DNA from: a virus
Lineage: Duplodnaviria > Caudoviricetes
Reading direction: 5' to 3' (one strand)
IMG/VR virus record: IMGVR_UViG_3300015606_001334
Span: 1 to 64,000 of that record
DNA: 64,000 bases
Part shown: piece after piece, positions 1 to 64,000 of the stretch
How positions within the stretch are numbered: the first letter of the stretch is position 1
Layout: each line of letters begins with the position of its first letter
Made by a program: the position numbers and the translations under genes
Notes under the pieces: model-generated
Told to the model about the DNA's origin: nothing
Database searches by the model: none
The model's input: only the letters and a program-made list of their open reading frames with translations

Positions 1-3
1 AGG

Positions 4-345
4 TTAGTCGTCCTTCACGACGACTTGTTTGATGAATGAAGAATAATCAACATCAAGTGGAGCAATGGTATCGGTATCGAGTAGCTGTTTTAGGTTTTTA
101 GCAAGAGCGATTCGCTTCTTGTCAGAAAGCGCCTTGATTTCATTGTAGATTTCTCCACTACGAAAATCGAGGTCTCCTGCATCTCTGTAGTTGGTGTAAT
201 AGCCGACTAGGCGTTCGAGAGCTAGGTCATGAACCGTGTTTCGATTCTTTCCCTCAATAATCTCTCCTAAGATCAAGGACAAGTAGGTCTTAAATCCCAA
301 AAGTCCGTCTTTATTCACTACAGCTCTAAAATCTAGTAAGAACAT
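4..345 (-). CDS. hypothetical protein
   Basis: 113 aa ORF with AAGGAG SD upstream; no recognisable motif. Confidence 0.6.
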   Translation of the reverse strand: MFLLDFRAVVNKDGLLGFKTYLSLILGEIIEGKNRNTVHDLALERLVGYYTNYRDAGDLDFRSGEIYNEIKALSDKKRIALAKNLKQLLDTDTIAPLDVDYSSFIKQVVVKDD

Positions 346-444
346 GGTTTTTCTCCTTATCTCAAGTTCTAAGTATTTATTCCATAAATACCAGTCAGAA
401 CAGGCGGCTCAGTATAATACGGGCACGAAACTAAGGAGAACATC

Positions 445-660
445 ATGGATGGTGTAGCCATAACAACCAATGTCCAGCTCAGCAAGGTCGATGCGACCAA
501 GTGGGACGAAATGAATTTCAACGAGCTCTTAGAGCAGAAGTCAGTGATGCTAGACAGATACGAATACTTAGTATCCATTGGCAGTAACTTTGCGGCTAAA
601 CAGGTCGTAGAAGGCATAACAACCCTTGATTCCTTCATTGCTCAAAAAACTTTAAAATAA
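445..660 (+). CDS. hypothetical protein (probably late)
   Basis: 71 aa, TAAGGAG SD, CATAAATA late-like box at ~384-391. Confidence 0.55.
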   Translation: MDGVAITTNVQLSKVDATKWDEMNFNELLEQKSVMLDRYEYLVSIGSNFAAKQVVEGITTLDSFIAQKTLK

Positions 661-687
661 AGGGCCTCTAAAAGAAGCCCTCATCCT

Positions 688-1293
688 TTACATAAAGCTG
701 TCACGAACTTCATCGCAGATTCCGTACTTCTTGGCTTCCTTTGGAGTTAGCCAACGGTCTGTGGTGGAGAACATAATGTCACGGACTTGCTTTTCTGACA
801 TCGAGGTGTGACGAACGAAGTGGTCGATGAATGTCCTTTCAAGCTTCTCATGATACTTTTGACTGGCGACTAACTCGTGATACTTGCCATATATCATGGT
901 GCTAAACTGGTGGGCCATAATTTCAGTGTTCTTAGTGATCACTCTCTTGCCCTTTGTTCCTGCTGCGACAATGAGTACGCCCATAGAGGCGACTTGACCT
1001 AGACCAACGGTGTTAATATCGAGACGTGAAGTCTCCATGACATCGATTAGAGCGAAACCATCTGAAACAGAGCCACCTGGAGAATTTACCATCATGGTAA
1101 GTTGGGTGTCGTGATCGAATATGAAGTTCGATTTGATGATAAAATTTACGGCTTGATATACGCTGGGAGTATTGATTTCACCGAAAAGGAGGTGAGCGCC
1201 CAAGGTATTCAGCGATATTGCGTCAAGAGGAATAACCTGCTGTTCCTCACCTTCATCATCAGCCATGATTTGGTTTTTTGCGTTAATCGCCAT
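688..1293 (-). CDS. clpP: ClpP-like protease proteolytic subunit
   Basis: NSPGGSV, catalytic ASMG (Ser), MAHQ (His), DRWL..EAKKYG motifs. Confidence 0.9.
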   Translation of the reverse strand: MAINAKNQIMADDEGEEQQVIPLDAISLNTLGAHLLFGEINTPSVYQAVNFIIKSNFIFDHDTQLTMMVNSPGGSVSDGFALIDVMETSRLDINTVGLGQVASMGVLIVAAGTKGKRVITKNTEIMAHQFSTMIYGKYHELVASQKYHEKLERTFIDHFVRHTSMSEKQVRDIMFSTTDRWLTPKEAKKYGICDEVRDSFM

Positions 1294-1405
1294 TAGCTTT
1301 TCCTTTCAAAAAAATAAAGCATGTTAGATGAATTTATAGTTAGCCGGATCAACAATCGTAGCATTCCGATAAATATAGGAAAGCACTTGCCACTAGGATA
1401 TTTCA

Positions 1406-2293
1406 ATGAGACTTTCAGATCATTTCAAGAAAGCAATAACCCCAATCGAGCAAACTCAAGTAGTTGAATCTAAAGTAGATTTAAATGAAGTTCGTGAGAG
1501 AATCAAACAGTACGAGACTATTTTCGTCGATGGTACTCGCGACAACATTTTGAAGGTGCATGACGATGGTTCAATTAGCTACTTCGGCGAAATAGAATTC
1601 AACGAAAAGAGCTATGTCGATAACACCAAACGTATGCCGTTCAAATTCAAGAGAGTTAACAGATTTGTTCTTTTGAAAGGTTATGCCGCTAAGCTTGATT
1701 CTCTTGAAGGTTCTCCAGAAGATTGCCATACCTACATGGTAGATCTTGATGTCCATAAACCACCTTCATTCTTTGAAGGTATGCCAAAGACCGCAAACGT
1801 TATTGACATCTCAGTCGTCTCTCTTCAGCACTGCAAGTTTGGTGTTGAGACTATCAGAGATAAGTTTGAATTGTCTGTAAGAGACAACGAGGATATTGGC
1901 GCAGTAAAGTCCTTTGAAGGTCTTCCACGAGAAATCAATCGAATCATCATCAATAATGGGCCTCAAGTAATCCGTTCATTTAAAGGTTTCCCAGAGAAGA
2001 TCAATGAGTTGTGCTTCTACGGTGGTGGCGACTTTGGTGTGAAAGACCTAGCTCAATACTCCAAGTCTATCGGAAGAATTATCTGCACCCAGCATTCAAT
2101 GGAACCAAATTCTCCAATCCTTTCTTTGTTCAAGCTTAAGCACCTTGAAGAATTGAGAAATGATAACATGATTGTCGACGACTGCAAGAGAGTATTCAAG
2201 ATCGTCAACAAATATCTACAGGATGGCGACGTCTTTGGATGTCAAGAAGAACTAATCGATTCAGAACTCGAACAATACGCGAGAACCAAATGA
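1406..2293 (+). CDS. LRR-like repeat protein of a large-phage paralogue family
   Basis: Repeats LDSLEGSP / SFEGLP / SFKGFP; C-terminal DVFGCQEELID..LEQYAR; ATAAATA upstream. Confidence 0.6.
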   Translation: MRLSDHFKKAITPIEQTQVVESKVDLNEVRERIKQYETIFVDGTRDNILKVHDDGSISYFGEIEFNEKSYVDNTKRMPFKFKRVNRFVLLKGYAAKLDSLEGSPEDCHTYMVDLDVHKPPSFFEGMPKTANVIDISVVSLQHCKFGVETIRDKFELSVRDNEDIGAVKSFEGLPREINRIIINNGPQVIRSFKGFPEKINELCFYGGGDFGVKDLAQYSKSIGRIICTQHSMEPNSPILSLFKLKHLEELRNDNMIVDDCKRVFKIVNKYLQDGDVFGCQEELIDSELEQYARTK

Positions 2294-3039
2294 AATCATT
2301 CAAACAATTTTTCTATGAGCAAGAAGAGATACCATTTGATCCAAAGCTCGCATACCACGACTCCCTAAATCCTGCGATTTGGGATAACTTTGAGCTACGC
2401 CCAGAAGTTTCTGAGGCACTCGACAGAATAGCAAATGAGTTTATTGAGTTCTTAGGTGTTGATGTAGCCGCGGTCACAGATGTGATTCTGACTGGCAGTA
2501 ATGCAAACTACAACTGGACAGAAATTTCTGACCTAGACCTTCACATAGTTTTGGACATGAAAAATGGACAGATCTGTCCGACCTGTCCATCCGATAATTT
2601 CATTGAAGATTGTTTCCAAGCGAAGAAGACCTTGTGGAATACCTCCCACAATATCACTATTCATGGATTTGATGTTGAGCTTTATGCTCAAAATGCGGCA
2701 GAAACCGCAGTCCAAGATTCAGGTGTCTATAGCCTCAGAAATAAGCAGTGGATCCAGGAGCCACTCAATAAACAGATCACTATAGACAATAAGGCTGTCC
2801 AGTTAAAATCACAGGACATTATGCTGCAAATCGACGAGCTATTGAATTCTCAATCAGACAATCGTGAAGATTTGCAGGCGATCAAGGACAAGATCAAGAA
2901 GCTTCGCTCTGCTGGCTTACAAAAAGGAGGCGAGTTCTCTATTGAGAATCTCGCCTTCAAAGCCTTGCGTAATTTGGGGTATATCGAGAAGCTAACTGAC
3001 TACATGAAGCATCTTGCTGATAGAGACCTTAGCGTTTAA
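2290..3039 (+). CDS. Pol-beta-superfamily nucleotidyltransferase
   Basis: LTGSNANYNW...SDLDLHI (GS...DxD) plus VELY third acid; likely start MKSFKQFF at 2290 (ATGA overlap). Confidence 0.75.
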   Translation: MKSFKQFFYEQEEIPFDPKLAYHDSLNPAIWDNFELRPEVSEALDRIANEFIEFLGVDVAAVTDVILTGSNANYNWTEISDLDLHIVLDMKNGQICPTCPSDNFIEDCFQAKKTLWNTSHNITIHGFDVELYAQNAAETAVQDSGVYSLRNKQWIQEPLNKQITIDNKAVQLKSQDIMLQIDELLNSQSDNREDLQAIKDKIKKLRSAGLQKGGEFSIENLAFKALRNLGYIEKLTDYMKHLADRDLSV

Positions 3040-3773
3040 AGATCCTTTGCCATCTTGAAGAGCAGCGTAGCTACGGAGTTGTTGCGACCGATCTTTTCGT
3101 AGAGCAACCAACCATCGCGACTCGTACCTTCGTCTTCGAGGAACTGTTCTTCAGAAACATGTTGGTGAGCGCGGTAGGTAAGCATCTGACCAAGGCTGAA
3201 GGAGATAAGAGTCTTAATCATGCTCATGATAGGATGGTTGTTGTCCCAAACGAACCAGCGATACAGGAAGTCTCCAAGACCGTCAACTTCAAAGATGACC
3301 TGACCAACCCAGCGCATAAACACGTTGTATTCAGAACCACCAATGTCGATACCATAGGTAGGAGGCATCGTGATGATTTGGTAGATCAATGCAGGCGGCG
3401 TAAGAACCATCGAAACTACGAAGACGATACAACCACCGAACCAGATCCACAGCCAAACGTGGAAGACGTAGTTGATCAGGGAGTTGGTAGTCCAACGAAC
3501 CTTACGGGAAGTTCCAAGAACTGCGTAGACGATGCGAACAATCAGATGACCGATGGCGCGACCAAAAAACGCAAACAGCAGAAACAGAGGAACGCCATAC
3601 AGACCGAAGAAGATGAACGATGCCACTCCAGCAGCCAGAGTCTGCTTGGTAAAGAGGGTGGTCAAACCTTCCATGACGCCGATACTGCGCATCATACCAA
3701 AGTAGGTTTCACTTTGGTTTTCGTCGTAACCAAACTTTTCGGTTTCGAAGAAGTTAGAGTTTTTCATGTTCAT
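3036..3773 (-). CDS. multi-pass membrane protein
   Basis: Several hydrophobic segments; own early promoter and SD. Confidence 0.65.
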   Translation of the reverse strand: MNMKNSNFFETEKFGYDENQSETYFGMMRSIGVMEGLTTLFTKQTLAAGVASFIFFGLYGVPLFLLFAFFGRAIGHLIVRIVYAVLGTSRKVRWTTNSLINYVFHVWLWIWFGGCIVFVVSMVLTPPALIYQIITMPPTYGIDIGGSEYNVFMRWVGQVIFEVDGLGDFLYRWFVWDNNHPIMSMIKTLISFSLGQMLTYRAHQHVSEEQFLEDEGTSRDGWLLYEKIGRNNSVATLLFKMAKDL

Positions 3774-3797
3774 CTCCTAGTTAGCATCTACAATTGC

Positions 3798-3826
3798 ATT
3801 ATAACAACGATACCGAAAAAGTAAAC
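3798..3826 (-). promoter_or_regulatory. early (sigma70-type) promoter
   Basis: GTTTACT-N17-TATAAT with TG extension. Confidence 0.75.
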
Positions 3827-3913
3827 AAGAAATTACACTATATGATAATTTAGACGAGCTAAATATCCTTATAGTGTAATTTTCAGCAGTGCTAATTAAC
3901 CCTATAAGGTCAA

Positions 3914-5041
3914 TTAGATTTGTTCGAGCGAGAAGTCCTGCTTCAGGTGGTTCTTCAGGAAGTAATCCCGGACATCAAACTCCTTACCGTTAAAGCGATT
4001 CATGACGGCAGAGAACCACTTGTGGCCCTTCATCTTCATCGCAATTTCCTTTCGGTCGGTCATGCCAGCAATTTCTTGCTCAGCCTTCTCGATGTCCAGT
4101 TCGATTTGACGAATGGTTTGAAGAACCCGATGTTCGATCGCTTCAACCTTCTTCATGGTCGCTTCAGATTCAGGAGCCGAGTAGACGTAAGACTTGTAAT
4201 CGTCGACAGTTTCGTTGACAACCATTTCAGCAACATCGCGTTCACGAACGAAAACGATAGTGCGATGAAGCTGCAAGTACCATTGAGTCTTGCCCTTGAC
4301 CATCGTGCCGTCTTGGAACTGGATCACGTAGCCTTCCTTGTCTTCGTCCTTTTCCATGCTTTCGAGAATTTGAGCAGGACCGATTTCAGCAGTCGGATAT
4401 TCTGCACCAGTCGGAATTTCAAAGCCCATGGACTTCGCAAAGCCGGCGGGATCAGCAACGTACTGACCAGTCACATTGTCTCGAATGTGCAACAGATGCA
4501 GACCATCATGAGAATACGGAAGAACGATGCGGTTTTTCGGAGAAGTAAACTCGAAGATCGGAGTTACGCCTTCTTCGATACAAGCATGACAGAAAGTCAC
4601 ATGCTTCGGAAGAGCGTATTCCATGAACGCGGTCGCCAGGTTGGCAGCATCAGAAGTAAACGATTTCTTCGTCTTCAGGTAGATCTTACCATGAACTCGA
4701 ACCGGATGAACCATCGAACCGTCGCGCTTGTCCATGACGCGGATCACATGACCGTTCTTCATCAGCATTTCGACGAAGTTCATCTGAGTTTCAGGCAGTT
4801 CGCCGATGTTGAAGAACTTGTGGAGAGGGCGAGAGTGGATGTTGCCCTTCTTGTCGAACGTGATGCCACGACATTCGCGAGCCCAGTCCTTGTTTTCGCC
4901 GGTGAAGGTCTCACCAGTCGAGATGATGTACGAAACGATCGTAAAGCCAAATTCGTTGGTGATGAAGCCAATCTCAGGTTGATGGCCCACTTGAGCGCGA
5001 AGTTCATCGAGGTGGTTGATAATCGGGAAAGTCATGTTCAC
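3914..5041 (-). CDS. RNA ligase 1 (T4 Rnl1-like)
   Basis: RECRGI, PLHKFFN, motif I KRDGS, FEFTSP.NRIV, EGYV, KGKT.WY..LH. Confidence 0.9.
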   Translation of the reverse strand: MNMTFPIINHLDELRAQVGHQPEIGFITNEFGFTIVSYIISTGETFTGENKDWARECRGITFDKKGNIHSRPLHKFFNIGELPETQMNFVEMLMKNGHVIRVMDKRDGSMVHPVRVHGKIYLKTKKSFTSDAANLATAFMEYALPKHVTFCHACIEEGVTPIFEFTSPKNRIVLPYSHDGLHLLHIRDNVTGQYVADPAGFAKSMGFEIPTGAEYPTAEIGPAQILESMEKDEDKEGYVIQFQDGTMVKGKTQWYLQLHRTIVFVRERDVAEMVVNETVDDYKSYVYSAPESEATMKKVEAIEHRVLQTIRQIELDIEKAEQEIAGMTDRKEIAMKMKGHKWFSAVMNRFNGKEFDVRDYFLKNHLKQDFSLEQI

Positions 5042-5051
5042 ATCTCCAAAA

Positions 5052-5091
5052 AGTTGGTGCGATTATAACCAACTCCCCCTGAAAAGTAAAC
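5052..5091 (-). promoter_or_regulatory. early promoter with -10 inside an inverted repeat
   Basis: GTTTACT...TATAAT; arms AGTTGGT (5052-5058) / ACCAACT (5068-5074). Confidence 0.75.
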
Positions 5092-5137
5092 TGGGAACCC
5101 AAAAGAGTTCCCAGTGAAAATTTTGTTTTGCTTGCTC

Positions 5138-5290
5138 TTATTTTAGAACGACAATGACAAGAGACACGATCGACATGACGCAAGAGGCGAAGACTGCTGC
5201 CGCAAGGTACTTGATCTGGTTGTTTTGCTTTGCATCCATCTCAGAAAGAGTTTGAGTTATTTCTTCTCTGGTTATGGCGTTATTGCTCAT
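5138..5290 (-). CDS. small membrane-anchored protein (not in ORF track)
   Basis: 50 aa MSNNAITREE...LAAAVFASCVMSIVSLVIVVLK, C-terminal TM helix. Confidence 0.5.
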   Translation of the reverse strand: MSNNAITREEITQTLSEMDAKQNNQIKYLAAAVFASCVMSIVSLVIVVLK

Positions 5291-5308
5291 TATTCTCATG
5301 ATTGTTCC

Positions 5309-5743
5309 TTATAGTATAGGTATAGGTTTTAGAAGTGGAGATATTAAAAGGTCGCGTGGGGTTACGCGATAAGCGGTCTCATTGAGTAGAGGATAACCAG
5401 CTTGCTTGAAAGACCATGCAACAAGTTCACTGCAGAACCATTTGTCGTCGCTTTCCCAATCCCGGTTATGAGCGACTAGTCCACAAATACCGCCCCAGTC
5501 GTATGGCTTATCCAATTGAGACATTGCACAATCGATGACGGTAGTAGGGGCATCGACAGTGAATCTCTCTATTCTTGAATATTGCAAATCACCATGGACC
5601 TTAACTCCACCATGAGTTGCTAAAGCACCAAGAAGCTGACCATCGGGCAAAACAAAATCCACATGTGATGCCCAAGACCATGTGAACAACTGAATCGCCC
5701 TTGATGTCCAATGACGAGTAGTACTAAATTGAATAGTGATCAT
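5309..5743 (-). CDS. permuted papain-like NlpC/P60 (YiiX-like) protein
   Basis: N-terminal SHV, PYDW, C-terminal WFCSELV, VTP. Confidence 0.75.
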   Translation of the reverse strand: MITIQFSTTRHWTSRAIQLFTWSWASHVDFVLPDGQLLGALATHGGVKVHGDLQYSRIERFTVDAPTTVIDCAMSQLDKPYDWGGICGLVAHNRDWESDDKWFCSELVAWSFKQAGYPLLNETAYRVTPRDLLISPLLKPIPIL

Positions 5744-5784
5744 TTTCAGCTATCCTCCAATTAATTTACGGTTAACGTATTTAT

Positions 5785-6204
5785 TTAGAGAGGAGTATTA
5801 GCAAGAATTTGAGCAGCACGACCGGTACCAAGCAGTCCAACTGTTTCAAGGAATTGGACGCCTGCTGCAACGTCTGGGTTATCAAGTTGAACTTCACCAG
5901 AAACTTCGAGGTCCTTCATGATAGTTGAAAGAACCGCTTTATTTTGTGGTGAAATACCAGGGTTTGCAGAAAAATTGTCGATTGCTACTCGCTCATTGAA
6001 CGTAAATAGCTTTCTAAACTGATATTTAGTCAAAATTCTTTCCGCGTTTGCTTTTGGATTGGCAGCAATCCAAGCGTCAAGAGTTTCTTTAGTTGGAATT
6101 GCTTCACCAGCATCCCAAACTAGAGAATTGTAATCAGTGCCATCTCCTAAGGTGTGGCACTGTACTAATGGAAATCCAATCCCAATAGCTTCAATGTAAT
6201 TCAT
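5785..6204 (-). CDS. tail-associated protein / fibre assembly chaperone-like
   Basis: Last gene of tail operon; LTKYQFRKLFT..ER motif; likely start MNYIEAI. Confidence 0.5.
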   Translation of the reverse strand: MNYIEAIGIGFPLVQCHTLGDGTDYNSLVWDAGEAIPTKETLDAWIAANPKANAERILTKYQFRKLFTFNERVAIDNFSANPGISPQNKAVLSTIMKDLEVSGEVQLDNPDVAAGVQFLETVGLLGTGRAAQILANTPL

Positions 6205-6863
6205 TATACGTACTCCCAAATTAGAATGTCATTAGCGGCAAGCAAACCGTTAAAGACGACAGTTGCTTGTCTATTTACATACCAAGTAGCAGCTGAATTT
6301 ATCCCCATTCTAATAGAATAGGTAGCAGATGATCCATAAGTTGTCGCACCGATTTGATCATCAACAATAAAGAATGAAAACACCTGTGGACGACCAGAAG
6401 TAACAAAGTTCATTGTTTGAACACCAATACAAGTAGTTCCTCTAAAGATTGCAATAGTGAAGTTGCGGTTAGAAGTTCCACAGTCAATGTTTAACGCTCC
6501 TTGAAATGCAAGCTTACTTGCAGGATCAGAAGGTGTACAAGTTACAGTAGCAATTTGAGTACCTTCAGTAGACAATGGGGTAGTGTTGTCAAATGGAATC
6601 AAAGAGGTACTTGATGCTGCAGCCACAGTAGCAGTAAGCGATAAGTTTGGTAGAATCGATGGAGTTCCAGAAATTTTAGACCAAGGTAGGGTAGGAGAGC
6701 CTCCTGTGACTCTACCTTGGGCATTAACGGAAACCTGAGCAAAATCTCCAGCAGTTACGCCTGTCAAAGAAAGTTTTGCATCAGTGACTTGCAAATCTCC
6801 AATATCGGCAGTTTTAATACCACCATCAAGAAGTTGTCCGCTTGTTAATTGAGTTCTGCTCAT
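6204..6863 (-). CDS. tail fibre-related structural protein
   Basis: GVTAG..VSVNAQGRVT and WSKISGTP fibre repeats. Confidence 0.7.
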   Translation of the reverse strand: MSRTQLTSGQLLDGGIKTADIGDLQVTDAKLSLTGVTAGDFAQVSVNAQGRVTGGSPTLPWSKISGTPSILPNLSLTATVAAASSTSLIPFDNTTPLSTEGTQIATVTCTPSDPASKLAFQGALNIDCGTSNRNFTIAIFRGTTCIGVQTMNFVTSGRPQVFSFFIVDDQIGATTYGSSATYSIRMGINSAATWYVNRQATVVFNGLLAANDILIWEYV

Positions 6864-6875
6864 GTTTCTATCCTA

Positions 6876-8228
6876 TTACTTAAAGTAAGAGCAACGTAGC
6901 TTTTCGCCAGATTGAACAGCGAATAGCATAGTGATGGTGTTTCCAGAAATGGTGTAATCGTTACCTGCACCGGATTCCAATAGCATACCGTTCCAGTAAA
7001 GGTGTTCAGTACCAGCAACTGGAGCATTTGCTAGGGTGAAGGTCATATTCACACCGTCAACGGTACCGGCTGGAGTTTCCTTAGCAACGAAGTTGGATGC
7101 GGTCAAATAGGCAACAGTAGAACCTGCAGTTACACGACCTTTAGCATCAACAGTTACGTTGTTGTAAGTACCAGCAGTAACACCAGAGTTTGCCAAAGTT
7201 ACTGCAATAGTAGCATTCGCAGAACCGTCAAAAGAAACAGAACCGGTTGCATCAGTTGAAAGAGAAATGGTACGAGCGGTTGCTAGTTTGGTAGCAGTTG
7301 CTGCATTACCATCAATACTGGTAATACCGGTCAAGGCAACAGCAGCAGATGCACGGTTTAGAGCAAGCGCAGTAGTACCAACATAGAAAGTCGATGCAAT
7401 ACCTGCAGCATCAGTAATACCGTAGCCAGCTAGAGTTGTTGGATTGGTACCAGCAGTTACACGACCTTTAGCGTCAACAGTGACTGATTTGTAAGTACCA
7501 GCAGTAACACCAGAGTTTGCTAGAGTGCCAGCTGCTGTTACGTTTGCTGAACCGTCAAATGAGACAGACCATGCTACGTCGCCAGTCATTGCAACAGTAC
7601 GAGCAGTTGCCAACTTGGTTGCAGTGCCTGCATTGCCGGTTACGGAAGTAACATCAGCTTGAGCTCTTGCTGCAGTGTAGTACTTGTTGACTGAACCTTC
7701 TGGGACAGCATCAGTAGAACCTGGAGCAGCAGAAATTTCGATGTAGACGGTGCCTGACCAACGATAGACCTTGTTGGTGGTGGTATCGACATAGATAACG
7801 CCAGTGGTACCAGTTGCTGGGAATGAAGCTAGGGCAGCAAATTCTAGAACATCGTCAACGAATGAAGGTAGTTGGGCCGCTGGAACTTTACCAGTTGCGT
7901 CAAGACCGGCAACACCGTTTGCTACACCAATTTGGGAAGCTGCAACGGCATCGGTAATACCGTAGCCAGATAGAGTGGTTGGTTTACCAGTTACGCTTGA
8001 GAAAGCGATGGTGATTCCGTCAACATAACCCTTAGTAGCAAGGTGCGCTGCTGAAGTTGGAGTAACACCGGAAACTGGTGAAGTAAATGCTCTAGAGCCA
8101 TCGTTGAAGATGAACTTTAGATTGTCTTGTAGTTTTGAGGTTTGAATCGCGGCGGAAGCTGATACCAATGAATCATCGATAGTTCCTGCTGCAATTTGAG
8201 CTGTACCTCGTAGTTTAGTTAGCGCCAT
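6876..8228 (-). CDS. tail fibre protein
   Basis: KPTTLSGYGITDA, GKVPAAQLPSFVDDV, SGVTAGTY..VTVDAKGRVT x2, ATKLATART x2. Confidence 0.8.
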   Translation of the reverse strand: MALTKLRGTAQIAAGTIDDSLVSASAAIQTSKLQDNLKFIFNDGSRAFTSPVSGVTPTSAAHLATKGYVDGITIAFSSVTGKPTTLSGYGITDAVAASQIGVANGVAGLDATGKVPAAQLPSFVDDVLEFAALASFPATGTTGVIYVDTTTNKVYRWSGTVYIEISAAPGSTDAVPEGSVNKYYTAARAQADVTSVTGNAGTATKLATARTVAMTGDVAWSVSFDGSANVTAAGTLANSGVTAGTYKSVTVDAKGRVTAGTNPTTLAGYGITDAAGIASTFYVGTTALALNRASAAVALTGITSIDGNAATATKLATARTISLSTDATGSVSFDGSANATIAVTLANSGVTAGTYNNVTVDAKGRVTAGSTVAYLTASNFVAKETPAGTVDGVNMTFTLANAPVAGTEHLYWNGMLLESGAGNDYTISGNTITMLFAVQSGEKLRCSYFK

Positions 8229-8269
8229 AATTTTTCTCCGTTAAGTTGGCAAATCAAAAATATTCATTA

Positions 8270-8685
8270 TTAGTTTGGGATATTTGATTTAATGAAATCC
8301 AAGACTATGTTTACGCCCGAAGAAACTTCGGCAGTCGTGAGTTCATAATTTAACTGGAGATACCCGTCTTTTTCTTGATAGTCAATATTCAATTTCTGTC
8401 TTACACCACCAACGTAAAGCTGGGTTGACGAAGATTTGAAATTGACAGACGGGGTAATTTTGACGATAACATCACCTGAAGTTTCGATGGTGAATGAGTC
8501 GTTGAATACATGGACGTCAGTGGAAATTGCATTCCACTTTACACCATCATGGAAGGTTAATCCAAGGACGTCATGATAAAAATTTCTCCAGAGTTTGGAG
8601 AAGATGGAAAGGCTGGGCCTCTAGCCACAGTCAGATTTTTAAATTCTGAGCCTTCTGATAGATTTACGTTACCATATACTTTCAT
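8270..8685 (-). pseudogene. tail-related gene interrupted by a -1 frameshift in a T5 run (~8578-8582)
   Basis: Frame 0 MKVYGNVNLSEGS...GEIF continues in the -1 frame as YHDVLGLTFHDGVKW...LYVGGVRQKLNIDY...PN*; both parts resemble neighbouring fibre domains. Confidence 0.7.
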
Positions 8686-8779
8686 GCTTCCCCAAGGGCG
8701 CCTGCCTGATAATCTTCTGATTGACTGCAGGTCGTCAATCAGCCGTGTCGATTCATTTTAATGTAATATTTATTCGAAT

Positions 8780-8962
8780 CTAAAAATATTCGCGAATGAA
8801 TCCACCATTGAGGGTACTGAATTTCTCAAGCTTGCTGTAGCTGATTTTGTTTTCCTTAAACAAGCTTATGCGTGCTAGGAATTCGAATTTTTTAATTTCA
8901 GGAAAGACGATTGAAAATCGTGCAAGATTTCCAAGATGGACTTCTGATGAAAGAAAGCTCAT
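8780..8962 (-). CDS. hypothetical protein
   Basis: 60 aa, abuts upstream gene. Confidence 0.4.
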   Translation of the reverse strand: MSFLSSEVHLGNLARFSIVFPEIKKFEFLARISLFKENKISYSKLEKFSTLNGGFIREYF

Positions 8963-9493
8963 TTACGCTCTATGTCCTTGGTATTCTTTATAGAGTTTTA
9001 GGAAGGTTTTTCTGTCAAATGAAGAGGAGCCTGAATCTCTACGAAGATCTAGAATTTCGTCTAGCAAGTAAACGTTCTTATCTTCGTCTTCGATGAGTAG
9101 ACCTTTAGAAACCCCATACTTCTTACTGTGGAGCTTGTATCCAGTTACTTTTACTTTTTTGCTGTCGTCAAATCCTTCTTTTTCACCTTGACCATCTTCA
9201 GACTTGTTGAAAACGTAAATGAAATCGTGAGGCTGAGGTAGATGGATTTTGCGCTTGATTCTTCCGTAAGCAGTAAAAACCTTGGAAGATTGAGAGAACT
9301 CTACTCTGACGGTATTGATCTTCTCAATATCAAAGAAGTAAATGGTAATGAATGGGGAAGTATGACCTTCCGCCCCTGCTTGTCGACAGTAAACTGCAGG
9401 ACCTTTTGTTTTGAAATTGTTAAAACCAACGACAGTCAATTTTGCACCGTCTTTTGTCTCGATTTCGTCATTTGGTAGGGGGACAACAATCAT
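8963..9493 (-). CDS. hypothetical protein
   Basis: 176 aa in operon. Confidence 0.6.
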   Translation of the reverse strand: MIVVPLPNDEIETKDGAKLTVVGFNNFKTKGPAVYCRQAGAEGHTSPFITIYFFDIEKINTVRVEFSQSSKVFTAYGRIKRKIHLPQPHDFIYVFNKSEDGQGEKEGFDDSKKVKVTGYKLHSKKYGVSKGLLIEDEDKNVYLLDEILDLRRDSGSSSFDRKTFLKLYKEYQGHRA

Positions 9494-9495
9494 GT

Positions 9496-9765
9496 TTACA
9501 CCTGGATAACGTGAACTTCCACATTCTTAATGAAGTTTTTGTGGAACTTGTTTACTCGTTTTTGAATCTTGTCGCTTAGGTCATTTTGACGGCCATCTGA
9601 AATTTTACCGTCAAACCTGTCAACATAGAAATTGAAGACTATTCCGTCTCCCGATTTCTTGATTTCAACGTTTTCAATTTTTACTGAAGCTAGTTCTTCT
9701 TCTGCTGAATGAATAACAAAGTGTTCTATGTTATCATCCAGCCCGTAAATATCACGGACTTTCAT
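9496..9765 (-). CDS. hypothetical protein
   Basis: 89 aa, overlapping start/stop. Confidence 0.55.
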   Translation of the reverse strand: MKVRDIYGLDDNIEHFVIHSAEEELASVKIENVEIKKSGDGIVFNFYVDRFDGKISDGRQNDLSDKIQKRVNKFHKNFIKNVEVHVIQV

Positions 9766-9989
9766 TCTTCGACATCGTCAAGAAGATCTTCGGCTTCAAT
9801 CTCTTCAAGCTCACGAAGATAGGACTTGAAGCTAATTCTTTTAGCGCGGTTGTCTTGCATTTCGGTAGATTCGTTGAAACGTCTCTTGTTGTTCTTAAAA
9901 CGAGCAACAATCTTTTTCTGTTTCGCCAAGTAACCATCGCTATTAACGTTTTTGGATGACATTTTTGTCAAAACTCCTGAACTAAACAT
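9762..9989 (-). CDS. small basic/acidic bipartite protein
   Basis: K/R-rich N-half, D/E-rich C-terminus. Confidence 0.5.
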   Translation of the reverse strand: MFSSGVLTKMSSKNVNSDGYLAKQKKIVARFKNNKRRFNESTEMQDNRAKRISFKSYLRELEEIEAEDLLDDVEE

Positions 9990-10013
9990 ATTTTTTATTT
10001 ATCCAAAACAAAC

Positions 10014-10856
10014 TTAAGATGCCAATTTTATGAATGGCTTTATTTTGCCTTGAGTAACTCTTTCGATCGCCAACATATCCCTTTGGATTTTCCCAACGTA
10101 GATACATTTTGCGGTAGTACGGTCAAAAAACATGAAATCGTGATTCCCAATAGCAGAGTTGATGACGCTATTGAAATACCTATCTTCGATTTCCTTGAAG
10201 TAGCTTGGTGTTTTAGAAGAGTGTTTGTCCATTGCCATTTGGATCTTGCTGGCAAAGTCGATGTCCATCCGTTTACAGATCTTTTGGTCCTTAACATAGA
10301 CATCCCCGTTGATTACCTTCAGGTTAAGTGAGAACTCATCAACGTTGAGGACAATCTTTCGTAGTTCAGTAATTTTGGTTCGTGTTATTTCAAGCTCATT
10401 CTCTAACAATGCTGGATTGTTGGTATGATTTACGAAATTTCGAACTTCAAAAAGGAATTGATGATTTGGTTCGCTAGCGTCTACACCAAACCTAAAATCG
10501 TAATACCAGTTCGGTTTATTAGATGGCCTAACCGCTTTAACCTCAACAAATGGTTTCCCATTTACTGAAGCATCAATTTGGGATTTGAAGCCAGATAGAG
10601 ATAAATTGTCGCAAAGAAAATAGAGCAGAATTTCCCCTGGTCCTATTCCAGATAAGGACATATTAAGCAGTTGCTTAGATTCTAAAGGAAATGATTCAAC
10701 GAAAAGGTTTATTTTGGATTTGGTATCGGAAAGTGAAGGATCAAAAAAGAATCCTTCAACTTCCCAATATTCCAATTTTAATGCACTTGTTATTCTTCTT
10801 CTTATTTCTGCCTTATTTTCAACCGACGTAAAGTCAGATGAATTAAAGGTGTGCAA
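10014..10856 (-). CDS. putative PD-(D/E)xK nuclease
   Basis: GIGPGEILL...IDA...VEVKA pattern. Confidence 0.55.
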   Translation of the reverse strand: MHTFNSSDFTSVENKAEIRRRITSALKLEYWEVEGFFFDPSLSDTKSKINLFVESFPLESKQLLNMSLSGIGPGEILLYFLCDNLSLSGFKSQIDASVNGKPFVEVKAVRPSNKPNWYYDFRFGVDASEPNHQFLFEVRNFVNHTNNPALLENELEITRTKITELRKIVLNVDEFSLNLKVINGDVYVKDQKICKRMDIDFASKIQMAMDKHSSKTPSYFKEIEDRYFNSVINSAIGNHDFMFFDRTTAKCIYVGKIQRDMLAIERVTQGKIKPFIKLAS

Positions 10857-10866
10857 TTTTTGCTTC

Positions 10867-11496
10867 TTATGCTAGTTGTTCGATACGTTTACGTAGGTCA
10901 ACGACCTTCTTGTCGTAAGAACGGCCCCAAGATTTAACACCGGATAGAAGTTTTCTACCGATTGAACGAGCAAATTTGATGATGCTGTCAAAGGAGAAGT
11001 CTTCCTTTAGATCAACACGTAGCTGAGGTGCCTTAGCAACCTTCAACTTTTCTTCAACTTGGGTATTTGCTTTGATGATTTCATCAATCTTCTCTGCTAG
11101 GTCAGGAACCAATGCAGTGATGTCCTTGATGATTTGATCGTAGTTGACCTTTTCAGTCTTTTCGATGGAATCTGGCTGGCGCTTACCAATCAAGATAGTC
11201 ATCGAAACTGTCTCAACGATACGGGTGTGGATCTCGTCGGCAGCATCAAAGAATTCAATTGCTTCTTCTTTGATTTCTGCATTAAGTTTGTCGGTTGCCT
11301 TTGATAGCTCTTCGGTCTTTTCTTTAAGTTCCTTAAACTGCTTTGCTAGCTTTGTGAACTTACCAGATTCGTTGCCTTGCAGGGTAACGATGACCTTATC
11401 AATTGCGCCCTTTGATTTCTTTTCGGTGTATGGAAGATCTGAGCGACGAGCCTCAGTCAAAAGGTCCAACACCAAGTTTGCGATTTTGCTTTCCAT
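10867..11496 (-). CDS. late coiled-coil protein (possible head-internal protein)
   Basis: TATAAATA at 11536-11543; N-terminal LLTE. Confidence 0.6.
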   Translation of the reverse strand: MESKIANLVLDLLTEARRSDLPYTEKKSKGAIDKVIVTLQGNESGKFTKLAKQFKELKEKTEELSKATDKLNAEIKEEAIEFFDAADEIHTRIVETVSMTILIGKRQPDSIEKTEKVNYDQIIKDITALVPDLAEKIDEIIKANTQVEEKLKVAKAPQLRVDLKEDFSFDSIIKFARSIGRKLLSGVKSWGRSYDKKVVDLRKRIEQLA

Positions 11497-11535
11497 GGGA
11501 TCCTCGTGTTAAAAGTTATTGCAATAACTTGAGGA

Positions 11536-11543
11536 TATTTATA
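11536..11543 (-). promoter_or_regulatory. T4-type late promoter
   Basis: TATAAATA on minus strand. Confidence 0.7.
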
Positions 11544-11550
11544 CGAGATC

Positions 11551-11859
11551 TTATTGAAGATCCTCCCATGGCTCATCATCCCAATCATAATTTTCGCCAC
11601 ATTCCTTCACTTGATCCCAAAGAAGCATAGTGCCATCTGGTAGCCAATCTCCAGTTTTTAGGAAGGTGCAATAAGCGCCTTGGAATCCGTCCTCATACGG
11701 CTTATATTCGTCTGGCAATTCACCATGAACTGCCTTGTCGTAACGTTGCCAATGCGGGCAAGACTTGACTCTAAACACCCATCCATTTTCCTCACAAGGA
11801 GCCTGGACGGGAGTATAGCAATATGGACCTTTAGGGATTAAATCAAGGGGCTGGGTCAT
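11551..11859 (-). CDS. Cys-containing hypothetical protein
   Basis: IPKGPYCY...CPHW...YC.FL...LLWDQVKECG; likely start MTQPL. Confidence 0.55.
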   Translation of the reverse strand: MTQPLDLIPKGPYCYTPVQAPCEENGWVFRVKSCPHWQRYDKAVHGELPDEYKPYEDGFQGAYCTFLKTGDWLPDGTMLLWDQVKECGENYDWDDEPWEDLQ

Positions 11860-13069
11860 CTGGTAAAGAACCTGGAGGGTAAATTGTCGCACCAGTCTTC
11901 GCTGAAGTTTCATAGTCATCAGCTACTTTGATCTTCTTTCCCGTTAGTTTTTCGAGAGCAAATTTCAATTCGAATACTAAGGCAATCAATTGAGAATTGG
12001 TAAGTTCTGCAACACCAACTGTATCTTTCGATAGCTTTGAGAAGATCGATCTTGACCATTTAGTTTGCTGATTATCATCAACATAAATCGGAAGACTGTT
12101 ATCTCGTGGTCGATTTGACGGGAGGGCGAACTCAACTTGATTCTTTAGAATGTCTTCAGGATCAAGACCAAGATCGATAACCTTCGGTCCCTTTACCACA
12201 AGTTTCGGCGAAAGATCCGTGGTTAAGACGAGATTTTCATCAGGATACGGAGCGCTTGAGAAGGTTAATGATGCACCTTGATAGATTTTTATTGGTCTCA
12301 ACGTGTGGAATGCAGGAGTCTTTTGAGACGCGTGCTGTAGAGAAACGTCATCATTGATGTAGCGTTGAACGATGATAGTATGATTTCCCTGAACGAATGG
12401 ACCCAACGGAAGTTGGATGATCAGAGAATTGTTACTTGCATAGTAATAATCTGGATTGATTTGTAAACCTTCTATGTACAAATCAATTATGTCAGATGAA
12501 TTCACGGTCATCGTAGAGCCTTCTTGAGAAACCCAAGTCGACTTAATCTTGGTGATTGGGAACTCTGAGGCAGGAACTGAGAACGTGTAAGTTTCTTTTT
12601 CAAGAACAGACTTAAGCTGTTGCTGTGATGGTGGTAGCAAAAATGCCAAATCATCACGCAAAATGAATTTGCCGTTCCAATGAGTTATTCCGCCCCAGGT
12701 TTCAAGAACGTTACCTGATGAGGACTTTGATTTCCCAAGACCTAGAACCAGACCACCAGTGTCTTTGCTGAAAACCGCATTAGACTTCTTGTTATCGCTA
12801 GCGAAGATCTTCAGATTCGTAGGTTTGATAGCAGTACCCAAATTGAATGAATCTTTGTGGATTTCAAACCTACAACCGTAACCATCATAGTTGCCTACAA
12901 TGTGACCACCAATTCCGGTAGTCGAGGTGACTCGACTAATTGTTCCCCAAATTGATTGATTGTCGGTAAATTTGGCGGGAGGATCTTCGAGAATGGTGAT
13001 ATCGTCACCATTTCGAATACACAAATTACCGGTTGTAAAAAATTTGTTGGTATCTACTGTCGTAGCCAT
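11843..13069 (-). CDS. putative tail/structural protein
   Basis: LYIEGLQI..DY domain shared with fibre genes; C-terminal LIALVFELK helix reminiscent of an intramolecular chaperone. Confidence 0.5.
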   Translation of the reverse strand: MATTVDTNKFFTTGNLCIRNGDDITILEDPPAKFTDNQSIWGTISRVTSTTGIGGHIVGNYDGYGCRFEIHKDSFNLGTAIKPTNLKIFASDNKKSNAVFSKDTGGLVLGLGKSKSSSGNVLETWGGITHWNGKFILRDDLAFLLPPSQQQLKSVLEKETYTFSVPASEFPITKIKSTWVSQEGSTMTVNSSDIIDLYIEGLQINPDYYYASNNSLIIQLPLGPFVQGNHTIIVQRYINDDVSLQHASQKTPAFHTLRPIKIYQGASLTFSSAPYPDENLVLTTDLSPKLVVKGPKVIDLGLDPEDILKNQVEFALPSNRPRDNSLPIYVDDNQQTKWSRSIFSKLSKDTVGVAELTNSQLIALVFELKFALEKLTGKKIKVADDYETSAKTGATIYPPGSLPDDPAP

Positions 13070-13522
13070 TTATTCAGGAACCCATACGAAGTGTGATAAG
13101 CCTTCTAACTGCTCATCAATTATTTTTGAAATTTCGCCCCAATCACCGCCACCTAGTCCAGCACCGATCATTGGATAGTTAATGCTTGTGATGTTATTTA
13201 TTTGTGCGAACTTTCGTACTTGTTCAAAGGCTATCTGAATAGCGTGATAGCTTACGTATCGTTTGCCATCACCGCCATAGAATTCTTGGGTGATCGCATT
13301 GATAATGAACCGAGAAGGTAGAACTTCAACTGGGATTATTTGCCCCAACTGAAGCCCATTTTCATCGTGATGACGAACGTACTCGTAGTAAGCAGAAGGG
13401 AAGTTATTTCTGACGATCCTTGCCACACCACTCCCCATAACCCCTTGGGCATTACACCCATGAACAACCATTGAGTTAGGGTAGAGAAATGAATCGAATA
13501 CGTCCCCCTTGATAATTTCCAT
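13070..13522 (-). CDS. macro domain protein
   Basis: IIKGD, VHGCNAQGVMGSGVA, PMIGAGLGGGDW. Confidence 0.88.
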   Translation of the reverse strand: MEIIKGDVFDSFLYPNSMVVHGCNAQGVMGSGVARIVRNNFPSAYYEYVRHHDENGLQLGQIIPVEVLPSRFIINAITQEFYGGDGKRYVSYHAIQIAFEQVRKFAQINNITSINYPMIGAGLGGGDWGEISKIIDEQLEGLSHFVWVPE

Positions 13523-13523
13523 C

Positions 13524-14042
13524 TTATTCCTCGTCAACGTGGGCATGCATTACTGGGATTTCCGGAGTATCTGAATCATCCACAGCATGGCGATGCATAT
13601 TTACCGGCACTGCTTGAAAGAATTCATTCTCGATTGCATGCAGTGCTGCAACGACTCGTTGTTCAAAGGCAACAAAATTGTCGAGACAATTAGTGACATT
13701 GAAATCCTTGACATTGATGAAGAACGACGAATGTTTATTCTTGATCTTTTGGTCAAACTTACCGTTCCAATGAACGATGATAGGAGAATCCTGTAGGCTC
13801 TTAAGCTCGATCAGGTAACGAATATCACCAAGAATACTGCGATATGGGTAGATCACCAAATCGTTTCCTAGTTCGATGGCACCTTCAAACTTATCAAAAA
13901 GCTTGTAGTGAGCAAGGGTGTAAAACACCTTAGTAGAAAGGGAACGAACTAGAGATTCGGATAGAGAATCAGTGATTCGGAATTTTTCACCTTGGAGACG
14001 TTCTTTGATAACTGGTGAGCTGTGACTAAATAGCATGGACAT
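13524..14042 (-). CDS. hypothetical protein
   Basis: 172 aa in operon. Confidence 0.55.
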   Translation of the reverse strand: MSMLFSHSSPVIKERLQGEKFRITDSLSESLVRSLSTKVFYTLAHYKLFDKFEGAIELGNDLVIYPYRSILGDIRYLIELKSLQDSPIIVHWNGKFDQKIKNKHSSFFINVKDFNVTNCLDNFVAFEQRVVAALHAIENEFFQAVPVNMHRHAVDDSDTPEIPVMHAHVDEE

Positions 14043-14500
14043 TATTTTTCCTTGTTGAGAATGTCAGCGATAGGCTGAAGATTTTGGATGGCTGCCTCGA
14101 TAGCAATACCACCATTTTGGTTCACCATCACTGCAACTTTGTTTAGTGATTTTTGTTGGGTCTTGTCAAATTCAGCTTCACCATCTTTATCCAAAAAGGC
14201 AAAGACTGTCTTCTTTGGTCGCTTGTTGCTATCATCGATAACCTCAGCAATGGAATAAACCCCAGTCATTTTAGGAGTGATAACATACAGACAGAAGTCA
14301 CAATCTTCTCGCTCTTTGAGCTCTTGTTTGTATGCTTCTTCGGTCCAATCAGGAACTACAGGGTCAAAGTAGTCAATTTTCAAAAGGGGCTTGATCGTTT
14401 CACGCCACGTCGATTCATTGCAGGTACCACCAAGGAAGACCTTCTTTTTGCCGTTAAATTTCTTCTTTAGTTGTTCTTCAGATAGTTCTATCATTTTCAT
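14042..14500 (-). CDS. nucleoside 2-deoxyribosyltransferase-like protein
   Basis: VFLGGTCN.STWR, YFDPVVPDW, GVYSIAE. Confidence 0.75.
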   Translation of the reverse strand: MKMIELSEEQLKKKFNGKKKVFLGGTCNESTWRETIKPLLKIDYFDPVVPDWTEEAYKQELKEREDCDFCLYVITPKMTGVYSIAEVIDDSNKRPKKTVFAFLDKDGEAEFDKTQQKSLNKVAVMVNQNGGIAIEAAIQNLQPIADILNKEK

Positions 14501-14663
14501 TTGCTAGCTTTATTAGTTGGTAAAGGATCGGAGCATTGTATGGATTTCCATTACATTTCGCGTAGATTTCCTCAGCTTCTTCATCCGTGATATTTGGATT
14601 TTGCTCTTTTAGAAGTTCGAGAGCAATCTCAAAATTGAGAATATGTCCAAGAACTTCTTCCAT
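14478..14663 (-). CDS. hypothetical protein
   Basis: Likely start MEEVLG overlapping the TS stop. Confidence 0.45.
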   Translation of the reverse strand: MEEVLGHILNFEIALELLKEQNPNITDEEAEEIYAKCNGNPYNAPILYQLIKLANENDRTI

Positions 14664-15535
14664 TACACTGCTACCGGAATCTTCATGAATGGGTGACAAA
14701 CATAATCTTCGACAATCAGATCGCCAACTTTGAAATCATCAATATCAGAAACTTCACGGGTGATTTTGATCTTCGCAGTATTTTCCAGCTCAGGACGTTC
14801 GAGCATTTCGTTCATTCTTTCGATTTGATTTTCGTAGATATGAACGTCCACACCTGACCAAACAAGCTTACCAACTTCGAGACCGGTAACATGAGCGAGC
14901 ATGTGAGCGAGCATTGCATAATTAGTAAGGTTGAACGGCAAACCAATAGGAACATCAACAGAACGTTGGAGAAGATGCAGATTCAACTTACCATTTACCA
15001 CATTACATTGCCAAGTCATATGGCAAGGAGGCAACTGCATTTCGCTTAGATCAGAAGGATTCCAAGCGGTGACGATCATTCGACGATCCGTAGGATTAGT
15101 CTTGATCGTGTTGATTAGATTACGAACTTGGTCGATTTCTTCAACTCGAACTTTCGCGTCAAAGTATGTTGTTCCGCCTTCTGGATGGTTCAAGTAATCC
15201 TTGTGGCTAACAACCTTAACTTTCTGCCAGTTTCGCCATTGAACACCATAAACTGGACCAAGCTCAGTAGTTCCAGGACGAACCCAAGAATCCCAAATCT
15301 TGACGCCATTTTCTTGAAGGAATGAGATGTCTCCAGTTCCCTTCAAATACCAAAGAAGCTCAATGTAAGCGGCTTCCCAATTGGTCTTCTTTGAATTGAC
15401 GATTGGGGTTTCTTTTTGAAGGTCGTAATGAAGTTGAGCACCAAATAGGGAGATGGTACCAATTCCGGTACGGGTATTTGGTTTGTACTCACCGTTTTCT
15501 AGGACATTTCGGACTAGGTCGTTGTATGATTTCAT
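14663..15535 (-). CDS. thyA: thymidylate synthase (canonical dUMP type)
   Basis: RTGIGT, LGPVYG.QWR, LPPCH, QRSVDVPIGLPFN, DVHIYENQ. Confidence 0.95.
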   Translation of the reverse strand: MKSYNDLVRNVLENGEYKPNTRTGIGTISLFGAQLHYDLQKETPIVNSKKTNWEAAYIELLWYLKGTGDISFLQENGVKIWDSWVRPGTTELGPVYGVQWRNWQKVKVVSHKDYLNHPEGGTTYFDAKVRVEEIDQVRNLINTIKTNPTDRRMIVTAWNPSDLSEMQLPPCHMTWQCNVVNGKLNLHLLQRSVDVPIGLPFNLTNYAMLAHMLAHVTGLEVGKLVWSGVDVHIYENQIERMNEMLERPELENTAKIKITREVSDIDDFKVGDLIVEDYVCHPFMKIPVAV

Positions 15536-15676
15536 TTATCTACCTGCGATCATGAATGAGAAGATTCTTTGGAGGGTTTTTCGTCTGACTCGGTTGTCGA
15601 ATGGTCGCTTTGACGAAGAATTCATTCGCCAAAAGTTTCGACAAGACTGAGCCTTAGTCAGTCTATTGCGTTTCAT
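15536..15676 (-). CDS. 46 aa basic peptide (not in ORF track)
   Basis: MKRNRLTKAQSCRNFWRMNSSSKRPFDNRVRRKTLQRIFSFMIAGR fills the gap; stop abuts thyA ATG. Confidence 0.4.
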   Translation of the reverse strand: MKRNRLTKAQSCRNFWRMNSSSKRPFDNRVRRKTLQRIFSFMIAGR

Positions 15677-16256
15677 TTTTTATTCTTGTGAATACTTCAA
15701 TGAGGAATGAGCAAGATTTGTGGAAGTGGAATCCAAATCCTGTTGAGGGAGAACGATCTGCGTTTCCTGCTACATTCAAAACTTGAACTTGGTGCTCTAT
15801 CAGGAATTCGTAAAAAGCTGCAGTCGTTTCTCTTATATATGCTTTATCGTTGTGCAAATTCAGGTTAACATCGAAATACGGTTTGTCATATTTTCGAATG
15901 AACTTGAGAGTGCACAATTCTCCAGGCGATCCAAAATTCGTAGCTAGACGAATTGTAGCATCTCCAGTTTTAGCATTTAGTCCCGTTCTCGCTTGATAGT
16001 TTCGTTGGACGGTTTCTTCCAGACCGAACATATCACGTAGGATGTCGGGTTTATTTCCTGCTAGGGTACGAAAACCTTGAGGCGCGAAGCCTCCTGTCTG
16101 GAATCCACAAGCCTTAGCGGCAAATAGACCAGCTTGGTCGGCTCCAGTTTGACCACCAGAAATGACGGTCCTCAGGCGAGGAATGTTTTCGTACTCGATC
16201 AGCATTTTTATTATTTTTATCGCTGGGGTGATTTCCTGTGAATCACCCGGTTTCAT
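15663..16256 (-). CDS. SLOG-family (molybdenum-carrier-like) protein
   Basis: VISGGQTGADQAGL, Y..RT..N, LNVAGN. Confidence 0.8.
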   Translation of the reverse strand: MKPGDSQEITPAIKIIKMLIEYENIPRLRTVISGGQTGADQAGLFAAKACGFQTGGFAPQGFRTLAGNKPDILRDMFGLEETVQRNYQARTGLNAKTGDATIRLATNFGSPGELCTLKFIRKYDKPYFDVNLNLHNDKAYIRETTAAFYEFLIEHQVQVLNVAGNADRSPSTGFGFHFHKSCSFLIEVFTRIKNETQ

Positions 16257-16289
16257 TCGTGCTCAGAGAGATGATAGGAACATCATCTC

Positions 16290-17102
16290 TCAGCGCATCA
16301 CATTGATCAACGCATTGAAGACTTTACGACGATCAACAGCGTACATACCTGCACAGTTGATGCAGTTGTACTCAATAAGGACTAGCGAGCCGTCATCGAG
16401 CTTTGCAAAATCTACTACGTACGCAGAATGAGGCTCGTAGTAATCCCTTAGGACTACAAGAAACTCGTTTAGTTGTTGACGCTCAAAGTCGGAAGGAACT
16501 TCATAAGTAACCTTTGTCCCGATTTTGTAGATAGAAGAGTCAACAATCTTTCCATTCACCACAAAATTTCTGTATTCTTTCTCGATCTTTCTCAAAGGAG
16601 AGATCATGATGACCTCATCATCTGGATTCTCAGAGAAATTGGAAGAAAGCTGGTGAGAATAGACTTCCTCATAAATCGTCTTACCCTTTGGGACGATCAG
16701 ACCAGCAAAAGCTTTAAGGTCTTTGGAGGGTTTGACGAACATTTCTTCCTTCATCGGGAAGTCTTTGAGATAGCCAAATTTACCAAATGTTGCGTGGCCA
16801 TTCAGCAGCAAATCCTTAGGGATGATGCGAGAATAGAACAATTGGTTAAACATGTCTTCGTCGTACCAAACGACGGCTTCTCTTGGTAGGAAACCCTTCT
16901 GCCAAAGGTCGATCACCTTCACTGAACCGTGCATGATGACCTTATCGTAATTCGCAAAGTCTTCGATTCCAGTCATCTCAGTCGTAAATGGGATGATACC
17001 AAAATAAATTGGCTCGATACCAATCTCGCGAAGAGACATCTGAAATTCTAGAAGCTCTTCTTCGCGAGTGCAGTTCAACTGGATGCCGACACCGATTTTC
17101 AT
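16290..17102 (-). CDS. ATP-grasp protein (DUF4343/R2K-like)
   Basis: FVKP..DLKAFAG, EYR.FVV.G.IV..S.Y, YVVDFA, IEYNCINCAG.Y. Confidence 0.8.
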   Translation of the reverse strand: MKIGVGIQLNCTREEELLEFQMSLREIGIEPIYFGIIPFTTEMTGIEDFANYDKVIMHGSVKVIDLWQKGFLPREAVVWYDEDMFNQLFYSRIIPKDLLLNGHATFGKFGYLKDFPMKEEMFVKPSKDLKAFAGLIVPKGKTIYEEVYSHQLSSNFSENPDDEVIMISPLRKIEKEYRNFVVNGKIVDSSIYKIGTKVTYEVPSDFERQQLNEFLVVLRDYYEPHSAYVVDFAKLDDGSLVLIEYNCINCAGMYAVDRRKVFNALINVMR

Positions 17103-17431
17103 TTTGCGGCCTTTACGTACTCAGCACCATTGACATTTACCACTGGGGCGTTTTCATCCTTCTTTACGTACTCAGCACCATCAATTAGGATCGTGTGGTA
17201 GTAAGTGGTAGACTTCCCAGAAGATTGGCTCCATTCAACGGAAGTCTCAGCCTTTTTTCCTTGGCCAGAGCAGCGGACCACGAACAGTTTTGGGCCATTC
17301 GACGAATCGATGGCATGAACCTTGCAATCGCTTAGTTCAGGCGGCATGATGTAAGTAACTTCCTTCGGTTGTTGCGGTTCGCAGGCAGTCAGAAGGATAG
17401 CAGAAAGAAGAAGGATAGCGTGGTGTTTCAT
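17099..17431 (-). CDS. lipoprotein
   Basis: MKHHAILLLSAILLTAC lipobox. Confidence 0.6.
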   Translation of the reverse strand: MKHHAILLLSAILLTACEPQQPKEVTYIMPPELSDCKVHAIDSSNGPKLFVVRCSGQGKKAETSVEWSQSSGKSTTYYHTILIDGAEYVKKDENAPVVNVNGAEYVKAAK

Positions 17432-17640
17432 TTTAATTTCCACAAATAGAGGCAACTTTACAAGCGATCATTCGAGAGGTAGAACAATCATCTTCACCAA
17501 AGCATGGAGGTTTTGGGAGATTTCTACGGCACTCGCTCAGAAAATTCTCAATAGGAATACCAAAGCGAGGGTCTTCCTTGAAAATTGGTCCCCATACTTC
17601 AGCAAACTTTTCAAAGATTGCGATTTCTTCTGGTGTGCGA

Positions 17641-17868
17641 TCAATTGTCGTTGGTTTGAACATTTTCTTCCATCTCTGGGAGGAGGGCGAACCCTCCTTG
17701 ACCCATTGAATTTCCATGACGGAACCCACCAACTACGTCATAATGACCTGGTGGCAGACCTTCCTTCATGCAGGTGTAGCTGATATTTCCCTCAAAGGAA
17801 TCGTCATCCTTAACAAGCTGTGCCAATTCCTCAAGGAGTTCAACAAGACCACGTTTGTCAAGAATCAA
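17641..17868 (-). CDS. hypothetical protein
   Basis: 75 aa, ATGA overlap with the topoisomerase gene. Confidence 0.5.
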   Translation of the reverse strand: MILDKRGLVELLEELAQLVKDDDSFEGNISYTCMKEGLPPGHYDVVGGFRHGNSMGQGGFALLPEMEENVQTNDN

Positions 17869-19229
17869 AACTTGAGCTCCTTCAATTCCTTAACGTACAT
17901 CTTCTGAGCGGTGGTAGTTCTGTAGTACTCGAGAGTTTTCTCAAGTTCAACAATATCAGCTTCAAGCTTTTCGATCTGGTCCTTGGTCAAGTTATAGACT
18001 CGAATAGACATAAGTTCATCAATATGAACGAACTTTTCCTTCTTCAGGCGTTCTTCAATTTCTGCCTTCTTGCTGGTGGAGAACCATTTTGCGTTGGCAA
18101 TGTAGAACTTTATGAAGCGAATCTTTTCGTTCGCCAGCTCAAGGTCTGCCTGATATTGATCAATCAGTTTGAGACGGCGGATTTCATACTTTCCAGTGCG
18201 GAACTGAACGAACCAAGTCAGAAGGTCATCAACAGACTCGAACTTCTTGAGACGACCATTGTCGAGCCAGACGGTAACATTTTCCGTTTCACGGGCTACC
18301 AACTTGAAAATCTTCAATAGTTCTTCTTGGTTATTGGAAGTCGTTTCACGAGGGCACTTGATCGTGAACAGGGTAAAGGATTCCTTTGAATCGTCAGAGT
18401 AGTCCTTGATGATACCCTTTTCTTCAAGACCATTGAGAACCTCACGGTAGGCCTTGGTGTATGAGCCAATCGGCAATTCGGTAATCTTGATGGTGGTAGT
18501 GTTTACAACTTCAAGCTTACCAGTGAAGACTGTTTGTTCGCCATCCTTAGTGATGGTGCCAGTGAAGCCGTTGTACCAAGGAATCAGCTTCGTACGCTTT
18601 GCCTTCGGATCAAGGGCTGCCAGACATTCCCTGCGAACTTCTTCTGGATTGTAGTTCAGAATGGTGCAAGCAAAGCCGGTTCCCATACCCTTTGCGCCAT
18701 TGATTAGCACATTAGGAATGACAGGAAGGTAATAGTCTGGCTCAATCTGGGTGCCATCATCTTCAAGATAGTTGAGGATCATTTCATCCTCGCGCTTGAA
18801 GATCTTACGGAAATTGTCGTTCAACTTCGTGAAAATGTAACGAGGAGCAGAAGCGTCAGGCCCGATGCGAGAGCCGAACTGACCGATCGGGTCGATGTAT
18901 GGCATGTTGTTCGCACCAGGAAAATCCTGAGCCATGTTTACCATAACGCCTGATAGATCACCATGGTGATAGCATGAGATTTCCATGATACCAGCAGAAG
19001 CAATGGAGACCTTCACTTCTTGGTTGTTGAACTTTTTGATCATCCCATAGATGACCTTACGTTGCGAAGGCTTGAAGCCGTCTACGCCAGACGGAATGCT
19101 TCGCTCACAGTCATAAATGGAGAATTCACGTACTTCGTCACGAAAAACGTCAGTGACTCGCTTACCACTTCCAAAAACTGGTTTACCCTTCAGCCCATTG
19201 ACTATCGTGTCAAAAAGAATATCACTCAT
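17865..19229 (-). CDS. DNA topoisomerase II breakage-reunion subunit (T4 gp52-like)
   Basis: DGFKPSQRK, YHHG, GQFGSR, ASAPRY active Tyr, GMGTGF. Confidence 0.95.
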   Translation of the reverse strand: MSDILFDTIVNGLKGKPVFGSGKRVTDVFRDEVREFSIYDCERSIPSGVDGFKPSQRKVIYGMIKKFNNQEVKVSIASAGIMEISCYHHGDLSGVMVNMAQDFPGANNMPYIDPIGQFGSRIGPDASAPRYIFTKLNDNFRKIFKREDEMILNYLEDDGTQIEPDYYLPVIPNVLINGAKGMGTGFACTILNYNPEEVRRECLAALDPKAKRTKLIPWYNGFTGTITKDGEQTVFTGKLEVVNTTTIKITELPIGSYTKAYREVLNGLEEKGIIKDYSDDSKESFTLFTIKCPRETTSNNQEELLKIFKLVARETENVTVWLDNGRLKKFESVDDLLTWFVQFRTGKYEIRRLKLIDQYQADLELANEKIRFIKFYIANAKWFSTSKKAEIEERLKKEKFVHIDELMSIRVYNLTKDQIEKLEADIVELEKTLEYYRTTTAQKMYVKELKELKF

Positions 19230-21121
19230 TACTTATCCTCCAATTGCAACCATTCTTTGCGTTTATCAGCTGCACCATTTTCTTTTCCGAAGACCAGATC
19301 AATTATATCATAGTCTGAAGAATCTTGAACTTGAATTTGCACCAGGTGCTTATCCATATTGTTGAAGTAACCTTCAAAGTCCTTTGCGGTAGAAGAACCG
19401 AGACCTTTCAAATAGCGTACACTGTAGCGCTTGTCTTTGTTTTCCTCTGCCCACTTAGAGAATTCATTCAAGGAGTAAAAGAGTTTTTCTGTCTTACCGA
19501 TCTGGACCTTCATGATCGGAGTAACAAACTTGTGGAAAACCCCCATAGCAAGAAGTTCTGGCCAGAACTTCTTGATCAATGCAGAAAGCAAACCGAAGAT
19601 GTGCTGACCGTCAGCATCCGCGTCAGTACAAGAAACAATCTTACCAAAACGGAGCTCAGAGATGTCATTGACCTTCTTACCAATCTTCAGACCGGTGATA
19701 GCCAATAGGTCGACAAATTCCTTGTTCTCCATCAACTTCTTGACATCGGTACCCATCGCATTGATTGGTTTACCCTTGAGAGGGTAACAACCGATCAGCG
19801 GGGTACGAGCAGAAAGAATAGCGTTCGATGCTGAGTCACCCTCACAGATGAACAACATACACTCATTGCGCTTTTCTTTCTCAGTCGCATCAGTGAACTT
19901 GGTGATTTTGCGAAGGTTCGCTTTGTTGAGGTCCTTATTGAGCTCACGTTCCTTAGCACGATTGGCTGCATCTTCCTTGGCTTGTACCCAGTCGAGAACC
20001 GATTGGATGACAGGAGACTTGACCAGCTTGGCAATCATCTTATCAGAGACGGTGAAGGTCGTACCGAAGTTTTTGACTTCAGAAACCATGCAGTCTTTAG
20101 TTTGACTGTTGAACTTAGGTTTATCGATGTTGCATGAAATGAAAAGTCGGATATGATTTTTGATCATACCGGGAGTAACATCAATTTTATGTTTCTTTTT
20201 AAAGAATTCCCGTAGCTTATTAGCCACCTGTGAATACACGTATTCTACATGATTGCCACCATTATAGGTTTCGACTGAGTTGACAAATGAAATTTGTTCA
20301 AAAGTGTCTTGGCCTGAATGAGCAATGCCTACTTGCCAATTCTCATTTTCTTCATAAACATATTCATCTTGATAAGCTTCAATATAGCTAGTAAAAGATT
20401 TGAAATTCAATCTTTCACCATTAATATAAAACTTAACAGAAGGATTACATCCTGCAACGTCAACGACTCGTTTGATCATTTTTTGAATATGATCTTGATT
20501 GAGATTTTTGATGCTAAAGTATTCAAAGTCTGGAACAAATGTTACTTTAGTCCCATGTTTGTCGTGCGCTTTAATTTTTGGGTCAGTTTTTTCTAGAAGC
20601 CCATTAAGGTACTCCTGTGAGAATCTTTTTTTACCATCACACGTATCAACTTTAAAGAAGGAGGAAAGAATTACCGCGATACTTGATCCTACGCCATTCG
20701 TGCCGATAGTCATCCGTTCTTCATCATCGTTGAAGTTTGAACCGGCTCGCAAATTGGTAAATACCGTTTCAGGAACATAAGTGCCCGTAACAGGGTGTAA
20801 TTCTACTGGTATACCGGCACCATTGTCTGAAATTGAAATTTCAGTTTCAGATATATCAACCCTAATAGTGTCAAGAATTTCTGGATGACGTTTAAACTCA
20901 TCAATGGAATTGTCAAGAATTTCCGAGAAAATCTTGATCAATGCAGGAACATAAGTAATGCTCCGCTTTTCCATCTTTTTTGATTCAAGATTAAAAACGT
21001 ATTCATCTCCAGTGTGGGGCGCAATTTGCCCGGCGTACATGCCTACTCGCTTACGAATATGATCTCGTTCGCTTAGTACTTGGTAACTTTCAGCTGATGT
21101 TTTTCGATTTTTAAGAGTCAT
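19229..21121 (-). CDS. DNA topoisomerase II ATPase/TOPRIM subunit (gp39+gp60 fused)
   Basis: EILDNSIDE, DNGAGIP, GTNGVG, EGDSA, PLKGK, DADADG, YLKGLG. Confidence 0.95.
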   Translation of the reverse strand: MTLKNRKTSAESYQVLSERDHIRKRVGMYAGQIAPHTGDEYVFNLESKKMEKRSITYVPALIKIFSEILDNSIDEFKRHPEILDTIRVDISETEISISDNGAGIPVELHPVTGTYVPETVFTNLRAGSNFNDDEERMTIGTNGVGSSIAVILSSFFKVDTCDGKKRFSQEYLNGLLEKTDPKIKAHDKHGTKVTFVPDFEYFSIKNLNQDHIQKMIKRVVDVAGCNPSVKFYINGERLNFKSFTSYIEAYQDEYVYEENENWQVGIAHSGQDTFEQISFVNSVETYNGGNHVEYVYSQVANKLREFFKKKHKIDVTPGMIKNHIRLFISCNIDKPKFNSQTKDCMVSEVKNFGTTFTVSDKMIAKLVKSPVIQSVLDWVQAKEDAANRAKERELNKDLNKANLRKITKFTDATEKEKRNECMLFICEGDSASNAILSARTPLIGCYPLKGKPINAMGTDVKKLMENKEFVDLLAITGLKIGKKVNDISELRFGKIVSCTDADADGQHIFGLLSALIKKFWPELLAMGVFHKFVTPIMKVQIGKTEKLFYSLNEFSKWAEENKDKRYSVRYLKGLGSSTAKDFEGYFNNMDKHLVQIQVQDSSDYDIIDLVFGKENGAADKRKEWLQLEDK

Positions 21122-21200
21122 AATTTGTTTAGTTGGTCTTACATCAAGTTAATGCTTTATTTATAAATAAGAATTATAACATATTCGTAAATCAAAAGAA

Positions 21201-21947
21201 ATGAAAAAATCTATACCATCCTGTGAAATTTGCGGAGCTTCTTTAGAAGGAAAGAGCTACAAAGGTAGAACATCATATCCTAGAACCTGCTCAAACGAAT
21301 GTAAACGTTCCTTAATTTCAAAAGAACGAACTAAAATTGATCCAACTACAGGTAAGAAGAAATCTGAATTGACAGCAATTAAAGCTTCTGAGACTATGAG
21401 AAATAATGTTATCAACGGCAAAACTATGCTTCAATTAAGAGCAGAAAAAGCAAATCATACGATGGAAGAAAATAATATTCGTCAAGCCGCTTCAGAAAAA
21501 AGATTGAAAACTATGGAAGAAAACGGAGAGTTTCTAGTCATAGGCGAAAAAATTAGAAATGGTATGAATAAAATTGGTAACGATGGTTTGACTAGAGCTC
21601 AATATGGCGCCAGGAACGCTAAAGAAAAAATGCGAGAAACATTTGAGGAGACCGGACGGTGGATTAAAAGTGATGAAGTTGAAGAATTTGAAAAATATCT
21701 AAGAGAAGTTAGATCACTGACTGAAAAACAACAATTATCAATTTTACCAAATTACGAACTCCGTGGGCACGTTTCTGTTGATGGCTATCACTTAGATCAT
21801 AAATTTTCAATTTATGATGGGTTTAAACACTCCGTCCCACCTGAAAAGGTTGCAAATATTCAGAACTTACAGTTTATCCATTGGAAAGAAAATGTCAAAA
21901 AGAACCACAAATCTTCTATTACTATAGAAGAGGTAATGTCATTTTAA
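21201..21947 (+). mobile_element. free-standing HNH-type homing endonuclease
   Basis: N-terminal CEIC...TCSNEC, C-terminal YHLDHKFSI...NLQFIHWKEN..K; AT-rich, opposite strand, own TATAAATA (21162-21169). Confidence 0.75.
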
Positions 21948-22198
21948 CGTTGTTTCTTTTTTAGATGATTTATAAACTGCTTTAATGTTTTTTGAATCTT
22001 CTCAAGTTTCTTAATAAAATCTGCATCATTATCTAATTCAGTTTGGTGTAATCTGGCAGATTGATGGCAATCTGCTATTTCAAAAAATTTAGTAATTTCC
22101 TTTTTATTCCAAGGAGCTTTACCGTAATATGCATAAACAGTCCCCGTAGATGGAGACTTTTTACTATTTAGAAATTTTCTATTGATAAAAGGTTTCAT
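21944..22198 (-). CDS. hypothetical protein
   Basis: Likely start MKPFINRKFLN at 22198; IADCH...RLH motif. Confidence 0.55.
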   Translation of the reverse strand: MKPFINRKFLNSKKSPSTGTVYAYYGKAPWNKKEITKFFEIADCHQSARLHQTELDNDADFIKKLEKIQKTLKQFINHLKKKQR

Positions 22199-22202
22199 TT
22201 CG

Positions 22203-23108
22203 TTAGAAGTCTTCAAACTTGTTTGCAGGTTCAATAAAAATTGTAGTGAATTGTGGAAATTTTTCAGAGATACTTTTTTCGATCGCGTCAATATCTTCAA
22301 TGATCTTCTTTGCGTCTTCTTTTTCAACCATTCGGACACGCATAAGAAGAACAGCTTCGCTACCCATTTGCAAGGTAGTACAATCGTAAGTGTGTTCGAT
22401 TTGGTCACACTTGTGGAAGATGTGCTCACGCAAAGCTCGGCGAACGACTGGGTCAACTGATTGACCAATCATCAAGGCCTTGATTTCAAAGAACAAGAAG
22501 GCGGCTACAGCGATCAGAAGAATACCGACAAATAAAGAACCAATTGCATCGAAGATCGGATTACCGGTTGCCCACGCAATCGCCAAGAAAACCAATGCGA
22601 TAGCTAGACCAACCAGAGCGGCGAGGTCTTCAGCAAAGATCACCAGAAGTTCTGGACTTCGAGTCTCTTTAAAGAACCATTGGAAGGATTTTCCAGGGTG
22701 AAGGGCCTTGATTTCTTTCAGACAGATCAAGAATGATCGGCCTTCCATAACGACACCAAACAATAGGATGCCAATAGCCCATTCAACGTTCTTCAATGGC
22801 TCAGGAGCCAGAACTTTGTGGATACCTTCATAGACGGAGTAAACTCCACCCAAAGAAAACAGGACAAGGGCGACGATGAATGACCAAAAGTAGACGTTCA
22901 TTCCGTAACCAAGTGGGTGGTTAATGTCAGCCTCTTTTGATGAGGTCTTTACACCCCACATTAACAAAAGTTGGTTGCCGCAATCAGCGGTGCTGTGAAT
23001 TGCTTCAGCTAGCATGGAGGCGGAGCCGGTAATGATGGCTCCAGCGGTTTTTGCGGCTGCAATGGAAGCATTTGCCAACATTGCAGCCTTAATACTGTCA
23101 CTGCTCAT
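22203..23108 (-). CDS. cation diffusion facilitator (CDF) transporter
   Basis: GSASMLAEAIHSTAD, HPLGYG, FAEDLAAL, six TM helices plus cytoplasmic domain. Confidence 0.88.
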   Translation of the reverse strand: MSSDSIKAAMLANASIAAAKTAGAIITGSASMLAEAIHSTADCGNQLLLMWGVKTSSKEADINHPLGYGMNVYFWSFIVALVLFSLGGVYSVYEGIHKVLAPEPLKNVEWAIGILLFGVVMEGRSFLICLKEIKALHPGKSFQWFFKETRSPELLVIFAEDLAALVGLAIALVFLAIAWATGNPIFDAIGSLFVGILLIAVAAFLFFEIKALMIGQSVDPVVRRALREHIFHKCDQIEHTYDCTTLQMGSEAVLLMRVRMVEKEDAKKIIEDIDAIEKSISEKFPQFTTIFIEPANKFEDF

Positions 23109-23695
23109 TTTTGTTTATAGAACTCGTTAATTTGGGTTTTATCTACACCAAGACGATGTAGACGTTTGATAGACTTACTCACGAGAGTATGCTCATTAGT
23201 CATATCAGGAACACTCGAAATCGTAATTTTACGTGGAACAAATTCCGTTTTTCCGAGTACGGTAGCCTTGTCATTTACGACAATCTTTGATGCATTTTTG
23301 ATTTTTGCTCGGTTCTGTTGTTGTTGAATTCGGACAACCTTTTCAAGACGGCGCTTTATACTCTTGATCTGACCTCGCAAAACATTCTCCATGAGGTTGC
23401 ATACAACAGGATCGTAAACGATACCATTTGCGCCAACTCGCATATCGTCGGCCTTATTCGCGACATCTCGCGAAATATTGTCAACAATGAAATAAAGCAT
23501 GGTTGTCGACATTTGATGATCGAGATGCAGAGCAACAGCTTCGTTAATCATCTTTGACGTGCTATTGATAAATGACGAAACTCGATGAGTTTGACGTTTA
23601 TCGCCCAAAGCATTCAACATGTCAGCAAGGTAAATTGCTGCTGGGCTATTACCAAAAGTCCGTTTATCCAGCATCTTCATCTCCTTTAAGAGCAC
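23105..23695 (-). CDS. hypothetical protein
   Basis: 196 aa in operon. Confidence 0.55.
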   Translation of the reverse strand: MLLKEMKMLDKRTFGNSPAAIYLADMLNALGDKRQTHRVSSFINSTSKMINEAVALHLDHQMSTTMLYFIVDNISRDVANKADDMRVGANGIVYDPVVCNLMENVLRGQIKSIKRRLEKVVRIQQQQNRAKIKNASKIVVNDKATVLGKTEFVPRKITISSVPDMTNEHTLVSKSIKRLHRLGVDKTQINEFYKQK

Positions 23696-24003
23696 TTAGG
23701 CTCCAAAATGATTGACAAATATTCAATTGCGTCAATCTTCTTTTCAAAGAACAGAAAAAGCTTTTTATGTCCCTTGAATTCTTGCACTGAGATACCAAGA
23801 GTTCTGAACCCTGGTTCTCGCTTCCAAACAGAGTAGCCCCAAACAAAATGACCGCTGATGTGCGGACTCGTCTTGATCTTGAGGCAATGGACAGATGGGT
23901 GTGAATCAAATCCATGAACACACCACAAAATCTTGTCCAAATTCTGAGGATCATTTGGGTCTACTGCTAGACTTTCCAGTTCTCTTTTAGTTCTCGGTTT
24001 CAT
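23686..24003 (-). CDS. hypothetical protein
   Basis: 105 aa in operon. Confidence 0.5.
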   Translation of the reverse strand: MKPRTKRELESLAVDPNDPQNLDKILWCVHGFDSHPSVHCLKIKTSPHISGHFVWGYSVWKREPGFRTLGISVQEFKGHKKLFLFFEKKIDAIEYLSIILEPKCS

Positions 24004-24172
24004 TCAAAATATTCACTAACAATTGCGACTTGAGAAAGAGTCAAAGGCTTACCATTTTTTGCTAACTCGTTGATAACATCTTCAATGACAGCCTGGGCAA
24101 ACTCATAAAGCTCATCATTCGGTAAAATACCAAGAGTTTCCCTAATCAGTTTCAATCTTTCAGGAATTTCCA

Positions 24173-24487
24173 TTATATACCTTCTGGGAAATTTTGTACA
24201 ACGTTGCCATAGAAGATGTTGGTTCCACCATCAAGGCCGCCAGTTTGCTTGAAGAAGAATGTAATATTCTTCTCCATACATTGTTTGTAGATATTGAGCG
24301 CCCATTCCATATTCATCGGGCGGAAGTTCTCACCAGACTCTCCACCAACGATAACCCAGTGATTGCCACCTGTCGCCAGATCGAGAGTTTCTGCATAACA
24401 GTTTTCGCATTCTGGTCCGACCTTTACACAACCCCACCAAGCGTTGAAGGTGCTATCAGTCCAACCAATTCCAGTTTCTTCAGCCAT
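24173..24487 (-). pseudogene. internally deleted phage Gp37/Gp68 (DUF5131) family gene
   Basis: N-terminal IGWTD.TFN.W.GC.KVGPECENCYA joined directly to C-terminal WVIVGGESG...FFFKQ.GG; only 104 aa. Confidence 0.7.
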
Positions 24488-24698
24488 TTTTCTCTCTCAC
24501 TATATCAGCAAGTAGGCTAAGTGCGCCAATAAAACAAAATGCACCGACAGCCGCAGTAAACCCAGCATATTCCATGTTGTTTTTACCGATGTTCACGAAT
24601 GTTCCATACACGTTAATCGCGATCAAGAGCGCTTGAAACACTAGTTGCCATTTTAGTTTTTCAACTTTTGACATCATTTCACGCATTTTCTTCACCAA
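24480..24698 (-). CDS. small two-TM membrane protein
   Basis: Two hydrophobic helices. Confidence 0.5.
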   Translation of the reverse strand: MVKKMREMMSKVEKLKWQLVFQALLIAINVYGTFVNIGKNNMEYAGFTAAVGAFCFIGALSLLADIVREKNG

Positions 24699-24948
24699 CA
24701 GGGAACAACATGTGAGGACGAACGTTTACCGTCTTTGCATCCTCATGAAAATCACGATCGATCGGTTTCCCGTAGAGGAAGTGATTGACCCTTTTGATAC
24801 TGAGGGTAACCATCCCAGTCTTGGTCATCTTGTCGGCCTTTCCAACAGCAGTCTTCGACCAACCACTGGATGTAGAAGAATAACCATAGAGCGTTCCCAA
24901 TTGAATTGGGTTACGCAATGCGTCGAGTGGTTCAAACGGTTCAGGCAT
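24679..24948 (-). CDS. hypothetical protein
   Basis: 89 aa in operon. Confidence 0.5.
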   Translation of the reverse strand: MPEPFEPLDALRNPIQLGTLYGYSSTSSGWSKTAVGKADKMTKTGMVTLSIKRVNHFLYGKPIDRDFHEDAKTVNVRPHMLFPVGEENA

Positions 24949-25273
24949 CGTGATTGCTCCTCACCAGATTAATGTATTCATGAATGTCTCGATTCCGAAC
25001 TATGCGGTGGAGTTCAGGATCGAACATACCATAGCGATCCTTGATCGGACGAAAATCACGCAGATCATCCACCTTGAAAATGATCGAGGCAAATTGAGTG
25101 GTAATATAGTCCGGCGCCTCATCGACCAACCTGAACACCCGGAAGGCATTTGCCATAGTAAAGATTACCATCCAGCCGCCGAGGGTTTTAACCTCGGTTC
25201 GAGGGTTTTCAGGCCAAACACAATCACCTTTACCACAGAACGGAGATTTGATTTGAGGATTACATTTACACAT
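24941..25273 (-). CDS. hypothetical protein
   Basis: MCKCNP..KSPFCGKGDC.WP N-terminus. Confidence 0.5.
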   Translation of the reverse strand: MCKCNPQIKSPFCGKGDCVWPENPRTEVKTLGGWMVIFTMANAFRVFRLVDEAPDYITTQFASIIFKVDDLRDFRPIKDRYGMFDPELHRIVRNRDIHEYINLVRSNHDA

Positions 25274-25280
25274 GTGACTT

Positions 25281-25799
25281 TTACTCGACGTGATTGGGGA
25301 GGTTTACAAACTCCCCGTAAACAGAACGAACATAACAACGAAGGCCAGCTTCGAGAAGTGTTTCACCTTCAGACTCATCATCTTCAGAATGGATGCTCCA
25401 AGCGGTCCAACCTCCATCTACACCTCGGCGACCAGGAGTTGTAGTAATCTTTTCTCGCTCGAGGATATTTACCCCATTTTTGAGCGGGTTGAATTTACCG
25501 CCAGGACCATGACCAATATGCGGAGTATTATGTTCATCATCCCACGTCCCAGACAACCATTCGCCAGGACCCCAAAGATACAATTCACCGGCCCGATCAT
25601 CGAGAAATTGTGGTGCTGGGCTGCAATCAAGTTGCGGGTACGCTTCGACGAACTGGTTGCGGGCCTTTTGAGTCAAGCTATCAGAAAACCCGGCTCGACG
25701 TGGGTCCATCGTGTAGATGCCCTTTTTGGCTTCAGCGAGACCGACAGCATAGGTGAGTTGGTTCAGAGAAAGGTTAGCAACGTTAATTTTGTTCATCAT
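25281..25799 (-). CDS. NinX/DUF2591-like hypothetical protein
   Basis: L...QL.YAV..A, ILEREKI, GETLLEAGLRCYV.S..G. Confidence 0.55.
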   Translation of the reverse strand: MMNKINVANLSLNQLTYAVGLAEAKKGIYTMDPRRAGFSDSLTQKARNQFVEAYPQLDCSPAPQFLDDRAGELYLWGPGEWLSGTWDDEHNTPHIGHGPGGKFNPLKNGVNILEREKITTTPGRRGVDGGWTAWSIHSEDDESEGETLLEAGLRCYVRSVYGEFVNLPNHVE

Positions 25800-25893
25800 G
25801 TTCTCCTTAGTTGGTGCGAATGATGTATTCAGCCAGAGGGTGTATTACAAAAATCCTATAAATAAATTATAAACTATTTCAAAGGAAAAAGAA

Positions 25894-26643
25894 ATGAAAA
25901 TTGGTCAGGTTTATTGCATTACTTATTTAGTGGATGGCCGAAAATATTTTGGTTTTTCGGTAAATTCCAAAAATAAAGGATTTGAGAAACGTTTTGAAAA
26001 ACACATGTCTGGCGATGGAGCAAGGCATATTAAAAACTTGATAAATGATGGAGCAAATGTTGATGATTTTAGAATTGAACTAGTATTTGAAGGAACGATT
26101 TCTGAGGCTCTTCAAAAAGAGGAAGAATTTTCTAAATCAACGCAGTTTCCATCTGGATTAAATGGAAACTGCGGGTTATGGGCAAATACTAAAGGTTATA
26201 AATTTGTCAATGACGGAAAAACTACAAAGAGTGTTGCTCCTGAGGATATAGAGTCATATATTGAAAATGGATGGAAGTACGGTAGATTACTAACAGACGA
26301 ACAGAAAAACAGAATAAGAAACGGAGCAAAGAAAAGTAAAGGTAAAAAATATCTCAATAAAGATGGAGTGAATATTACCGTGTCAGAAGAAGTCGTTCAA
26401 CACTATCTCAATGACGGGTGGAATCTTGGTAAGTATGTTAACTCAGAGTACAAGGAATCTCTTTCGCGAAATGGCAAAAACTGGAATAAAAACTCAATTG
26501 GTAAAAATCCAAGAGCCAAAGGATATATATGGCTAAATGATGGTACAAAGGATATTAGAGTAGATAAAGAAAAAGCCGATGAATTCCTATCCATCGGCTT
26601 TTCAAAAGGTAGACTTTGGACAAAATCTAAGAAAATCAATTAG
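25894..26643 (+). mobile_element. free-standing GIY-YIG-type homing endonuclease
   Basis: GQVYCIT...KYFG...RF..H, GLN; repeated NDG....V....Y...GW..GR modules; TATAAATA at 25857-25864. Confidence 0.75.
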
Positions 26644-27754
26644 TTCTGATAATATACTCTGCTAAACTACGCCAATTATCAGAACCACCAGTACGAATCT
26701 TAGCAACCGAGATCAACGAGCGGAGAGTCAGGTCGCGGACAACGAAGCGCTTTTCCTTGAGGAAAGCCAGAGCTTCACGCTTATGTTCGATCGGCAGAGA
26801 AGGCATGAATTCGTCGCCTTCAACGATCTTGGCCATGCGTTCGATCTTCTGATCAACAGTCATCGAAAGGTCAACGCACATCGAACGGGAACGGATTGCC
26901 TGATCAACGTGGTGATAAGACAGGTTGCTGATGAAGATGATCTGACCTTCGAACTTGAAGGAACGCGGCAGATCAGAGAAGGGGTTTTCAGAGTACCACG
27001 ACACCCAACGATCGTCGTAGCTATCGGCAGCAGCCTTGATGAGGTTGACAGCATTCGCATCCTTCTGGATGGAGTCGCAGTCATCAAAGATGCAGATCTT
27101 GGTACGGTTTTCGTAGAGGATGCGGTAGAGAGCCTTGGCAGTCGAGTAACCCTTGATGAAGATGAAGTCGCCCTTATTGACGGTAGAAGGAGCTTCCGGC
27201 TTGACAGGAGCTTCAACTTCACCGAGACCGTTGGGGTTCGGCTTCTTGGTGATCTTCTCGTACTGCTTGACAGCTTGTTCGTAGGCAGCCAGAGCAGCTT
27301 CATATTCGGTCTGCTGTTGACGACGTTCTTCAGCGTAGTTCGCTACGTCATCCAGGCCAGCTTCAGAAACCACCTTCTTGACGGTGAAGGTCTTACCAAG
27401 ACCGCCCTCGCCAGTGATCAGAAGGGAGGGGATATTCTTCTGAACGATCATCTTGACCAGTGACTCGAGGAACTCGAAACGAGTGTTGATGTCGAATTCG
27501 ATGGTGTCTTCTTCCAGACGTTCTTCAGGAAGAATGCCTTCGGTCGTCATGTGGGATTCTTCTTCCACATCGTAGACACCCATCTCGATAGCGCGAGCGC
27601 AGTCTTTGTTACGAATCTTTTCAACAACGTATTCCTTAGAGAAGGACTTTGCCAGCAAACGACCATTGTAGCGAGCAACGTACTTACCTTCTTCAAAGGT
27701 AAGCTTTGCAACGCGGCGTTCAGTGGTAGTTTCAGTCATCATTTTCCCTTTCAT
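26636..27754 (-). CDS. AAA+ ATPase
   Basis: Walker A GEGGLGKT, Walker B CIFDDCD, IFISN, AIRSR. Confidence 0.8.
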   Translation of the reverse strand: MKGKMMTETTTERRVAKLTFEEGKYVARYNGRLLAKSFSKEYVVEKIRNKDCARAIEMGVYDVEEESHMTTEGILPEERLEEDTIEFDINTRFEFLESLVKMIVQKNIPSLLITGEGGLGKTFTVKKVVSEAGLDDVANYAEERRQQQTEYEAALAAYEQAVKQYEKITKKPNPNGLGEVEAPVKPEAPSTVNKGDFIFIKGYSTAKALYRILYENRTKICIFDDCDSIQKDANAVNLIKAAADSYDDRWVSWYSENPFSDLPRSFKFEGQIIFISNLSYHHVDQAIRSRSMCVDLSMTVDQKIERMAKIVEGDEFMPSLPIEHKREALAFLKEKRFVVRDLTLRSLISVAKIRTGGSDNWRSLAEYIIRTN

Positions 27755-27787
27755 CGTAAATTCGGTTTGTGCTGCAGTATGAGATGA

Positions 27788-27816
27788 ATTATATCATGAC
27801 CGTCAGAAAAGTAAAC
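27788..27816 (-). promoter_or_regulatory. early promoter
   Basis: GTTTACT-N17-TATAAT with TG extension. Confidence 0.75.
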
Positions 27817-27830
27817 TCAAATTTTTGATT

Positions 27831-28292
27831 TCACAATATGATCGGTTCCGTAATTAAAAAATCAGAATCCAATGGGTATAGTAACCACGGAGTTGCGATA
27901 AATCTTTGTCGCTTCCAAATATGTACCGCATTTGTTCCAACTTCTTTAAATTGAAGTCTTCTTCCTCTTAGCTCAGCTTCAACATATTCACGAACAGCAG
28001 CTTCAGAAAATTTGACATGCTTTACTTTTGTGTCAATGTTGCCACAAATCTTTTCAAACCCTTCCACTATCGGAGTAGTGACATCCCCACAAATAGTATC
28101 ATGATGAACGGCACCATTTATCTCATACCAATGCTCGATGGCGGCGCCGAACTTCTGATCTTGAAGTGTGGCCTTTAGATTGTCTTTTCCGTTTTGTGAC
28201 TTCCACAAAGGAAACCAAGAAATGAAATCATCCCTCTTAAGATAAGCTTCCAAGTCTACCGGAACAAAAACTCTTTCAAAATACTTTTCCAT
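27831..28292 (-). CDS. hypothetical protein
   Basis: 153 aa; weak G..IE...GD...IDTK pattern. Confidence 0.5.
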   Translation of the reverse strand: MEKYFERVFVPVDLEAYLKRDDFISWFPLWKSQNGKDNLKATLQDQKFGAAIEHWYEINGAVHHDTICGDVTTPIVEGFEKICGNIDTKVKHVKFSEAAVREYVEAELRGRRLQFKEVGTNAVHIWKRQRFIATPWLLYPLDSDFLITEPIIL

Positions 28293-28308
28293 TTTATTCT
28301 TCTTATAT

Positions 28309-28334
28309 GAAAATAGGGAGTCCGAAGACTCCCT
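28309..28334 (-). terminator. rho-independent terminator
   Basis: GGGAGTC-TTCG-GACTCCC followed by TATTTT. Confidence 0.8.
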
Positions 28335-28353
28335 TGTTTGGAACTATTGAAGC

Positions 28354-28959
28354 TTAGGCCGGATTGCCACCATAGCCCTTGACGAATTCGCCAAGACCTA
28401 AATTATAGCCGGCACCAACCGCTTTGAACGCATAAGCGCCGTCTTCACGCTTGTAAACCGAGCCAAATTGGACGGCCGTCTCGTTGGAGAAGTCTTCACC
28501 GAGATCGTAACGAGCGATCAAATCCCCATTTTCATCATTGTAAAGCGCAATGTGTGATTTCGGAATTTGGCCGAAGTTTTGCTTGCGAACACCAGCTTCT
28601 TCGATGGTAACGATGAAGGAGATTTCATCAACACGCTTGTCCAGCTTGGTCAGATCGATCGTGATGGATTCGTCATCACCGTCGCCAGCACCGGTCTTGT
28701 TGTCACCGGAGTGGACGATAGCACCGTCAACGGAGTTCGGGTTGTTGTAGAAGACCATGAAGTCGGGATCATTGCGGGAACCGATCCAGTCCGGCTTGTC
28801 GCCGACAACCTGCAGGCCGAACGCCGTTACGTCCAAATCAAATTCGTGGCCAGTGTCAGTTTCATTCGGTTTCCAGCCCAGGCCAACACGCAGACGCTTC
28901 AGAGCGGGAGCTTCCTTGGCCAAATTGATCCGGCTGCCTTTAGTAAGATTGATTGCCAT
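28354..28959 (-). CDS. terD: TerD/TerE-family protein
   Basis: MAINLTKG.RINL.K, VGLGW, FDLD, HSGDNKTGAGDGDDE, QNFGQ, FKAVG.G. Confidence 0.9.
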   Translation of the reverse strand: MAINLTKGSRINLAKEAPALKRLRVGLGWKPNETDTGHEFDLDVTAFGLQVVGDKPDWIGSRNDPDFMVFYNNPNSVDGAIVHSGDNKTGAGDGDDESITIDLTKLDKRVDEISFIVTIEEAGVRKQNFGQIPKSHIALYNDENGDLIARYDLGEDFSNETAVQFGSVYKREDGAYAFKAVGAGYNLGLGEFVKGYGGNPA

Positions 28960-29014
28960 ACTTCTTTTCTCCTTAGTTAGTTCATCAAAAATAATCAGGT
29001 ATTACGTAAAAAGA

Positions 29015-29044
29015 ATTCTATTTCAAATTCATGAAAAAGTAAAC
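29015..29044 (-). promoter_or_regulatory. early promoter (terD)
   Basis: GTTTACT...TAGAAT. Confidence 0.65.
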
Positions 29045-29050
29045 AAGTTT

Positions 29051-29671
29051 TTATTCAAGCCATGCATTATCATGCGAATGATCGGTGTCATACACCGCAA
29101 ATTCGATTTTGGGAAGTTTCTCAAGAGTGAGGTGATGAGCGTACATGGTCTTCAGAATTTGGTCAACTAGAAGACTGAAGTCTTCACTAACCTTGTCATA
29201 CGAACGATACGTCACCATTTGAATGTAAGACCCATCAGGACGACGTTTGAAAATGTTCTTGCTGAGATGGAGCTTGAATGTTCTCGCAATGTCAGTAAGA
29301 CTTTCAACGTCTTCGATGTTGTTGATCACGACACCAAAATGAGTTTCGAAATGGGAACCTAGAAAATGACGTTGCCCATTGTGCTCGCTTGGAGCAAGTG
29401 GATGCCAAGGGACTGTTTCGATCTTTGAACGAATGACAACAAACCCAGCTTTAGCCAAATGAGAGCAAATGCGTATCATTGCAACTTTTGCTTCTCCTAC
29501 TGTCCGATCATTTGTAGAGATAGTTGATGAAGTCATCACTTCACACAGAACATCACCCGATTTCTTTTGCAGGTCAAGGATGATGGGTTTTACACCAATC
29601 GTTTTGCACACTTCCTGGAATCGTTCTACTTCATGCGTCTTTACAGTGACATGAATTTCGTAATGCAACAT
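29051..29671 (-). CDS. hypothetical protein with ExH motifs
   Basis: Likely start MLHYEIHVTV at 29671; RSKIE, FETH, EFAVYD motifs. Confidence 0.6.
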   Translation of the reverse strand: MLHYEIHVTVKTHEVERFQEVCKTIGVKPIILDLQKKSGDVLCEVMTSSTISTNDRTVGEAKVAMIRICSHLAKAGFVVIRSKIETVPWHPLAPSEHNGQRHFLGSHFETHFGVVINNIEDVESLTDIARTFKLHLSKNIFKRRPDGSYIQMVTYRSYDKVSEDFSLLVDQILKTMYAHHLTLEKLPKIEFAVYDTDHSHDNAWLE

Positions 29672-29684
29672 ATTGATTTCCAAT

Positions 29685-29709
29685 GAAAAAGGGAGCCGAA
29701 GCTCCCTTT
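29685..29709 (-). terminator. rho-independent terminator
   Basis: AAAGGGAGC-TTCG-GCTCCCTTT followed by more Ts. Confidence 0.8.
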
Positions 29710-29726
29710 GATTTTCTTGAAACCGT

Positions 29727-30776
29727 TTAGGCTTCGACTTCTTGCCCAGCTTCTTGTTTCTTGACGTAGATCGAGTGAACCACGCCCAGACCAATGATTG
29801 CTGCAGAAGAGAGACCGACGATCGCTTCAGGGATATGCATGAAAGTACCGATGAACATTGTAGCTGCCAGCACACCGATCGCCCAGAAAGCAGAGTGTTC
29901 GAGGTAGGCAAATTCGTCAAGAGTACCCTTGTCAACCAGCATCAGGGTCAGGGACCGCACAAACATTGCACCGATACCGAGGCCAGCTGCAATGATGAAG
30001 ATGTTGTTGGTCAGAGCGAAGGCACCAATTACGCCGTCGAAAGAGAACGAAGCATCGAGGATTTCAAGGTACATGAACATTGCGAAGCCAGACTTTGCCA
30101 TCGCTGCTGCACCGTTACCGTGACCAACCATTTCTTCTTCGGTGGATTCCATCAGGGCACCGAAACCGTCAGCGATAATGTAAGTCACGATGCCAGCCAG
30201 ACCGCTCAGCCAGAAGGACAGATGTTCTTCAGCCGGCAGGAACTTGGTAACAGCGTACATCGAAGCGATGGTCAATGCGACTTGAACAGCTTCAATCTTG
30301 CCAATCTTGGCCAGCGGCTTCTCAATGAAACCGATCCAGTGGTTGTCCTTTTCTTCATCAACGAAGAACTTCCAGAACACCATGGCTAGGAAAGCGCCGC
30401 CGAAACCAGCAACTTGCAGATGAGCAGAAGTCAGGGCAGTTGCGTAGTCATCAGGCTTGAACATTGCCATATTCAGAGCTTCAAACATGTTGATGTCGGC
30501 GATGATTGCAACGATAACGAGCGGGAAAACCATTCGCATACCGAAAACCGCGATTGCCATACCCCATGTGATGAAGCGATGACGCCACTTGTCGTCCATG
30601 TCTTTGATGACCGTTGCGTTGACGACTGCGTTGTCGAAGGATAGTGAAACTTCCAGAACACCAAGCAGAAGAGTGGTAAACAGAGCGGCGGTACCGCCCA
30701 AGAAGATGAAGACCAGGGCACAGACAACTACCGTAAATACGATAGAGCTGTGGAAATATTTCATGATGTTTTGCAT
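29727..30776 (-). CDS. TerC-like DUF475 integral membrane protein
   Basis: LEVSLSFDNAVVNA, IAVFGMR, YLEILDASFSFDGVIGAFA, YLEH.A. Confidence 0.9.
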   Translation of the reverse strand: MQNIMKYFHSSIVFTVVVCALVFIFLGGTAALFTTLLLGVLEVSLSFDNAVVNATVIKDMDDKWRHRFITWGMAIAVFGMRMVFPLVIVAIIADINMFEALNMAMFKPDDYATALTSAHLQVAGFGGAFLAMVFWKFFVDEEKDNHWIGFIEKPLAKIGKIEAVQVALTIASMYAVTKFLPAEEHLSFWLSGLAGIVTYIIADGFGALMESTEEEMVGHGNGAAAMAKSGFAMFMYLEILDASFSFDGVIGAFALTNNIFIIAAGLGIGAMFVRSLTLMLVDKGTLDEFAYLEHSAFWAIGVLAATMFIGTFMHIPEAIVGLSSAAIIGLGVVHSIYVKKQEAGQEVEA

Positions 30777-30794
30777 CGTTGAACTCCTTAGAGA

Positions 30795-31301
30795 TTAGTA
30801 AACAGCGTTGGAAAAATTGAGCGGTTGGCTTTGCGCAAGACCGTGCTTGCGCTTGGCACGAAGGTTTGCACGTTGCAGGAACTGCGGAACGGTAGGATAC
30901 GGAGCAACGATTTGCTTGCCGTTTGCCCGAGTAACGATCGCAGTAGCCCAACCACCGGCAACAGAAGAATACGAAAGCGTAACTTCGTCGATCTGGCGAG
31001 CGAGAGGTGCTTCACTGATGTTCACCAGAAGAAAATCGGTTTCACCTTCTTTCGCGATGTTGCGACCATTGCGCATCTTGCGAATTTTGACCTTGGACGA
31101 GAAGAAATTTTGAGGAACCGTTTGCGGCTCCGGAATTGCTCCAACTACAGCTTCGATGGCTTGCTCAGGAGCCTTGACCAAAATCGGGGTAGAAGCTTGC
31201 TTCTCCTTCAGCCATTCGACGTATTCGAAGCTGATATTGCGATTGAATGCATGAATCGCCGAGAAAACTTCTTGTTGAAACGGATTGAGCTTGAAAGTCA
31301 T
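30795..31301 (-). CDS. hypothetical protein in Ter cluster
   Basis: 168 aa, SD AAGGA, own early promoter at 31349-31378. Confidence 0.55.
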   Translation of the reverse strand: MTFKLNPFQQEVFSAIHAFNRNISFEYVEWLKEKQASTPILVKAPEQAIEAVVGAIPEPQTVPQNFFSSKVKIRKMRNGRNIAKEGETDFLLVNISEAPLARQIDEVTLSYSSVAGGWATAIVTRANGKQIVAPYPTVPQFLQRANLRAKRKHGLAQSQPLNFSNAVY

Positions 31302-31378
31302 GATTTGTTATCCTTTTCCAATCATGCTATTGATTTAGCATGATTGGAATTATATCTACATTTCAGAAAAATGTAAAC

Positions 31379-32131
31379 TTATTTTGCAAACTTTTTGACC
31401 CAGTTACAGAATTCAACGTTGAGCAACTTCATGTAGAAGTCTTCGTCAGACACTGTCTCGAGGTCATCGAACTTCTCGAAGCCAACGTTCGGATACTTGT
31501 CGGCGATCTTCTTCAGCCAGGAGAAGGATTCGCTGCCGATACCAACCATCATCCAGTAGATGTTCTTGTTGGCACATTCCTTGATGATGCGCTCAGCTTC
31601 AGCATGATCACTGTTGTCACCATCGGTAACGAACGGAACGAAGATCGGGAATTTTGGTTGACGAGCTTCGATGCTGAACGTTTCGGTTTCAACAACCTTC
31701 GGCTTGGCGCCGAACAGCTTACCAATGAAACCAGGCTGTTCTTCGGTCTTGGCGATAACCTTGACTTCTTCAGTGAAGGATTGCTTGATGATGTCATTCA
31801 TGACCGGAGCGTAGCTCGTGCCGCCCCACTTGTAGATGCTGGAGTTGCGGAGGATGTGCTTGTCGATGTAACCTTCGTGCATGGATTCGGTCACGACCGG
31901 TGCTTCGTCGAAGCTATTGGTGAATGTCCATACTTCCATTTCACCATTGTCGTCGAAGCGGGAAGCAACGGCGAGCAGGCGATCGGTCAGATTTTGAACG
32001 GTACCGTTTTCGTAAAGACGTTGCATCGAGCCAGAAATGTCCAGCGCGAACTTGACTTCACAGGTTACCTGGGGCAGCTTGCGCTTTTCCAGAACGATAC
32101 CAACTTTTTTCTTCAACAGATCAATTGCCAT
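31379..32131 (-). CDS. vWA domain protein (TerF/vWA-like)
   Basis: MIDAS DISGSM, WGGT.YAP, FVTDG. Confidence 0.85.
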   Translation of the reverse strand: MAIDLLKKKVGIVLEKRKLPQVTCEVKFALDISGSMQRLYENGTVQNLTDRLLAVASRFDDNGEMEVWTFTNSFDEAPVVTESMHEGYIDKHILRNSSIYKWGGTSYAPVMNDIIKQSFTEEVKVIAKTEEQPGFIGKLFGAKPKVVETETFSIEARQPKFPIFVPFVTDGDNSDHAEAERIIKECANKNIYWMMVGIGSESFSWLKKIADKYPNVGFEKFDDLETVSDEDFYMKLLNVEFCNWVKKFAK

Positions 32132-32426
32132 GAGTCATCTCCTTAAAAGTAATGGCGAAATCATTCAAATAAACATGCAGACGATTATCCCAACTTACCG
32201 GAATTCCCTTCGTCCAGAGAGTATTCCATAGTGCCAAATATCCGTGGGTATCCAAGTATTTTTCGGCTTCATTCTTACTTAGGAAGTTTTGAGCGATACA
32301 ATTAGAACCGAACAAAACTTTCCAACGACGTTCTTTGTGCGACTTTTCAGGTGGACCTTTATGATCAATCACCTTGATTTCGTACTCTTCAACGACGAAC
32401 TTTCTTTCTAGCAGGAGGTTGTTCAC
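32121..32426 (-). CDS. hypothetical protein
   Basis: 101 aa in operon. Confidence 0.45.
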   Translation of the reverse strand: MNNLLLERKFVVEEYEIKVIDHKGPPEKSHKERRWKVLFGSNCIAQNFLSKNEAEKYLDTHGYLALWNTLWTKGIPVSWDNRLHVYLNDFAITFKEMTHGN

Positions 32427-32682
32427 TGTCGAGAGCTTCCTTACACGATTGCCAAAAACGTTGCTGCCAATTTTTAAGGTAGGTGTCCTTTGAAATTTTC
32501 AACAACATACCAAGTCTAGATCTTTTTGCTGCACCTTCGGTGAAGAAAGCTGAAGAACCTATCAACTTCCTTTTTCCATTCACCAGAATCGCCCAAGACT
32601 GTTTGTTAGTCCTAATTTCGGCATCAACTAGCTGAATTGGTCGCCAAGGGCGCAGCAAGTCGTATATGAAAACCCTGGTCAT
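32389..32682 (-). CDS. hypothetical protein
   Basis: 97 aa in operon. Confidence 0.5.
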   Translation of the reverse strand: MTRVFIYDLLRPWRPIQLVDAEIRTNKQSWAILVNGKRKLIGSSAFFTEGAAKRSRLGMLLKISKDTYLKNWQQRFWQSCKEALDSEQPPARKKVRR

Positions 32683-33863
32683 TACTTCGACTGAACAACC
32701 AGCTTCTGATAGAGTTCTTTCTTCATCGTGCCGATCTGGGCAGACATTTGCTTGCGGTGTGCTTCACCTTCAGATTCGATCTTCTTCATTTCTTCGAAGG
32801 TCGAAATTAGGGTATTCTGCATGTGCTGCAAAGATTCGATATCGATAATGCTGCGCTGATTTGCCTTCGCCACTTGTACGGAGGTTTGACCAAGTTGATC
32901 AGCATTTGCCTTGTAGAAATCGTTGGTTGCATTGTCCATAAAATCTGCCAGATTGGCGGCCTTTTTGCTTTCGTCGAGAGAAACAGCCAAAACGAATTGC
33001 TTCTTCCAGGCAGGAATTGTGAGGCCCTTGGCGTTAATGAACTTCTCAATCAACATCTGGTTGTTGGACTGGATCATCCGAATTTCAGGCATAGATTGAA
33101 CCGCCATCATTTGAACTGCTTCAAGATCGGAAATCCGCTTAGAGAAGCGAGCGATTGACGACTGCCAGTCAGCATAACTTTGCGCGACGAGAGGATCGCT
33201 GATTTTGCCAGTGATCACTGCCTCATTACGTTGAGATTCAAATTGGGCCTGCTGATCTTCAAGAAACACTTTACCGTCCTTGATCAGTTTATCAAGCTCC
33301 TGATATTCTGCCATGTTGTGATCGTACAACTGATCAAGCAGACGAATTCTCTTCGACAGAGCCTCATTGGTCGAATCAAGCTCGACAACAACCTTGTCGA
33401 TCTGATCCTTCAAAGAGTTGAATTTCGCAACGAACTTGTCACGACGTTTGTTGAACGAATCAATCAAACCGCCGATTAGCGGAATCTTGGAAGCAGTGCC
33501 GTTGAGTTCCGAAACATTCAGTTCCTTGGCAATCGAAACGATCGAAACCAGCTTATCACCGACTTGACCAGTCGCCGAAGTCTTCACATACTCGAGAACC
33601 TCATCAGCAAACTTGGCGACGTTATCTTGGGCAGAAGCACCGTAGTTAGAAACTGCAGTAGGATTCTTGATATCGAAATTTGCCAAAGCCGTTGAAGTAG
33701 AACGTTGGCCTCGACCGATAGATTGAGCCGGAGTAATTTGGCCAACAGACTGTTGAACTTGGATATTTTGCTGAACAGCGGAAGCCATTTCGGCTACTTG
33801 AGCAGGCTTCACTGAAGAAATTTCAGCTTGGATCGGCTTCGGAGAAAAGAGAGGTTTCGTCAT
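32682..33863 (-). CDS. TelA-like toxic anion resistance protein
   Basis: YGASAQ, QSMPEIRMIQSNN..L.EK, TIPAWK.Q, QRSIIDIE.L. Confidence 0.88.
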   Translation of the reverse strand: MTKPLFSPKPIQAEISSVKPAQVAEMASAVQQNIQVQQSVGQITPAQSIGRGQRSTSTALANFDIKNPTAVSNYGASAQDNVAKFADEVLEYVKTSATGQVGDKLVSIVSIAKELNVSELNGTASKIPLIGGLIDSFNKRRDKFVAKFNSLKDQIDKVVVELDSTNEALSKRIRLLDQLYDHNMAEYQELDKLIKDGKVFLEDQQAQFESQRNEAVITGKISDPLVAQSYADWQSSIARFSKRISDLEAVQMMAVQSMPEIRMIQSNNQMLIEKFINAKGLTIPAWKKQFVLAVSLDESKKAANLADFMDNATNDFYKANADQLGQTSVQVAKANQRSIIDIESLQHMQNTLISTFEEMKKIESEGEAHRKQMSAQIGTMKKELYQKLVVQSK

Positions 33864-33882
33864 GAATAAGCATCCTTAAAAG

Positions 33883-34986
33883 TTAAGCAGAGACTACTGC
33901 TTTGTCCGTCATTATATCACAAATACTCTGAGAAAGTAAATCTTTATTTTTCTGAACGCCATCAAAGTTGTTACCAGCGATTGCTGAAATCAAGCTTTGC
34001 TTCCACAATGGAATAAGGCTGGTCACCATGTTGTTCAAATTCTCAACCATCTTCACATTCGTCGTTTGAGTCATTCGAATTTGAGCGAGAGTCAATTCGT
34101 TCTGACCAACCGTCATTTCAAGGGTGTCGATTCGCTTAATGAAGCTATTGAAGATGTCAATTTCATCTCGAGCATTCTGTGAAACCATCATGTTGGTGCC
34201 GTTCAGCTGTTCTTCCAGCTTGGGCAGCTTGCGACGCTTGAACACCGAAATTCTGTCACGTCCAGCAGCAATCGCAAGGATTAGTTCTGAATGGTAACGT
34301 TTGCTACGATCCAGCAAATTATCCAACTTTGGGATCAAGTCAAGGAAGAACTTCACGTTAGCGTCGATTGATTTCGAAACCTTTTCGACTTCATCAATCG
34401 TCTCTCCAATCCGCTCAGACAGCGTCTTCTTCTTTTTGAAGACAGCAAAGAATCCTTCGTCAGGATCTTGAGCAGGATTGAAGTTGATGAGGAGCTTCAG
34501 CTTCGAAACATCAACAGAAACTCTCGCGTCAAATGTGTTTTCCTTGGCAAAATTCAGGATATCGTCGACGGCTTGAGCAAGCTTCTTGTTTAGCTCTTTA
34601 CCGTAATCGAGAACCGCAACCCGATCAGTGAGGTCAATTTCCTCAGAAAGATCTTTAATCTTCGCAATCTCAAAAGCAGAGAAATTAGGATAACGAGCAC
34701 GATCTTCCATGGTAATCTCAGCTTCCGAAGTATGTTTCGGTTTAAAAAGAGGTGCAGGAGTTTCGACCTTCTTCTTTTCAGCCGGCTTTTCTGTAACTAC
34801 CGGCGGAGTAAACACGCCCGGGGTTTTCTTTGCTGGCTGAAGATTGGATTCAAACAAAGCTTTGCCGCTCTTCGAATCAGAAACCGTAAACTTACCAACG
34901 AATTCTTTCGTAGCAGGTTGAGTTTTCGGCTCTTCTTTCTTAGGTGGCAAACTGTTTTGGTCGAATAGCGCTTTAGGCACGTACAT
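33883..34986 (-). CDS. TelA paralogue with extended N-terminus
   Basis: DYG, QIRMTQ, LIPLWKQ; truncated C-terminus. Confidence 0.7.
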   Translation of the reverse strand: MYVPKALFDQNSLPPKKEEPKTQPATKEFVGKFTVSDSKSGKALFESNLQPAKKTPGVFTPPVVTEKPAEKKKVETPAPLFKPKHTSEAEITMEDRARYPNFSAFEIAKIKDLSEEIDLTDRVAVLDYGKELNKKLAQAVDDILNFAKENTFDARVSVDVSKLKLLINFNPAQDPDEGFFAVFKKKKTLSERIGETIDEVEKVSKSIDANVKFFLDLIPKLDNLLDRSKRYHSELILAIAAGRDRISVFKRRKLPKLEEQLNGTNMMVSQNARDEIDIFNSFIKRIDTLEMTVGQNELTLAQIRMTQTTNVKMVENLNNMVTSLIPLWKQSLISAIAGNNFDGVQKNKDLLSQSICDIMTDKAVVSA

Positions 34987-35023
34987 CTCTCATAGCATCT
35001 TAAAAGTTGGTGCTATTATATCT

Positions 35024-35635
35024 TCATTTTCTGATCATGTAAACCATTACTTTGTTATTGATGAAATGAGAAGCAGATTCTTCTTTAGAATCAATCACAT
35101 AGTCATACTGATCTTTGTAACTGTCCCAATTCCCTTCCTTCAAAACCATATCCTTGACCCGAAGAAGGCTATTTTTCAAGACGTCAATTTCATTCAAAGA
35201 ACCCCAAGCCAAATCTTTTTTGGTTCGCTCTGCAAGACGGGTAAAGATCACTTCGTCTGGGCAGTCTAGATAAAACGAAAGGACTGAGATACCCCTCTTT
35301 GCTAGCATTTCCTTGTATGGCTGAAGACCATTCGGCGTAAGGATTACGCAGGGAATTTTACCTTCCTTCAATTTTCCATCTAGCTCAAACCTAGTTAGAC
35401 CATAAACTTGCCCACCATGAACGTTGTATTCAAGGAAAATGTCGTTGTTGATATAGTGCTCAGCTAAGCTTGACTGGATAAAATGATAGTCTTGACCTTC
35501 AGATTCTCCATCTCGTGGAGCTCTAGTTGTGGTGGTAACAAGCTTTGTGTAATTTTCGTTTTGAAGCATCTTGTTCAATGCATATGTTTTGCCTGAACAA
35601 GTTTTACCACTAATGACTACTACGAAGTTACTCAC
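35024..35635 (-). CDS. gmk: guanylate kinase-like protein
   Basis: SGKTCSGKT, TTTTRAPRDGE.EG.DYHF, FLEY...YG. Confidence 0.85.
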   Translation of the reverse strand: MSNFVVVISGKTCSGKTYALNKMLQNENYTKLVTTTTRAPRDGESEGQDYHFIQSSLAEHYINNDIFLEYNVHGGQVYGLTRFELDGKLKEGKIPCVILTPNGLQPYKEMLAKRGISVLSFYLDCPDEVIFTRLAERTKKDLAWGSLNEIDVLKNSLLRVKDMVLKEGNWDSYKDQYDYVIDSKEESASHFINNKVMVYMIRK

Positions 35636-36075
35636 AATGGACTTCCTTTTCTTTGTTTTGTTTTGAATAGGTTCATTGCTTCAACATCTTCATCGCTAAG
35701 AACATCTCCAAGCTCTTTCTTGATCATCACCTTCATGAAGGCAATCGCCAGATTTGGGTGAGTGACTTCAATTTCAGGGAATGCCTGGAAGTAAAGGACG
35801 TAGTTGGAATCCTGATCCCACTTCAAGCCGATATTCTCAGAACGAAGCTCCCTTAGAATGGTGGTATCACTAAAGTCCTTATTGTATGCTCTATTACGGA
35901 AGCTACCATTTGAGTCATTTACTATAGAGACAGCAGTAAGTCCAACCTTACTCAACTTTAGTTCCGCTCGCCAGCAACAATATTCTGGAAAATAGTCGAA
36001 CCCAGAATATCCAGTAGCGTAATGGAAAGCTAGTTGGAGCTCAAAATCTTTTAAGAGCTCAACGGAAACTTTCAT
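35632..36075 (-). CDS. hypothetical protein
   Basis: 147 aa in operon. Confidence 0.5.
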   Translation of the reverse strand: MKVSVELLKDFELQLAFHYATGYSGFDYFPEYCCWRAELKLSKVGLTAVSIVNDSNGSFRNRAYNKDFSDTTILRELRSENIGLKWDQDSNYVLYFQAFPEIEVTHPNLAIAFMKVMIKKELGDVLSDEDVEAMNLFKTKQRKGSPL

Positions 36076-36647
36076 GCCATAGCTTCCTGAAAAATCTGAT
36101 CTGGAGTCTTGAAACCACCATTACCATTGCACACGTCAATCATGACTTTGTTAGGCATGGTAGACCGTTCGAAAGCTGCGATGAAGTCTTCTTGCTCTGA
36201 CTCTTTTGCAGAGAAATCGAAACTTAGACCATCATCTTGAATGAACGAAAAATCTGAGGTTGTAAGCAAGATCAGCTTGACATTTCTTGAATAACCTTTA
36301 GCCCAAGAATCCATACTACTAGTGAATTGGTTTTCCAGCTCAAACACATAATCGCCGCTATAGCCACGATATCGAGGTGCATAGAGCACTTCGCCAAGGT
36401 GGAACCGATCGAAGATCAAGCCGTCACAACAACGGAGCATATCAAAGCCTCGGGAAAACGAAATGTACTGATACTTACCAAGGGGCGGCAAGGTATGCAT
36501 AATTCCACCAAAGGTCGGATCATTGTAGTACTCGAGAGCCTTTGGCTTTTCGTAGTGAATTACTGTATGATACCCAAACTTTTCCTGAATGAGGCCGATT
36601 AAGGTACCTTTTCCAAGGCGGTCAACGCCTTCAATGATAAAATTCAT
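36072..36647 (-). CDS. dNMP/thymidylate kinase-like P-loop kinase
   Basis: IIEGVDRLGKGT, IFDRFHLGE..Y...YRG. Confidence 0.8.
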   Translation of the reverse strand: MNFIIEGVDRLGKGTLIGLIQEKFGYHTVIHYEKPKALEYYNDPTFGGIMHTLPPLGKYQYISFSRGFDMLRCCDGLIFDRFHLGEVLYAPRYRGYSGDYVFELENQFTSSMDSWAKGYSRNVKLILLTTSDFSFIQDDGLSFDFSAKESEQEDFIAAFERSTMPNKVMIDVCNGNGGFKTPDQIFQEAMA

Positions 36648-36663
36648 AAGTGCTTTCCTGAAA

Positions 36664-36698
36664 AGAGAATTATAACATCATTCTCTGTTACTTGAAAC
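36664..36698 (-). promoter_or_regulatory. early-type promoter with -10 inside an inverted repeat
   Basis: TGTTATAAT; arms AGAGAAT / ATTCTCT. Confidence 0.55.
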
Positions 36699-38390
36699 TT
36701 CAAATTCGTCTCGCCAAACATTGAGCGGATTATTGAAGAGGCGTTGAGCATTGGCGTCTAGGATGTACGTAACTGCATAATCGTCAGCACTACGAACTGA
36801 ACGACCACCGCCTTGAACGATCTTCTGGATAGTGAGAAGATTGTAAATGTTTGGGTGCTTATCGAGAATGTACTTCATTCTCTTTTCAGCCAATGAAGGA
36901 TAAGGAGCCTTCACAATGATTTGATAACGACTGTGATCACCTGGAAGGTCAACACCCTCATAAATAGAAGGAGACAACATGATCTTCGGACCCTTGGACT
37001 TCTTGAACCGCTCGATCAACTCATCAGCCTTCATACCACGAGTATGTTCAAACACCTCAAGATTTTTCAGACCAATGGAGCGAACAGTCTTTGCCATTCT
37101 TTCAGTAACAACGAATGACGGTGTTAGAATGATCCCGTTCTCGGAGAATTCGCTCACATGAGTATTAACAATCAGTTTAACACTTTCACACAAGTTATTG
37201 ATTGTCTTTTCTTCTTGCATCGACTTATGGTTAAGACTTTGCGTGTTGAAGAACATAATGTGCTTATGCTCTTTCGGGAACGACGGAGCTACCTTGATGA
37301 ACTCTACCTTACTTGGGTCAAGCTTCAAAGTTTCAGTGATGTAGTCCTTTGAAATCGTGGCAGACATGAACAGGTTGTAATCCGAATGGACCAAAGTCTG
37401 CTCAAACATGGTACCAATAAAGATTGGCTTTACTGTGGCCTCAAGGGTATCCTTGTTGAATTCGAAAATATGCTCATAGTTGTAGACGAGTAGGTCATCA
37501 ACTTTGCACCCAAGACCGAAATACTTCTTAGCGAGCTTGGAATACTTGGTGTAGCGATTGATGTCATAGCCGGATTCGTCACAAAGTCGTTGAGCTTCGT
37601 CGAAGGCAGTGTGGTAGATAAAATTTAGAGTCTTAAGGTATTCCTTGTAGTTGGACTCATTGATCTTACCTGCTTCGAGATCTTGCTGGACAGCTTTGAG
37701 CTTCTTGAACATGTCAAGGTCACCGAGCTTTAGATTTTCAGCAAGCTCTTCGTAGAACTTCTTCAACCGCTCTTTCGAGAAGTAAATCGCATTGTGTTCG
37801 CAGAAGGCGTCATTGATAGTGTGAGCTTCATCCCAAATTACGATGTCACGCGATTCGAATACGTCAGCAAATTGACGATCAACAAAGTAGTAGCTGAAGT
37901 TGGTAATCACATTCTTTGAGTCATTCTTCATTCTCTTCAGAATTTGATACTCACACTTGTTGCAGTACTTCGACGTGATTTCAGTCAGTCCTTCCTTTCG
38001 GAATTTTTGGATTGCGCAATTCTCAGCAGAGACTTTGCCATCTTGCTCATCAGTCGACAGTGCAGCGCAAGTGTAATTGTTGGCGCCCTTCAATTGAAGG
38101 AAGCAATGATTGCCAAACTTTGAGAAAGTCTGGTAGTATTGCTTTGTCAAAGCATTGTTATGCATCAGAATTAGGGAAGCAAGTTTAGTTCCCTTCAACG
38201 CATTGATCACATCAGCAATCACTGCGCCAATGATCGATTTACCGGTACCTGTCGGTGCATTCAACACGACGTAAGGTTTCTGCTTATCGACAAATGCTAC
38301 GATTACGTCGTTGATGTAGGTTACTTGATTTTCTCTAGGAGTCATTTGAAGTTTTTCAAATGACTCCAAGATTTGTTTCTCATACTTCAT
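36678..38390 (-). CDS. DinG/Rad3-like SF2 helicase
   Basis: Q motif [13 protein letters not shown], Cys cluster, DEAH, MSAT, EGVD.PGD, Q..GR.VRS..D. Confidence 0.88.
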
Positions 38391-39612
38391 TCACTGCTTC
38401 CTTTTGGTTACGGACTAGCTTAGGTTTTGCACCCTTAGTCACGACCTTTTCGGAAACAATTACCTTTTCAACATCTTCCTCGTCGGGAATGCTAAACATC
38501 GTATCACGCAAACAGCGTTCAATAATTGCTCGTAGGCCTCGTGCGCCAGTCTTATTTTCGTATGCAAGCTTTGCGACTGCAGCGATCGCCTTCTCGTCGA
38601 ATTCGAGTTCGACACCATCAAGTTCGAGAAGAGCTTGGTATTGTTTCAGGATGGAATTTTTCGGTTCAGTCAAAACTTGGCTGAGGGCATGCTCGTCAAG
38701 TTCATCAAGGTGACAGATGACTGGGAAACGGCCAATGAATTCAGGGATAAGGCCAAATTCTTGAAGATCGTCAGGAGAGATGTCCTTCTTTTTCGCCTTA
38801 ACAGGTTTCTTCTTTTCAACATTGCTAGTGAAACCCATGGAAGGAGCAGAATCCTTTTCCACGATATCGTCAAGGCCTACAAAGGCACCTGCTGCAATAA
38901 ACAGGATGTTGGTTGTGTCGAGGAATTCTGCGGATGCGCCTGGAGTTTTACGACCTCCAGTCATTTGAACTCGAGCATTGGTGCCTTCAACGATTTTCAG
39001 TAGAGCTTGCTGAACGCCTTCACCAGATACGTCACGAGTAATCGATGGGCCTGAACCCTTCTTAGCGATCTTATCGATTTCGTCGATGAAGATGATACCA
39101 TGCTTTGCTTTTTCATGATCGCCATCTGCAGCAAGTAGCAAACGTTGAAGGATAGTTTCGACGTCATCACCCACATAACCAGCTTCAGTCAATGAAGTTG
39201 CGTCAGCAATCGTGAACGGAACATCCAAAAACTTGGCAATAGTTTGGGCAAGGAGGGTTTTACCTGTGCCGGTAGGACCTGCCAAAAGGATGTTCGCCTT
39301 TTGGATTTCTACTGGAGACTTCAAAACATTCTTCTTGTTGATTCGCTTGTAGTGGTTGTAGACCGCAAGAGCAAGAACTTTTTTGGCATCCGCCTGCCCA
39401 ACGATGAACTGGTCAAGATGGGCAACAAGTTCGCTTGGGGAGAATTTGCGATCGGTTTTCACATTCTTTTTATTCTCTTCACGTTCTTCTTCGTGAAGTA
39501 GAGAATGAGTCAATTCGACGCACTCGTTACAAATGAAGAAGTCTCCAGCTTTTAGGAGTTTTTTGACCTGTTCTTTGGTCTTCTCACACACAGAGCATTG
39601 TTGATGTGCCAT
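38380..39612 (-). CDS. clpX: ClpX unfoldase
   Basis: C4 zinc finger, [46 protein letters not shown]. Confidence 0.95.
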
Positions 39613-39642
39613 CTTAGTCCTTCGTTTAACGTTTGGGATTTG

Positions 39643-40545
39643 TTACTTCTTGTTGCCAAAGAAAATCAGAATATTGGTCTTCCAATAGTTATTTAATTTT
39701 TGGAAGAATTCATTTTCTTCGATCTTTGCAGGATCCATATCCTGCATAATGCGCCAAGATTTTTCAAATTGGATAAGGTTTTCGACAGAATCCTTATCAA
39801 TTTCCATTGGCGGCATGTAGAACTCTTGAACGCAAGGATCCGCAATAACCTTCTTTGCTGCTTCGAAATGCAATTCATAAATGTGCATAGAAGCTGCGTT
39901 ATGGTAGTACTTGCCGAGCTCGAGTTCAGGATAGAATTCACGAAGCTCAAGCATTAGGAGTTCTTGAAGCATAGTGAATTGGAATTGATCGTTGCAATAT
40001 CCGCGCCAAATATCATTGGAACGCATGTTGACAATCAAATGGAGCTGATTTTTGCGAATGAAAAATTGGAGAGTCAGGGTGCACGGGACATCGTGATTTT
40101 GGTAGGTGTAGTCATCAGCATGGTTGATGCGAATGATTGCCTGGCGAGAATCCTTGTCTTTCTGGAGCAACTCCTTGACTTTGTTCCATTGATTGAACGG
40201 GTAAAGTTTGGAATGACCAAAAATTCGAGTACCATAGTTGGAATTTACCGTGCCATCTTCTTTGGCAATAGCTTCCCAAAACTTGGAGTACATGTTGATG
40301 TCTTGAACATTGGGCGAACCAGAAAGATACCAAATAAATTCGCCTAGGAGGTACTTCATACTGGTCTTGCGATCAGCGAAGGTGATTACACGGTTTCTCG
40401 GATTTTCAACCACGATTGAATAGTTGATGATTTCCTTGACCTTCTCCCCTCTTGGCTGTGTTTCCACTCCATACTCAAGAAGTTCTTTGACACATTCTTG
40501 AAATGAAGCGTTTAGCGTGGATACTGCTACCTGCGATTTTGCCAT
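39643..40545 (-). CDS. second TS-family enzyme, dCMP (hydroxy)methyltransferase-like
   Basis: DVPCT catalytic Cys, MRSNDIWRGYCND (Asp at specificity site), SMHIYE. Confidence 0.8.
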   Translation of the reverse strand: MAKSQVAVSTLNASFQECVKELLEYGVETQPRGEKVKEIINYSIVVENPRNRVITFADRKTSMKYLLGEFIWYLSGSPNVQDINMYSKFWEAIAKEDGTVNSNYGTRIFGHSKLYPFNQWNKVKELLQKDKDSRQAIIRINHADDYTYQNHDVPCTLTLQFFIRKNQLHLIVNMRSNDIWRGYCNDQFQFTMLQELLMLELREFYPELELGKYYHNAASMHIYELHFEAAKKVIADPCVQEFYMPPMEIDKDSVENLIQFEKSWRIMQDMDPAKIEENEFFQKLNNYWKTNILIFFGNKK

Positions 40546-40592
40546 TTCTGAGCCTTTTTAGTTGTTTTGAGTGAAACACGGACGACTCATGA

Positions 40593-40622
40593 ATTGTATC
40601 ACACTTGGCAAAATTTGTAAAC
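40593..40622 (-). promoter_or_regulatory. early promoter
   Basis: GTTTACA-N17-TACAAT with TG extension. Confidence 0.7.
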
Positions 40623-40627
40623 TGTTT

Positions 40628-41524
40628 TCACAACTCCTTTGGCACTTCAAAGTTTGATTTTTTCAATTGTTCTTCTATTGCAGCCCGTACCTCTGAGAGC
40701 TTTTCTCCACTGTACTTTTTATGGATCTGTTTGGCAACATCTTCCGCAGTCATAATGTCTTCTGCGGATACCTTTGGTCCAAAGAAGAAGTGAGCAATCT
40801 CATCAGGTTTGTTGATAATATTTGGAGATTTTTCAAACTTACCAATTAGGTCAGCATTTATGTCCTTTAGCTCATGCTCAAGCTCGTCAGGAGAAACCTT
40901 CTCGAGCCCCTTGACTCTTCCTTCGCCATCCTTTCGCATCTTAGCTACCTTGAAGAGACGCTCAAGGCCTACATCAAGTTTCAGGCTTCTGGAAGCGCGA
41001 GCAATAATCTCATCATCAGAGTTCTTGAAGACGAAGTCCTTACCATCCTCTAGGATAAAGGTAGCTAGTGTCATGAGCATGATGTTTCTTACCGCTCCAG
41101 GGTACTTTGAGTCTTCGCCTTCAGTCGAGTAGTAAGTAAACTTCGCTAGATCCTCCGAGCTGACATACATCAAATCCACCTGGACCCTTTTGCCGCCAAC
41201 ATCTACAGCATAAGATCCGACTTTCGTGCCCGTATTATATAGCGCGCGGCCCTCTGTTAGCTGCTGCATGGCTTTATGGTAGTCCGGGAAAAATTTCTGA
41301 TTGATAGCGATATCGATATCTCCGGAAGAAGACTTCTTATTGTGATAAGTAAGTCGTGAAGTCCCGAGAAGATTCTTAGCTATTTCGGATTCTTTGACAC
41401 CAACTGCTTTAGCAACTAGTGACACAGCCATTTTCACGTCCTTTGGATAGGCACGAACGGTATCCCATTCAGCGGTAGCCTTACCGCCTTCTTTGATCAG
41501 AAATCGTTTGAATGATAGCTTCAT
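40628..41524 (-). CDS. putative Pol-beta-type nucleotidyltransferase (late)
   Basis: LLGTS...SSGDIDIAI...VQVDLM; N-terminus MKLSFKRFLIKEGG. Confidence 0.6.
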   Translation of the reverse strand: MKLSFKRFLIKEGGKATAEWDTVRAYPKDVKMAVSLVAKAVGVKESEIAKNLLGTSRLTYHNKKSSSGDIDIAINQKFFPDYHKAMQQLTEGRALYNTGTKVGSYAVDVGGKRVQVDLMYVSSEDLAKFTYYSTEGEDSKYPGAVRNIMLMTLATFILEDGKDFVFKNSDDEIIARASRSLKLDVGLERLFKVAKMRKDGEGRVKGLEKVSPDELEHELKDINADLIGKFEKSPNIINKPDEIAHFFFGPKVSAEDIMTAEDVAKQIHKKYSGEKLSEVRAAIEEQLKKSNFEVPKEL

Positions 41525-41561
41525 TTATGAACTCGCTTTTTATTTGTTTATTTATCATCCC

Positions 41562-41569
41562 TATAAATA
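41562..41569 (+). promoter_or_regulatory. T4-type late promoter
   Basis: TATAAATA upstream of the tail fibre gene. Confidence 0.75.
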
Positions 41570-41651
41570 TTATCAGATTTCTTACATAAGAAAAACTCTC
41601 GCTATATAGTGAATTCCAAGCACACAATCAAATTCTTTCGAAAGGATAACT

Positions 41652-44252
41652 ATGTATTTTGACGGCATAAATCTAGCGGATGGTTCAGTTGTTTCCAACT
41701 TGACCGTCCAATACGGTGGTACTCTGCCAAATAGTGGCCAAAACGTCGGCGAACTTTACTACGTTGATGGCACTGGTGCAGACCAACAAGGTCTTTACCT
41801 TTACAATGGCTCCACCTGGCAAGATCTAGCTTCTGACTCTGAAGTTAAGGCTCTAGAACAAGTTGCTTATATCATCAAGACTGCAAACTCCGCAGTTCCA
41901 AACGCTTTTGTTCTCGCAGGCAATGGCGCAGGTTTTGTTAAGACTGCAAACGACGGTTCAATCTCCGTTGAAGGCGCAATCAGCCTAGCAGGTGGCGAAG
42001 TTGTTGGTATCCTACCAGCTTCTCATTTGCCAGCTCTATCTGGTGACGTTAGCTCTTCAGCAGGTTCTTCAATCGTCACTCTAGCAAACACTGGCGTCAC
42101 AGCAGGAACCTATAATAAGGTTACTGTTGATGCTAAAGGTCGTGTAACCTCAGCTGTTGCTGCAACCACCCTAGCACAACTCGGTATTACTGATGGCGCA
42201 ACCCTAACCGGTTCTTCCTCTCAGGATTTCGTCGCTAAGTCTATGACTTTGTCTGGCGATCTACTACCATCTGCAAACGGCGTTTACAATATCGGTTCTA
42301 CCGGTATGCGTTGGTCAACCATCTTCGTTAATGAAGCAAAACTAAGCACCAACACCCTATACATCGGCGATACCCCAGTTATGGGTACTTCTGGTGACAC
42401 CATCAACATTAAGGCTGACCCAAATCAGTCTATCAACATGCAGACCTCCGGTACTGGCTCAACATTGGTTACTTCTACTAACCAAGTCCAGATCTCTACC
42501 TCTGGTTTGAATGCTGACGTTGTCATTCAGGCAACCGGTGCAGGTTCTGACGTTCGCTTCGGTTCTGGTTCTACCATCCAATTTACCGCTCCAACTTCTC
42601 AGTTCACTGGCGACGCAACTATCTCTGGTAACCAAACTGTTGGTGGCAACCTAACCATCACTGGTAACCTAACTGTTAACGGCACCAACACTGTCGTAAA
42701 CTCAACCACTGTTACAACCAAGGACAACATCCTTCTAGTCAACTACGGCGAAACCGGTTCTGGTGTTACTTCTGGTAAGGCAGGTATTCAAGTTGACCGT
42801 GGCGATCTAGCAGATTACCAAATCGTTTTCGACGAAACTGATGACATGTTCAAGGTTGGTCAAGTTGGTAACCTAGAAACCATCGCTTCACAAAACTACG
42901 TCATCGCTGGTTTTGCTCCACTATCTCACGTTGGCTCTTCTGGCTCTGCTCACGCTAATGCTACTGGTTCTGTTGCAGGTTTCATGTCCGCAGCTGACAA
43001 GAGCAAGCTAGATGGTATCGCAGCTTCTGCAAACAACTACACCCACCCAACTTCTGGCGTTACTGCAGGCACCTACACCAAGGTTACTGTTGACGCTAAC
43101 GGCCACGTAACTACCGGTGCTTCCCTAGTTGCCGCTGACGTTCCATCTCTAGATTGGAGCAAGATCACTACCGGCAAGCCATCGACCGTCGCAGGCTATG
43201 GTATCACTGATGCATACACTAAGACTGAAACTGATTCCCGTATCCAAGCAGTCGTTGGTGCAGCTCCAGCAGCTCTTGACACTCTTGCAGAAATCGCAAC
43301 TCAACTCGCAAACGACGAATCTGCAGTTTCCGCTCTAACCACTACAGTTTCTGGTAAGTTGGATTCTTCTGAAGTTGTTTCTACCGCAACTGCAAGCAAG
43401 GTTCTACGTCTTGACTCTACTGGCAAGCTACCAGCATCTATCACTGGTAATGCAGCAACCGCAACCAACGTAGCATGGACTGGTGTAACTGGTACTCCAA
43501 CTACCCTATCCGGTTATGGCATCACCGATGCATACACTAAGACCGCAACTGATTCCGCAATCAGCACTGCAATCGCTGGTGTTCAATCTGGTAACGTTTC
43601 AACTGCAACTTCCGCTGGTAAGCTAACCACTGCACGCACCATCGCAATGTCTGGTGACGTTACTTGGTCCGTTTCCTTCGACGGTTCTGCAAACGTAACC
43701 GCGGCTGGTACTCTAGCAGCTTCTGGCGTTACCGCAGGAACTTATCCAAAGGTCACTGTTAACGCTAAGGGTCTAGTCACTGGTGGCGCTTCTCTAGTTG
43801 CTGCTGATATCCCAGCACTTGACTGGAGCAAGATCACTACTGGCAAGCCAACTACTATCGCTGGTTATGGCATCACCGATGCATACACCAAGACTGAAGT
43901 TGATACCGCTCTAACTGCAAAGATCAACACTACAGCAGTCGGCGCAGCAAACGGTGTTGCAAGCCTAGATGGTGGCGGCAAGGTTCCAGCTTCTCAATTG
44001 CCTTCTTACGTTGACGACGTTGTAGAGTACGCATCCTTTGCTAACCTACCAGGTATTGGTGAAGCAGGAAAAATCTACGTCACGACCGACACCAACAAGG
44101 TCTATCGATTCACTGGTACGATCTATGTTGAAATCTCTGCAGCACCAGGTTCTACCGATGCAGTTGTTGAAGGTACTACCAACCTTTACTTCACTGCAGC
44201 AAGAGCACAAGCAGCAGTAGCAAACATCACAATCGATGGTGGCTCATTCTAA
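41652..44252 (+). CDS. long tail fibre protein
   Basis: 866 aa, G/T/A/S rich; GVTAGTY.KVTV x3, LDWSKITTGKP x2, GAAPAALDTL.EIA, MSAADKSKLDGI, KVPASQLPSYVDDV. Confidence 0.85.
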   Translation: MYFDGINLADGSVVSNLTVQYGGTLPNSGQNVGELYYVDGTGADQQGLYLYNGSTWQDLASDSEVKALEQVAYIIKTANSAVPNAFVLAGNGAGFVKTANDGSISVEGAISLAGGEVVGILPASHLPALSGDVSSSAGSSIVTLANTGVTAGTYNKVTVDAKGRVTSAVAATTLAQLGITDGATLTGSSSQDFVAKSMTLSGDLLPSANGVYNIGSTGMRWSTIFVNEAKLSTNTLYIGDTPVMGTSGDTINIKADPNQSINMQTSGTGSTLVTSTNQVQISTSGLNADVVIQATGAGSDVRFGSGSTIQFTAPTSQFTGDATISGNQTVGGNLTITGNLTVNGTNTVVNSTTVTTKDNILLVNYGETGSGVTSGKAGIQVDRGDLADYQIVFDETDDMFKVGQVGNLETIASQNYVIAGFAPLSHVGSSGSAHANATGSVAGFMSAADKSKLDGIAASANNYTHPTSGVTAGTYTKVTVDANGHVTTGASLVAADVPSLDWSKITTGKPSTVAGYGITDAYTKTETDSRIQAVVGAAPAALDTLAEIATQLANDESAVSALTTTVSGKLDSSEVVSTATASKVLRLDSTGKLPASITGNAATATNVAWTGVTGTPTTLSGYGITDAYTKTATDSAISTAIAGVQSGNVSTATSAGKLTTARTIAMSGDVTWSVSFDGSANVTAAGTLAASGVTAGTYPKVTVNAKGLVTGGASLVAADIPALDWSKITTGKPTTIAGYGITDAYTKTEVDTALTAKINTTAVGAANGVASLDGGGKVPASQLPSYVDDVVEYASFANLPGIGEAGKIYVTTDTNKVYRFTGTIYVEISAAPGSTDAVVEGTTNLYFTAARAQAAVANITIDGGSF

Positions 44253-44270
44253 TACAATGAGTTGAATAAT

Positions 44271-44303
44271 GGAAAATGGCGCATCATGCGCCATTTTCTT
44301 TTT
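44271..44303 (+). terminator. rho-independent terminator
   Basis: GAAAATGGCGCAT-C-ATGCGCCATTTTC then T-run. Confidence 0.75.
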
Positions 44304-44308
44304 GTTGC

Positions 44309-44316
44309 TATAAATA
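44309..44316 (+). promoter_or_regulatory. T4-type late promoter
   Basis: TATAAATA. Confidence 0.75.
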
Positions 44317-44358
44317 GATTCATGAATTCTTAACAAAACTTCTATATAGGAGAAAACC

Positions 44359-45129
44359 ATGTCTCAGACAATTCTTATCAAACGTTCATCAGTTTCTGGT
44401 AAGGCACCAACTACTGCTCAGCTTTCCCTCGGCGAACTAGCTCTAAACACTTACGATGGTAAGGTTTATCTAAAGAAGAACGTTCTTGGCACTGAATCTG
44501 TTGTTGAAGTAGGTGCAACTACCCTAACTGGCGACGCTACTGGTTCAGGTAATGATTCAATTGCCGTAACTTTGGCAGCAACCGGTGTTACTGCAGGCAC
44601 CTACACTAAGATCACCGTTGACTCAAAAGGTAGAGCAACCTCTGGTTCTTCACTAGTAGCTTCTGATATTCCAGCTCTTGACTGGTCTAAGATCACTTCC
44701 GGTAAGCCAACCACTCTAGCTGGTTATGGTATTACCGATGCAGCTACATCTACCCATGCTCACAATATCATTAGCACTAATGATACCCGTTCATCTAACT
44801 CAAGCCCATGGACTTATCCAGGCCTTTCTCTACATTTGAAGTCTAACACGACTGATAGCCTAGTGGATGGCGGCACCTATCACGCAGTTCTAAACATTGC
44901 TCAGTGGGCAGATTCTTCCGGCGGAGCAAGTCACCAGCTCGGCATGGTCGACAACAACCAAGTTTATCACCGTTCTACTATCAACGGTACCACCTTTACT
45001 GCTTGGGAACGTATCACCAAGGTCAATCCATCAACTCCAAAGGATGGTGACGTTAAGGTCGTTGGTTCGGTTGTTAGCGTTTACGCAGGCGGTGCATGGA
45101 GACAAATCTTCCCAGCAGTGTACGCTTAA
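44359..45129 (+). CDS. tail fibre-related protein
   Basis: ILIKRSSVSGKAP....L.LGELALNTYDGK N-terminus plus fibre repeats. Confidence 0.8.
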   Translation: MSQTILIKRSSVSGKAPTTAQLSLGELALNTYDGKVYLKKNVLGTESVVEVGATTLTGDATGSGNDSIAVTLAATGVTAGTYTKITVDSKGRATSGSSLVASDIPALDWSKITSGKPTTLAGYGITDAATSTHAHNIISTNDTRSSNSSPWTYPGLSLHLKSNTTDSLVDGGTYHAVLNIAQWADSSGGASHQLGMVDNNQVYHRSTINGTTFTAWERITKVNPSTPKDGDVKVVGSVVSVYAGGAWRQIFPAVYA

Positions 45130-45166
45130 TTTTGATTTTCTAAACCTAATAACGGAGAATTAAAAT

Positions 45167-46141
45167 ATGTCATACGCTCAAGGACAAAGCATCGCAGCTA
45201 GCGATTACAACACTTTCACCGGTGGTCAAGATCTTGGCGTAGCATTTGCATCCGCAGCAGCTGCGACTTCTAAAGTTTCAGCTCTTCTAGGTGTAGGTTA
45301 CGGCGATCGTGGTTATGGTCAAGCAACACCTTCACTTCCAGCAAAAGCAGCAGGTAACAGCATTGCTGCAGCTGATTGGCTAAACCTAAGAAACGCAATT
45401 GCTACTCTAGCTTCACATCAAGGCACTGCAACTACCCTTTTGCCTCCAACTACTGAATTTGTAGCCGGAGCATCTGTAAAGGCAGAAGCATCTGCAACTA
45501 CTGCTTACGACTTTGCAACTATGATTGCAAACGTTGACTCTAACCGTTTCAACACCAACTCTGGTGCTTCAATGACTTTGACCTCAAATGCATTGACCAT
45601 CTCTAGAGTTGGAACTTGGGGTGCTGGCTCTGCTGGTATTACAGCAATCGCAACTGCAACATTTGCTTCTGAAGATGCAGCTCGCTACTTCTTCAACTCA
45701 GGTGGCGAAATTCGTTTCATAGTTTCGCATCCAACTGGCTCTACTCAGGATAATAACTGGAATGCGGCATTGGCAGCAGTTGGAACAATCGCTTTCAAGG
45801 CAAATGCAACTACTAGATCTGGTACATCTGGAACTCCAGCAGCAATTGGTTACTACCAATTGACAACCACTAACCAATCCATCGTTTCTGGTGTAATTGG
45901 AACTGGTGCGTACTCAACCAACACCATTACTGTTTCAGCAAGAGCCGCAGCAATTACTGGGGCAAATGGCGCAAAGGGTTCTCAGATCATCTTCACTATC
46001 AACGTGCTTGATGCTCACACTAACGCCTTCTCAGACGTTTGTGCGGCCGGTACCGCAGTAGCTTTCTCATACACTAAAGCTACCGCAGTTCTAACTGGTA
46101 TTGCATCACCAACTATGGCCCAATCTCAAGCCTGGGCTTAA
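45167..46141 (+). CDS. virion structural protein
   Basis: MSYAQG..IAA.DYN, GYGQ, F...D.ARYFFNSGGEI; late codon usage. Confidence 0.65.
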   Translation: MSYAQGQSIAASDYNTFTGGQDLGVAFASAAAATSKVSALLGVGYGDRGYGQATPSLPAKAAGNSIAAADWLNLRNAIATLASHQGTATTLLPPTTEFVAGASVKAEASATTAYDFATMIANVDSNRFNTNSGASMTLTSNALTISRVGTWGAGSAGITAIATATFASEDAARYFFNSGGEIRFIVSHPTGSTQDNNWNAALAAVGTIAFKANATTRSGTSGTPAAIGYYQLTTTNQSIVSGVIGTGAYSTNTITVSARAAAITGANGAKGSQIIFTINVLDAHTNAFSDVCAAGTAVAFSYTKATAVLTGIASPTMAQSQAWA

Positions 46142-46704
46142 AGAATGTAGTGAAAGAAAAAGGGAGCCATTTGGCTCCCTTTTTCTTTGGTCTTCACGAC
46201 CTCAATGGCCGCTCGAAATTTTCGTTTCGCCCAATGTTCTTTTCGCCGCTTAAGGGTCTCAATCATCTCTTTTGCCCGTTGATATGCAGGCTGAGCTTGA
46301 ATCCAATTATGCGCCCATGTTCGGATTTTCAGGATCGTATCGCGAATCCAACAAACCCAAACAAACTTGGTAATTTGTGGAGATGTTACTTCCCACATCC
46401 AAGCAAATAGAGCGGTGCCTGTGATTTTAGCAGCGATGAACAGGATCACACCAAAAAATGCATGATTGTTGCCTATCAGCCACACCACAGCAAGTTTAAC
46501 CGGGATGAACGATAATTCAGGGATCACAAATGCCGCAAGAGATACCCATTTGTTTTGATTGCGAAGAACTGCTTCGATAGTTCTGAAGATCGGTAAAGCT
46601 GCAACCGCCTTCATGAACTTCAACAAACGGAACCAAAGCCATTCTTCGAAGAAAATGAATAGCGTCGCGCCGAAGACGAACGTGCTACTAAGAATTCGTT
46701 TCAT
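46138..46704 (-). CDS. membrane protein
   Basis: FFEEWLW, hydrophobic helices, basic C-terminus. Confidence 0.6.
   Translation of the reverse strand: MKRILSSTFVFGATLFIFFEEWLWFRLLKFMKAVAALPIFRTIEAVLRNQNKWVSLAAFVIPELSFIPVKLAVVWLIGNNHAFFGVILFIAAKITGTALFAWMWEVTSPQITKFVWVCWIRDTILKIRTWAHNWIQAQPAYQRAKEMIETLKRRKEHWAKRKFRAAIEVVKTKEKGSQMAPFFFHYIL
46153..46188. terminator. bidirectional terminator
   Basis: AAAAAGGGAGCCA-TT-TGGCTCCCTTTTT at a convergent gene junction. Confidence 0.75.
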
Positions 46705-47099
46705 TACTCGGTAGTATCCGTGTCAGTGATTTTGGACAGCTTTCCATTAATGACTACGGAATCGTCTGAAGTAATGGTGCCATAGAAGATTTCTTCTGCC
46801 TTGACTTGTCCACCTGAAATAATGATAAGGGACTCGTGAGCAACAATCTTGTTCACCGAAACGCTACCGGTTACAACCACATGATCTGCCTCAATAGTTC
46901 CACCATTCACCGTTCCTTCAACGATTACAGTGCAAGCGCCATCATGGGCACCTGAGGCTCGGAACACATCACCCTTGACAGCACCTGAAATTTTCATGGT
47001 TCCTTTGAAGGTGATACAACCTTCAACGTCCATACCAACGGCAACAATAGAATTGACAGCATTCAGATTGGGCTTCTTCGACTTGCAAATACCAAACAT
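46704..47099 (-). CDS. bactofilin (polymer-forming cytoskeletal) protein
   Basis: beta-helix repeats SIVAVGMDVEG.I.FKG.MKISG.VKGDV...V.G.V...I. Confidence 0.75.
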   Translation of the reverse strand: MFGICKSKKPNLNAVNSIVAVGMDVEGCITFKGTMKISGAVKGDVFRASGAHDGACTVIVEGTVNGGTIEADHVVVTGSVSVNKIVAHESLIIISGGQVKAEEIFYGTITSDDSVVINGKLSKITDTDTTE

Positions 47100-47100
47100 C

Positions 47101-47631
47101 TTATTTTCTCCTTATGTCCATGAAAACGGACTTAAATTGATTACTCTCATCAGCGTCTATCGATTCTAGAAGCTCATGTTCCCAAATACCCAAGTCAGAA
47201 AAGTCTGGAAAATTCACGATTGCGTCACCATTGATTTTAGTTTTTACAACAGTGATGTGATACTTTCCAACCATGTCCTTTTGGATTGCTTCATTATACA
47301 CCATTCCGCCACCGATTAAAAATGGTTTTTTCTCGGGGAAAATTGTGTATGCCATTGCGCAAGCATCTTCTAATGAATTCGCAACGACAACATCACCACG
47401 TTTCAGCATTTCATATTTTGATTTGCTTGTAATGACGATATTGACCCGATTAGGGAGAGGTTTTCCGAGTGATTCAAAAGTATTTCGGCCCATAATGACT
47501 ACATTTCCAGTCGTCAAACCTCTGAAACGAATCATGTCGGTCTTTTGTTTCCAGACCAAAGGTTCAGGTCCAGATTTTCCAATGCAACCATTCATATCAG
47601 TTGCAACAATTAGATTTAGGAATCTTTTCAT
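47101..47631 (-). CDS. folA: dihydrofolate reductase
   Basis: LIVATD.NG.IG, DM.RF...TTG..VIMGRNTFES...PLPNR.NIV, IGGG..Y; likely start 47631. Confidence 0.92.
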   Translation of the reverse strand: MKRFLNLIVATDMNGCIGKSGPEPLVWKQKTDMIRFRGLTTGNVVIMGRNTFESLGKPLPNRVNIVITSKSKYEMLKRGDVVVANSLEDACAMAYTIFPEKKPFLIGGGMVYNEAIQKDMVGKYHITVVKTKINGDAIVNFPDFSDLGIWEHELLESIDADESNQFKSVFMDIRRK

Positions 47632-47643
47632 AATGATAGATAC

Positions 47644-47678
47644 AAAAATGGCGCAAAGTCCGAAAACCTTGCGCCATT
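47644..47678 (-). terminator. rho-independent terminator after Ro60
   Basis: AATGGCGCAAG...TTTGCGCCATTTTT. Confidence 0.75.
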
Positions 47679-47684
47679 CAGTTC

Positions 47685-49292
47685 TTAGAACTGACTGATC
47701 AGCTGCGGAGTTGCAGAGTCGAAACCAACAACGTCCAACATACCAGCATCCTTCGGATCGGCGATGGAGAAGTTGGTAACGGAAGTGCCGCAAACGATCA
47801 ACTTACCCTTACCGTACTGATCACGATATTGCTTCAGAGCCTGAGTCGGATGGATACGACCAGCCCAAGTTTCGTTGTCAGTGTAAACGCAGAACTTGTC
47901 CACGTTCATCTTGTGCTTCATCGCATACAACATCGGTTGGGCGCAGTCAGTGCCGCCCCAGTTGAAGTTGCGCATGGTGCTCAAGACGGTGTCAAGACGC
48001 ATGTTCGGAGAGATCTTCAGTTCAGACATGGTAGTGTCGAAACCACCGATCCAGTAGTTGGATTCAACCTTTGCAGTTGCAAGCGCCATAACAGCAGCAG
48101 CTTCAGCAGCAGTAAGGTTGTTGATACCCATACAACGAGCACCAAACATGGAGCCAGAGCAGTCGATGCCAAGCAGGTAGTTCTCGCCGGACGGTTCGAT
48201 GTTCTTGAAGGAAGCGTAGAAGGCATCGTTCAGAGCGTCAACCACACGCTGAGAGACATTCCAAGTCATGGAGCCCTTGTCACCGCGACCTTGTTGGTAG
48301 GTCTTCATTGCGGACAACAGAGTGATCGGGTGAACACGACCATTCTTCAGAGCTTCAGCATCGCTCAAGCGGGCAACAGCCAGCTTTTCGCCGTCAGACA
48401 GACCACGGATCACGCCATTTGCAGACATACGACCCAAGTTGCGGATCAGCGCAGAGATACCCATGGAAGGGAGCAGAGCTTCCCAAACCTTGGAATCGGC
48501 GAGCACCTGAGTAGGCAACATTTCCCAAGTCAAACCGTAGTCGCGAACTGCCTTGACAGCGTTGGCAACGGTCGGGTTCTTGTGGAGTTCTTCGAAAACA
48601 CCGAAGAGTTGCGGCAACTTAGCGTTGTCGAGATGCTTGCGATCATTGGTCATCCAATGGAACATCGCGTTGTGGGATTCAGTGGTCGGCTTGACGTGAG
48701 CCAAACGAAGAACGTCACGATGAGACCAGCCGTTACGTTGCTGGTACTTCAGCAACTGCATAGCGAGCTTGTCTTCTTGGCGTGCGTACCACTTGGCAAC
48801 ACCACGCTTTGCGTAGCCACGCCACTTACCGAACTTGTTGTAAGCCTCCATGAAGGAGAACAAGTGGGTACCGATACGGCAGACCTTGCCAAGGTTGGCG
48901 AAAGCATGTTCCGCAACTTCCTTGTTATCAGAAGCAGCAGCCAGAGCCAACACGAAGATGGCAGGATCGTTCTTGAAAGCGCGACCTTGGTCGGAGATTT
49001 CAACAACACGGTCAATTGCACGCTTACCGTTTTCCTTGATGCAGGCGATAACGTTCTTTGCGTTATCCAGAGTTACGTTCTTTTCAGAAGCGTAGTAGTG
49101 GCCGCCTTCAGAGCCCATGATGATGAAGCGGTCGAACTGACCCCACTTATCCATCACGAAGGAGAAGCCTCCTGCGTTGTTCTTAGCCATGTCAGCTTCG
49201 CGACCAGGGATCGCCTTGCTCTGAGCAGTAGCCTTTGGGTTGAGTTCGCCATCGAGGATGTCGGAATAACGAGCGGTTGCATTCTTAGCCAT
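47685..49292 (-). CDS. Ro60/Rsr TROVE-vWA RNA-binding protein
   Basis: NNAGGFSF, RFII.GSEGG.YY, KYQQRNGWSHRDVLRLAH, ALIRNLGRM, RVHP, DCSGSM, YTDNETW, MLDVVGFD. Confidence 0.95.
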   Translation of the reverse strand: MAKNATARYSDILDGELNPKATAQSKAIPGREADMAKNNAGGFSFVMDKWGQFDRFIIMGSEGGHYYASEKNVTLDNAKNVIACIKENGKRAIDRVVEISDQGRAFKNDPAIFVLALAAASDNKEVAEHAFANLGKVCRIGTHLFSFMEAYNKFGKWRGYAKRGVAKWYARQEDKLAMQLLKYQQRNGWSHRDVLRLAHVKPTTESHNAMFHWMTNDRKHLDNAKLPQLFGVFEELHKNPTVANAVKAVRDYGLTWEMLPTQVLADSKVWEALLPSMGISALIRNLGRMSANGVIRGLSDGEKLAVARLSDAEALKNGRVHPITLLSAMKTYQQGRGDKGSMTWNVSQRVVDALNDAFYASFKNIEPSGENYLLGIDCSGSMFGARCMGINNLTAAEAAAVMALATAKVESNYWIGGFDTTMSELKISPNMRLDTVLSTMRNFNWGGTDCAQPMLYAMKHKMNVDKFCVYTDNETWAGRIHPTQALKQYRDQYGKGKLIVCGTSVTNFSIADPKDAGMLDVVGFDSATPQLISQF

Positions 49293-49356
49293 GTTGTTTC
49301 TCCTTGTGAAAGTGTGTACGGATTAAGTTGATTGTTGCTTAATCAAAATTAGCTAA

Positions 49357-49396
49357 CAGAATTTGAATTGTAATCAAATTCTGATAAGTTGTAAAC
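49357..49396 (-). promoter_or_regulatory. early promoter of Ro60 with -10 in the loop of a perfect 10-bp inverted repeat
   Basis: GTTTACA...CAGAATTTGA-TTACAAT-TCAAATTCTG. Confidence 0.75.
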
Positions 49397-49414
49397 TGCT
49401 GTGGGTGAAATTAT

Positions 49415-49873
49415 TTATTTGATCGGAACGTAAACTATACCAGGTTCCAGAATCAGTGAGCCAGGTGTAAGTCCAGAGACGTCAAGTTTATCAGGATTGT
49501 CGTACTTAATGGTGTTATCGAAACGATAGAACGTCTCAAAACCATTGTTGAAGATGACTTTTACCTGCTCATGGATGTCTTTACCACCGAATTTACCAAC
49601 GACCTTTTGGCCTTCTGTGATAATTTCTTTGATATCGAAACCTTGTTCATCTTCGAGTTGCTTGGGAGTAATTTCGGCTTTTGGCTGAATAAAACCTGAA
49701 GAGGTTCCAACTACATACGCTATACCACCAACTACGGCAAGAAACGCCTGGTAGATAATTGCTATAACGATTGCGTTGAGATAGCTTGTATCAACATTAT
49801 TGATTTCATTTGAAAAAGCTATTGCCCCAAAAATGCACACGCTACTTAAGCCCAGCCTTGTTGCTATTTTCAT
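49415..49873 (-). CDS. membrane protein
   Basis: Two N-terminal TM segments. Confidence 0.55.
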   Translation of the reverse strand: MKIATRLGLSSVCIFGAIAFSNEINNVDTSYLNAIVIAIIYQAFLAVVGGIAYVVGTSSGFIQPKAEITPKQLEDEQGFDIKEIITEGQKVVGKFGGKDIHEQVKVIFNNGFETFYRFDNTIKYDNPDKLDVSGLTPGSLILEPGIVYVPIK

Positions 49874-49973
49874 TCTTCTTATCCCGAGGTATTGTTATTA
49901 TTCGAAAGCAAACCGCTACCGAATGATGTATTATAACACAATCCAGTAGCGGTGTATACTGAGTGAATGCAGA

Positions 49974-50540
49974 TTAATTCAGGTGCAATCTTGAATTTTC
50001 AGGAACAAACTGCATCAAGAAGTCCATTTGATCAGCCAGGATGTTTCGGTTCATCAAGATCAAATGTTCTGCTTTAGTTGGGACGTAAGGAACGTAGAGC
50101 AATTGCATGTGAGCTTGCTCAGGAGTTCTGCAGTCTTTATGTTGATTACACTTTTGGCAGGCCGCAACAACGTTCATCCATAAGTCCTTACCACCCTGGG
50201 CCTTAGGCTTGATGTGATCGCGAGTCAGGTCGTCTGCATGGAAGTGCTTTCCACAATACGCACAGATCTGACGGTCACGTCTGAACAAAGCTTTGTTGGT
50301 CAAGGTAGGTGTCTTATGATTGAATTTAGACTTTCCATTTTCGCTACGAACTGCGATAATTGAAGGAGTAACAATTTCAGACACTTCACCTGTTAGACGA
50401 GATACCCCACCGTGGAAGGTGAAATAGTTTTCACCCAGTGACCATGCAACCTGACCTTTCGCTTGTTTAGTAACAGCTTCTTGCCAAGTAACCCACTCTT
50501 GTGGAGTGCCATATATGTCTAGAGATAGAATTTGTGCCAT
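49974..50540 (-). CDS. HNH endonuclease
   Basis: LFRRD..CAYCG, TRDHIKP..QGG...W.NVVAAC..CN..K. Confidence 0.88.
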   Translation of the reverse strand: MAQILSLDIYGTPQEWVTWQEAVTKQAKGQVAWSLGENYFTFHGGVSRLTGEVSEIVTPSIIAVRSENGKSKFNHKTPTLTNKALFRRDRQICAYCGKHFHADDLTRDHIKPKAQGGKDLWMNVVAACQKCNQHKDCRTPEQAHMQLLYVPYVPTKAEHLILMNRNILADQMDFLMQFVPENSRLHLN

Positions 50541-50580
50541 GTTTTTACCTTTTTCAATTTGAATCTACATTTAGATTGTC

Positions 50581-51009
50581 CTATGAGAGTTTTTGTTTTT
50601 GCAAAGTCTCCTCAAGCTTAGTAACAAAGGCTTGATGATCTTTGCGCCCGAATTTAACGAATTCTTCAGCAGTCATCCAGACCGTATAAGCTGTCTCATA
50701 GCAAGGAGCGACGAACTTTGAAACATCCTCAATCTCACCTGCGAAAACGGATAGCTTATAGTTCTTGTATGAACTTCTGCCTACATCAAAGCAGTTTTTC
50801 AAGTTTGAGCGAATCAAACCAAGTTCTTCTTCTGCTTCTCTCAAAGCAGTTTCTTGATCAGTTTCGCCAGGGTCTTGACCACCCTTGGAAATCATTGGCA
50901 GCGAGCCGCCATAGGCAGCATCTGATGAGACCATCATCAGGTATTTAAACTTTCCGATCGTCTCATTAAAAATATACGGGATAAATCCCGCTTTTACTTT
51001 CTTTGCCAT
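50581..51009 (-). CDS. Nudix hydrolase
   Basis: KGGQDPGETDQETALREAEEELGL Nudix box. Confidence 0.88.
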   Translation of the reverse strand: MAKKVKAGFIPYIFNETIGKFKYLMMVSSDAAYGGSLPMISKGGQDPGETDQETALREAEEELGLIRSNLKNCFDVGRSSYKNYKLSVFAGEIEDVSKFVAPCYETAYTVWMTAEEFVKFGRKDHQAFVTKLEETLQKQKLS

Positions 51010-51275
51010 GATTTCCTCTACTTGTTCATTTTGTCATCTCCAATGTCAAGATCCATATCGATTTCAGAATACGCGAAAAGATCCGGGCGATAGGAAGAAA
51101 TACCCAACAGGTACTTCACCCAATCGATCAAATAGCGGAAGTATCCGATCCAACCAAGGTTGGTCACTTCCCACCAATCGATCTTTACCTTTTCGATAAA
51201 TCGATCTAGCATCTTTTTACCTTTGATGTTTGACAAATGCAATTATATCAAACTTCAGAAAAAGAGTAAATCTTT

Positions 51276-51833
51276 TTATGCAGTCACAGGTTTTGCTGGG
51301 TTAATTAATTGTTGTGATTGTTGTGATAGGTGAGCTTTTAACTTGCCACGAATCTGTTCAAAGAAGCTTCGCATCTTATTGATGTCACGAAGAAGAGTCT
51401 CTCTCGACTGATCATCTTCGTTGTCTTCTTCTAGATTCTTCAGAAGTTGCTCATACTGCTCGATGAATGAAGGAGCAGCCTCGCCAATCTCTTTAAGTCT
51501 GTCATCCGCAATAACCATGCGATGTTCATCTTCACCGTAAACTTTTTCTTGACCGGCTTCAGCGATGTCGTTCAACAGACGTAGGAGTTGTTTAGGCTTC
51601 GCGATATCAGCAAAGGATCCGCGTAGGTCTGACTTACCAAGCACACGGAAACCTGCTAGCGACTTTGCTAGCTCGGAGACGTCGATGTCTTGTTGCTTGA
51701 TAGTGCGATGACGATTGTTAAGCTTCGCATAAATTTGACCAAGAAATTTATCCGCGCTCTCTACGATCATCGCAGAAGTTTGAATTTCTCGTTCTTCTGC
51801 AAGAACTTGAAGGTCTTTGATCAATTGTAGCAT
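51276..51833 (-). CDS. late hypothetical protein
   Basis: TATAAATA at 51867-51874; N-terminal VLAE. Confidence 0.6.
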   Translation of the reverse strand: MLQLIKDLQVLAEEREIQTSAMIVESADKFLGQIYAKLNNRHRTIKQQDIDVSELAKSLAGFRVLGKSDLRGSFADIAKPKQLLRLLNDIAEAGQEKVYGEDEHRMVIADDRLKEIGEAAPSFIEQYEQLLKNLEEDNEDDQSRETLLRDINKMRSFFEQIRGKLKAHLSQQSQQLINPAKPVTA

Positions 51834-51865
51834 GTTAACGGCCTAAAAGAGGATTGTACATAATC

Positions 51866-52420
51866 CTATTTATAGTCTGTTATTCCGAAAACTTCAAATC
51901 CGTCAAAAAACTGACGCCAACCTATGCCATTATAGAAGTCAACAAGAATCGCTCGTTTCTGATCCAGATGTGGATGATTGATAATTGAGATGTCATCATC
52001 CAACATGAGATAGCCCGAAATCTCTCCTCGATGGTTAGACATCCAATACGAGATCTCGTCTGCTCGGCTCCATTGCTTGTGCTTTACTGTTTTCCAGTCT
52101 TCGTGGATCGCAGTGTATGCTCCTTCTAGACCGTTGACGGAGAGAATCTCTTGGAGTTCTTCCATTGTAGCATACTTTGTCCAATTAGTGGACAGCACAA
52201 ACTTGGCTTCGGCCTTTTCGAGCCAACGGTTAAGCATGGATATCGCGACTGGATCAAATTTGATTTGCTTCTTCAGCGCGTGATTATCTTGCCAAGAGCA
52301 TTCCTCATCAACTAGGATTTGTCTATTAGGTTCTACCAAATGCATTCGCGCAGGCAAAAGGGGACCGTCAAAATCAATGAAGATTACGTTGGTCCCATCA
52401 AGAGAAAGCCTATACATCAT
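51866..52420 (-). CDS. HAD phosphatase (RNA-repair 'Swiss army knife' type)
   Basis: IFIDFDGPL, VLSTNW, R.DEI..W, YLMLDDD; likely start 52420. Confidence 0.8.
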   Translation of the reverse strand: MMYRLSLDGTNVIFIDFDGPLLPARMHLVEPNRQILVDEECSWQDNHALKKQIKFDPVAISMLNRWLEKAEAKFVLSTNWTKYATMEELQEILSVNGLEGAYTAIHEDWKTVKHKQWSRADEISYWMSNHRGEISGYLMLDDDISIINHPHLDQKRAILVDFYNGIGWRQFFDGFEVFGITDYK

Positions 52421-52844
52421 CTCGTCCGATTGTAATGTGGAAAGGGTAATTTTCCCGCAGCCCCAATTCTCGACGAATTTCAACCATTTCTTTTGTTGGC
52501 TTTACCATCAAAACCCAAAATTGCCATTGTTTCTTCAGTTCGACTTCGTGAGAAAGCTGGATGATTTTTCCATCAAAACGCTTCTCGAGATCCTTCAACT
52601 TGTTGACGTCTTTAACTTTGTCCTTGTCATTTACTACTGTTACATGGGCACCCCATGCGGGCAAAGAAACTTTGATGCCGTATTTTCGCCACAGCCACCA
52701 AGAATAGTATTCAACGATACCGTTGTCAACCTTTAGAATTACGCCACGGTCAAATGATCGATGTGACTTTTTCAGACCAGGACGGACTGGACTAAAGATA
52801 AATTTTCCATTACAACGAGCTTCCTGACTGATCATCGTATTCAA
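52410..52844 (-). CDS. 2H phosphoesterase-like protein
   Basis: Two HxT motifs: AHVTV and FHITIG. Confidence 0.65.
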   Translation of the reverse strand: MNTMISQEARCNGKFIFSPVRPGLKKSHRSFDRGVILKVDNGIVEYYSWWLWRKYGIKVSLPAWGAHVTVVNDKDKVKDVNKLKDLEKRFDGKIIQLSHEVELKKQWQFWVLMVKPTKEMVEIRRELGLRENYPFHITIGRDDV

Positions 52845-53154
52845 ATCCTAATTGTTCGCAGAAATCAACAATCGTACTCAGCTTTTCGGCTGAAATGATG
52901 TAAAATTCTGGGTTTTCATCGACAACTAAATTGTATAACGGATCTGTCGCCGTGTAAACATGAGAATCAACTAGGCATTCCATTAAAAACGGATCAGTGA
53001 GTTTGAGAATCCGCAGCTTAAGCTTTTCCTCAAACACGATCGCCGCGTAGTACTTATCTTCCTCCATAAACATGGAAGTAAAGTCAGCTGTTTCCTGAAG
53101 ACGCACTGATAGGTGCGGAATTTTTCCGCAAAAGAAAGGGACAGATTTTTCCAT
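52810..53154 (-). CDS. hypothetical protein
   Basis: 114 aa, TAATG overlap with smpB. Confidence 0.5.
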   Translation of the reverse strand: MEKSVPFFCGKIPHLSVRLQETADFTSMFMEEDKYYAAIVFEEKLKLRILKLTDPFLMECLVDSHVYTATDPLYNLVVDENPEFYIISAEKLSTIVDFCEQLGFEYDDQSGSSL

Positions 53155-53606
53155 TAATGACCGGTGAGTTTAACGGTTCTTCTTATTTCGCGATCGACCT
53201 CGCGGTTCTTTTTGTCTTCACGCTTGTCGTAAAGCTTCTTACCCTTAGCTAGGGCAATCTCAAGCTTAACACGACGGTTCTTATAGTACATCTTCACTGG
53301 TACCAAAGTGAGACCAGAGATTTGAGTCTTACCAATCAGTTTGTCGATTTGGTGCTTATGAAGAAGCAGCTTACGAGTACGCGTTGGATCAAGAGACGTA
53401 AATTTGGTGTTGTTGCCGATAGGGGTAATGTTGCAACCAATCAGGAAAACTTCCTCATTGAGGACACGAACATAGGCTTCATTCAAAGAAACCTTCCCTG
53501 CAAGAATCCCCTTTACTTCCCATCCCTCAAGGACGAGACCACACTCGTAAAAGTCTTGAAGGAAGTACTCATGAGAGGCCTTCTTGTTATTCGCAATCGT
53601 CTTCAT
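53154..53606 (-). CDS. smpB: SsrA-binding protein SmpB
   Basis: IANNKKASHEY, GLVL.GWEVK, DP.RTRKLLLHK, TLVP, AKGKK.YDKR tail. Confidence 0.95.
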   Translation of the reverse strand: MKTIANNKKASHEYFLQDFYECGLVLEGWEVKGILAGKVSLNEAYVRVLNEEVFLIGCNITPIGNNTKFTSLDPTRTRKLLLHKHQIDKLIGKTQISGLTLVPVKMYYKNRRVKLEIALAKGKKLYDKREDKKNREVDREIRRTVKLTGH

Positions 53607-53811
53607 TTTCCCATTCTTTCAGAGCGGATTCAACCTCGTCATTAAACTGTTGACGCTGAATAGCCCGCTTGGCATGTTGGCCGCCTTTTTCATCGTGAGC
53701 GCCGCCTCGCTTTGACATTTCCCAAAATTGAACTTGAGGCCGATTACGAGGACGGTTTACTCGGCTTTGTTTTTGGAAATCTTCTTTGTAACCCATTTCG
53801 GTTTGATTCAC
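53587..53811 (-). CDS. small basic protein (candidate ribosome-rescue peptide)
   Basis: RPRN...KRGGAH..K..KR motif, acidic tail; overlaps smpB start. Confidence 0.5.
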   Translation of the reverse strand: MNQTEMGYKEDFQKQSRVNRPRNRPQVQFWEMSKRGGAHDEKGGQHAKRAIQRQQFNDEVESALKEWENEDDCE

Positions 53812-53814
53812 CCT

Positions 53815-54315
53815 TTAGTGATTACTAATTCGCATGTTGGGAACATTATCAAAAATCCCACCATGTTCCATAGTACAGTAAAAATTACCGTCATTGTCAG
53901 AATATTCGAATGTGTAAACATCCATTCCGGCAAATTCGGCCTTGATCTTTTCAGCCATCTTGGCACGGTGGGCAGATCTTGCTTTTTCGTAAGCATCCCA
54001 ATCGTAGTCGTAACCCTTGCCGTCAGCAGCACGCTTACGGAAGTTATCGAAATTTGGAGAACCAGGGAGATGACCACCAAGAGCTCCAGAGATAGCCTCA
54101 TCGTTGTTTGGCGTCTGGGCGCGCATATCGCGGGTTACCTGATCGGCGATTTCTTTTGTGGTAAACGTACCGATCCAGTCGTAGGCCGTGATATTTTCCT
54201 GACCTGCGAAGAGATAACTCTGCACGTTATCACTTGAAATCTCCATGTCCTTCGGGAATGCTACGATGAAGGAAGAGCTGGAGCTGTTACTAACGAATCC
54301 ACCACGAATTTTCAT
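53815..54315 (-). CDS. phage protein with MKIRxGFVSNSSSSSF N-terminus
   Basis: MKIRGGFVSNSSSSSFI...ISNH. Confidence 0.7.
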   Translation of the reverse strand: MKIRGGFVSNSSSSSFIVAFPKDMEISSDNVQSYLFAGQENITAYDWIGTFTTKEIADQVTRDMRAQTPNNDEAISGALGGHLPGSPNFDNFRKRAADGKGYDYDWDAYEKARSAHRAKMAEKIKAEFAGMDVYTFEYSDNDGNFYCTMEHGGIFDNVPNMRISNH

Positions 54316-54554
54316 TTGATCACCTTTTCATCTTGGAACGCCAGAATAAAGTTCGACATTCCGAATGCAATATTTTCTACCGTTTTAGCCCTTTCGATCA
54401 TTGAATGCGCTTTTGCTACATTCACCTTTCGAACCTTTTCACCACAAGACTTCAACGATTCCTTTGCCAACTTCTTTGCTTCTTCAACAGAATTCAAAGC
54501 CAAAATTTGATGGACAAGATCCATCGAAAAAACCCCTGTCTTTTCAGATTCCAT
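54312..54554 (-). CDS. hypothetical protein
   Basis: 80 aa, early promoter at 54582-54609. Confidence 0.55.
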   Translation of the reverse strand: MESEKTGVFSMDLVHQILALNSVEEAKKLAKESLKSCGEKVRKVNVAKAHSMIERAKTVENIAFGMSNFILAFQDEKVIK

Positions 54555-54612
54555 ATTTTTCTTTTAAATTGATTTTGTTATTTTATACTACGGTACTGCG
54601 AAAGTAAACTGC

Positions 54613-55362
54613 TTATTCGTACTTTTCAGACTTCGTATTCAAAATTCCAAACGGAGTAACTACCGTCTTACCATCCTCTGAGATGGTGTACTCAACACCA
54701 GCACTCTTAACTGGAGGGAACACTACGAACAGCTTCACCAGGTAGTTCAGAGTTTCGAGGCTGGCGGGCTTACGATAGAGAAATTGGCGAACGTCAAAGT
54801 TGGAGAGAAGGTCCGCAGCTTGAGACTTAGTGTAGACTTCAACATTTTGCAGAAGACCAAGATATTGGGCAATCTGGAAGCAAAGAAACTTGTAGACTTC
54901 AGTTGCTTCTTCTTTACCAAAATCGTCAATCTTGGTAAAGTCGATTTCGAGAATAGCTTTGAGCTTATCGTAAACATTCTCGGCTCGAAGCGCTTCCTTC
55001 ACCATTGCTCGATACTGAGTGCGAGAACAATGGGAAAGAATCCCACGAATGACACGAACCCATTTCAAGCAGATGTCTCGTTCGACTTTGGCGATAATTG
55101 GGTTTGGGAACTTTTGATCATGAAGATGGTAGGTTGCAAGGATGCTGTTGTTTACTTCATCCACTGTACCTTTGTAGACCTCGGTAACCTTACCGTCTTT
55201 TACCACGATCAAATTGCCGTTTACGCCAAGCGCATGAGACCACTCATCACACTTTTTCTTGGCTTCGTTGAAGGTACCAAGTTCATCAACCAAAAAGTAA
55301 ACGTCAACATCCAAGGAATCTTCTGATCCATGGATAAGATAAGGTACAGGACAATCAACCAT
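54613..55362 (-). CDS. putative nucleotidyltransferase-fold protein
   Basis: IHGSEDSLDVDVYFL (GS..S.DxD), KG..DE.NNS. Confidence 0.55.
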   Translation of the reverse strand: MVDCPVPYLIHGSEDSLDVDVYFLVDELGTFNEAKKKCDEWSHALGVNGNLIVVKDGKVTEVYKGTVDEVNNSILATYHLHDQKFPNPIIAKVERDICLKWVRVIRGILSHCSRTQYRAMVKEALRAENVYDKLKAILEIDFTKIDDFGKEEATEVYKFLCFQIAQYLGLLQNVEVYTKSQAADLLSNFDVRQFLYRKPASLETLNYLVKLFVVFPPVKSAGVEYTISEDGKTVVTPFGILNTKSEKYE

Positions 55363-55371
55363 CGTTTTCTC

Positions 55372-55411
55372 CTTTTTCGAAATTATAACATCAAGATTCG
55401 AAAAAGTAAAT
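55372..55411 (-). promoter_or_regulatory. early promoter inside a 10-bp inverted repeat
   Basis: TTTACT...TGTTATAAT; arms CTTTTTCGAA / TTCGAAAAAG, the downstream arm running into the AAGGAG SD. Confidence 0.75.
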
Positions 55412-55475
55412 TAATGAAGCACCAACCAGAACAGACAACCGAAAATGAAGATCAGCGCAGCGACTTCAGATTTTT

Positions 55476-55688
55476 TCATTCTTTCCATTCGATATCTCCC
55501 TTTTTGAAATTGAATCCCATGGCTTGCGAAAACTCGTAGGCCGAAAGGCTTTTATCCGCAACGATTTCCGAGTTGAACTTATAGATGTGCCCTTCAATAC
55601 GAACAGGAGGGGCAGAAGTATCAACCGATTTTACGATGACTCGAATCTTTGAGCCATCCTTTACAACTTTCATTTCATTCTTCAGCAT
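55476..55688 (-). CDS. hypothetical protein
   Basis: 70 aa. Confidence 0.45.
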   Translation of the reverse strand: MLKNEMKVVKDGSKIRVIVKSVDTSAPPVRIEGHIYKFNSEIVADKSLSAYEFSQAMGFNFKKGDIEWKE

Positions 55689-55723
55689 GCTGGTCTCAAT
55701 AAATAATACTTTAGGAGGTTCTC

Positions 55724-55978
55724 ATGAAGACAGATGAACTAATGGCCGGCCATAATATTCCATCTTTGAACTATCAACAGTTCATGGATAAGATGATGGC
55801 CAACTACGAAAAATATCCAAAGAACAGTCTATCTCAACGAGAGGTAGTTCAGTCCGTTGACCTTGGTAATATGAGCTATGAAGAAGCCCAGAAGATTGCT
55901 GATAAACTCAATGATGAAGTAACCAACACTATCCTAGGCTTCCAGGAAAAGCTCTTCAAAAAGTCAAAGAAGAACTAA
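55724..55978 (+). CDS. late hypothetical protein
   Basis: AGGAGG SD, ATAAATA upstream. Confidence 0.55.
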   Translation: MKTDELMAGHNIPSLNYQQFMDKMMANYEKYPKNSLSQREVVQSVDLGNMSYEEAQKIADKLNDEVTNTILGFQEKLFKKSKKN

Positions 55979-56208
55979 GAACTTCGTCCGTTCAGAAACG
56001 CTGTCTGGACGATTATCCCATTTCACAAGAACGGCGACCTCACCGTCAATACGTGTAAAGCCGGTAATATGGCCAAACGTATTGACGATCTTGAGAGTTT
56101 CTCCTTCGCCTTCGGTCTTTTGAACGACCTTGCCGATAGTGACATGCTTAATGTCGATCGGCTGAAAGCCTTTACCGTAAGCTGAAGGCAGAACGAAGGT
56201 CAGCAACA

Positions 56209-56724
56209 TTACTTGGCCAACCCGTACTGGTTCAGGCGTTGCATCAACGCGAATTCCCAAGGAGTAATGTCCTTGATGATATCGGTCATAGCCCAACCGT
56301 CAACACCGCTCCTGACGTCGCGAATGTGAATTTCGCATTTGTCTGCAACATGTGAATGATCGCGACACGAACGAATACGTGCAGCAGTATCGTAGATCTT
56401 CGGAGGAAGAATCATACCGACGTAGGTCAACGCACCATTCAGAGAAACTTCATCTTCGTGGAACTTGACGAACGGGTACGGATTTTCTTCACAGTACAGG
56501 AATGCATACAGCTCAGCCAAATCAGCTGAGTTTCCGCCGTTCAGCAGGACCATGGTCTTGTGATTTTCAGCCCAGTCGTTGTACATGTTCTGACAAGGCG
56601 CGATATCGAAATGACCTTGCTCATGAATGTTGTACTTCACATGCAGATCAACTGCAGCATGACCAGCTTGCAGCCCTTGCTGCAGCGACGAAAGGTAGTA
56701 GTTACCAAAGCCGTAAAAACGCAT
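56209..56724 (-). CDS. divergent Pth2-fold (peptidyl-tRNA hydrolase II-like) protein
   Basis: LS..QQGLQAGHA, W....KTMVLL, F.E......ALT.VG. Confidence 0.55.
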   Translation of the reverse strand: MRFYGFGNYYLSSLQQGLQAGHAAVDLHVKYNIHEQGHFDIAPCQNMYNDWAENHKTMVLLNGGNSADLAELYAFLYCEENPYPFVKFHEDEVSLNGALTYVGMILPPKIYDTAARIRSCRDHSHVADKCEIHIRDVRSGVDGWAMTDIIKDITPWEFALMQRLNQYGLAK

Positions 56725-56826
56725 CTTATTTCTCCAGTTGTTTCAAAAGGCCAAAAATCAGGGAACGACAAGCAAACTTGTCATTTTCAATACGATCGAC
56801 AACAAAGAATGTGTCAAACCGCGGAT

Positions 56827-57246
56827 TTATTTTGATTCGCTCTTGGTAGAAAAGAGCAGCTTCAGCTTGTGAAGCAAAGTCTGAACCAAACTGGGATTCG
56901 TGTCCGGTTCCGAGGTTACGGCGGATGAGGCGATATACAGTTGACATTTTTCTTCCCACTTGTCGAGTTTCTTGCGAGCGATTGCCATCAGCATTTCTTC
57001 AGAGATGTCGATGCCATTCTTTTCAGCATGGATGTAGATCATATCGACCAAGCAGAGAATTGCGTCTATCGATTCGCCGATGATGCCGTCAGGGCCTTGC
57101 TGCTTATAAGACTTGCCGCCACAGGAGATAGAGATTTCCTGAGCTAGTTCGCCGACTTCTTCCATTACGTGTGCGAGAATGGTGTATTCGTCGCGATCTA
57201 CAGGAATGCGATCACTAACATCCAGGATTTGATTTACAAGGCTCAT
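56827..57246 (-). CDS. MazG-like NTP pyrophosphatase
   Basis: MEEVGELAQE...IGESID...D, KLDKW. Confidence 0.75.
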   Translation of the reverse strand: MSLVNQILDVSDRIPVDRDEYTILAHVMEEVGELAQEISISCGGKSYKQQGPDGIIGESIDAILCLVDMIYIHAEKNGIDISEEMLMAIARKKLDKWEEKCQLYIASSAVTSEPDTNPSLVQTLLHKLKLLFSTKSESK

Positions 57247-57267
57247 ATCACAATGACAGAAAGATAA

Positions 57268-57305
57268 CAAAGAGAATTATATCATAAAATTCCCTTTGCG
57301 TAAAC
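57268..57305 (-). promoter_or_regulatory. early promoter inside an 11-bp inverted repeat
   Basis: GTTTACG...TGATATAAT; arms CAAAGGGAATT / AATTCTCTTTG (one G.U). Confidence 0.7.
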
Positions 57306-57307
57306 TC

Positions 57308-57715
57308 TTATTTGAACTGAGCAGATGAAGATTTGCGTTGATCGTAATGGTGATCACAGCATGGTTCGCCTTGGTTGAACTTCACACGAACCGCGCGATC
57401 ATCCCAAAGCTGAACCATGCCGTAGTCTTTGACGTTGGTTACTTCAAGACGAACACCAATATGCTTTTCGACCCATTCTTCAACGTAGATGATATGGTCT
57501 TGAACACACGCACGAGCAGTAAAGATCTTGACAGTTTTTCCTTCGGCAAGCCATTGCTTGATTCGTTCTACCATTTCTGGGATAGGTTCGCCAATATGAT
57601 CGGGACCCTTGAAACCGGAATATTGAGCTAGAGTTCCATCTAGATCTACACCGATCCAGGCAGACTTTAGACTTTTTAGCGAAGAATCGCCAGGTAGAAG
57701 AATGATACTTGACAT
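57308..57715 (-). CDS. HAD phosphatase (PNK 3'-phosphatase-like)
   Basis: WIGVDLDGTLA, IGEP, IFTAR, K, LWDDRA. Confidence 0.8.
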   Translation of the reverse strand: MSSIILLPGDSSLKSLKSAWIGVDLDGTLAQYSGFKGPDHIGEPIPEMVERIKQWLAEGKTVKIFTARACVQDHIIYVEEWVEKHIGVRLEVTNVKDYGMVQLWDDRAVRVKFNQGEPCCDHHYDQRKSSSAQFK

Positions 57716-57744
57716 GATAAATACCTTTTTAAGGAGTTAATGAG

Positions 57745-58122
57745 ATGTTTCTCGAAGAGTTAAAACCGAATATGCTAATAGAAGAAGCAATTGCTATCTT
57801 TGAGCGAGAAGAACAAATGCCAGCACAATCCATTCAGAAAATGGCATCAGCTTTGCCAACTTTTCCTGGCACTCAATTGCGAAAAGAAATCGATTCGCTG
57901 ATAAAGTCCTCAGCTATTCTTCTGAAAGACTTTGCGAGTAAGGCAAAACCCTTTGCCCAGGAACGTGGATATCGTACACAAATTTTTGATGTGATATTAG
58001 ACAATCCTGAAAAGGTCGCAAAGACTCTAATCAAGAAATATACTTCGGCTTATAAAGCGGATAGATTTACTTTCAATCTGAGAGATATTCTCAGCACTAT
58101 TGATTTGAACTTATCTAAATAA
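57745..58122 (+). CDS. late hypothetical protein
   Basis: AAGGAG SD, GATAAATA upstream, MFLEEL...LIEE. Confidence 0.55.
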   Translation: MFLEELKPNMLIEEAIAIFEREEQMPAQSIQKMASALPTFPGTQLRKEIDSLIKSSAILLKDFASKAKPFAQERGYRTQIFDVILDNPEKVAKTLIKKYTSAYKADRFTFNLRDILSTIDLNLSK

Positions 58123-58413
58123 GTCCCAGAACCAAACCTCACGGTTGAAATCGTCGAAACGATCATCTTCGCAAATTTCCTCATAGTCAAGGAACGCGTC
58201 ATCACTATGGCCAGTAAACTCAGCAAATAGTTTTGCGATATGCATTTGGAATTTGGTTTTGTCAGTGAAGACTAGGATTGCTTCGACTTCATCGTAGTCG
58301 ATACGATCTGAGGAAGGATTATCAAGAATCAGTCCGTAAGATGTTAGATTGCCAGCGCTTTTTGGAGGTGGTGGCATCTCAGTGAGAATTTTGGAGAGTG
58401 ATTCTAGTTTCAT
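58111..58413 (-). CDS. acidic hypothetical protein
   Basis: SD begins directly after the tRNA-Gly CCA; MKLESLSKILTE. Confidence 0.6.
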   Translation of the reverse strand: MKLESLSKILTEMPPPPKSAGNLTSYGLILDNPSSDRIDYDEVEAILVFTDKTKFQMHIAKLFAEFTGHSDDAFLDYEEICEDDRFDDFNREVWFWDLFR

Positions 58414-58426
58414 GATGAACTCCTTT

Positions 58427-58502
58427 TGGAGCGGGCGAGGAGATTCGAACTCCCGACATCTTCCTTGGCAAGGAAGTGCTCTACCAGCTGAGCTACGCCC
58501 GC
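58427..58502 (-). tRNA. tRNA-Gly(GCC)
   Basis: 76 nt cloverleaf GCGGGCG...CTTCC-TTGCCAA-GGAAG...TTCGAAT...CGCCCGC-T-CCA. Confidence 0.95.
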
Positions 58503-58508
58503 ATTAAA

Positions 58509-58886
58509 TTAAGATCCAACGGATCTTTTTAGTCTAGCGAAGTACTTCTTAATATCGCCTTCTTCATCGAAGCTGTGGATTGGCATTCCACCATATTGAC
58601 AGTCTATTTTTCCATTCTTAGGAATGTCGATATAGACTTCAATTACTACCCACTGCTCTTCTTCATCGTCAAGCCATGCATATTGATACCCATGGGATTT
58701 TGATTTCTCATAGAAACCAGCATAAGCAAAATAGCCTAGCTTTTCAGCTTGAAGGATTGAATGAACTTCAGTTCCTTCGTCATACCCAGAATTTTTTAGA
58801 AGCTCGGCAATGTCAGAAGCTGTCAACTTAGTTGCGTTGAAGTCTTGAACTCTGCCTAATGATTCAAAAAGCTCTCTTAATTCCAT
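58509..58886 (-). CDS. hypothetical protein between the tRNAs
   Basis: SD directly after the tRNA-Thr CCA; MELRELFES. Confidence 0.6.
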   Translation of the reverse strand: MELRELFESLGRVQDFNATKLTASDIAELLKNSGYDEGTEVHSILQAEKLGYFAYAGFYEKSKSHGYQYAWLDDEEEQWVVIEVYIDIPKNGKIDCQYGGMPIHSFDEEGDIKKYFARLKRSVGS

Positions 58887-58896
58887 GGTTTCCTTT

Positions 58897-58972
58897 TGGT
58901 GCTACTGATCGGGATTGAACCGATGACCTCTTCCTTACCAAGAAAGTGCTCTACCAACTGAGCTACAGCAGC
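58897..58972 (-). tRNA. tRNA-Thr(GGT)
   Basis: 76 nt cloverleaf GCTGCTG...CTTTC-TTGGTAA-GGAAG...TTCAATC...CAGTAGC-A-CCA. Confidence 0.95.
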
Positions 58973-58996
58973 ATACCCTCACTGTAATAGTAAGGG

Positions 58997-59004
58997 TATT
59001 TATA
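58997..59004 (-). promoter_or_regulatory. late promoter driving the tRNA-ORF-tRNA-ORF unit
   Basis: TATAAATA 24 nt upstream of tRNA-Thr. Confidence 0.7.
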
Positions 59005-59021
59005 CAAAACCGACGTATTTT

Positions 59022-59516
59022 TTATCGGCGCTTTGCACTTACTGCCGAAGGCTTAAAGGAAGACGAGGAAGAAGGCGCACTGAAGCTGGTCTTCGGAGCA
59101 GTAACGGTTTGCATCGACTTGGCCGCCACAGGGTTAAACGTCTGCTTTGGTGCAGGAGCCGGGGCAGCTTGGGCGACTGGAGCTTGGATTACCGGACGAG
59201 CAGGAGCAGGAGCCGAAACTGTCGTAGTAGGACGGTACACGTTGGTAGTGGTGGTTGCCGGCTTGTCTGCGTTCGCCTTGCCTGCAAGGTAAGCTGCGGT
59301 ACCAATGGCTGCTGCGCCAACCAACGCGGTGCCAGTGCCGATACCATCATGCTGTTGAACAACTACCGGAGCTTGCTGCGGGTATTGTCCTTGCGGATAC
59401 TGGGAGTACTGAGGAGCAGGTTGCTGAACGTACTGGGTTTGCGGAGCTGGGTGATTGTCACAAGCAGACAGAGTAGCAGCGAGGGCCAGAGCAACCAAGA
59501 GAGACTTTTTCATCAT
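59022..59516 (-). CDS. low-complexity lipoprotein
   Basis: Lipobox LALAATLSAC; P/Q/A/S-rich. Confidence 0.65.
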   Translation of the reverse strand: MMKKSLLVALALAATLSACDNHPAPQTQYVQQPAPQYSQYPQGQYPQQAPVVVQQHDGIGTGTALVGAAAIGTAAYLAGKANADKPATTTTNVYRPTTTVSAPAPARPVIQAPVAQAAPAPAPKQTFNPVAAKSMQTVTAPKTSFSAPSSSSSFKPSAVSAKRR

Positions 59517-59704
59517 TTTTCCTTTGAGTTAAACATTTGGTTAAAAAGGGTTTCAACAGCTTGTTCGGCTTCTGTAAAGCCAGGAAGTGACCGATTACGA
59601 ATCCACATATTGTATTTCAGCCACTTCACATTCTGTTTCTGCGAGATGTCCTTACGAAGAACAGGAACATCAGCCATTTCCAGAAATTTTTCGAGGGTTG
59701 TCAT
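59513..59704 (-). CDS. hypothetical protein
   Basis: 63 aa, ATGA overlaps at both ends. Confidence 0.55.
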   Translation of the reverse strand: MTTLEKFLEMADVPVLRKDISQKQNVKWLKYNMWIRNRSLPGFTEAEQAVETLFNQMFNSKEK

Positions 59705-60066
59705 TGTGCACCTTCTTGGATCATTTCGATTTCGCGCTGGAGACGCTCAATTTGTTCGCGTCGCTCAGCAATTTCTCGAGCCTTCTTCTGATCCTTGAAG
59801 GTGCTACGCAACAGAACTGTGTGCTCAGAGAGAATGAATTTGCCGACAACGCAGGTATCAACTTTATCAAAATTGCTATACGGAAAGTTGAAGGAATCTT
59901 CTGCAGTTTTGATTGCCTTGGCTTCAGTCATTACTTCAGCTTGCCGCGTAGAAGTTGCAATGTACGGATAACCACCAGAATGGGAGTCTTCTGCGTAATA
60001 ACCCAGAAAATTACCCTCTTTGTCGTAGTATTCGATACTGAATTCGCGACCTTGACCATCTGACAT
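59701..60066 (-). CDS. early hypothetical protein
   Basis: GGAGG SD; D..SGGYPY motif; coiled-coil C-terminus. Confidence 0.6.
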   Translation of the reverse strand: MSDGQGREFSIEYYDKEGNFLGYYAEDSHSGGYPYIATSTRQAEVMTEAKAIKTAEDSFNFPYSNFDKVDTCVVGKFILSEHTVLLRSTFKDQKKAREIAERREQIERLQREIEMIQEGAQ

Positions 60067-60080
60067 CTTGTAACCTCCAT

Positions 60081-60128
60081 CGAGAGTAGTTGAAAAGAAT
60101 TATATCAACTACTCTCGAAAAAGTAAAC
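60081..60128 (-). promoter_or_regulatory. early promoter with -10 in the loop of a perfect 13-bp inverted repeat
   Basis: GTTTACT...CGAGAGTAGTTGA-TATAATTCTTT-TCAACTACTCTCG. Confidence 0.8.
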
Positions 60129-60382
60129 TAGTTTTGCAACGTTTGACGATACTCAGCAACCGTCAAAAAGAGCGATTCATCTCTTGGCCGTTGGTATCCC
60201 AAATCCCTTTCCCAATCACTATGATATTTGGAATGATGCCAAATGTACCAGCAATTCACATTGCCAGGTTTATCTTCAGAATAATACCACTTAGCCCATC
60301 TCATGAAAGTAGGACGTTGACAATAGTCCAAAGGATTGGCAAGCTGCACGTGAGTACAGCCCCAAGGAATTTCAATAGTCAT
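60128..60382 (-). CDS. hypothetical protein
   Basis: 84 aa, IPWGCTH motif. Confidence 0.45.
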   Translation of the reverse strand: MTIEIPWGCTHVQLANPLDYCQRPTFMRWAKWYYSEDKPGNVNCWYIWHHSKYHSDWERDLGYQRPRDESLFLTVAEYRQTLQN

Positions 60383-60767
60383 CTGGAAGTGTCACCGCAT
60401 ATCGACCATTCATATAGGTATCACCCCGCTTTTTCCCTTCTACCCCGATCAAGCTAGTATTCTCAACTGCCATATTCACTGAATCGTAGCAGATGACACC
60501 CTTCACTTTTATACCTTGTCGCTTTGCGATAAAAGTGAAATGATCAGGGAACATTGGGTTATCTTGATACCCTCGGTAAGTGCAAATCATACTAGCTTCT
60601 TGTACGACAGCACCACCTCTAACAAATTTGACATCTGTCCAGCCAGATGCTGTCAGTAGGGTTAGGGCTTTTGACTGTGCTTTTGCTCTTTCCTCGCCGG
60701 AAAAATCGCATGCTGACATCAAAATCAGCAAAAGCCCTACGAAGATGTAATGACTAAACTTTTTCAT
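60372..60767 (-). CDS. lipoprotein
   Basis: MKKFSH...LLILMSAC lipobox. Confidence 0.55.
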   Translation of the reverse strand: MKKFSHYIFVGLLLILMSACDFSGEERAKAQSKALTLLTASGWTDVKFVRGGAVVQEASMICTYRGYQDNPMFPDHFTFIAKRQGIKVKGVICYDSVNMAVENTSLIGVEGKKRGDTYMNGRYAVTLPDDY

Positions 60768-61366
60768 TCTGCATATCCTTCCCATTCATCAGTGTAAACC
60801 TTTTTCAACCTATCCAAATATTCAAGGGTCTTAATCTTGACCATGAAGTCTTCACCTTTGCAGATAACTCCTTCATAGACTGGATATTTCCCTTCACGAA
60901 CATCCTGAATGAACTGAGTGTTCAAATTTCCTTCATAGACAACTTCAGCTCCCCAATCTTGATGACTGAATAGCTTTGCGAAAGGACGAGGAGGAATGAA
61001 TCCTTGTTTGAAAACAAAAACATCAAGCAATCTCAACTCTTTAGGTTCGTCATGATCATGAGAACCTGCAAAGCTAGATTTACCGAAGAACTCCGTGAAA
61101 GCTGTAATTCTTTCGGGTTTTCTTCCACAGAAATGTTTGGTTGCGTCAACTACCGCAGGACCAACAACGTCCATGAAAGGTTCGATTGCTTGATTGTAAA
61201 GCGGAGTATTTGCGTCAAATAGCTGACGACGAGTTCCGTATTTTACCCAACCTCTTTTGGGATTCCATTCCCAACGGAGATTTGAGCCGTCATACTTGTA
61301 GAACGCGATGCATTTTTTACCGAGAGGAGCGTCCTTGCTCCCAATGATAGATGGGTACTGTAACAT
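60764..61366 (-). CDS. minimal ATP-dependent RNA ligase-like adenylyltransferase
   Basis: YP.I, motif I KYDGSN, FTEFFG, LLDV, YEGVICK, VKIKT. Confidence 0.7.
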   Translation of the reverse strand: MLQYPSIIGSKDAPLGKKCIAFYKYDGSNLRWEWNPKRGWVKYGTRRQLFDANTPLYNQAIEPFMDVVGPAVVDATKHFCGRKPERITAFTEFFGKSSFAGSHDHDEPKELRLLDVFVFKQGFIPPRPFAKLFSHQDWGAEVVYEGNLNTQFIQDVREGKYPVYEGVICKGEDFMVKIKTLEYLDRLKKVYTDEWEGYAE

Positions 61367-61420
61367 AAAAAGCCTTATTTGAAATTGTAGAAATGGTTAC
61401 TTGATTGGCTTTACAGACCT

Positions 61421-61780
61421 TCATGATACAGTACCTCCTTCATCCGGTAGTTTTGGTGGATCAGTACGAATGCACTCATCCAAATTTATTTCGTGATTGA
61501 TACCTGGGAAAACCCATTTCATGAAATCGCAACCATATTTGATTGCGTCTTCCATTTTATCAAATTGTTGTCGCCCAAAAGGACGACCTGATCGAACGCT
61601 CGGCAGATCAATCATCAATTCGTAGTACGTAGAAAAGAAAAATTTTCTACGGCGTACGGTAAAGGCTAAGACATAGACGTTAAGTGTGCAATATGCCACA
61701 ATCTCAGGGATAAAACCTCCTCGGTCAGCAGGCATATTCTTGCCTTCTTCATAGAGATTTAATATCGCCAAACGGTCCAT
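61421..61780 (-). CDS. hypothetical protein
   Basis: 119 aa. Confidence 0.5.
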   Translation of the reverse strand: MDRLAILNLYEEGKNMPADRGGFIPEIVAYCTLNVYVLAFTVRRRKFFFSTYYELMIDLPSVRSGRPFGRQQFDKMEDAIKYGCDFMKWVFPGINHEINLDECIRTDPPKLPDEGGTVS

Positions 61781-61792
61781 GTCTTATCCTAT

Positions 61793-61978
61793 TTACTTAT
61801 GTCGATTCTTGATCTTCTTCATCACTTCTTCGCCGATGCGCTGGGTAAGTTGTCGCTCGGTCATATGAGCACCTACACCAGCATCCATGATCGGTTCCAA
61901 AGGAATTGAGATTGTCATCGTCAGTTCAGGGGCAAACGTTGTCGGGTTTACCTCAAGTGTTGGATCAGAGATCCGCAT
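61793..61978 (-). CDS. hypothetical protein
   Basis: 61 aa, TAATG overlap. Confidence 0.45.
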   Translation of the reverse strand: MRISDPTLEVNPTTFAPELTMTISIPLEPIMDAGVGAHMTERQLTQRIGEEVMKKIKNRHK

Positions 61979-62559
61979 TACAGTTCCAGCAAAGCGTAAC
62001 GCTTGCCAGAGATTTCCACGATGCCGTAGCTTTCGCCAGTCTTCGGATGTTCACTGAAACCTTGGAACTTCAGGTTCGGCACGAACTTGGCAGATTGGTC
62101 GAGAGCACGTTTGATCGTGTTCTTGGTCGGGACATCCCAACCTTTGGGTTTATTTACAACTACCGGCTGAGCAGTCAAACGCTGAGCATCAGACATCGCA
62201 GCAGTAGTCGCTGGCTTCGGATCGGGAGTCTTCGTCAAAGCAGACTTTTCAGCCTTACGAGCAGCCCGGAACTTTTCGCTGGTGTTGAAGTACTGGTCGT
62301 ACCAAACGGCGAACGGCATTTCTTCAGTATTGCCGACACCAGATTCAGGAATCATGACAACGACAGTGTCACCATACAACTTGAACAGAGACAGAGGTTT
62401 ACGCTCCATCTTCTCATGATGCTTCGTCTGCAAAGCCAAATGGCTCGCGAACGCGGAAAGAGACGACCAAATTTTGCCATTGGCTTTCCAACCAACAGTC
62501 TCGCCGCCAGTGGAATACAATTGGACACCAGTTCCATTTTTACGGATTCGATACAGCAT
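61978..62559 (-). CDS. hypothetical protein
   Basis: Likely start MLYRIRK at 62559; LYSTGG...W..NGKIW motif. Confidence 0.55.
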   Translation of the reverse strand: MLYRIRKNGTGVQLYSTGGETVGWKANGKIWSSLSAFASHLALQTKHHEKMERKPLSLFKLYGDTVVVMIPESGVGNTEEMPFAVWYDQYFNTSEKFRAARKAEKSALTKTPDPKPATTAAMSDAQRLTAQPVVVNKPKGWDVPTKNTIKRALDQSAKFVPNLKFQGFSEHPKTGESYGIVEISGKRYALLEL

Positions 62560-62788
62560 TTTGTTTCCTTTCTTTTCGTTCACGTCGAATTTCTTTTGCG
62601 GTTTCAGTTGCTGCCACTTCACCGTATCCGTGCCATCTGCACGAATCTTGAATTTCTTCAGGCGAAAAGTCTTCGTAAGACTCGCAATCTCCTGATGCAA
62701 GATTCGGACACAGATAACCACAATTACCTGCAATCCCATAAGAATCGCAAATACTCATACCAACGGGGTAATGATCAGCTAGGCTCAT
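62540..62788 (-). CDS. Cys-rich small protein
   Basis: C...G..G.CG..CP.L..G.C; directly after a promoter. Confidence 0.5.
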   Translation of the reverse strand: MSLADHYPVGMSICDSYGIAGNCGYLCPNLASGDCESYEDFSPEEIQDSCRWHGYGEVAATETAKEIRRERKERKQNAVSNP

Positions 62789-62790
62789 GT

Positions 62791-62824
62791 AAGAATTATA
62801 ATCAGTAATTCTTGTATTGTAAAC
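62791..62824 (-). promoter_or_regulatory. early promoter inside an 8-bp inverted repeat
   Basis: GTTTACA...TATAAT; arms AAGAATTA / TAATTCTT. Confidence 0.65.
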
Positions 62825-63329
62825 TGCCCTTTAGTTTTTTCTTCATTTCCAGCAAACCACCTTCAAAGCTATGTGTGAAATACACGTTATGGCTTTTGAA
62901 CGACTTATGCGCCAACGTCACCTTAACGTTTTGAGCTCTCGTGTATTTCGGATCGCAAGCAACAACTATCTGCTTTGATGACATTGGATTCCCTTGCAAA
63001 AGACCCAATTCGTACAAAGAGATTGGCGAAATCGTATCTGCTGCCAAGTGCATAAAGATGAAATGACATTTCGTGATTGAGTTCAATTCCCAATTGATTT
63101 GCTCAGCAATCAGAGCTTCATCGGGTGCAACTACTCTCCGTGGATTGTAGATACTAATGTCGAGGTCACGAAGTCGCCGAATAGCTTTTGCTTGCCAGTC
63201 TGGTGAATTGCCCATCTCAATCGTTCCAGCCAAGAAAATTGAAATGTCATCTTCTGAACCAATGTTTTCTGATTCAGGGGTAAACACCTTGGCTGGAAAT
63301 TTCGACTCAAGCAAAGCGTTGTATTTCAT
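62802..63329 (-). CDS. nucleoside 2-deoxyribosyltransferase-like protein
   Basis: IFLAGTI.MG..PDWQ, YNPRR, EQINWE, SPISLYELG. Confidence 0.8.
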   Translation of the reverse strand: MKYNALLESKFPAKVFTPESENIGSEDDISIFLAGTIEMGNSPDWQAKAIRRLRDLDISIYNPRRVVAPDEALIAEQINWELNSITKCHFIFMHLAADTISPISLYELGLLQGNPMSSKQIVVACDPKYTRAQNVKVTLAHKSFKSHNVYFTHSFEGGLLEMKKKLKGSLQYKNY

Positions 63330-63727
63330 AGCAGCTTCAATTCTTTCGTGAATGGGTCGATTCTTTCAGGATAGTCCGGCCCGATACCAATGCAGGTGAG
63401 AGTAGGAACTCCACCAAACTCGGTCAAACCGCTATCAATGATCTTTGACACTGGAATTCCAAAAGCCAAGACATCTTCGTAAAGGGCTTCAAGAGCCGCC
63501 TCAGAATCGATACCAACGCAGATCTTCTTGAATGGACCATTCAGCCAAGCGTCAAGAGCGGAACCGACTGGAATGGTCAGCTTACGACGCTCATAGAGCT
63601 CGGTATATTCGGACTCCATCATGTTGAGAATGACGGCCATCGAAGCATGAGATGCTTGGGCTGCCATTTTACCTTTGCGCATGTTCAGATCGGTGCGCAT
63701 CACGATTACTTGTTTTGGTTGGCTCAT
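63326..63727 (-). CDS. pth2: peptidyl-tRNA hydrolase Pth2
   Basis: KQVIVMRTDLNMRKGKMAAQASHA, KKICV, IIDSGLTEF, TCIGIGP, T..LKLL. Confidence 0.93.
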   Translation of the reverse strand: MSQPKQVIVMRTDLNMRKGKMAAQASHASMAVILNMMESEYTELYERRKLTIPVGSALDAWLNGPFKKICVGIDSEAALEALYEDVLAFGIPVSKIIDSGLTEFGGVPTLTCIGIGPDYPERIDPFTKELKLL

Positions 63728-63909
63728 CCTATTTCTACTCCTTGTTCTTCGAGGGCTTGTTCAAATGCAAATTTTGCGTCAATGAAGCGTTGTGCGGCCA
63801 AAACTAGGTCATCACAGTCTTCGACATCAATTGCACCTTCTGCGAACTCGTGGAGCTCATATGGAGCCCCTGAAAATTCTTCAACAAATTCTTCGATACT
63901 GTCTGCCAT
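63724..63909 (-). CDS. small acidic protein
   Basis: 61 aa, AAGGAG SD. Confidence 0.5.
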   Translation of the reverse strand: MADSIEEFVEEFSGAPYELHEFAEGAIDVEDCDDLVLAAQRFIDAKFAFEQALEEQGVEIG

Positions 63910-64000
63910 TTTTATTCTCCTTATATTTGGAAGTACTGGGGTTGAAATTTTGGTTCTTCGTAAATGATTGGTACTGAGAAAGTGGTAAGCGAAAATGCGT

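Follow-up and report, generated by a model that had tools for sequence, protein, structure and literature searches.

Do the genes for ribosome rescue and RNA repair located between 47.7 and 63.7 kb of an uncultured jumbo phage genome constitute a single system? The phage is T4-like, its genome comprises 359.5 kb and its host is probably a betaproteobacterium. The window analysed is a stretch of 64,000 nucleotides of this genome (IMG/VR record IMGVR_UViG_3300015606_001334, positions 1 to 64,000). A preliminary description of positions 47685-63727 had claimed one system with nearly every step needed to recover from host RNases. Profile, PHROG, motif, structure-prediction and tRNA evidence shows that its list of parts is correct. 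As it stated, ClpP, Rnl1 and ClpX have profile matches outside the block but inside the window. The overall interpretation is only partly borne out: the parts, a tmRNA and the gene order within the clade are confirmed; a single system and near-completeness are not. The open reading frames are considered real genes because their protein products are conserved among contigs of related phages. On balance, the stretch appears to be part of the phage's auxiliary arm, and we lean towards viewing it as a conserved gene neighbourhood made up of small sets, each promoted separately, which jointly sustain translation in the infected cell.

SmpB and RNA-end-healing enzymes

All genes of the block are on the minus strand. 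The tightest unit consists, in this order, of a nucleotidyltransferase (NTase), u80, phrog_7397, u74b, SmpB, u114, a 2H phosphoesterase, a HAD-SAK phosphatase and u185. Start and stop codons overlap or abut from 55362 through 51866, and promoter-like TTTAC(A/T)-N17-TATAAT sites are positioned at 55410 and 51270. Judging from this arrangement of reading frames, SmpB shares an apparent operon with end-healing enzymes.

The first gene (54613-55362), absent from the preliminary list, codes for an NTase of the Pol-beta superfamily with invariant G12, S13, D18 and D20. Its AlphaFold2 (AF2) model has a pLDDT of 94.8 and, in fold, best matches HalB, ANT/AadA, MNT and the CCA-adding enzyme, although the E-values are weak (2e-3 to 1e-2). 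In relatives of this NTase, fusion to a HAD phosphatase of the PNKP type (PF25109 HAD_PNKP) is frequent. Two genes upstream of SmpB is a phage-specific protein (53815-54315; phrog_7397 3.3e-17), homologues of which are present in KP15/RB16-type T4-like phages; its Atlas clusters are viral throughout and unnamed. SmpB itself (53154-53606, 150 aa), the tmRNA-binding ribosome-rescue protein, is evident from Pfam (SmpB 6.9e-55) and from a match to E. coli SmpB in the PDB at 1.7e-39. Its stop codon overlaps by 1 nt with the start of u114 (52810-53154), a 114-aa ORF which is weakly conserved (35-40% identity in relatives) and has no family match in Pfam or PHROG.

The 2H phosphoesterase (52410-52844), of 'Swiss Army Knife' type, matches phrog_12204 (2.9e-21); the Pfam 2H-SAK score of 24.3 bits is under the cut-off of 27, and both H-x-T-x motifs (HVTV and HITI) are readable. 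It is a candidate 2',3'-cyclic phosphodiesterase, and is 40% identical to a gene which in Ralstonia phage RsoM2USA adjoins the TROVE gene. The subsequent HAD phosphatase (51866-52483; Pfam HAD_SAK_2 2e-17, 64.3 bits; DFDG motif) belongs to the SAK family of RNA-repair enzymes and is a candidate 3'/2'-phosphatase. The two genes also adjoin each other in the relatives L013, L017 and L019. The 185-aa helical protein u185 (51276-51833) is conserved in the clade (61-72% identity in relatives) and has no significant family in Pfam or PHROG.

Ligases, peptidyl-tRNA hydrolases, Ro60 and ClpXP

A second, small HAD phosphatase (57308-57715; DLDGT motif) resembles the phosphatase half of polynucleotide kinase-phosphatase. 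It matches phrog_1238 (phosphoheptose-isomerase family) at 4e-10 and phrog_415 'polynucleotide kinase' at 2.4e-8, has no match in Pfam, and is 58-91% identical to the copies in relatives. Conservation within the block is highest, at 79-93.5% identity in relatives, for the gene of a stand-alone RNA ligase of 200 aa (60764-61366), Rnl2/PF09414-like by motifs and family profile matches. This mini-ligase consists of the nucleotidyltransferase domain alone, without a C-terminal domain. Its motifs are KYDGSN, TEFFG, EGVICKG and KIKT; the whole family shares motifs I, III, IV and V without variation (K24, D26, G27, E92, E165, G166, K177, K179). Pfam RNA_ligase PF09414 matches 27 of 40 family members (best 4.6e-14), and phrog_548 'RNA ligase' matches at 1e-3. 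A T4-type RNA ligase 1, Rnl1, is encoded at 3914-5041 on the minus strand (Pfam RNA_lig_T4_1 2.2e-28; T4_Rnl1_C 7e-5). No RtcB was found, and the window contains no recognisable 5'-kinase to serve the ATP-dependent ligases; the sole candidate, a P-loop kinase domain, is located outside it, near 90 kb. To claim nearly every step is thus an overstatement.

A canonical peptidyl-tRNA hydrolase Pth2 of 133 aa is encoded at 63326-63727 (Pfam PTH2 3.8e-29, 101.7 bits) and is 60-85% identical to the copies in L013 and L019. A divergent paralogue of the Pth2 fold (56209-56724; phrog_3668 'hydrolase') has no match in Pfam and emerged from structure prediction (AF2 pLDDT 86.5) and Foldseek. The top 11 PDB matches are all Pth2/Bit1 (prob 1.0, target TM 0.57-0.68), and a clean gap separates them from the rest. 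The paralogue is devoid of the lysine motif (KGK) that canonical Pth2 has; PF01981 matches one of its homologues. Genes of this family abut that of a tRNA nucleotidyltransferase (CCA-adding enzyme) in Vibrio and Rheinheimera phages.

Ro60, the RNA-binding ring protein (47685-49292; Pfam TROVE 4.6e-40 and vWA_Ro60 1.6e-56), is 77-93% identical in relatives. It has its own promoter-like site, a conserved upstream TTTACA-N17-TACAAT at 49395-49367, and a 15-bp hairpin 3' of the stop codon (47679-47646); the gene thereafter is DHFR. A search around Ro60 revealed no flanking Y RNA. ClpX (38380-39612, minus strand; 410 aa) scores 533 bits against TIGR00382 (cut-off 371) and possesses the N-terminal C4 zinc finger, Walker A, the GYVG pore loop and the MGF ClpP-docking loop; its RKH loop is RKT. 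In ClpP (688-1293, minus strand; Pfam CLP_protease 9.5e-36) the positions of Ser (ASMG), His (AHQ) and Asp (TDRW) are readable.

One system or several gene sets

The layout falls short of showing one system. About seven promoter-like sites in intergenic gaps split the stretch, the total of such sites being 28 vs 27.5 in shuffled sequence, i.e., without excess. The RNA genes are interleaved with about 15 uncharacterised ORFs and several nucleotide-pool genes, and ClpX, ClpP, Rnl1 and the tmRNA lie at distances of 9-100 kb from the block. The impression is of several units, set apart by promoters, with nucleotide-pool genes among them. Probable bystanders are a free-standing HNH endonuclease (49974-50540; Pfam HNH_5 1.7e-16), retained in relatives and 45% identical to the copy in RsoM2USA; a Nudix hydrolase (50581-51009; Pfam NUDIX 3.1e-8); a MazG-like NTP pyrophosphatase, a nucleotide-pool enzyme (56827-57270; phrog_1247 7.7e-24); and a nucleoside 2-deoxyribosyltransferase-like (NDT-like) protein (62802-63329; Pfam Nuc_deoxyri_tr2 2.3e-19). 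The NDT-like protein probably functions in nucleotide metabolism rather than in RNA repair. Its start overlaps the Pth2 stop codon by 4 nt, identically in L019, as if the two genes were translationally coupled. A conserved 253-aa protein (61978-62739; 38-81% identity in relatives) has no Pfam, PHROG or PDB match.

One may argue that there is no integrated system at all, and that independent auxiliary acquisitions accumulated in a permissive accessory arm of the jumbo genome. Adjacency would then reflect shared timing or an insertion-tolerant site, ClpXP would serve general proteolysis and Ro60 its own RNA surveillance. The several promoter-like sites and the interleaved HNH, MazG, Nudix, NDT-like, DHFR and uncharacterised genes are in keeping with this, as is variable content: Nudix, several small ORFs and tRNA-Gly(GCC) (58427-58502; Rfam tRNA 70.5 bits) are missing from L017 and L019. 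This tRNA, identified with ARAGORN like its neighbour tRNA-Thr (GGU; 58897-58972; Rfam tRNA 69.3 bits), is retained in L013 only; tRNA-Thr is kept in L013 and L017. Further, in RsoM2USA, the nearest isolate, and in Phosso equivalent functions are dispersed over hundreds of kb. Of the block, the syntenic place in RsoM2USA retains only TROVE, 2H, the Pth2-like gene and HNH; Pth2 is at 103.7 kb, and a tmRNA is present without SmpB. Phosso, too, lacks SmpB but possesses a tmRNA, along with Ro60 and three PTH2 genes. Since the syntenic region of RsoM2USA keeps just four of the block's genes and SmpB is absent, conservation within the clade may reflect general collinearity.

Against independent acquisition stand the overlapping start and stop codons from NTase through SmpB to 2H and HAD-SAK. 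Gene order is kept across a clade of uncultured jumbo phages with SmpB proteins 57-81% identical; it is common to L013, L017 and L019 (SmpB identity 77, 63 and 57%, respectively) and persists at 57% although the flanks differ. Neighbourhood conservation holds within the clade and fails outside of it, where genes are scattered or lost. Moreover, SmpB, mini-ligase and NTase are again close together in unrelated huge phages of 550-640 kb. Lak-B7 has SmpB, an NTase homologue (44% identical) and the mini-ligase in a span of 22 kb, with 18 tRNA genes next to them; in LR756502 a distance of 10 kb separates SmpB from the mini-ligase, amid 19 tRNAs, aaRS-like genes and a second RNA_ligase. All considered, we regard independent acquisition as unlikely, with perhaps a minor share of plausibility.

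A possible path from stalled ribosome to resealed tRNA

The preliminary description had proposed a genome-wide search for a tmRNA. This was successful: ARAGORN located a permuted (two-piece) tmRNA at C1:c156013-156450, about 156 kb into the 359.5-kb genome, and Rfam tmRNA_permuted concurs with 94.6 bits (GA 47). The tag, ANDESYRVAA, is of the proteolysis type, and the acceptor is of the alanine type (G3:U70, A73).

We consider it fairly probable that conserved, separately promoted gene sets keep translation running via rescue and RNA repair. Stalling of ribosomes would result from cleavage of mRNAs or tRNAs by host nucleases or, alternatively, from truncated messages left by phage-induced host mRNA decay. 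SmpB-tmRNA would free the ribosome and tag the nascent peptide, ClpXP would remove the tagged product and Pth2-type enzymes would release peptidyl-tRNA. The 2H and HAD enzymes may trim 2',3'-cyclic or 3'-phosphate ends, the NTase may restore lost nucleotides, Rnl1 and the mini-ligase may reseal the tRNA, and Ro60 could handle misfolded RNA. A counter-defence against anticodon nucleases is something we only infer.

The kit might instead mainly support takeover. Phage degradation of host mRNA would cause a flood of non-stop messages; extra SmpB, tmRNA, ClpXP and Pth2 would recycle ribosomes and tRNAs for phage messages, and ligases and healing enzymes would process the phage's own tRNAs, interrupted ones among them, and tmRNA precursors. 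The genome indeed encodes 45 tRNAs and a two-piece tmRNA which has to be processed; around 147 kb, tRNA genes contain inserts of 66 nt. The location of the same genes within tRNA arrays and beside aaRS-like genes in other huge phages, and the link of the Pth2-like family to CCA-adding enzymes, point in the same direction. However, 2H, HAD-SAK and Rnl1 are classic enzymes for healing and sealing of nuclease-cut tRNA, as exemplified by T4 Pnkp/Rnl1 vs PrrC (Iyer et al., 2021, PMC7824862), and the analysis identified no phage RNase behind host mRNA decay. Takeover as the main purpose is accordingly rather improbable.

Rescue and repair as a joint auxiliary function is not a novel concept. RNA repair and ribosome rescue in jumbo phages (Iyer et al., 2021, PMC7824862, section 3.4.9) and SmpB/tmRNA in huge phages (Al-Shayeb et al., 2020, PMC7162821) have been published, and the near-complete chain which had been highlighted as noteworthy is, as an idea, already in print. 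Because such gene sets have been described for giant phages, the complement is a rich, unusually complete example of the jumbo-phage set and no new kind of system. Two modest points are new: a tight apparent operon joins SmpB with RNA-end-healing enzymes, and in unrelated huge phages, too, SmpB, mini-ligase and nucleotidyltransferase are located close to tRNA arrays.

The C-terminal tail of phage SmpB

The closest cellular homologues of the phage SmpB are betaproteobacterial (53-58% identity). These and E. coli SmpB retain a tail Trp which is replaced by V, I, A or S in every SmpB of the phage clade, by Val in the phage studied here. Further, the phage tmRNA scores as alpha-type (Rfam alpha_tmRNA, 55 bits; GA 50), yet the nearest cellular SmpB homologues are betaproteobacterial, and related phages have a tmRNA without SmpB. 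One could take this to mean that the phage has a specialised or interfering SmpB, which may have the phage tmRNA as its exclusive partner or may sequester host tmRNA, so that host trans-translation is reprogrammed and not boosted. This is most improbable, as core fold and DKR tail motif have been preserved, the tail Trp is likewise missing from SmpB of some other phyla, and the phage tag ends in AA as functional degrons do.

Overview

The block at 47.7-63.7 kb (minus strand) is a real, unusually complete and clade-conserved instance of a jumbo-phage RNA-repair and rescue kit which has already been described. The current picture of jumbo phages is filled in by this genome and is left unchanged. 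Two points appear to be unreported: the linkage of SmpB with RNA-end-healing enzymes at the operon level, and the recurrence of SmpB, a 200-aa RNA ligase (mini-ligase) and a nucleotidyltransferase (NTase) in unrelated huge phages. The first is a specific, testable linkage because SmpB appears to be co-transcribed with the healing enzymes. Many bacterial defences cut tRNA or mRNA and stall translation; the way in which large phages go on translating has so far mostly been inferred from gene lists. The present list is among the fullest of any single phage, i.e., SmpB, tmRNA, ClpXP, two Pth2-fold proteins, Ro60, two RNA ligases, healing enzymes and, across the whole genome, 45 tRNA genes (ARAGORN). 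Further, it flags three little-known families: the stand-alone 200-aa ligase, a KGK-less Pth2-fold protein tied to CCA-adding enzymes, and a Pol-beta-type NTase often fused in relatives to a PNKP-type phosphatase.

Genome and Gene Content

The virus record (G000:C1) is a single sequence of 359,550 bp with 42.9% G+C, complete by CheckV; its first 64 kb are the window. The 16-kb stretch had no megablast match in 50,697 phage records, and relatives were reached via proteins. The T4-type topoisomerase II shares 52% identity with the enzyme of the Ralstonia jumbo phage RsoM2USA, a 343.8-kb genome collinear with the present one over the window's part. Other window genes encode GyrA/B-like topoisomerase subunits, an XPD-like helicase, thymidylate synthase, DHFR, guanylate kinase, TelA/TerC proteins and a bactofilin. 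Because of this content of topoisomerase, helicase and nucleotide-metabolism genes we read the window as that arm of a jumbo myophage which is devoted to replication, nucleotides and auxiliary functions.

Every gene which the preliminary description had listed was found where it had been placed, on the minus strand throughout, and ClpP, Rnl1 and ClpX were confirmed elsewhere in the window. That list had overlooked one ORF, the NTase at 54613-55362. Above-threshold Pfam matches were obtained for Ro60 (TROVE, 138.6 bits; Ro60-type vWA, 191.2 bits), HNH, Nudix, HAD_SAK_2, SmpB, a deoxyribosyltransferase-like protein and Pth2. HAD_SAK_2 (PF18143) scores 64.3 bits against a cut-off of 27.5 and its DxD motif reads DFDG. 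The 2H phosphoesterase has HVTV and HITI as its two H-x-T/S-x motifs and reaches 24.3 bits with Pfam 2H-SAK (PF22547), just below the cut-off of 27. The canonical Pth2 (63326-63727) scores 101.7 bits with PF01981 against a cut-off of 23. Its stop overlaps the start of the nucleoside 2-deoxyribosyltransferase-like gene by 4 nt (63326-63329); the identical overlap is present in a related uncultured phage contig (L019, 2125-2128), the Pth2 of which is only 60% identical. The MazG-like gene and a second, PNK-phosphatase-like HAD are supported by PHROGs. MazG, Nudix, the deoxyribosyltransferase-like protein and the neighbouring DHFR appear to be enzymes of the nucleotide pool, and the HNH appears to be a free-standing endonuclease.

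Family searches (PHROG and others) gave no function for phrog_7397 and the ORFs u253, u185, u114, u80 and u74b. Neither the Pth2-like gene nor the mini-ligase, phrog_7397 or u253 found a match in PDB sequence searches, and no match was accepted in PDB profile searches with the family profiles A1, A3 and A4; a match of A3 to RSP5 (E 0.02) was dismissed as chance.

Proposed Pathway

From the observed gene identities, tmRNA, synteny and gene fusions we infer the following steps. A ribosome would stall on a cut or truncated RNA. SmpB and tmRNA would release it and tag the peptide, and ClpXP could clear the tagged product. Peptidyl-tRNA would be released by Pth2-type enzymes. The 2H and HAD enzymes would clean the RNA ends, the NTase would refill lost nucleotides, and Rnl1 or the mini-ligase would reseal. 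Misfolded RNA would be dealt with by Ro60. A nearly complete chain of this kind had been claimed from the sequence. The claim stands with respect to SmpB, tmRNA, ClpXP, Pth2, the healing enzymes and the ligases, all of which are present; it falls short in that RtcB is absent and no clear 5'-kinase was found. Two further gaps in the pathway are RKT at the RKH position of ClpX and the replaced tail tryptophan of SmpB.

Pth2-like Protein, Mini-Ligase and Nucleotidyltransferase

The Pth2-like gene (56209-56724) was not matched by Pfam PTH2 at E<=0.01 and a PDB profile search was also empty. Its structural model (pLDDT 86.5) retrieved Pth2/Bit1 proteins as all of the best 11 PDB matches in Foldseek, each with probability 1.0, followed by a sharp drop in score. 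Judged by this model it is a protein of the Pth2 fold, which we file without an assigned activity. We name it by fold rather than by activity because the canonical KGK lysine motif is missing; in place of this region the family has an invariant SS-QQ-Q-H. The family is phrog_3668. In Vibrio phage 496E54-1 (L016, 4986-5480) it lies between two nucleotidyltransferase genes, overlapping that of a tRNA (CCA-adding) nucleotidyltransferase and separated by 2 nt from the second. In Rheinheimera phages it abuts a tRNA nucleotidyltransferase gene. This suggests a function at tRNA ends which differs from that of classical Pth2.

The mini-ligase (60764-61366) possesses motifs I (KxDG), III, IV and V, with K24, D26, G27, E92, E165, G166, K177 and K179 invariant in 40 sequences. 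Pfam RNA_ligase (PF09414) matches 27 of the 40 sampled homologues (best 4.6e-14); for the window's own sequence the Pfam search was empty and phrog_548 scores 1e-3. This protein and most of its family stop at about 200 aa, directly past motif V, and have no C-terminal domain of the T4 Rnl2 type. Such homologues are numerous in metagenomes. Among catalogued phages they are confined to huge or jumbo records, 20 in all: 15 Lak megaphages, four 'uncultured phage' records of 485-642 kb, and XacN1.

In the NTase family the signature G[GS]...DxD is invariant at G12, S13, D18 and D20. No Pfam family, RlaP included, was matched at E<=0.01 by the window protein or by unfused homologues. The model (pLDDT 94.8) finds HalB, ANT/AadA, MNT and the CCA-adding enzyme as best folds, all of them weak matches (E 2e-3 to 1e-2, TM 0.3-0.44). 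Homologues include gp208 of Bacillus phage G and proteins of Lak phages. Metagenomic relatives (proteins P0413-P0491) are frequently fused at the C-terminus to a PNKP-type HAD phosphatase (PF25109). The fusion resembles the layout of T4 Pnkp, with the NTase-fold domain standing in the position of the kinase.

A considerably less likely rival reading takes the block to serve takeover of the host or tRNA processing instead of counter-defence. The proximity of the Pth2-like family to CCA-adding enzymes is compatible with it. We retain the rescue and repair pathway as the working interpretation.

SmpB, tmRNA and ClpXP

SmpB (53154-53606) scores 185.3 bits with PF01668 against a cut-off of 27 over residues 4-146, and 1.7e-39 against E. 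coli SmpB in the PDB. The basic C-terminal tail with its D-K-R motif, which trans-translation requires, is present (GKKLYDKREDKK). A few residues past D-K-R a tryptophan is found in E. coli (W147) and in the closest betaproteobacterial SmpBs; here it is Val. In every SmpB of the phage clade (proteins P0121-P0150) this residue is V, I, A or S, and DKR is kept. The clade comprises some 30 sequence clusters with identities of 57-81%, and the contigs which carry them reach 220 kb. The nearest cellular SmpBs are betaproteobacterial (53-58%; Thauera, Azoarcus, Caballeronia, Nitrosomonas). The lineage looks captured from Betaproteobacteria; these affinities fit acquisition from a host akin to that of RsoM2USA. 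Of the tblastn matches of SmpB in catalogued phages, most of those listed either lay at the termini of temperate-phage or prophage records or came from short fragments; these we read as host genes and left out of the phage SmpB set.

For the tmRNA the preliminary description had pointed to the rest of the genome, and there it was found. ARAGORN reports a permuted tmRNA at G000:C1:156013-156450, minus strand, about 100 kb from SmpB. Rfam confirms it with tmRNA_permuted at 94.6 bits (RF04321; GA 47) and alpha_tmRNA at 55 bits (RF01849; GA 50). In the ARAGORN output the acceptor strands are GGGGUCG and CGACUCC-ACCA, with G3:U70 and A73 as the alanine acceptor identity. The tag reads ANDESYRVAA followed by a stop and has a hydrophobic AA ending of the degron type; it begins with AND and ends with VAA, which we take to resemble the Caulobacter-type ending. 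ClpX is a TIGR00382 equivalog (533 bits) with a CxxC...CxxC zinc finger, the GYVG pore loop and the MGF ClpP-docking loop, and reads RKT at the position of the E. coli RKH loop. ClpP scores 121 bits with Pfam, and its catalytic Ser, His and Asp are all readable. Thus, ClpP, ClpX, SmpB and a permuted tmRNA are together in one genome, scattered at 0.7, 38, 53 and 156 kb, respectively.

Another rival, an improbable one, holds that the phage SmpB interferes with trans-translation or is orthogonal to that of the host. The loss of the tail tryptophan throughout the clade could be read in this manner; the retained DKR motif is in keeping with a working SmpB. With the permuted tmRNA encoded in the same genome, SmpB has a phage-encoded partner.

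Operon Layout

From 55362 down to 51866 the NTase, u80, phrog_7397, u74b, SmpB, u114, 2H and HAD-SAK abut or overlap; u185 comes next. High-scoring promoter-like sites TTTAC(A/T)-N17-TATAAT, often with an extended TG, lie in intergenic positions on the coding (minus) strand; by motif score they are located at 62795-62823, 60099-60127, 57276-57304, 55382-55410, 51242-51270, 49930-49958 and, ahead of Ro60, 49367-49395, the last being conserved in relatives. Because their total count in the sequence shows no excess over shuffled sequence, these sites are a reading and no proof. On that reading the 16 kb would comprise about seven transcription units, and SmpB appears to be co-transcribed with the NTase and two end-healing enzymes.

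One may go further and propose that the clade has a self-contained trans-translation module, consisting of its lineage-specific Trp-less SmpB, a two-piece tmRNA and ClpXP, which is transcriptionally coupled to NTase, 2H, HAD-SAK and mini-ligase. Taken jointly we consider this improbable. If it were true, RNA cleaved on the ribosome, tRNA or mRNA alike, would pass through rescue, end cleaning and resealing within a single coordinated phage pathway which host defences are unable to switch off.

Ro60 and Y RNA

A Y RNA beside Ro60, which had been proposed as a search target, was not detected when 46-64 kb were scanned with Rfam at E<=5. Upstream of Ro60 the conserved spacer holds the promoter-like element and then only a 7-bp hairpin; downstream there is no room for a Y RNA because DHFR comes next. 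A sub-threshold YrlA match (29.1 bits, GA 69) lies at C1:147967-148051 in a distant tRNA array. It is a tRNA-like element adjoining two tRNA genes whose anticodon-stem region carries an insert of 66 nt (G000:C1:147173-147298 and 147357-147483; 360-485 and 544-670 of section L006). The insert-bearing tRNAs and the tRNA-like element are possible RNA partners for Ro60, the gene of which is about 100 kb away.

A bactofilin-like gene is located directly downstream of DHFR and Ro60 (DHFR/bactofilin pair, 46704-47099 and 47101-47793). The pair also follows Ro60 in the related contig L017.

Conservation and Recurrence

Three contigs of the clade share the order Pth2, ligase, HAD, MazG, Pth2-like, NTase, phrog_7397, SmpB, 2H, HAD-SAK, HNH and Ro60; Nudix varies, as do several small ORFs and one or both tRNAs. 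The conservation of the neighbourhood in relatives, which the preliminary description proposed as a check, thus holds within the clade and thins outside of it, in RsoM2USA and the Sinorhizobium phage Phosso. The syntenic region of RsoM2USA keeps a divergent TROVE gene directly beside 2H, plus a Pth2-like gene and HNH. A tblastn of the window Ro60 against RsoM2USA 15-55 kb was empty; the divergent TROVE was confirmed by Pfam. The RsoM2USA paper lists a TROVE protein and does not mention a tmRNA. In RsoM2USA a Pth2 gene is located at 103.7 kb, and a permuted tmRNA homologous to the present one scores 96.7 bits (L021, 331200-332500). Its tag, which ARAGORN miscalls, we read by eye as ANDSRYAVAA, close to ANDESYRVAA. 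Phosso carries Ro60 and three PTH2 genes, and its permuted tmRNA (349596-350198, 113 bits) is homologous as well. No SmpB was found in RsoM2USA or in Phosso. Because these sister phages, unlike the present one, have the tmRNA alone, the tmRNA is older in the group and SmpB a later addition.

Similar associations recur in unrelated huge phages. In Lak-B7, SmpB, an NTase homologue (44% identical) and the mini-ligase are within 22 kb, beside 18 tRNA genes, and a standard tmRNA is present elsewhere in the genome. In LR756502, a 642-kb uncultured phage, the distance between SmpB and the mini-ligase is 10 kb, and they are surrounded by 19 tRNAs, two aaRS-like genes and another RNA_ligase; within 30 kb (L024, LR756502.1 363183-393773) there are also a thioredoxin and, in all, two RNA ligases. 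The aaRS-like ORFs are short (TrpRS/TyrRS-type, 239 aa; HisRS-type, 210 aa), and no tmRNA scored above threshold. These recurrences, together with that of Pth2-like and CCA-adding genes, favour a shared role in tRNA and translation maintenance over pure coincidence, in few genomes and not as a statistic, and argue against the main rival, a pile-up of accessory genes without integration.

Comparison With Known Systems

The RNA-repair logic of jumbo phages comprises tRNAs, Rnl1/Rnl2/RtcB, PNK, HAD-SAK, 2H, TROVE, RlaP NTase, a CCA enzyme, PTH2 and ClpP (Iyer et al., 2021, PMC7824862, section 3.4.9); the framework is also credited to Burroughs and Aravind (2016). The parts are near-identical to ours and the proposed logic is the same. 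SmpB and tmRNA have no occurrence in that paper. Unlike that set, the present block has SmpB in an apparent operon with NTase, 2H and HAD-SAK, a further, divergent protein of the Pth2 fold, and a ligase of 200 aa without C-terminal domain.

Huge phages carry tmRNA and SmpB (Al-Shayeb et al., 2020, PMC7162821), and two-piece tmRNAs, described in marine phages, are common, with 53 of 133 unique phage tmRNAs (Buchholz et al., 2022, PMC9004378). As in huge phages and Lak-B7, SmpB and tmRNA are phage-borne here; the tmRNA is permuted and ClpX and ClpP are added. All four components of bacterial trans-translation as in E. coli and Caulobacter, i.e., SmpB, SsrA, ClpX and ClpP, have phage counterparts. 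The bacterial system differs in the RKH loop of E. coli ClpX, RKT here, and in that the phage genes are dispersed.

In T4, Pnkp and Rnl1 form a tRNA healing-and-sealing pathway against the anticodon nuclease PrrC. The present phage similarly has an Rnl1 orthologue and a PNKP-like HAD phosphatase. Unlike in T4, a Pnkp-type kinase is neither fused to the phosphatase nor encoded near it, and end-healing appears to be divided among 2H, HAD-SAK and the small HAD. No 5'-hydroxyl polynucleotide kinase was found within the window; the only P-loop kinase candidate is a 387-aa ORF with an AAA_33/Zeta-like domain at C1:90226-91389.

Bacteria possess a repair operon of Rsr (Ro60), the Y RNA YrlA and RtcB, e.g., Salmonella rsr-yrlBA-rtcBA (Chen et al., 2014, PMC4201824). 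As there, a Ro60 orthologue is placed in an RNA-repair neighbourhood. Unlike there, Ro60 has no adjoining Y RNA and RtcB is missing, with no PF01139 match across the 359.5-kb genome.

Additional Observations

A TerC/DUF475 membrane protein and two TelA-like proteins of the tellurite-resistance type are encoded at 29727-34986, in a phage early region near ClpX. A tRNA with the anticodon CUA, labelled 'Pyl' by ARAGORN, is located at G000:C1:119950-120023. From its anticodon it is a probable amber suppressor; an amber-suppressor tRNA has likewise been reported for RsoM2USA.
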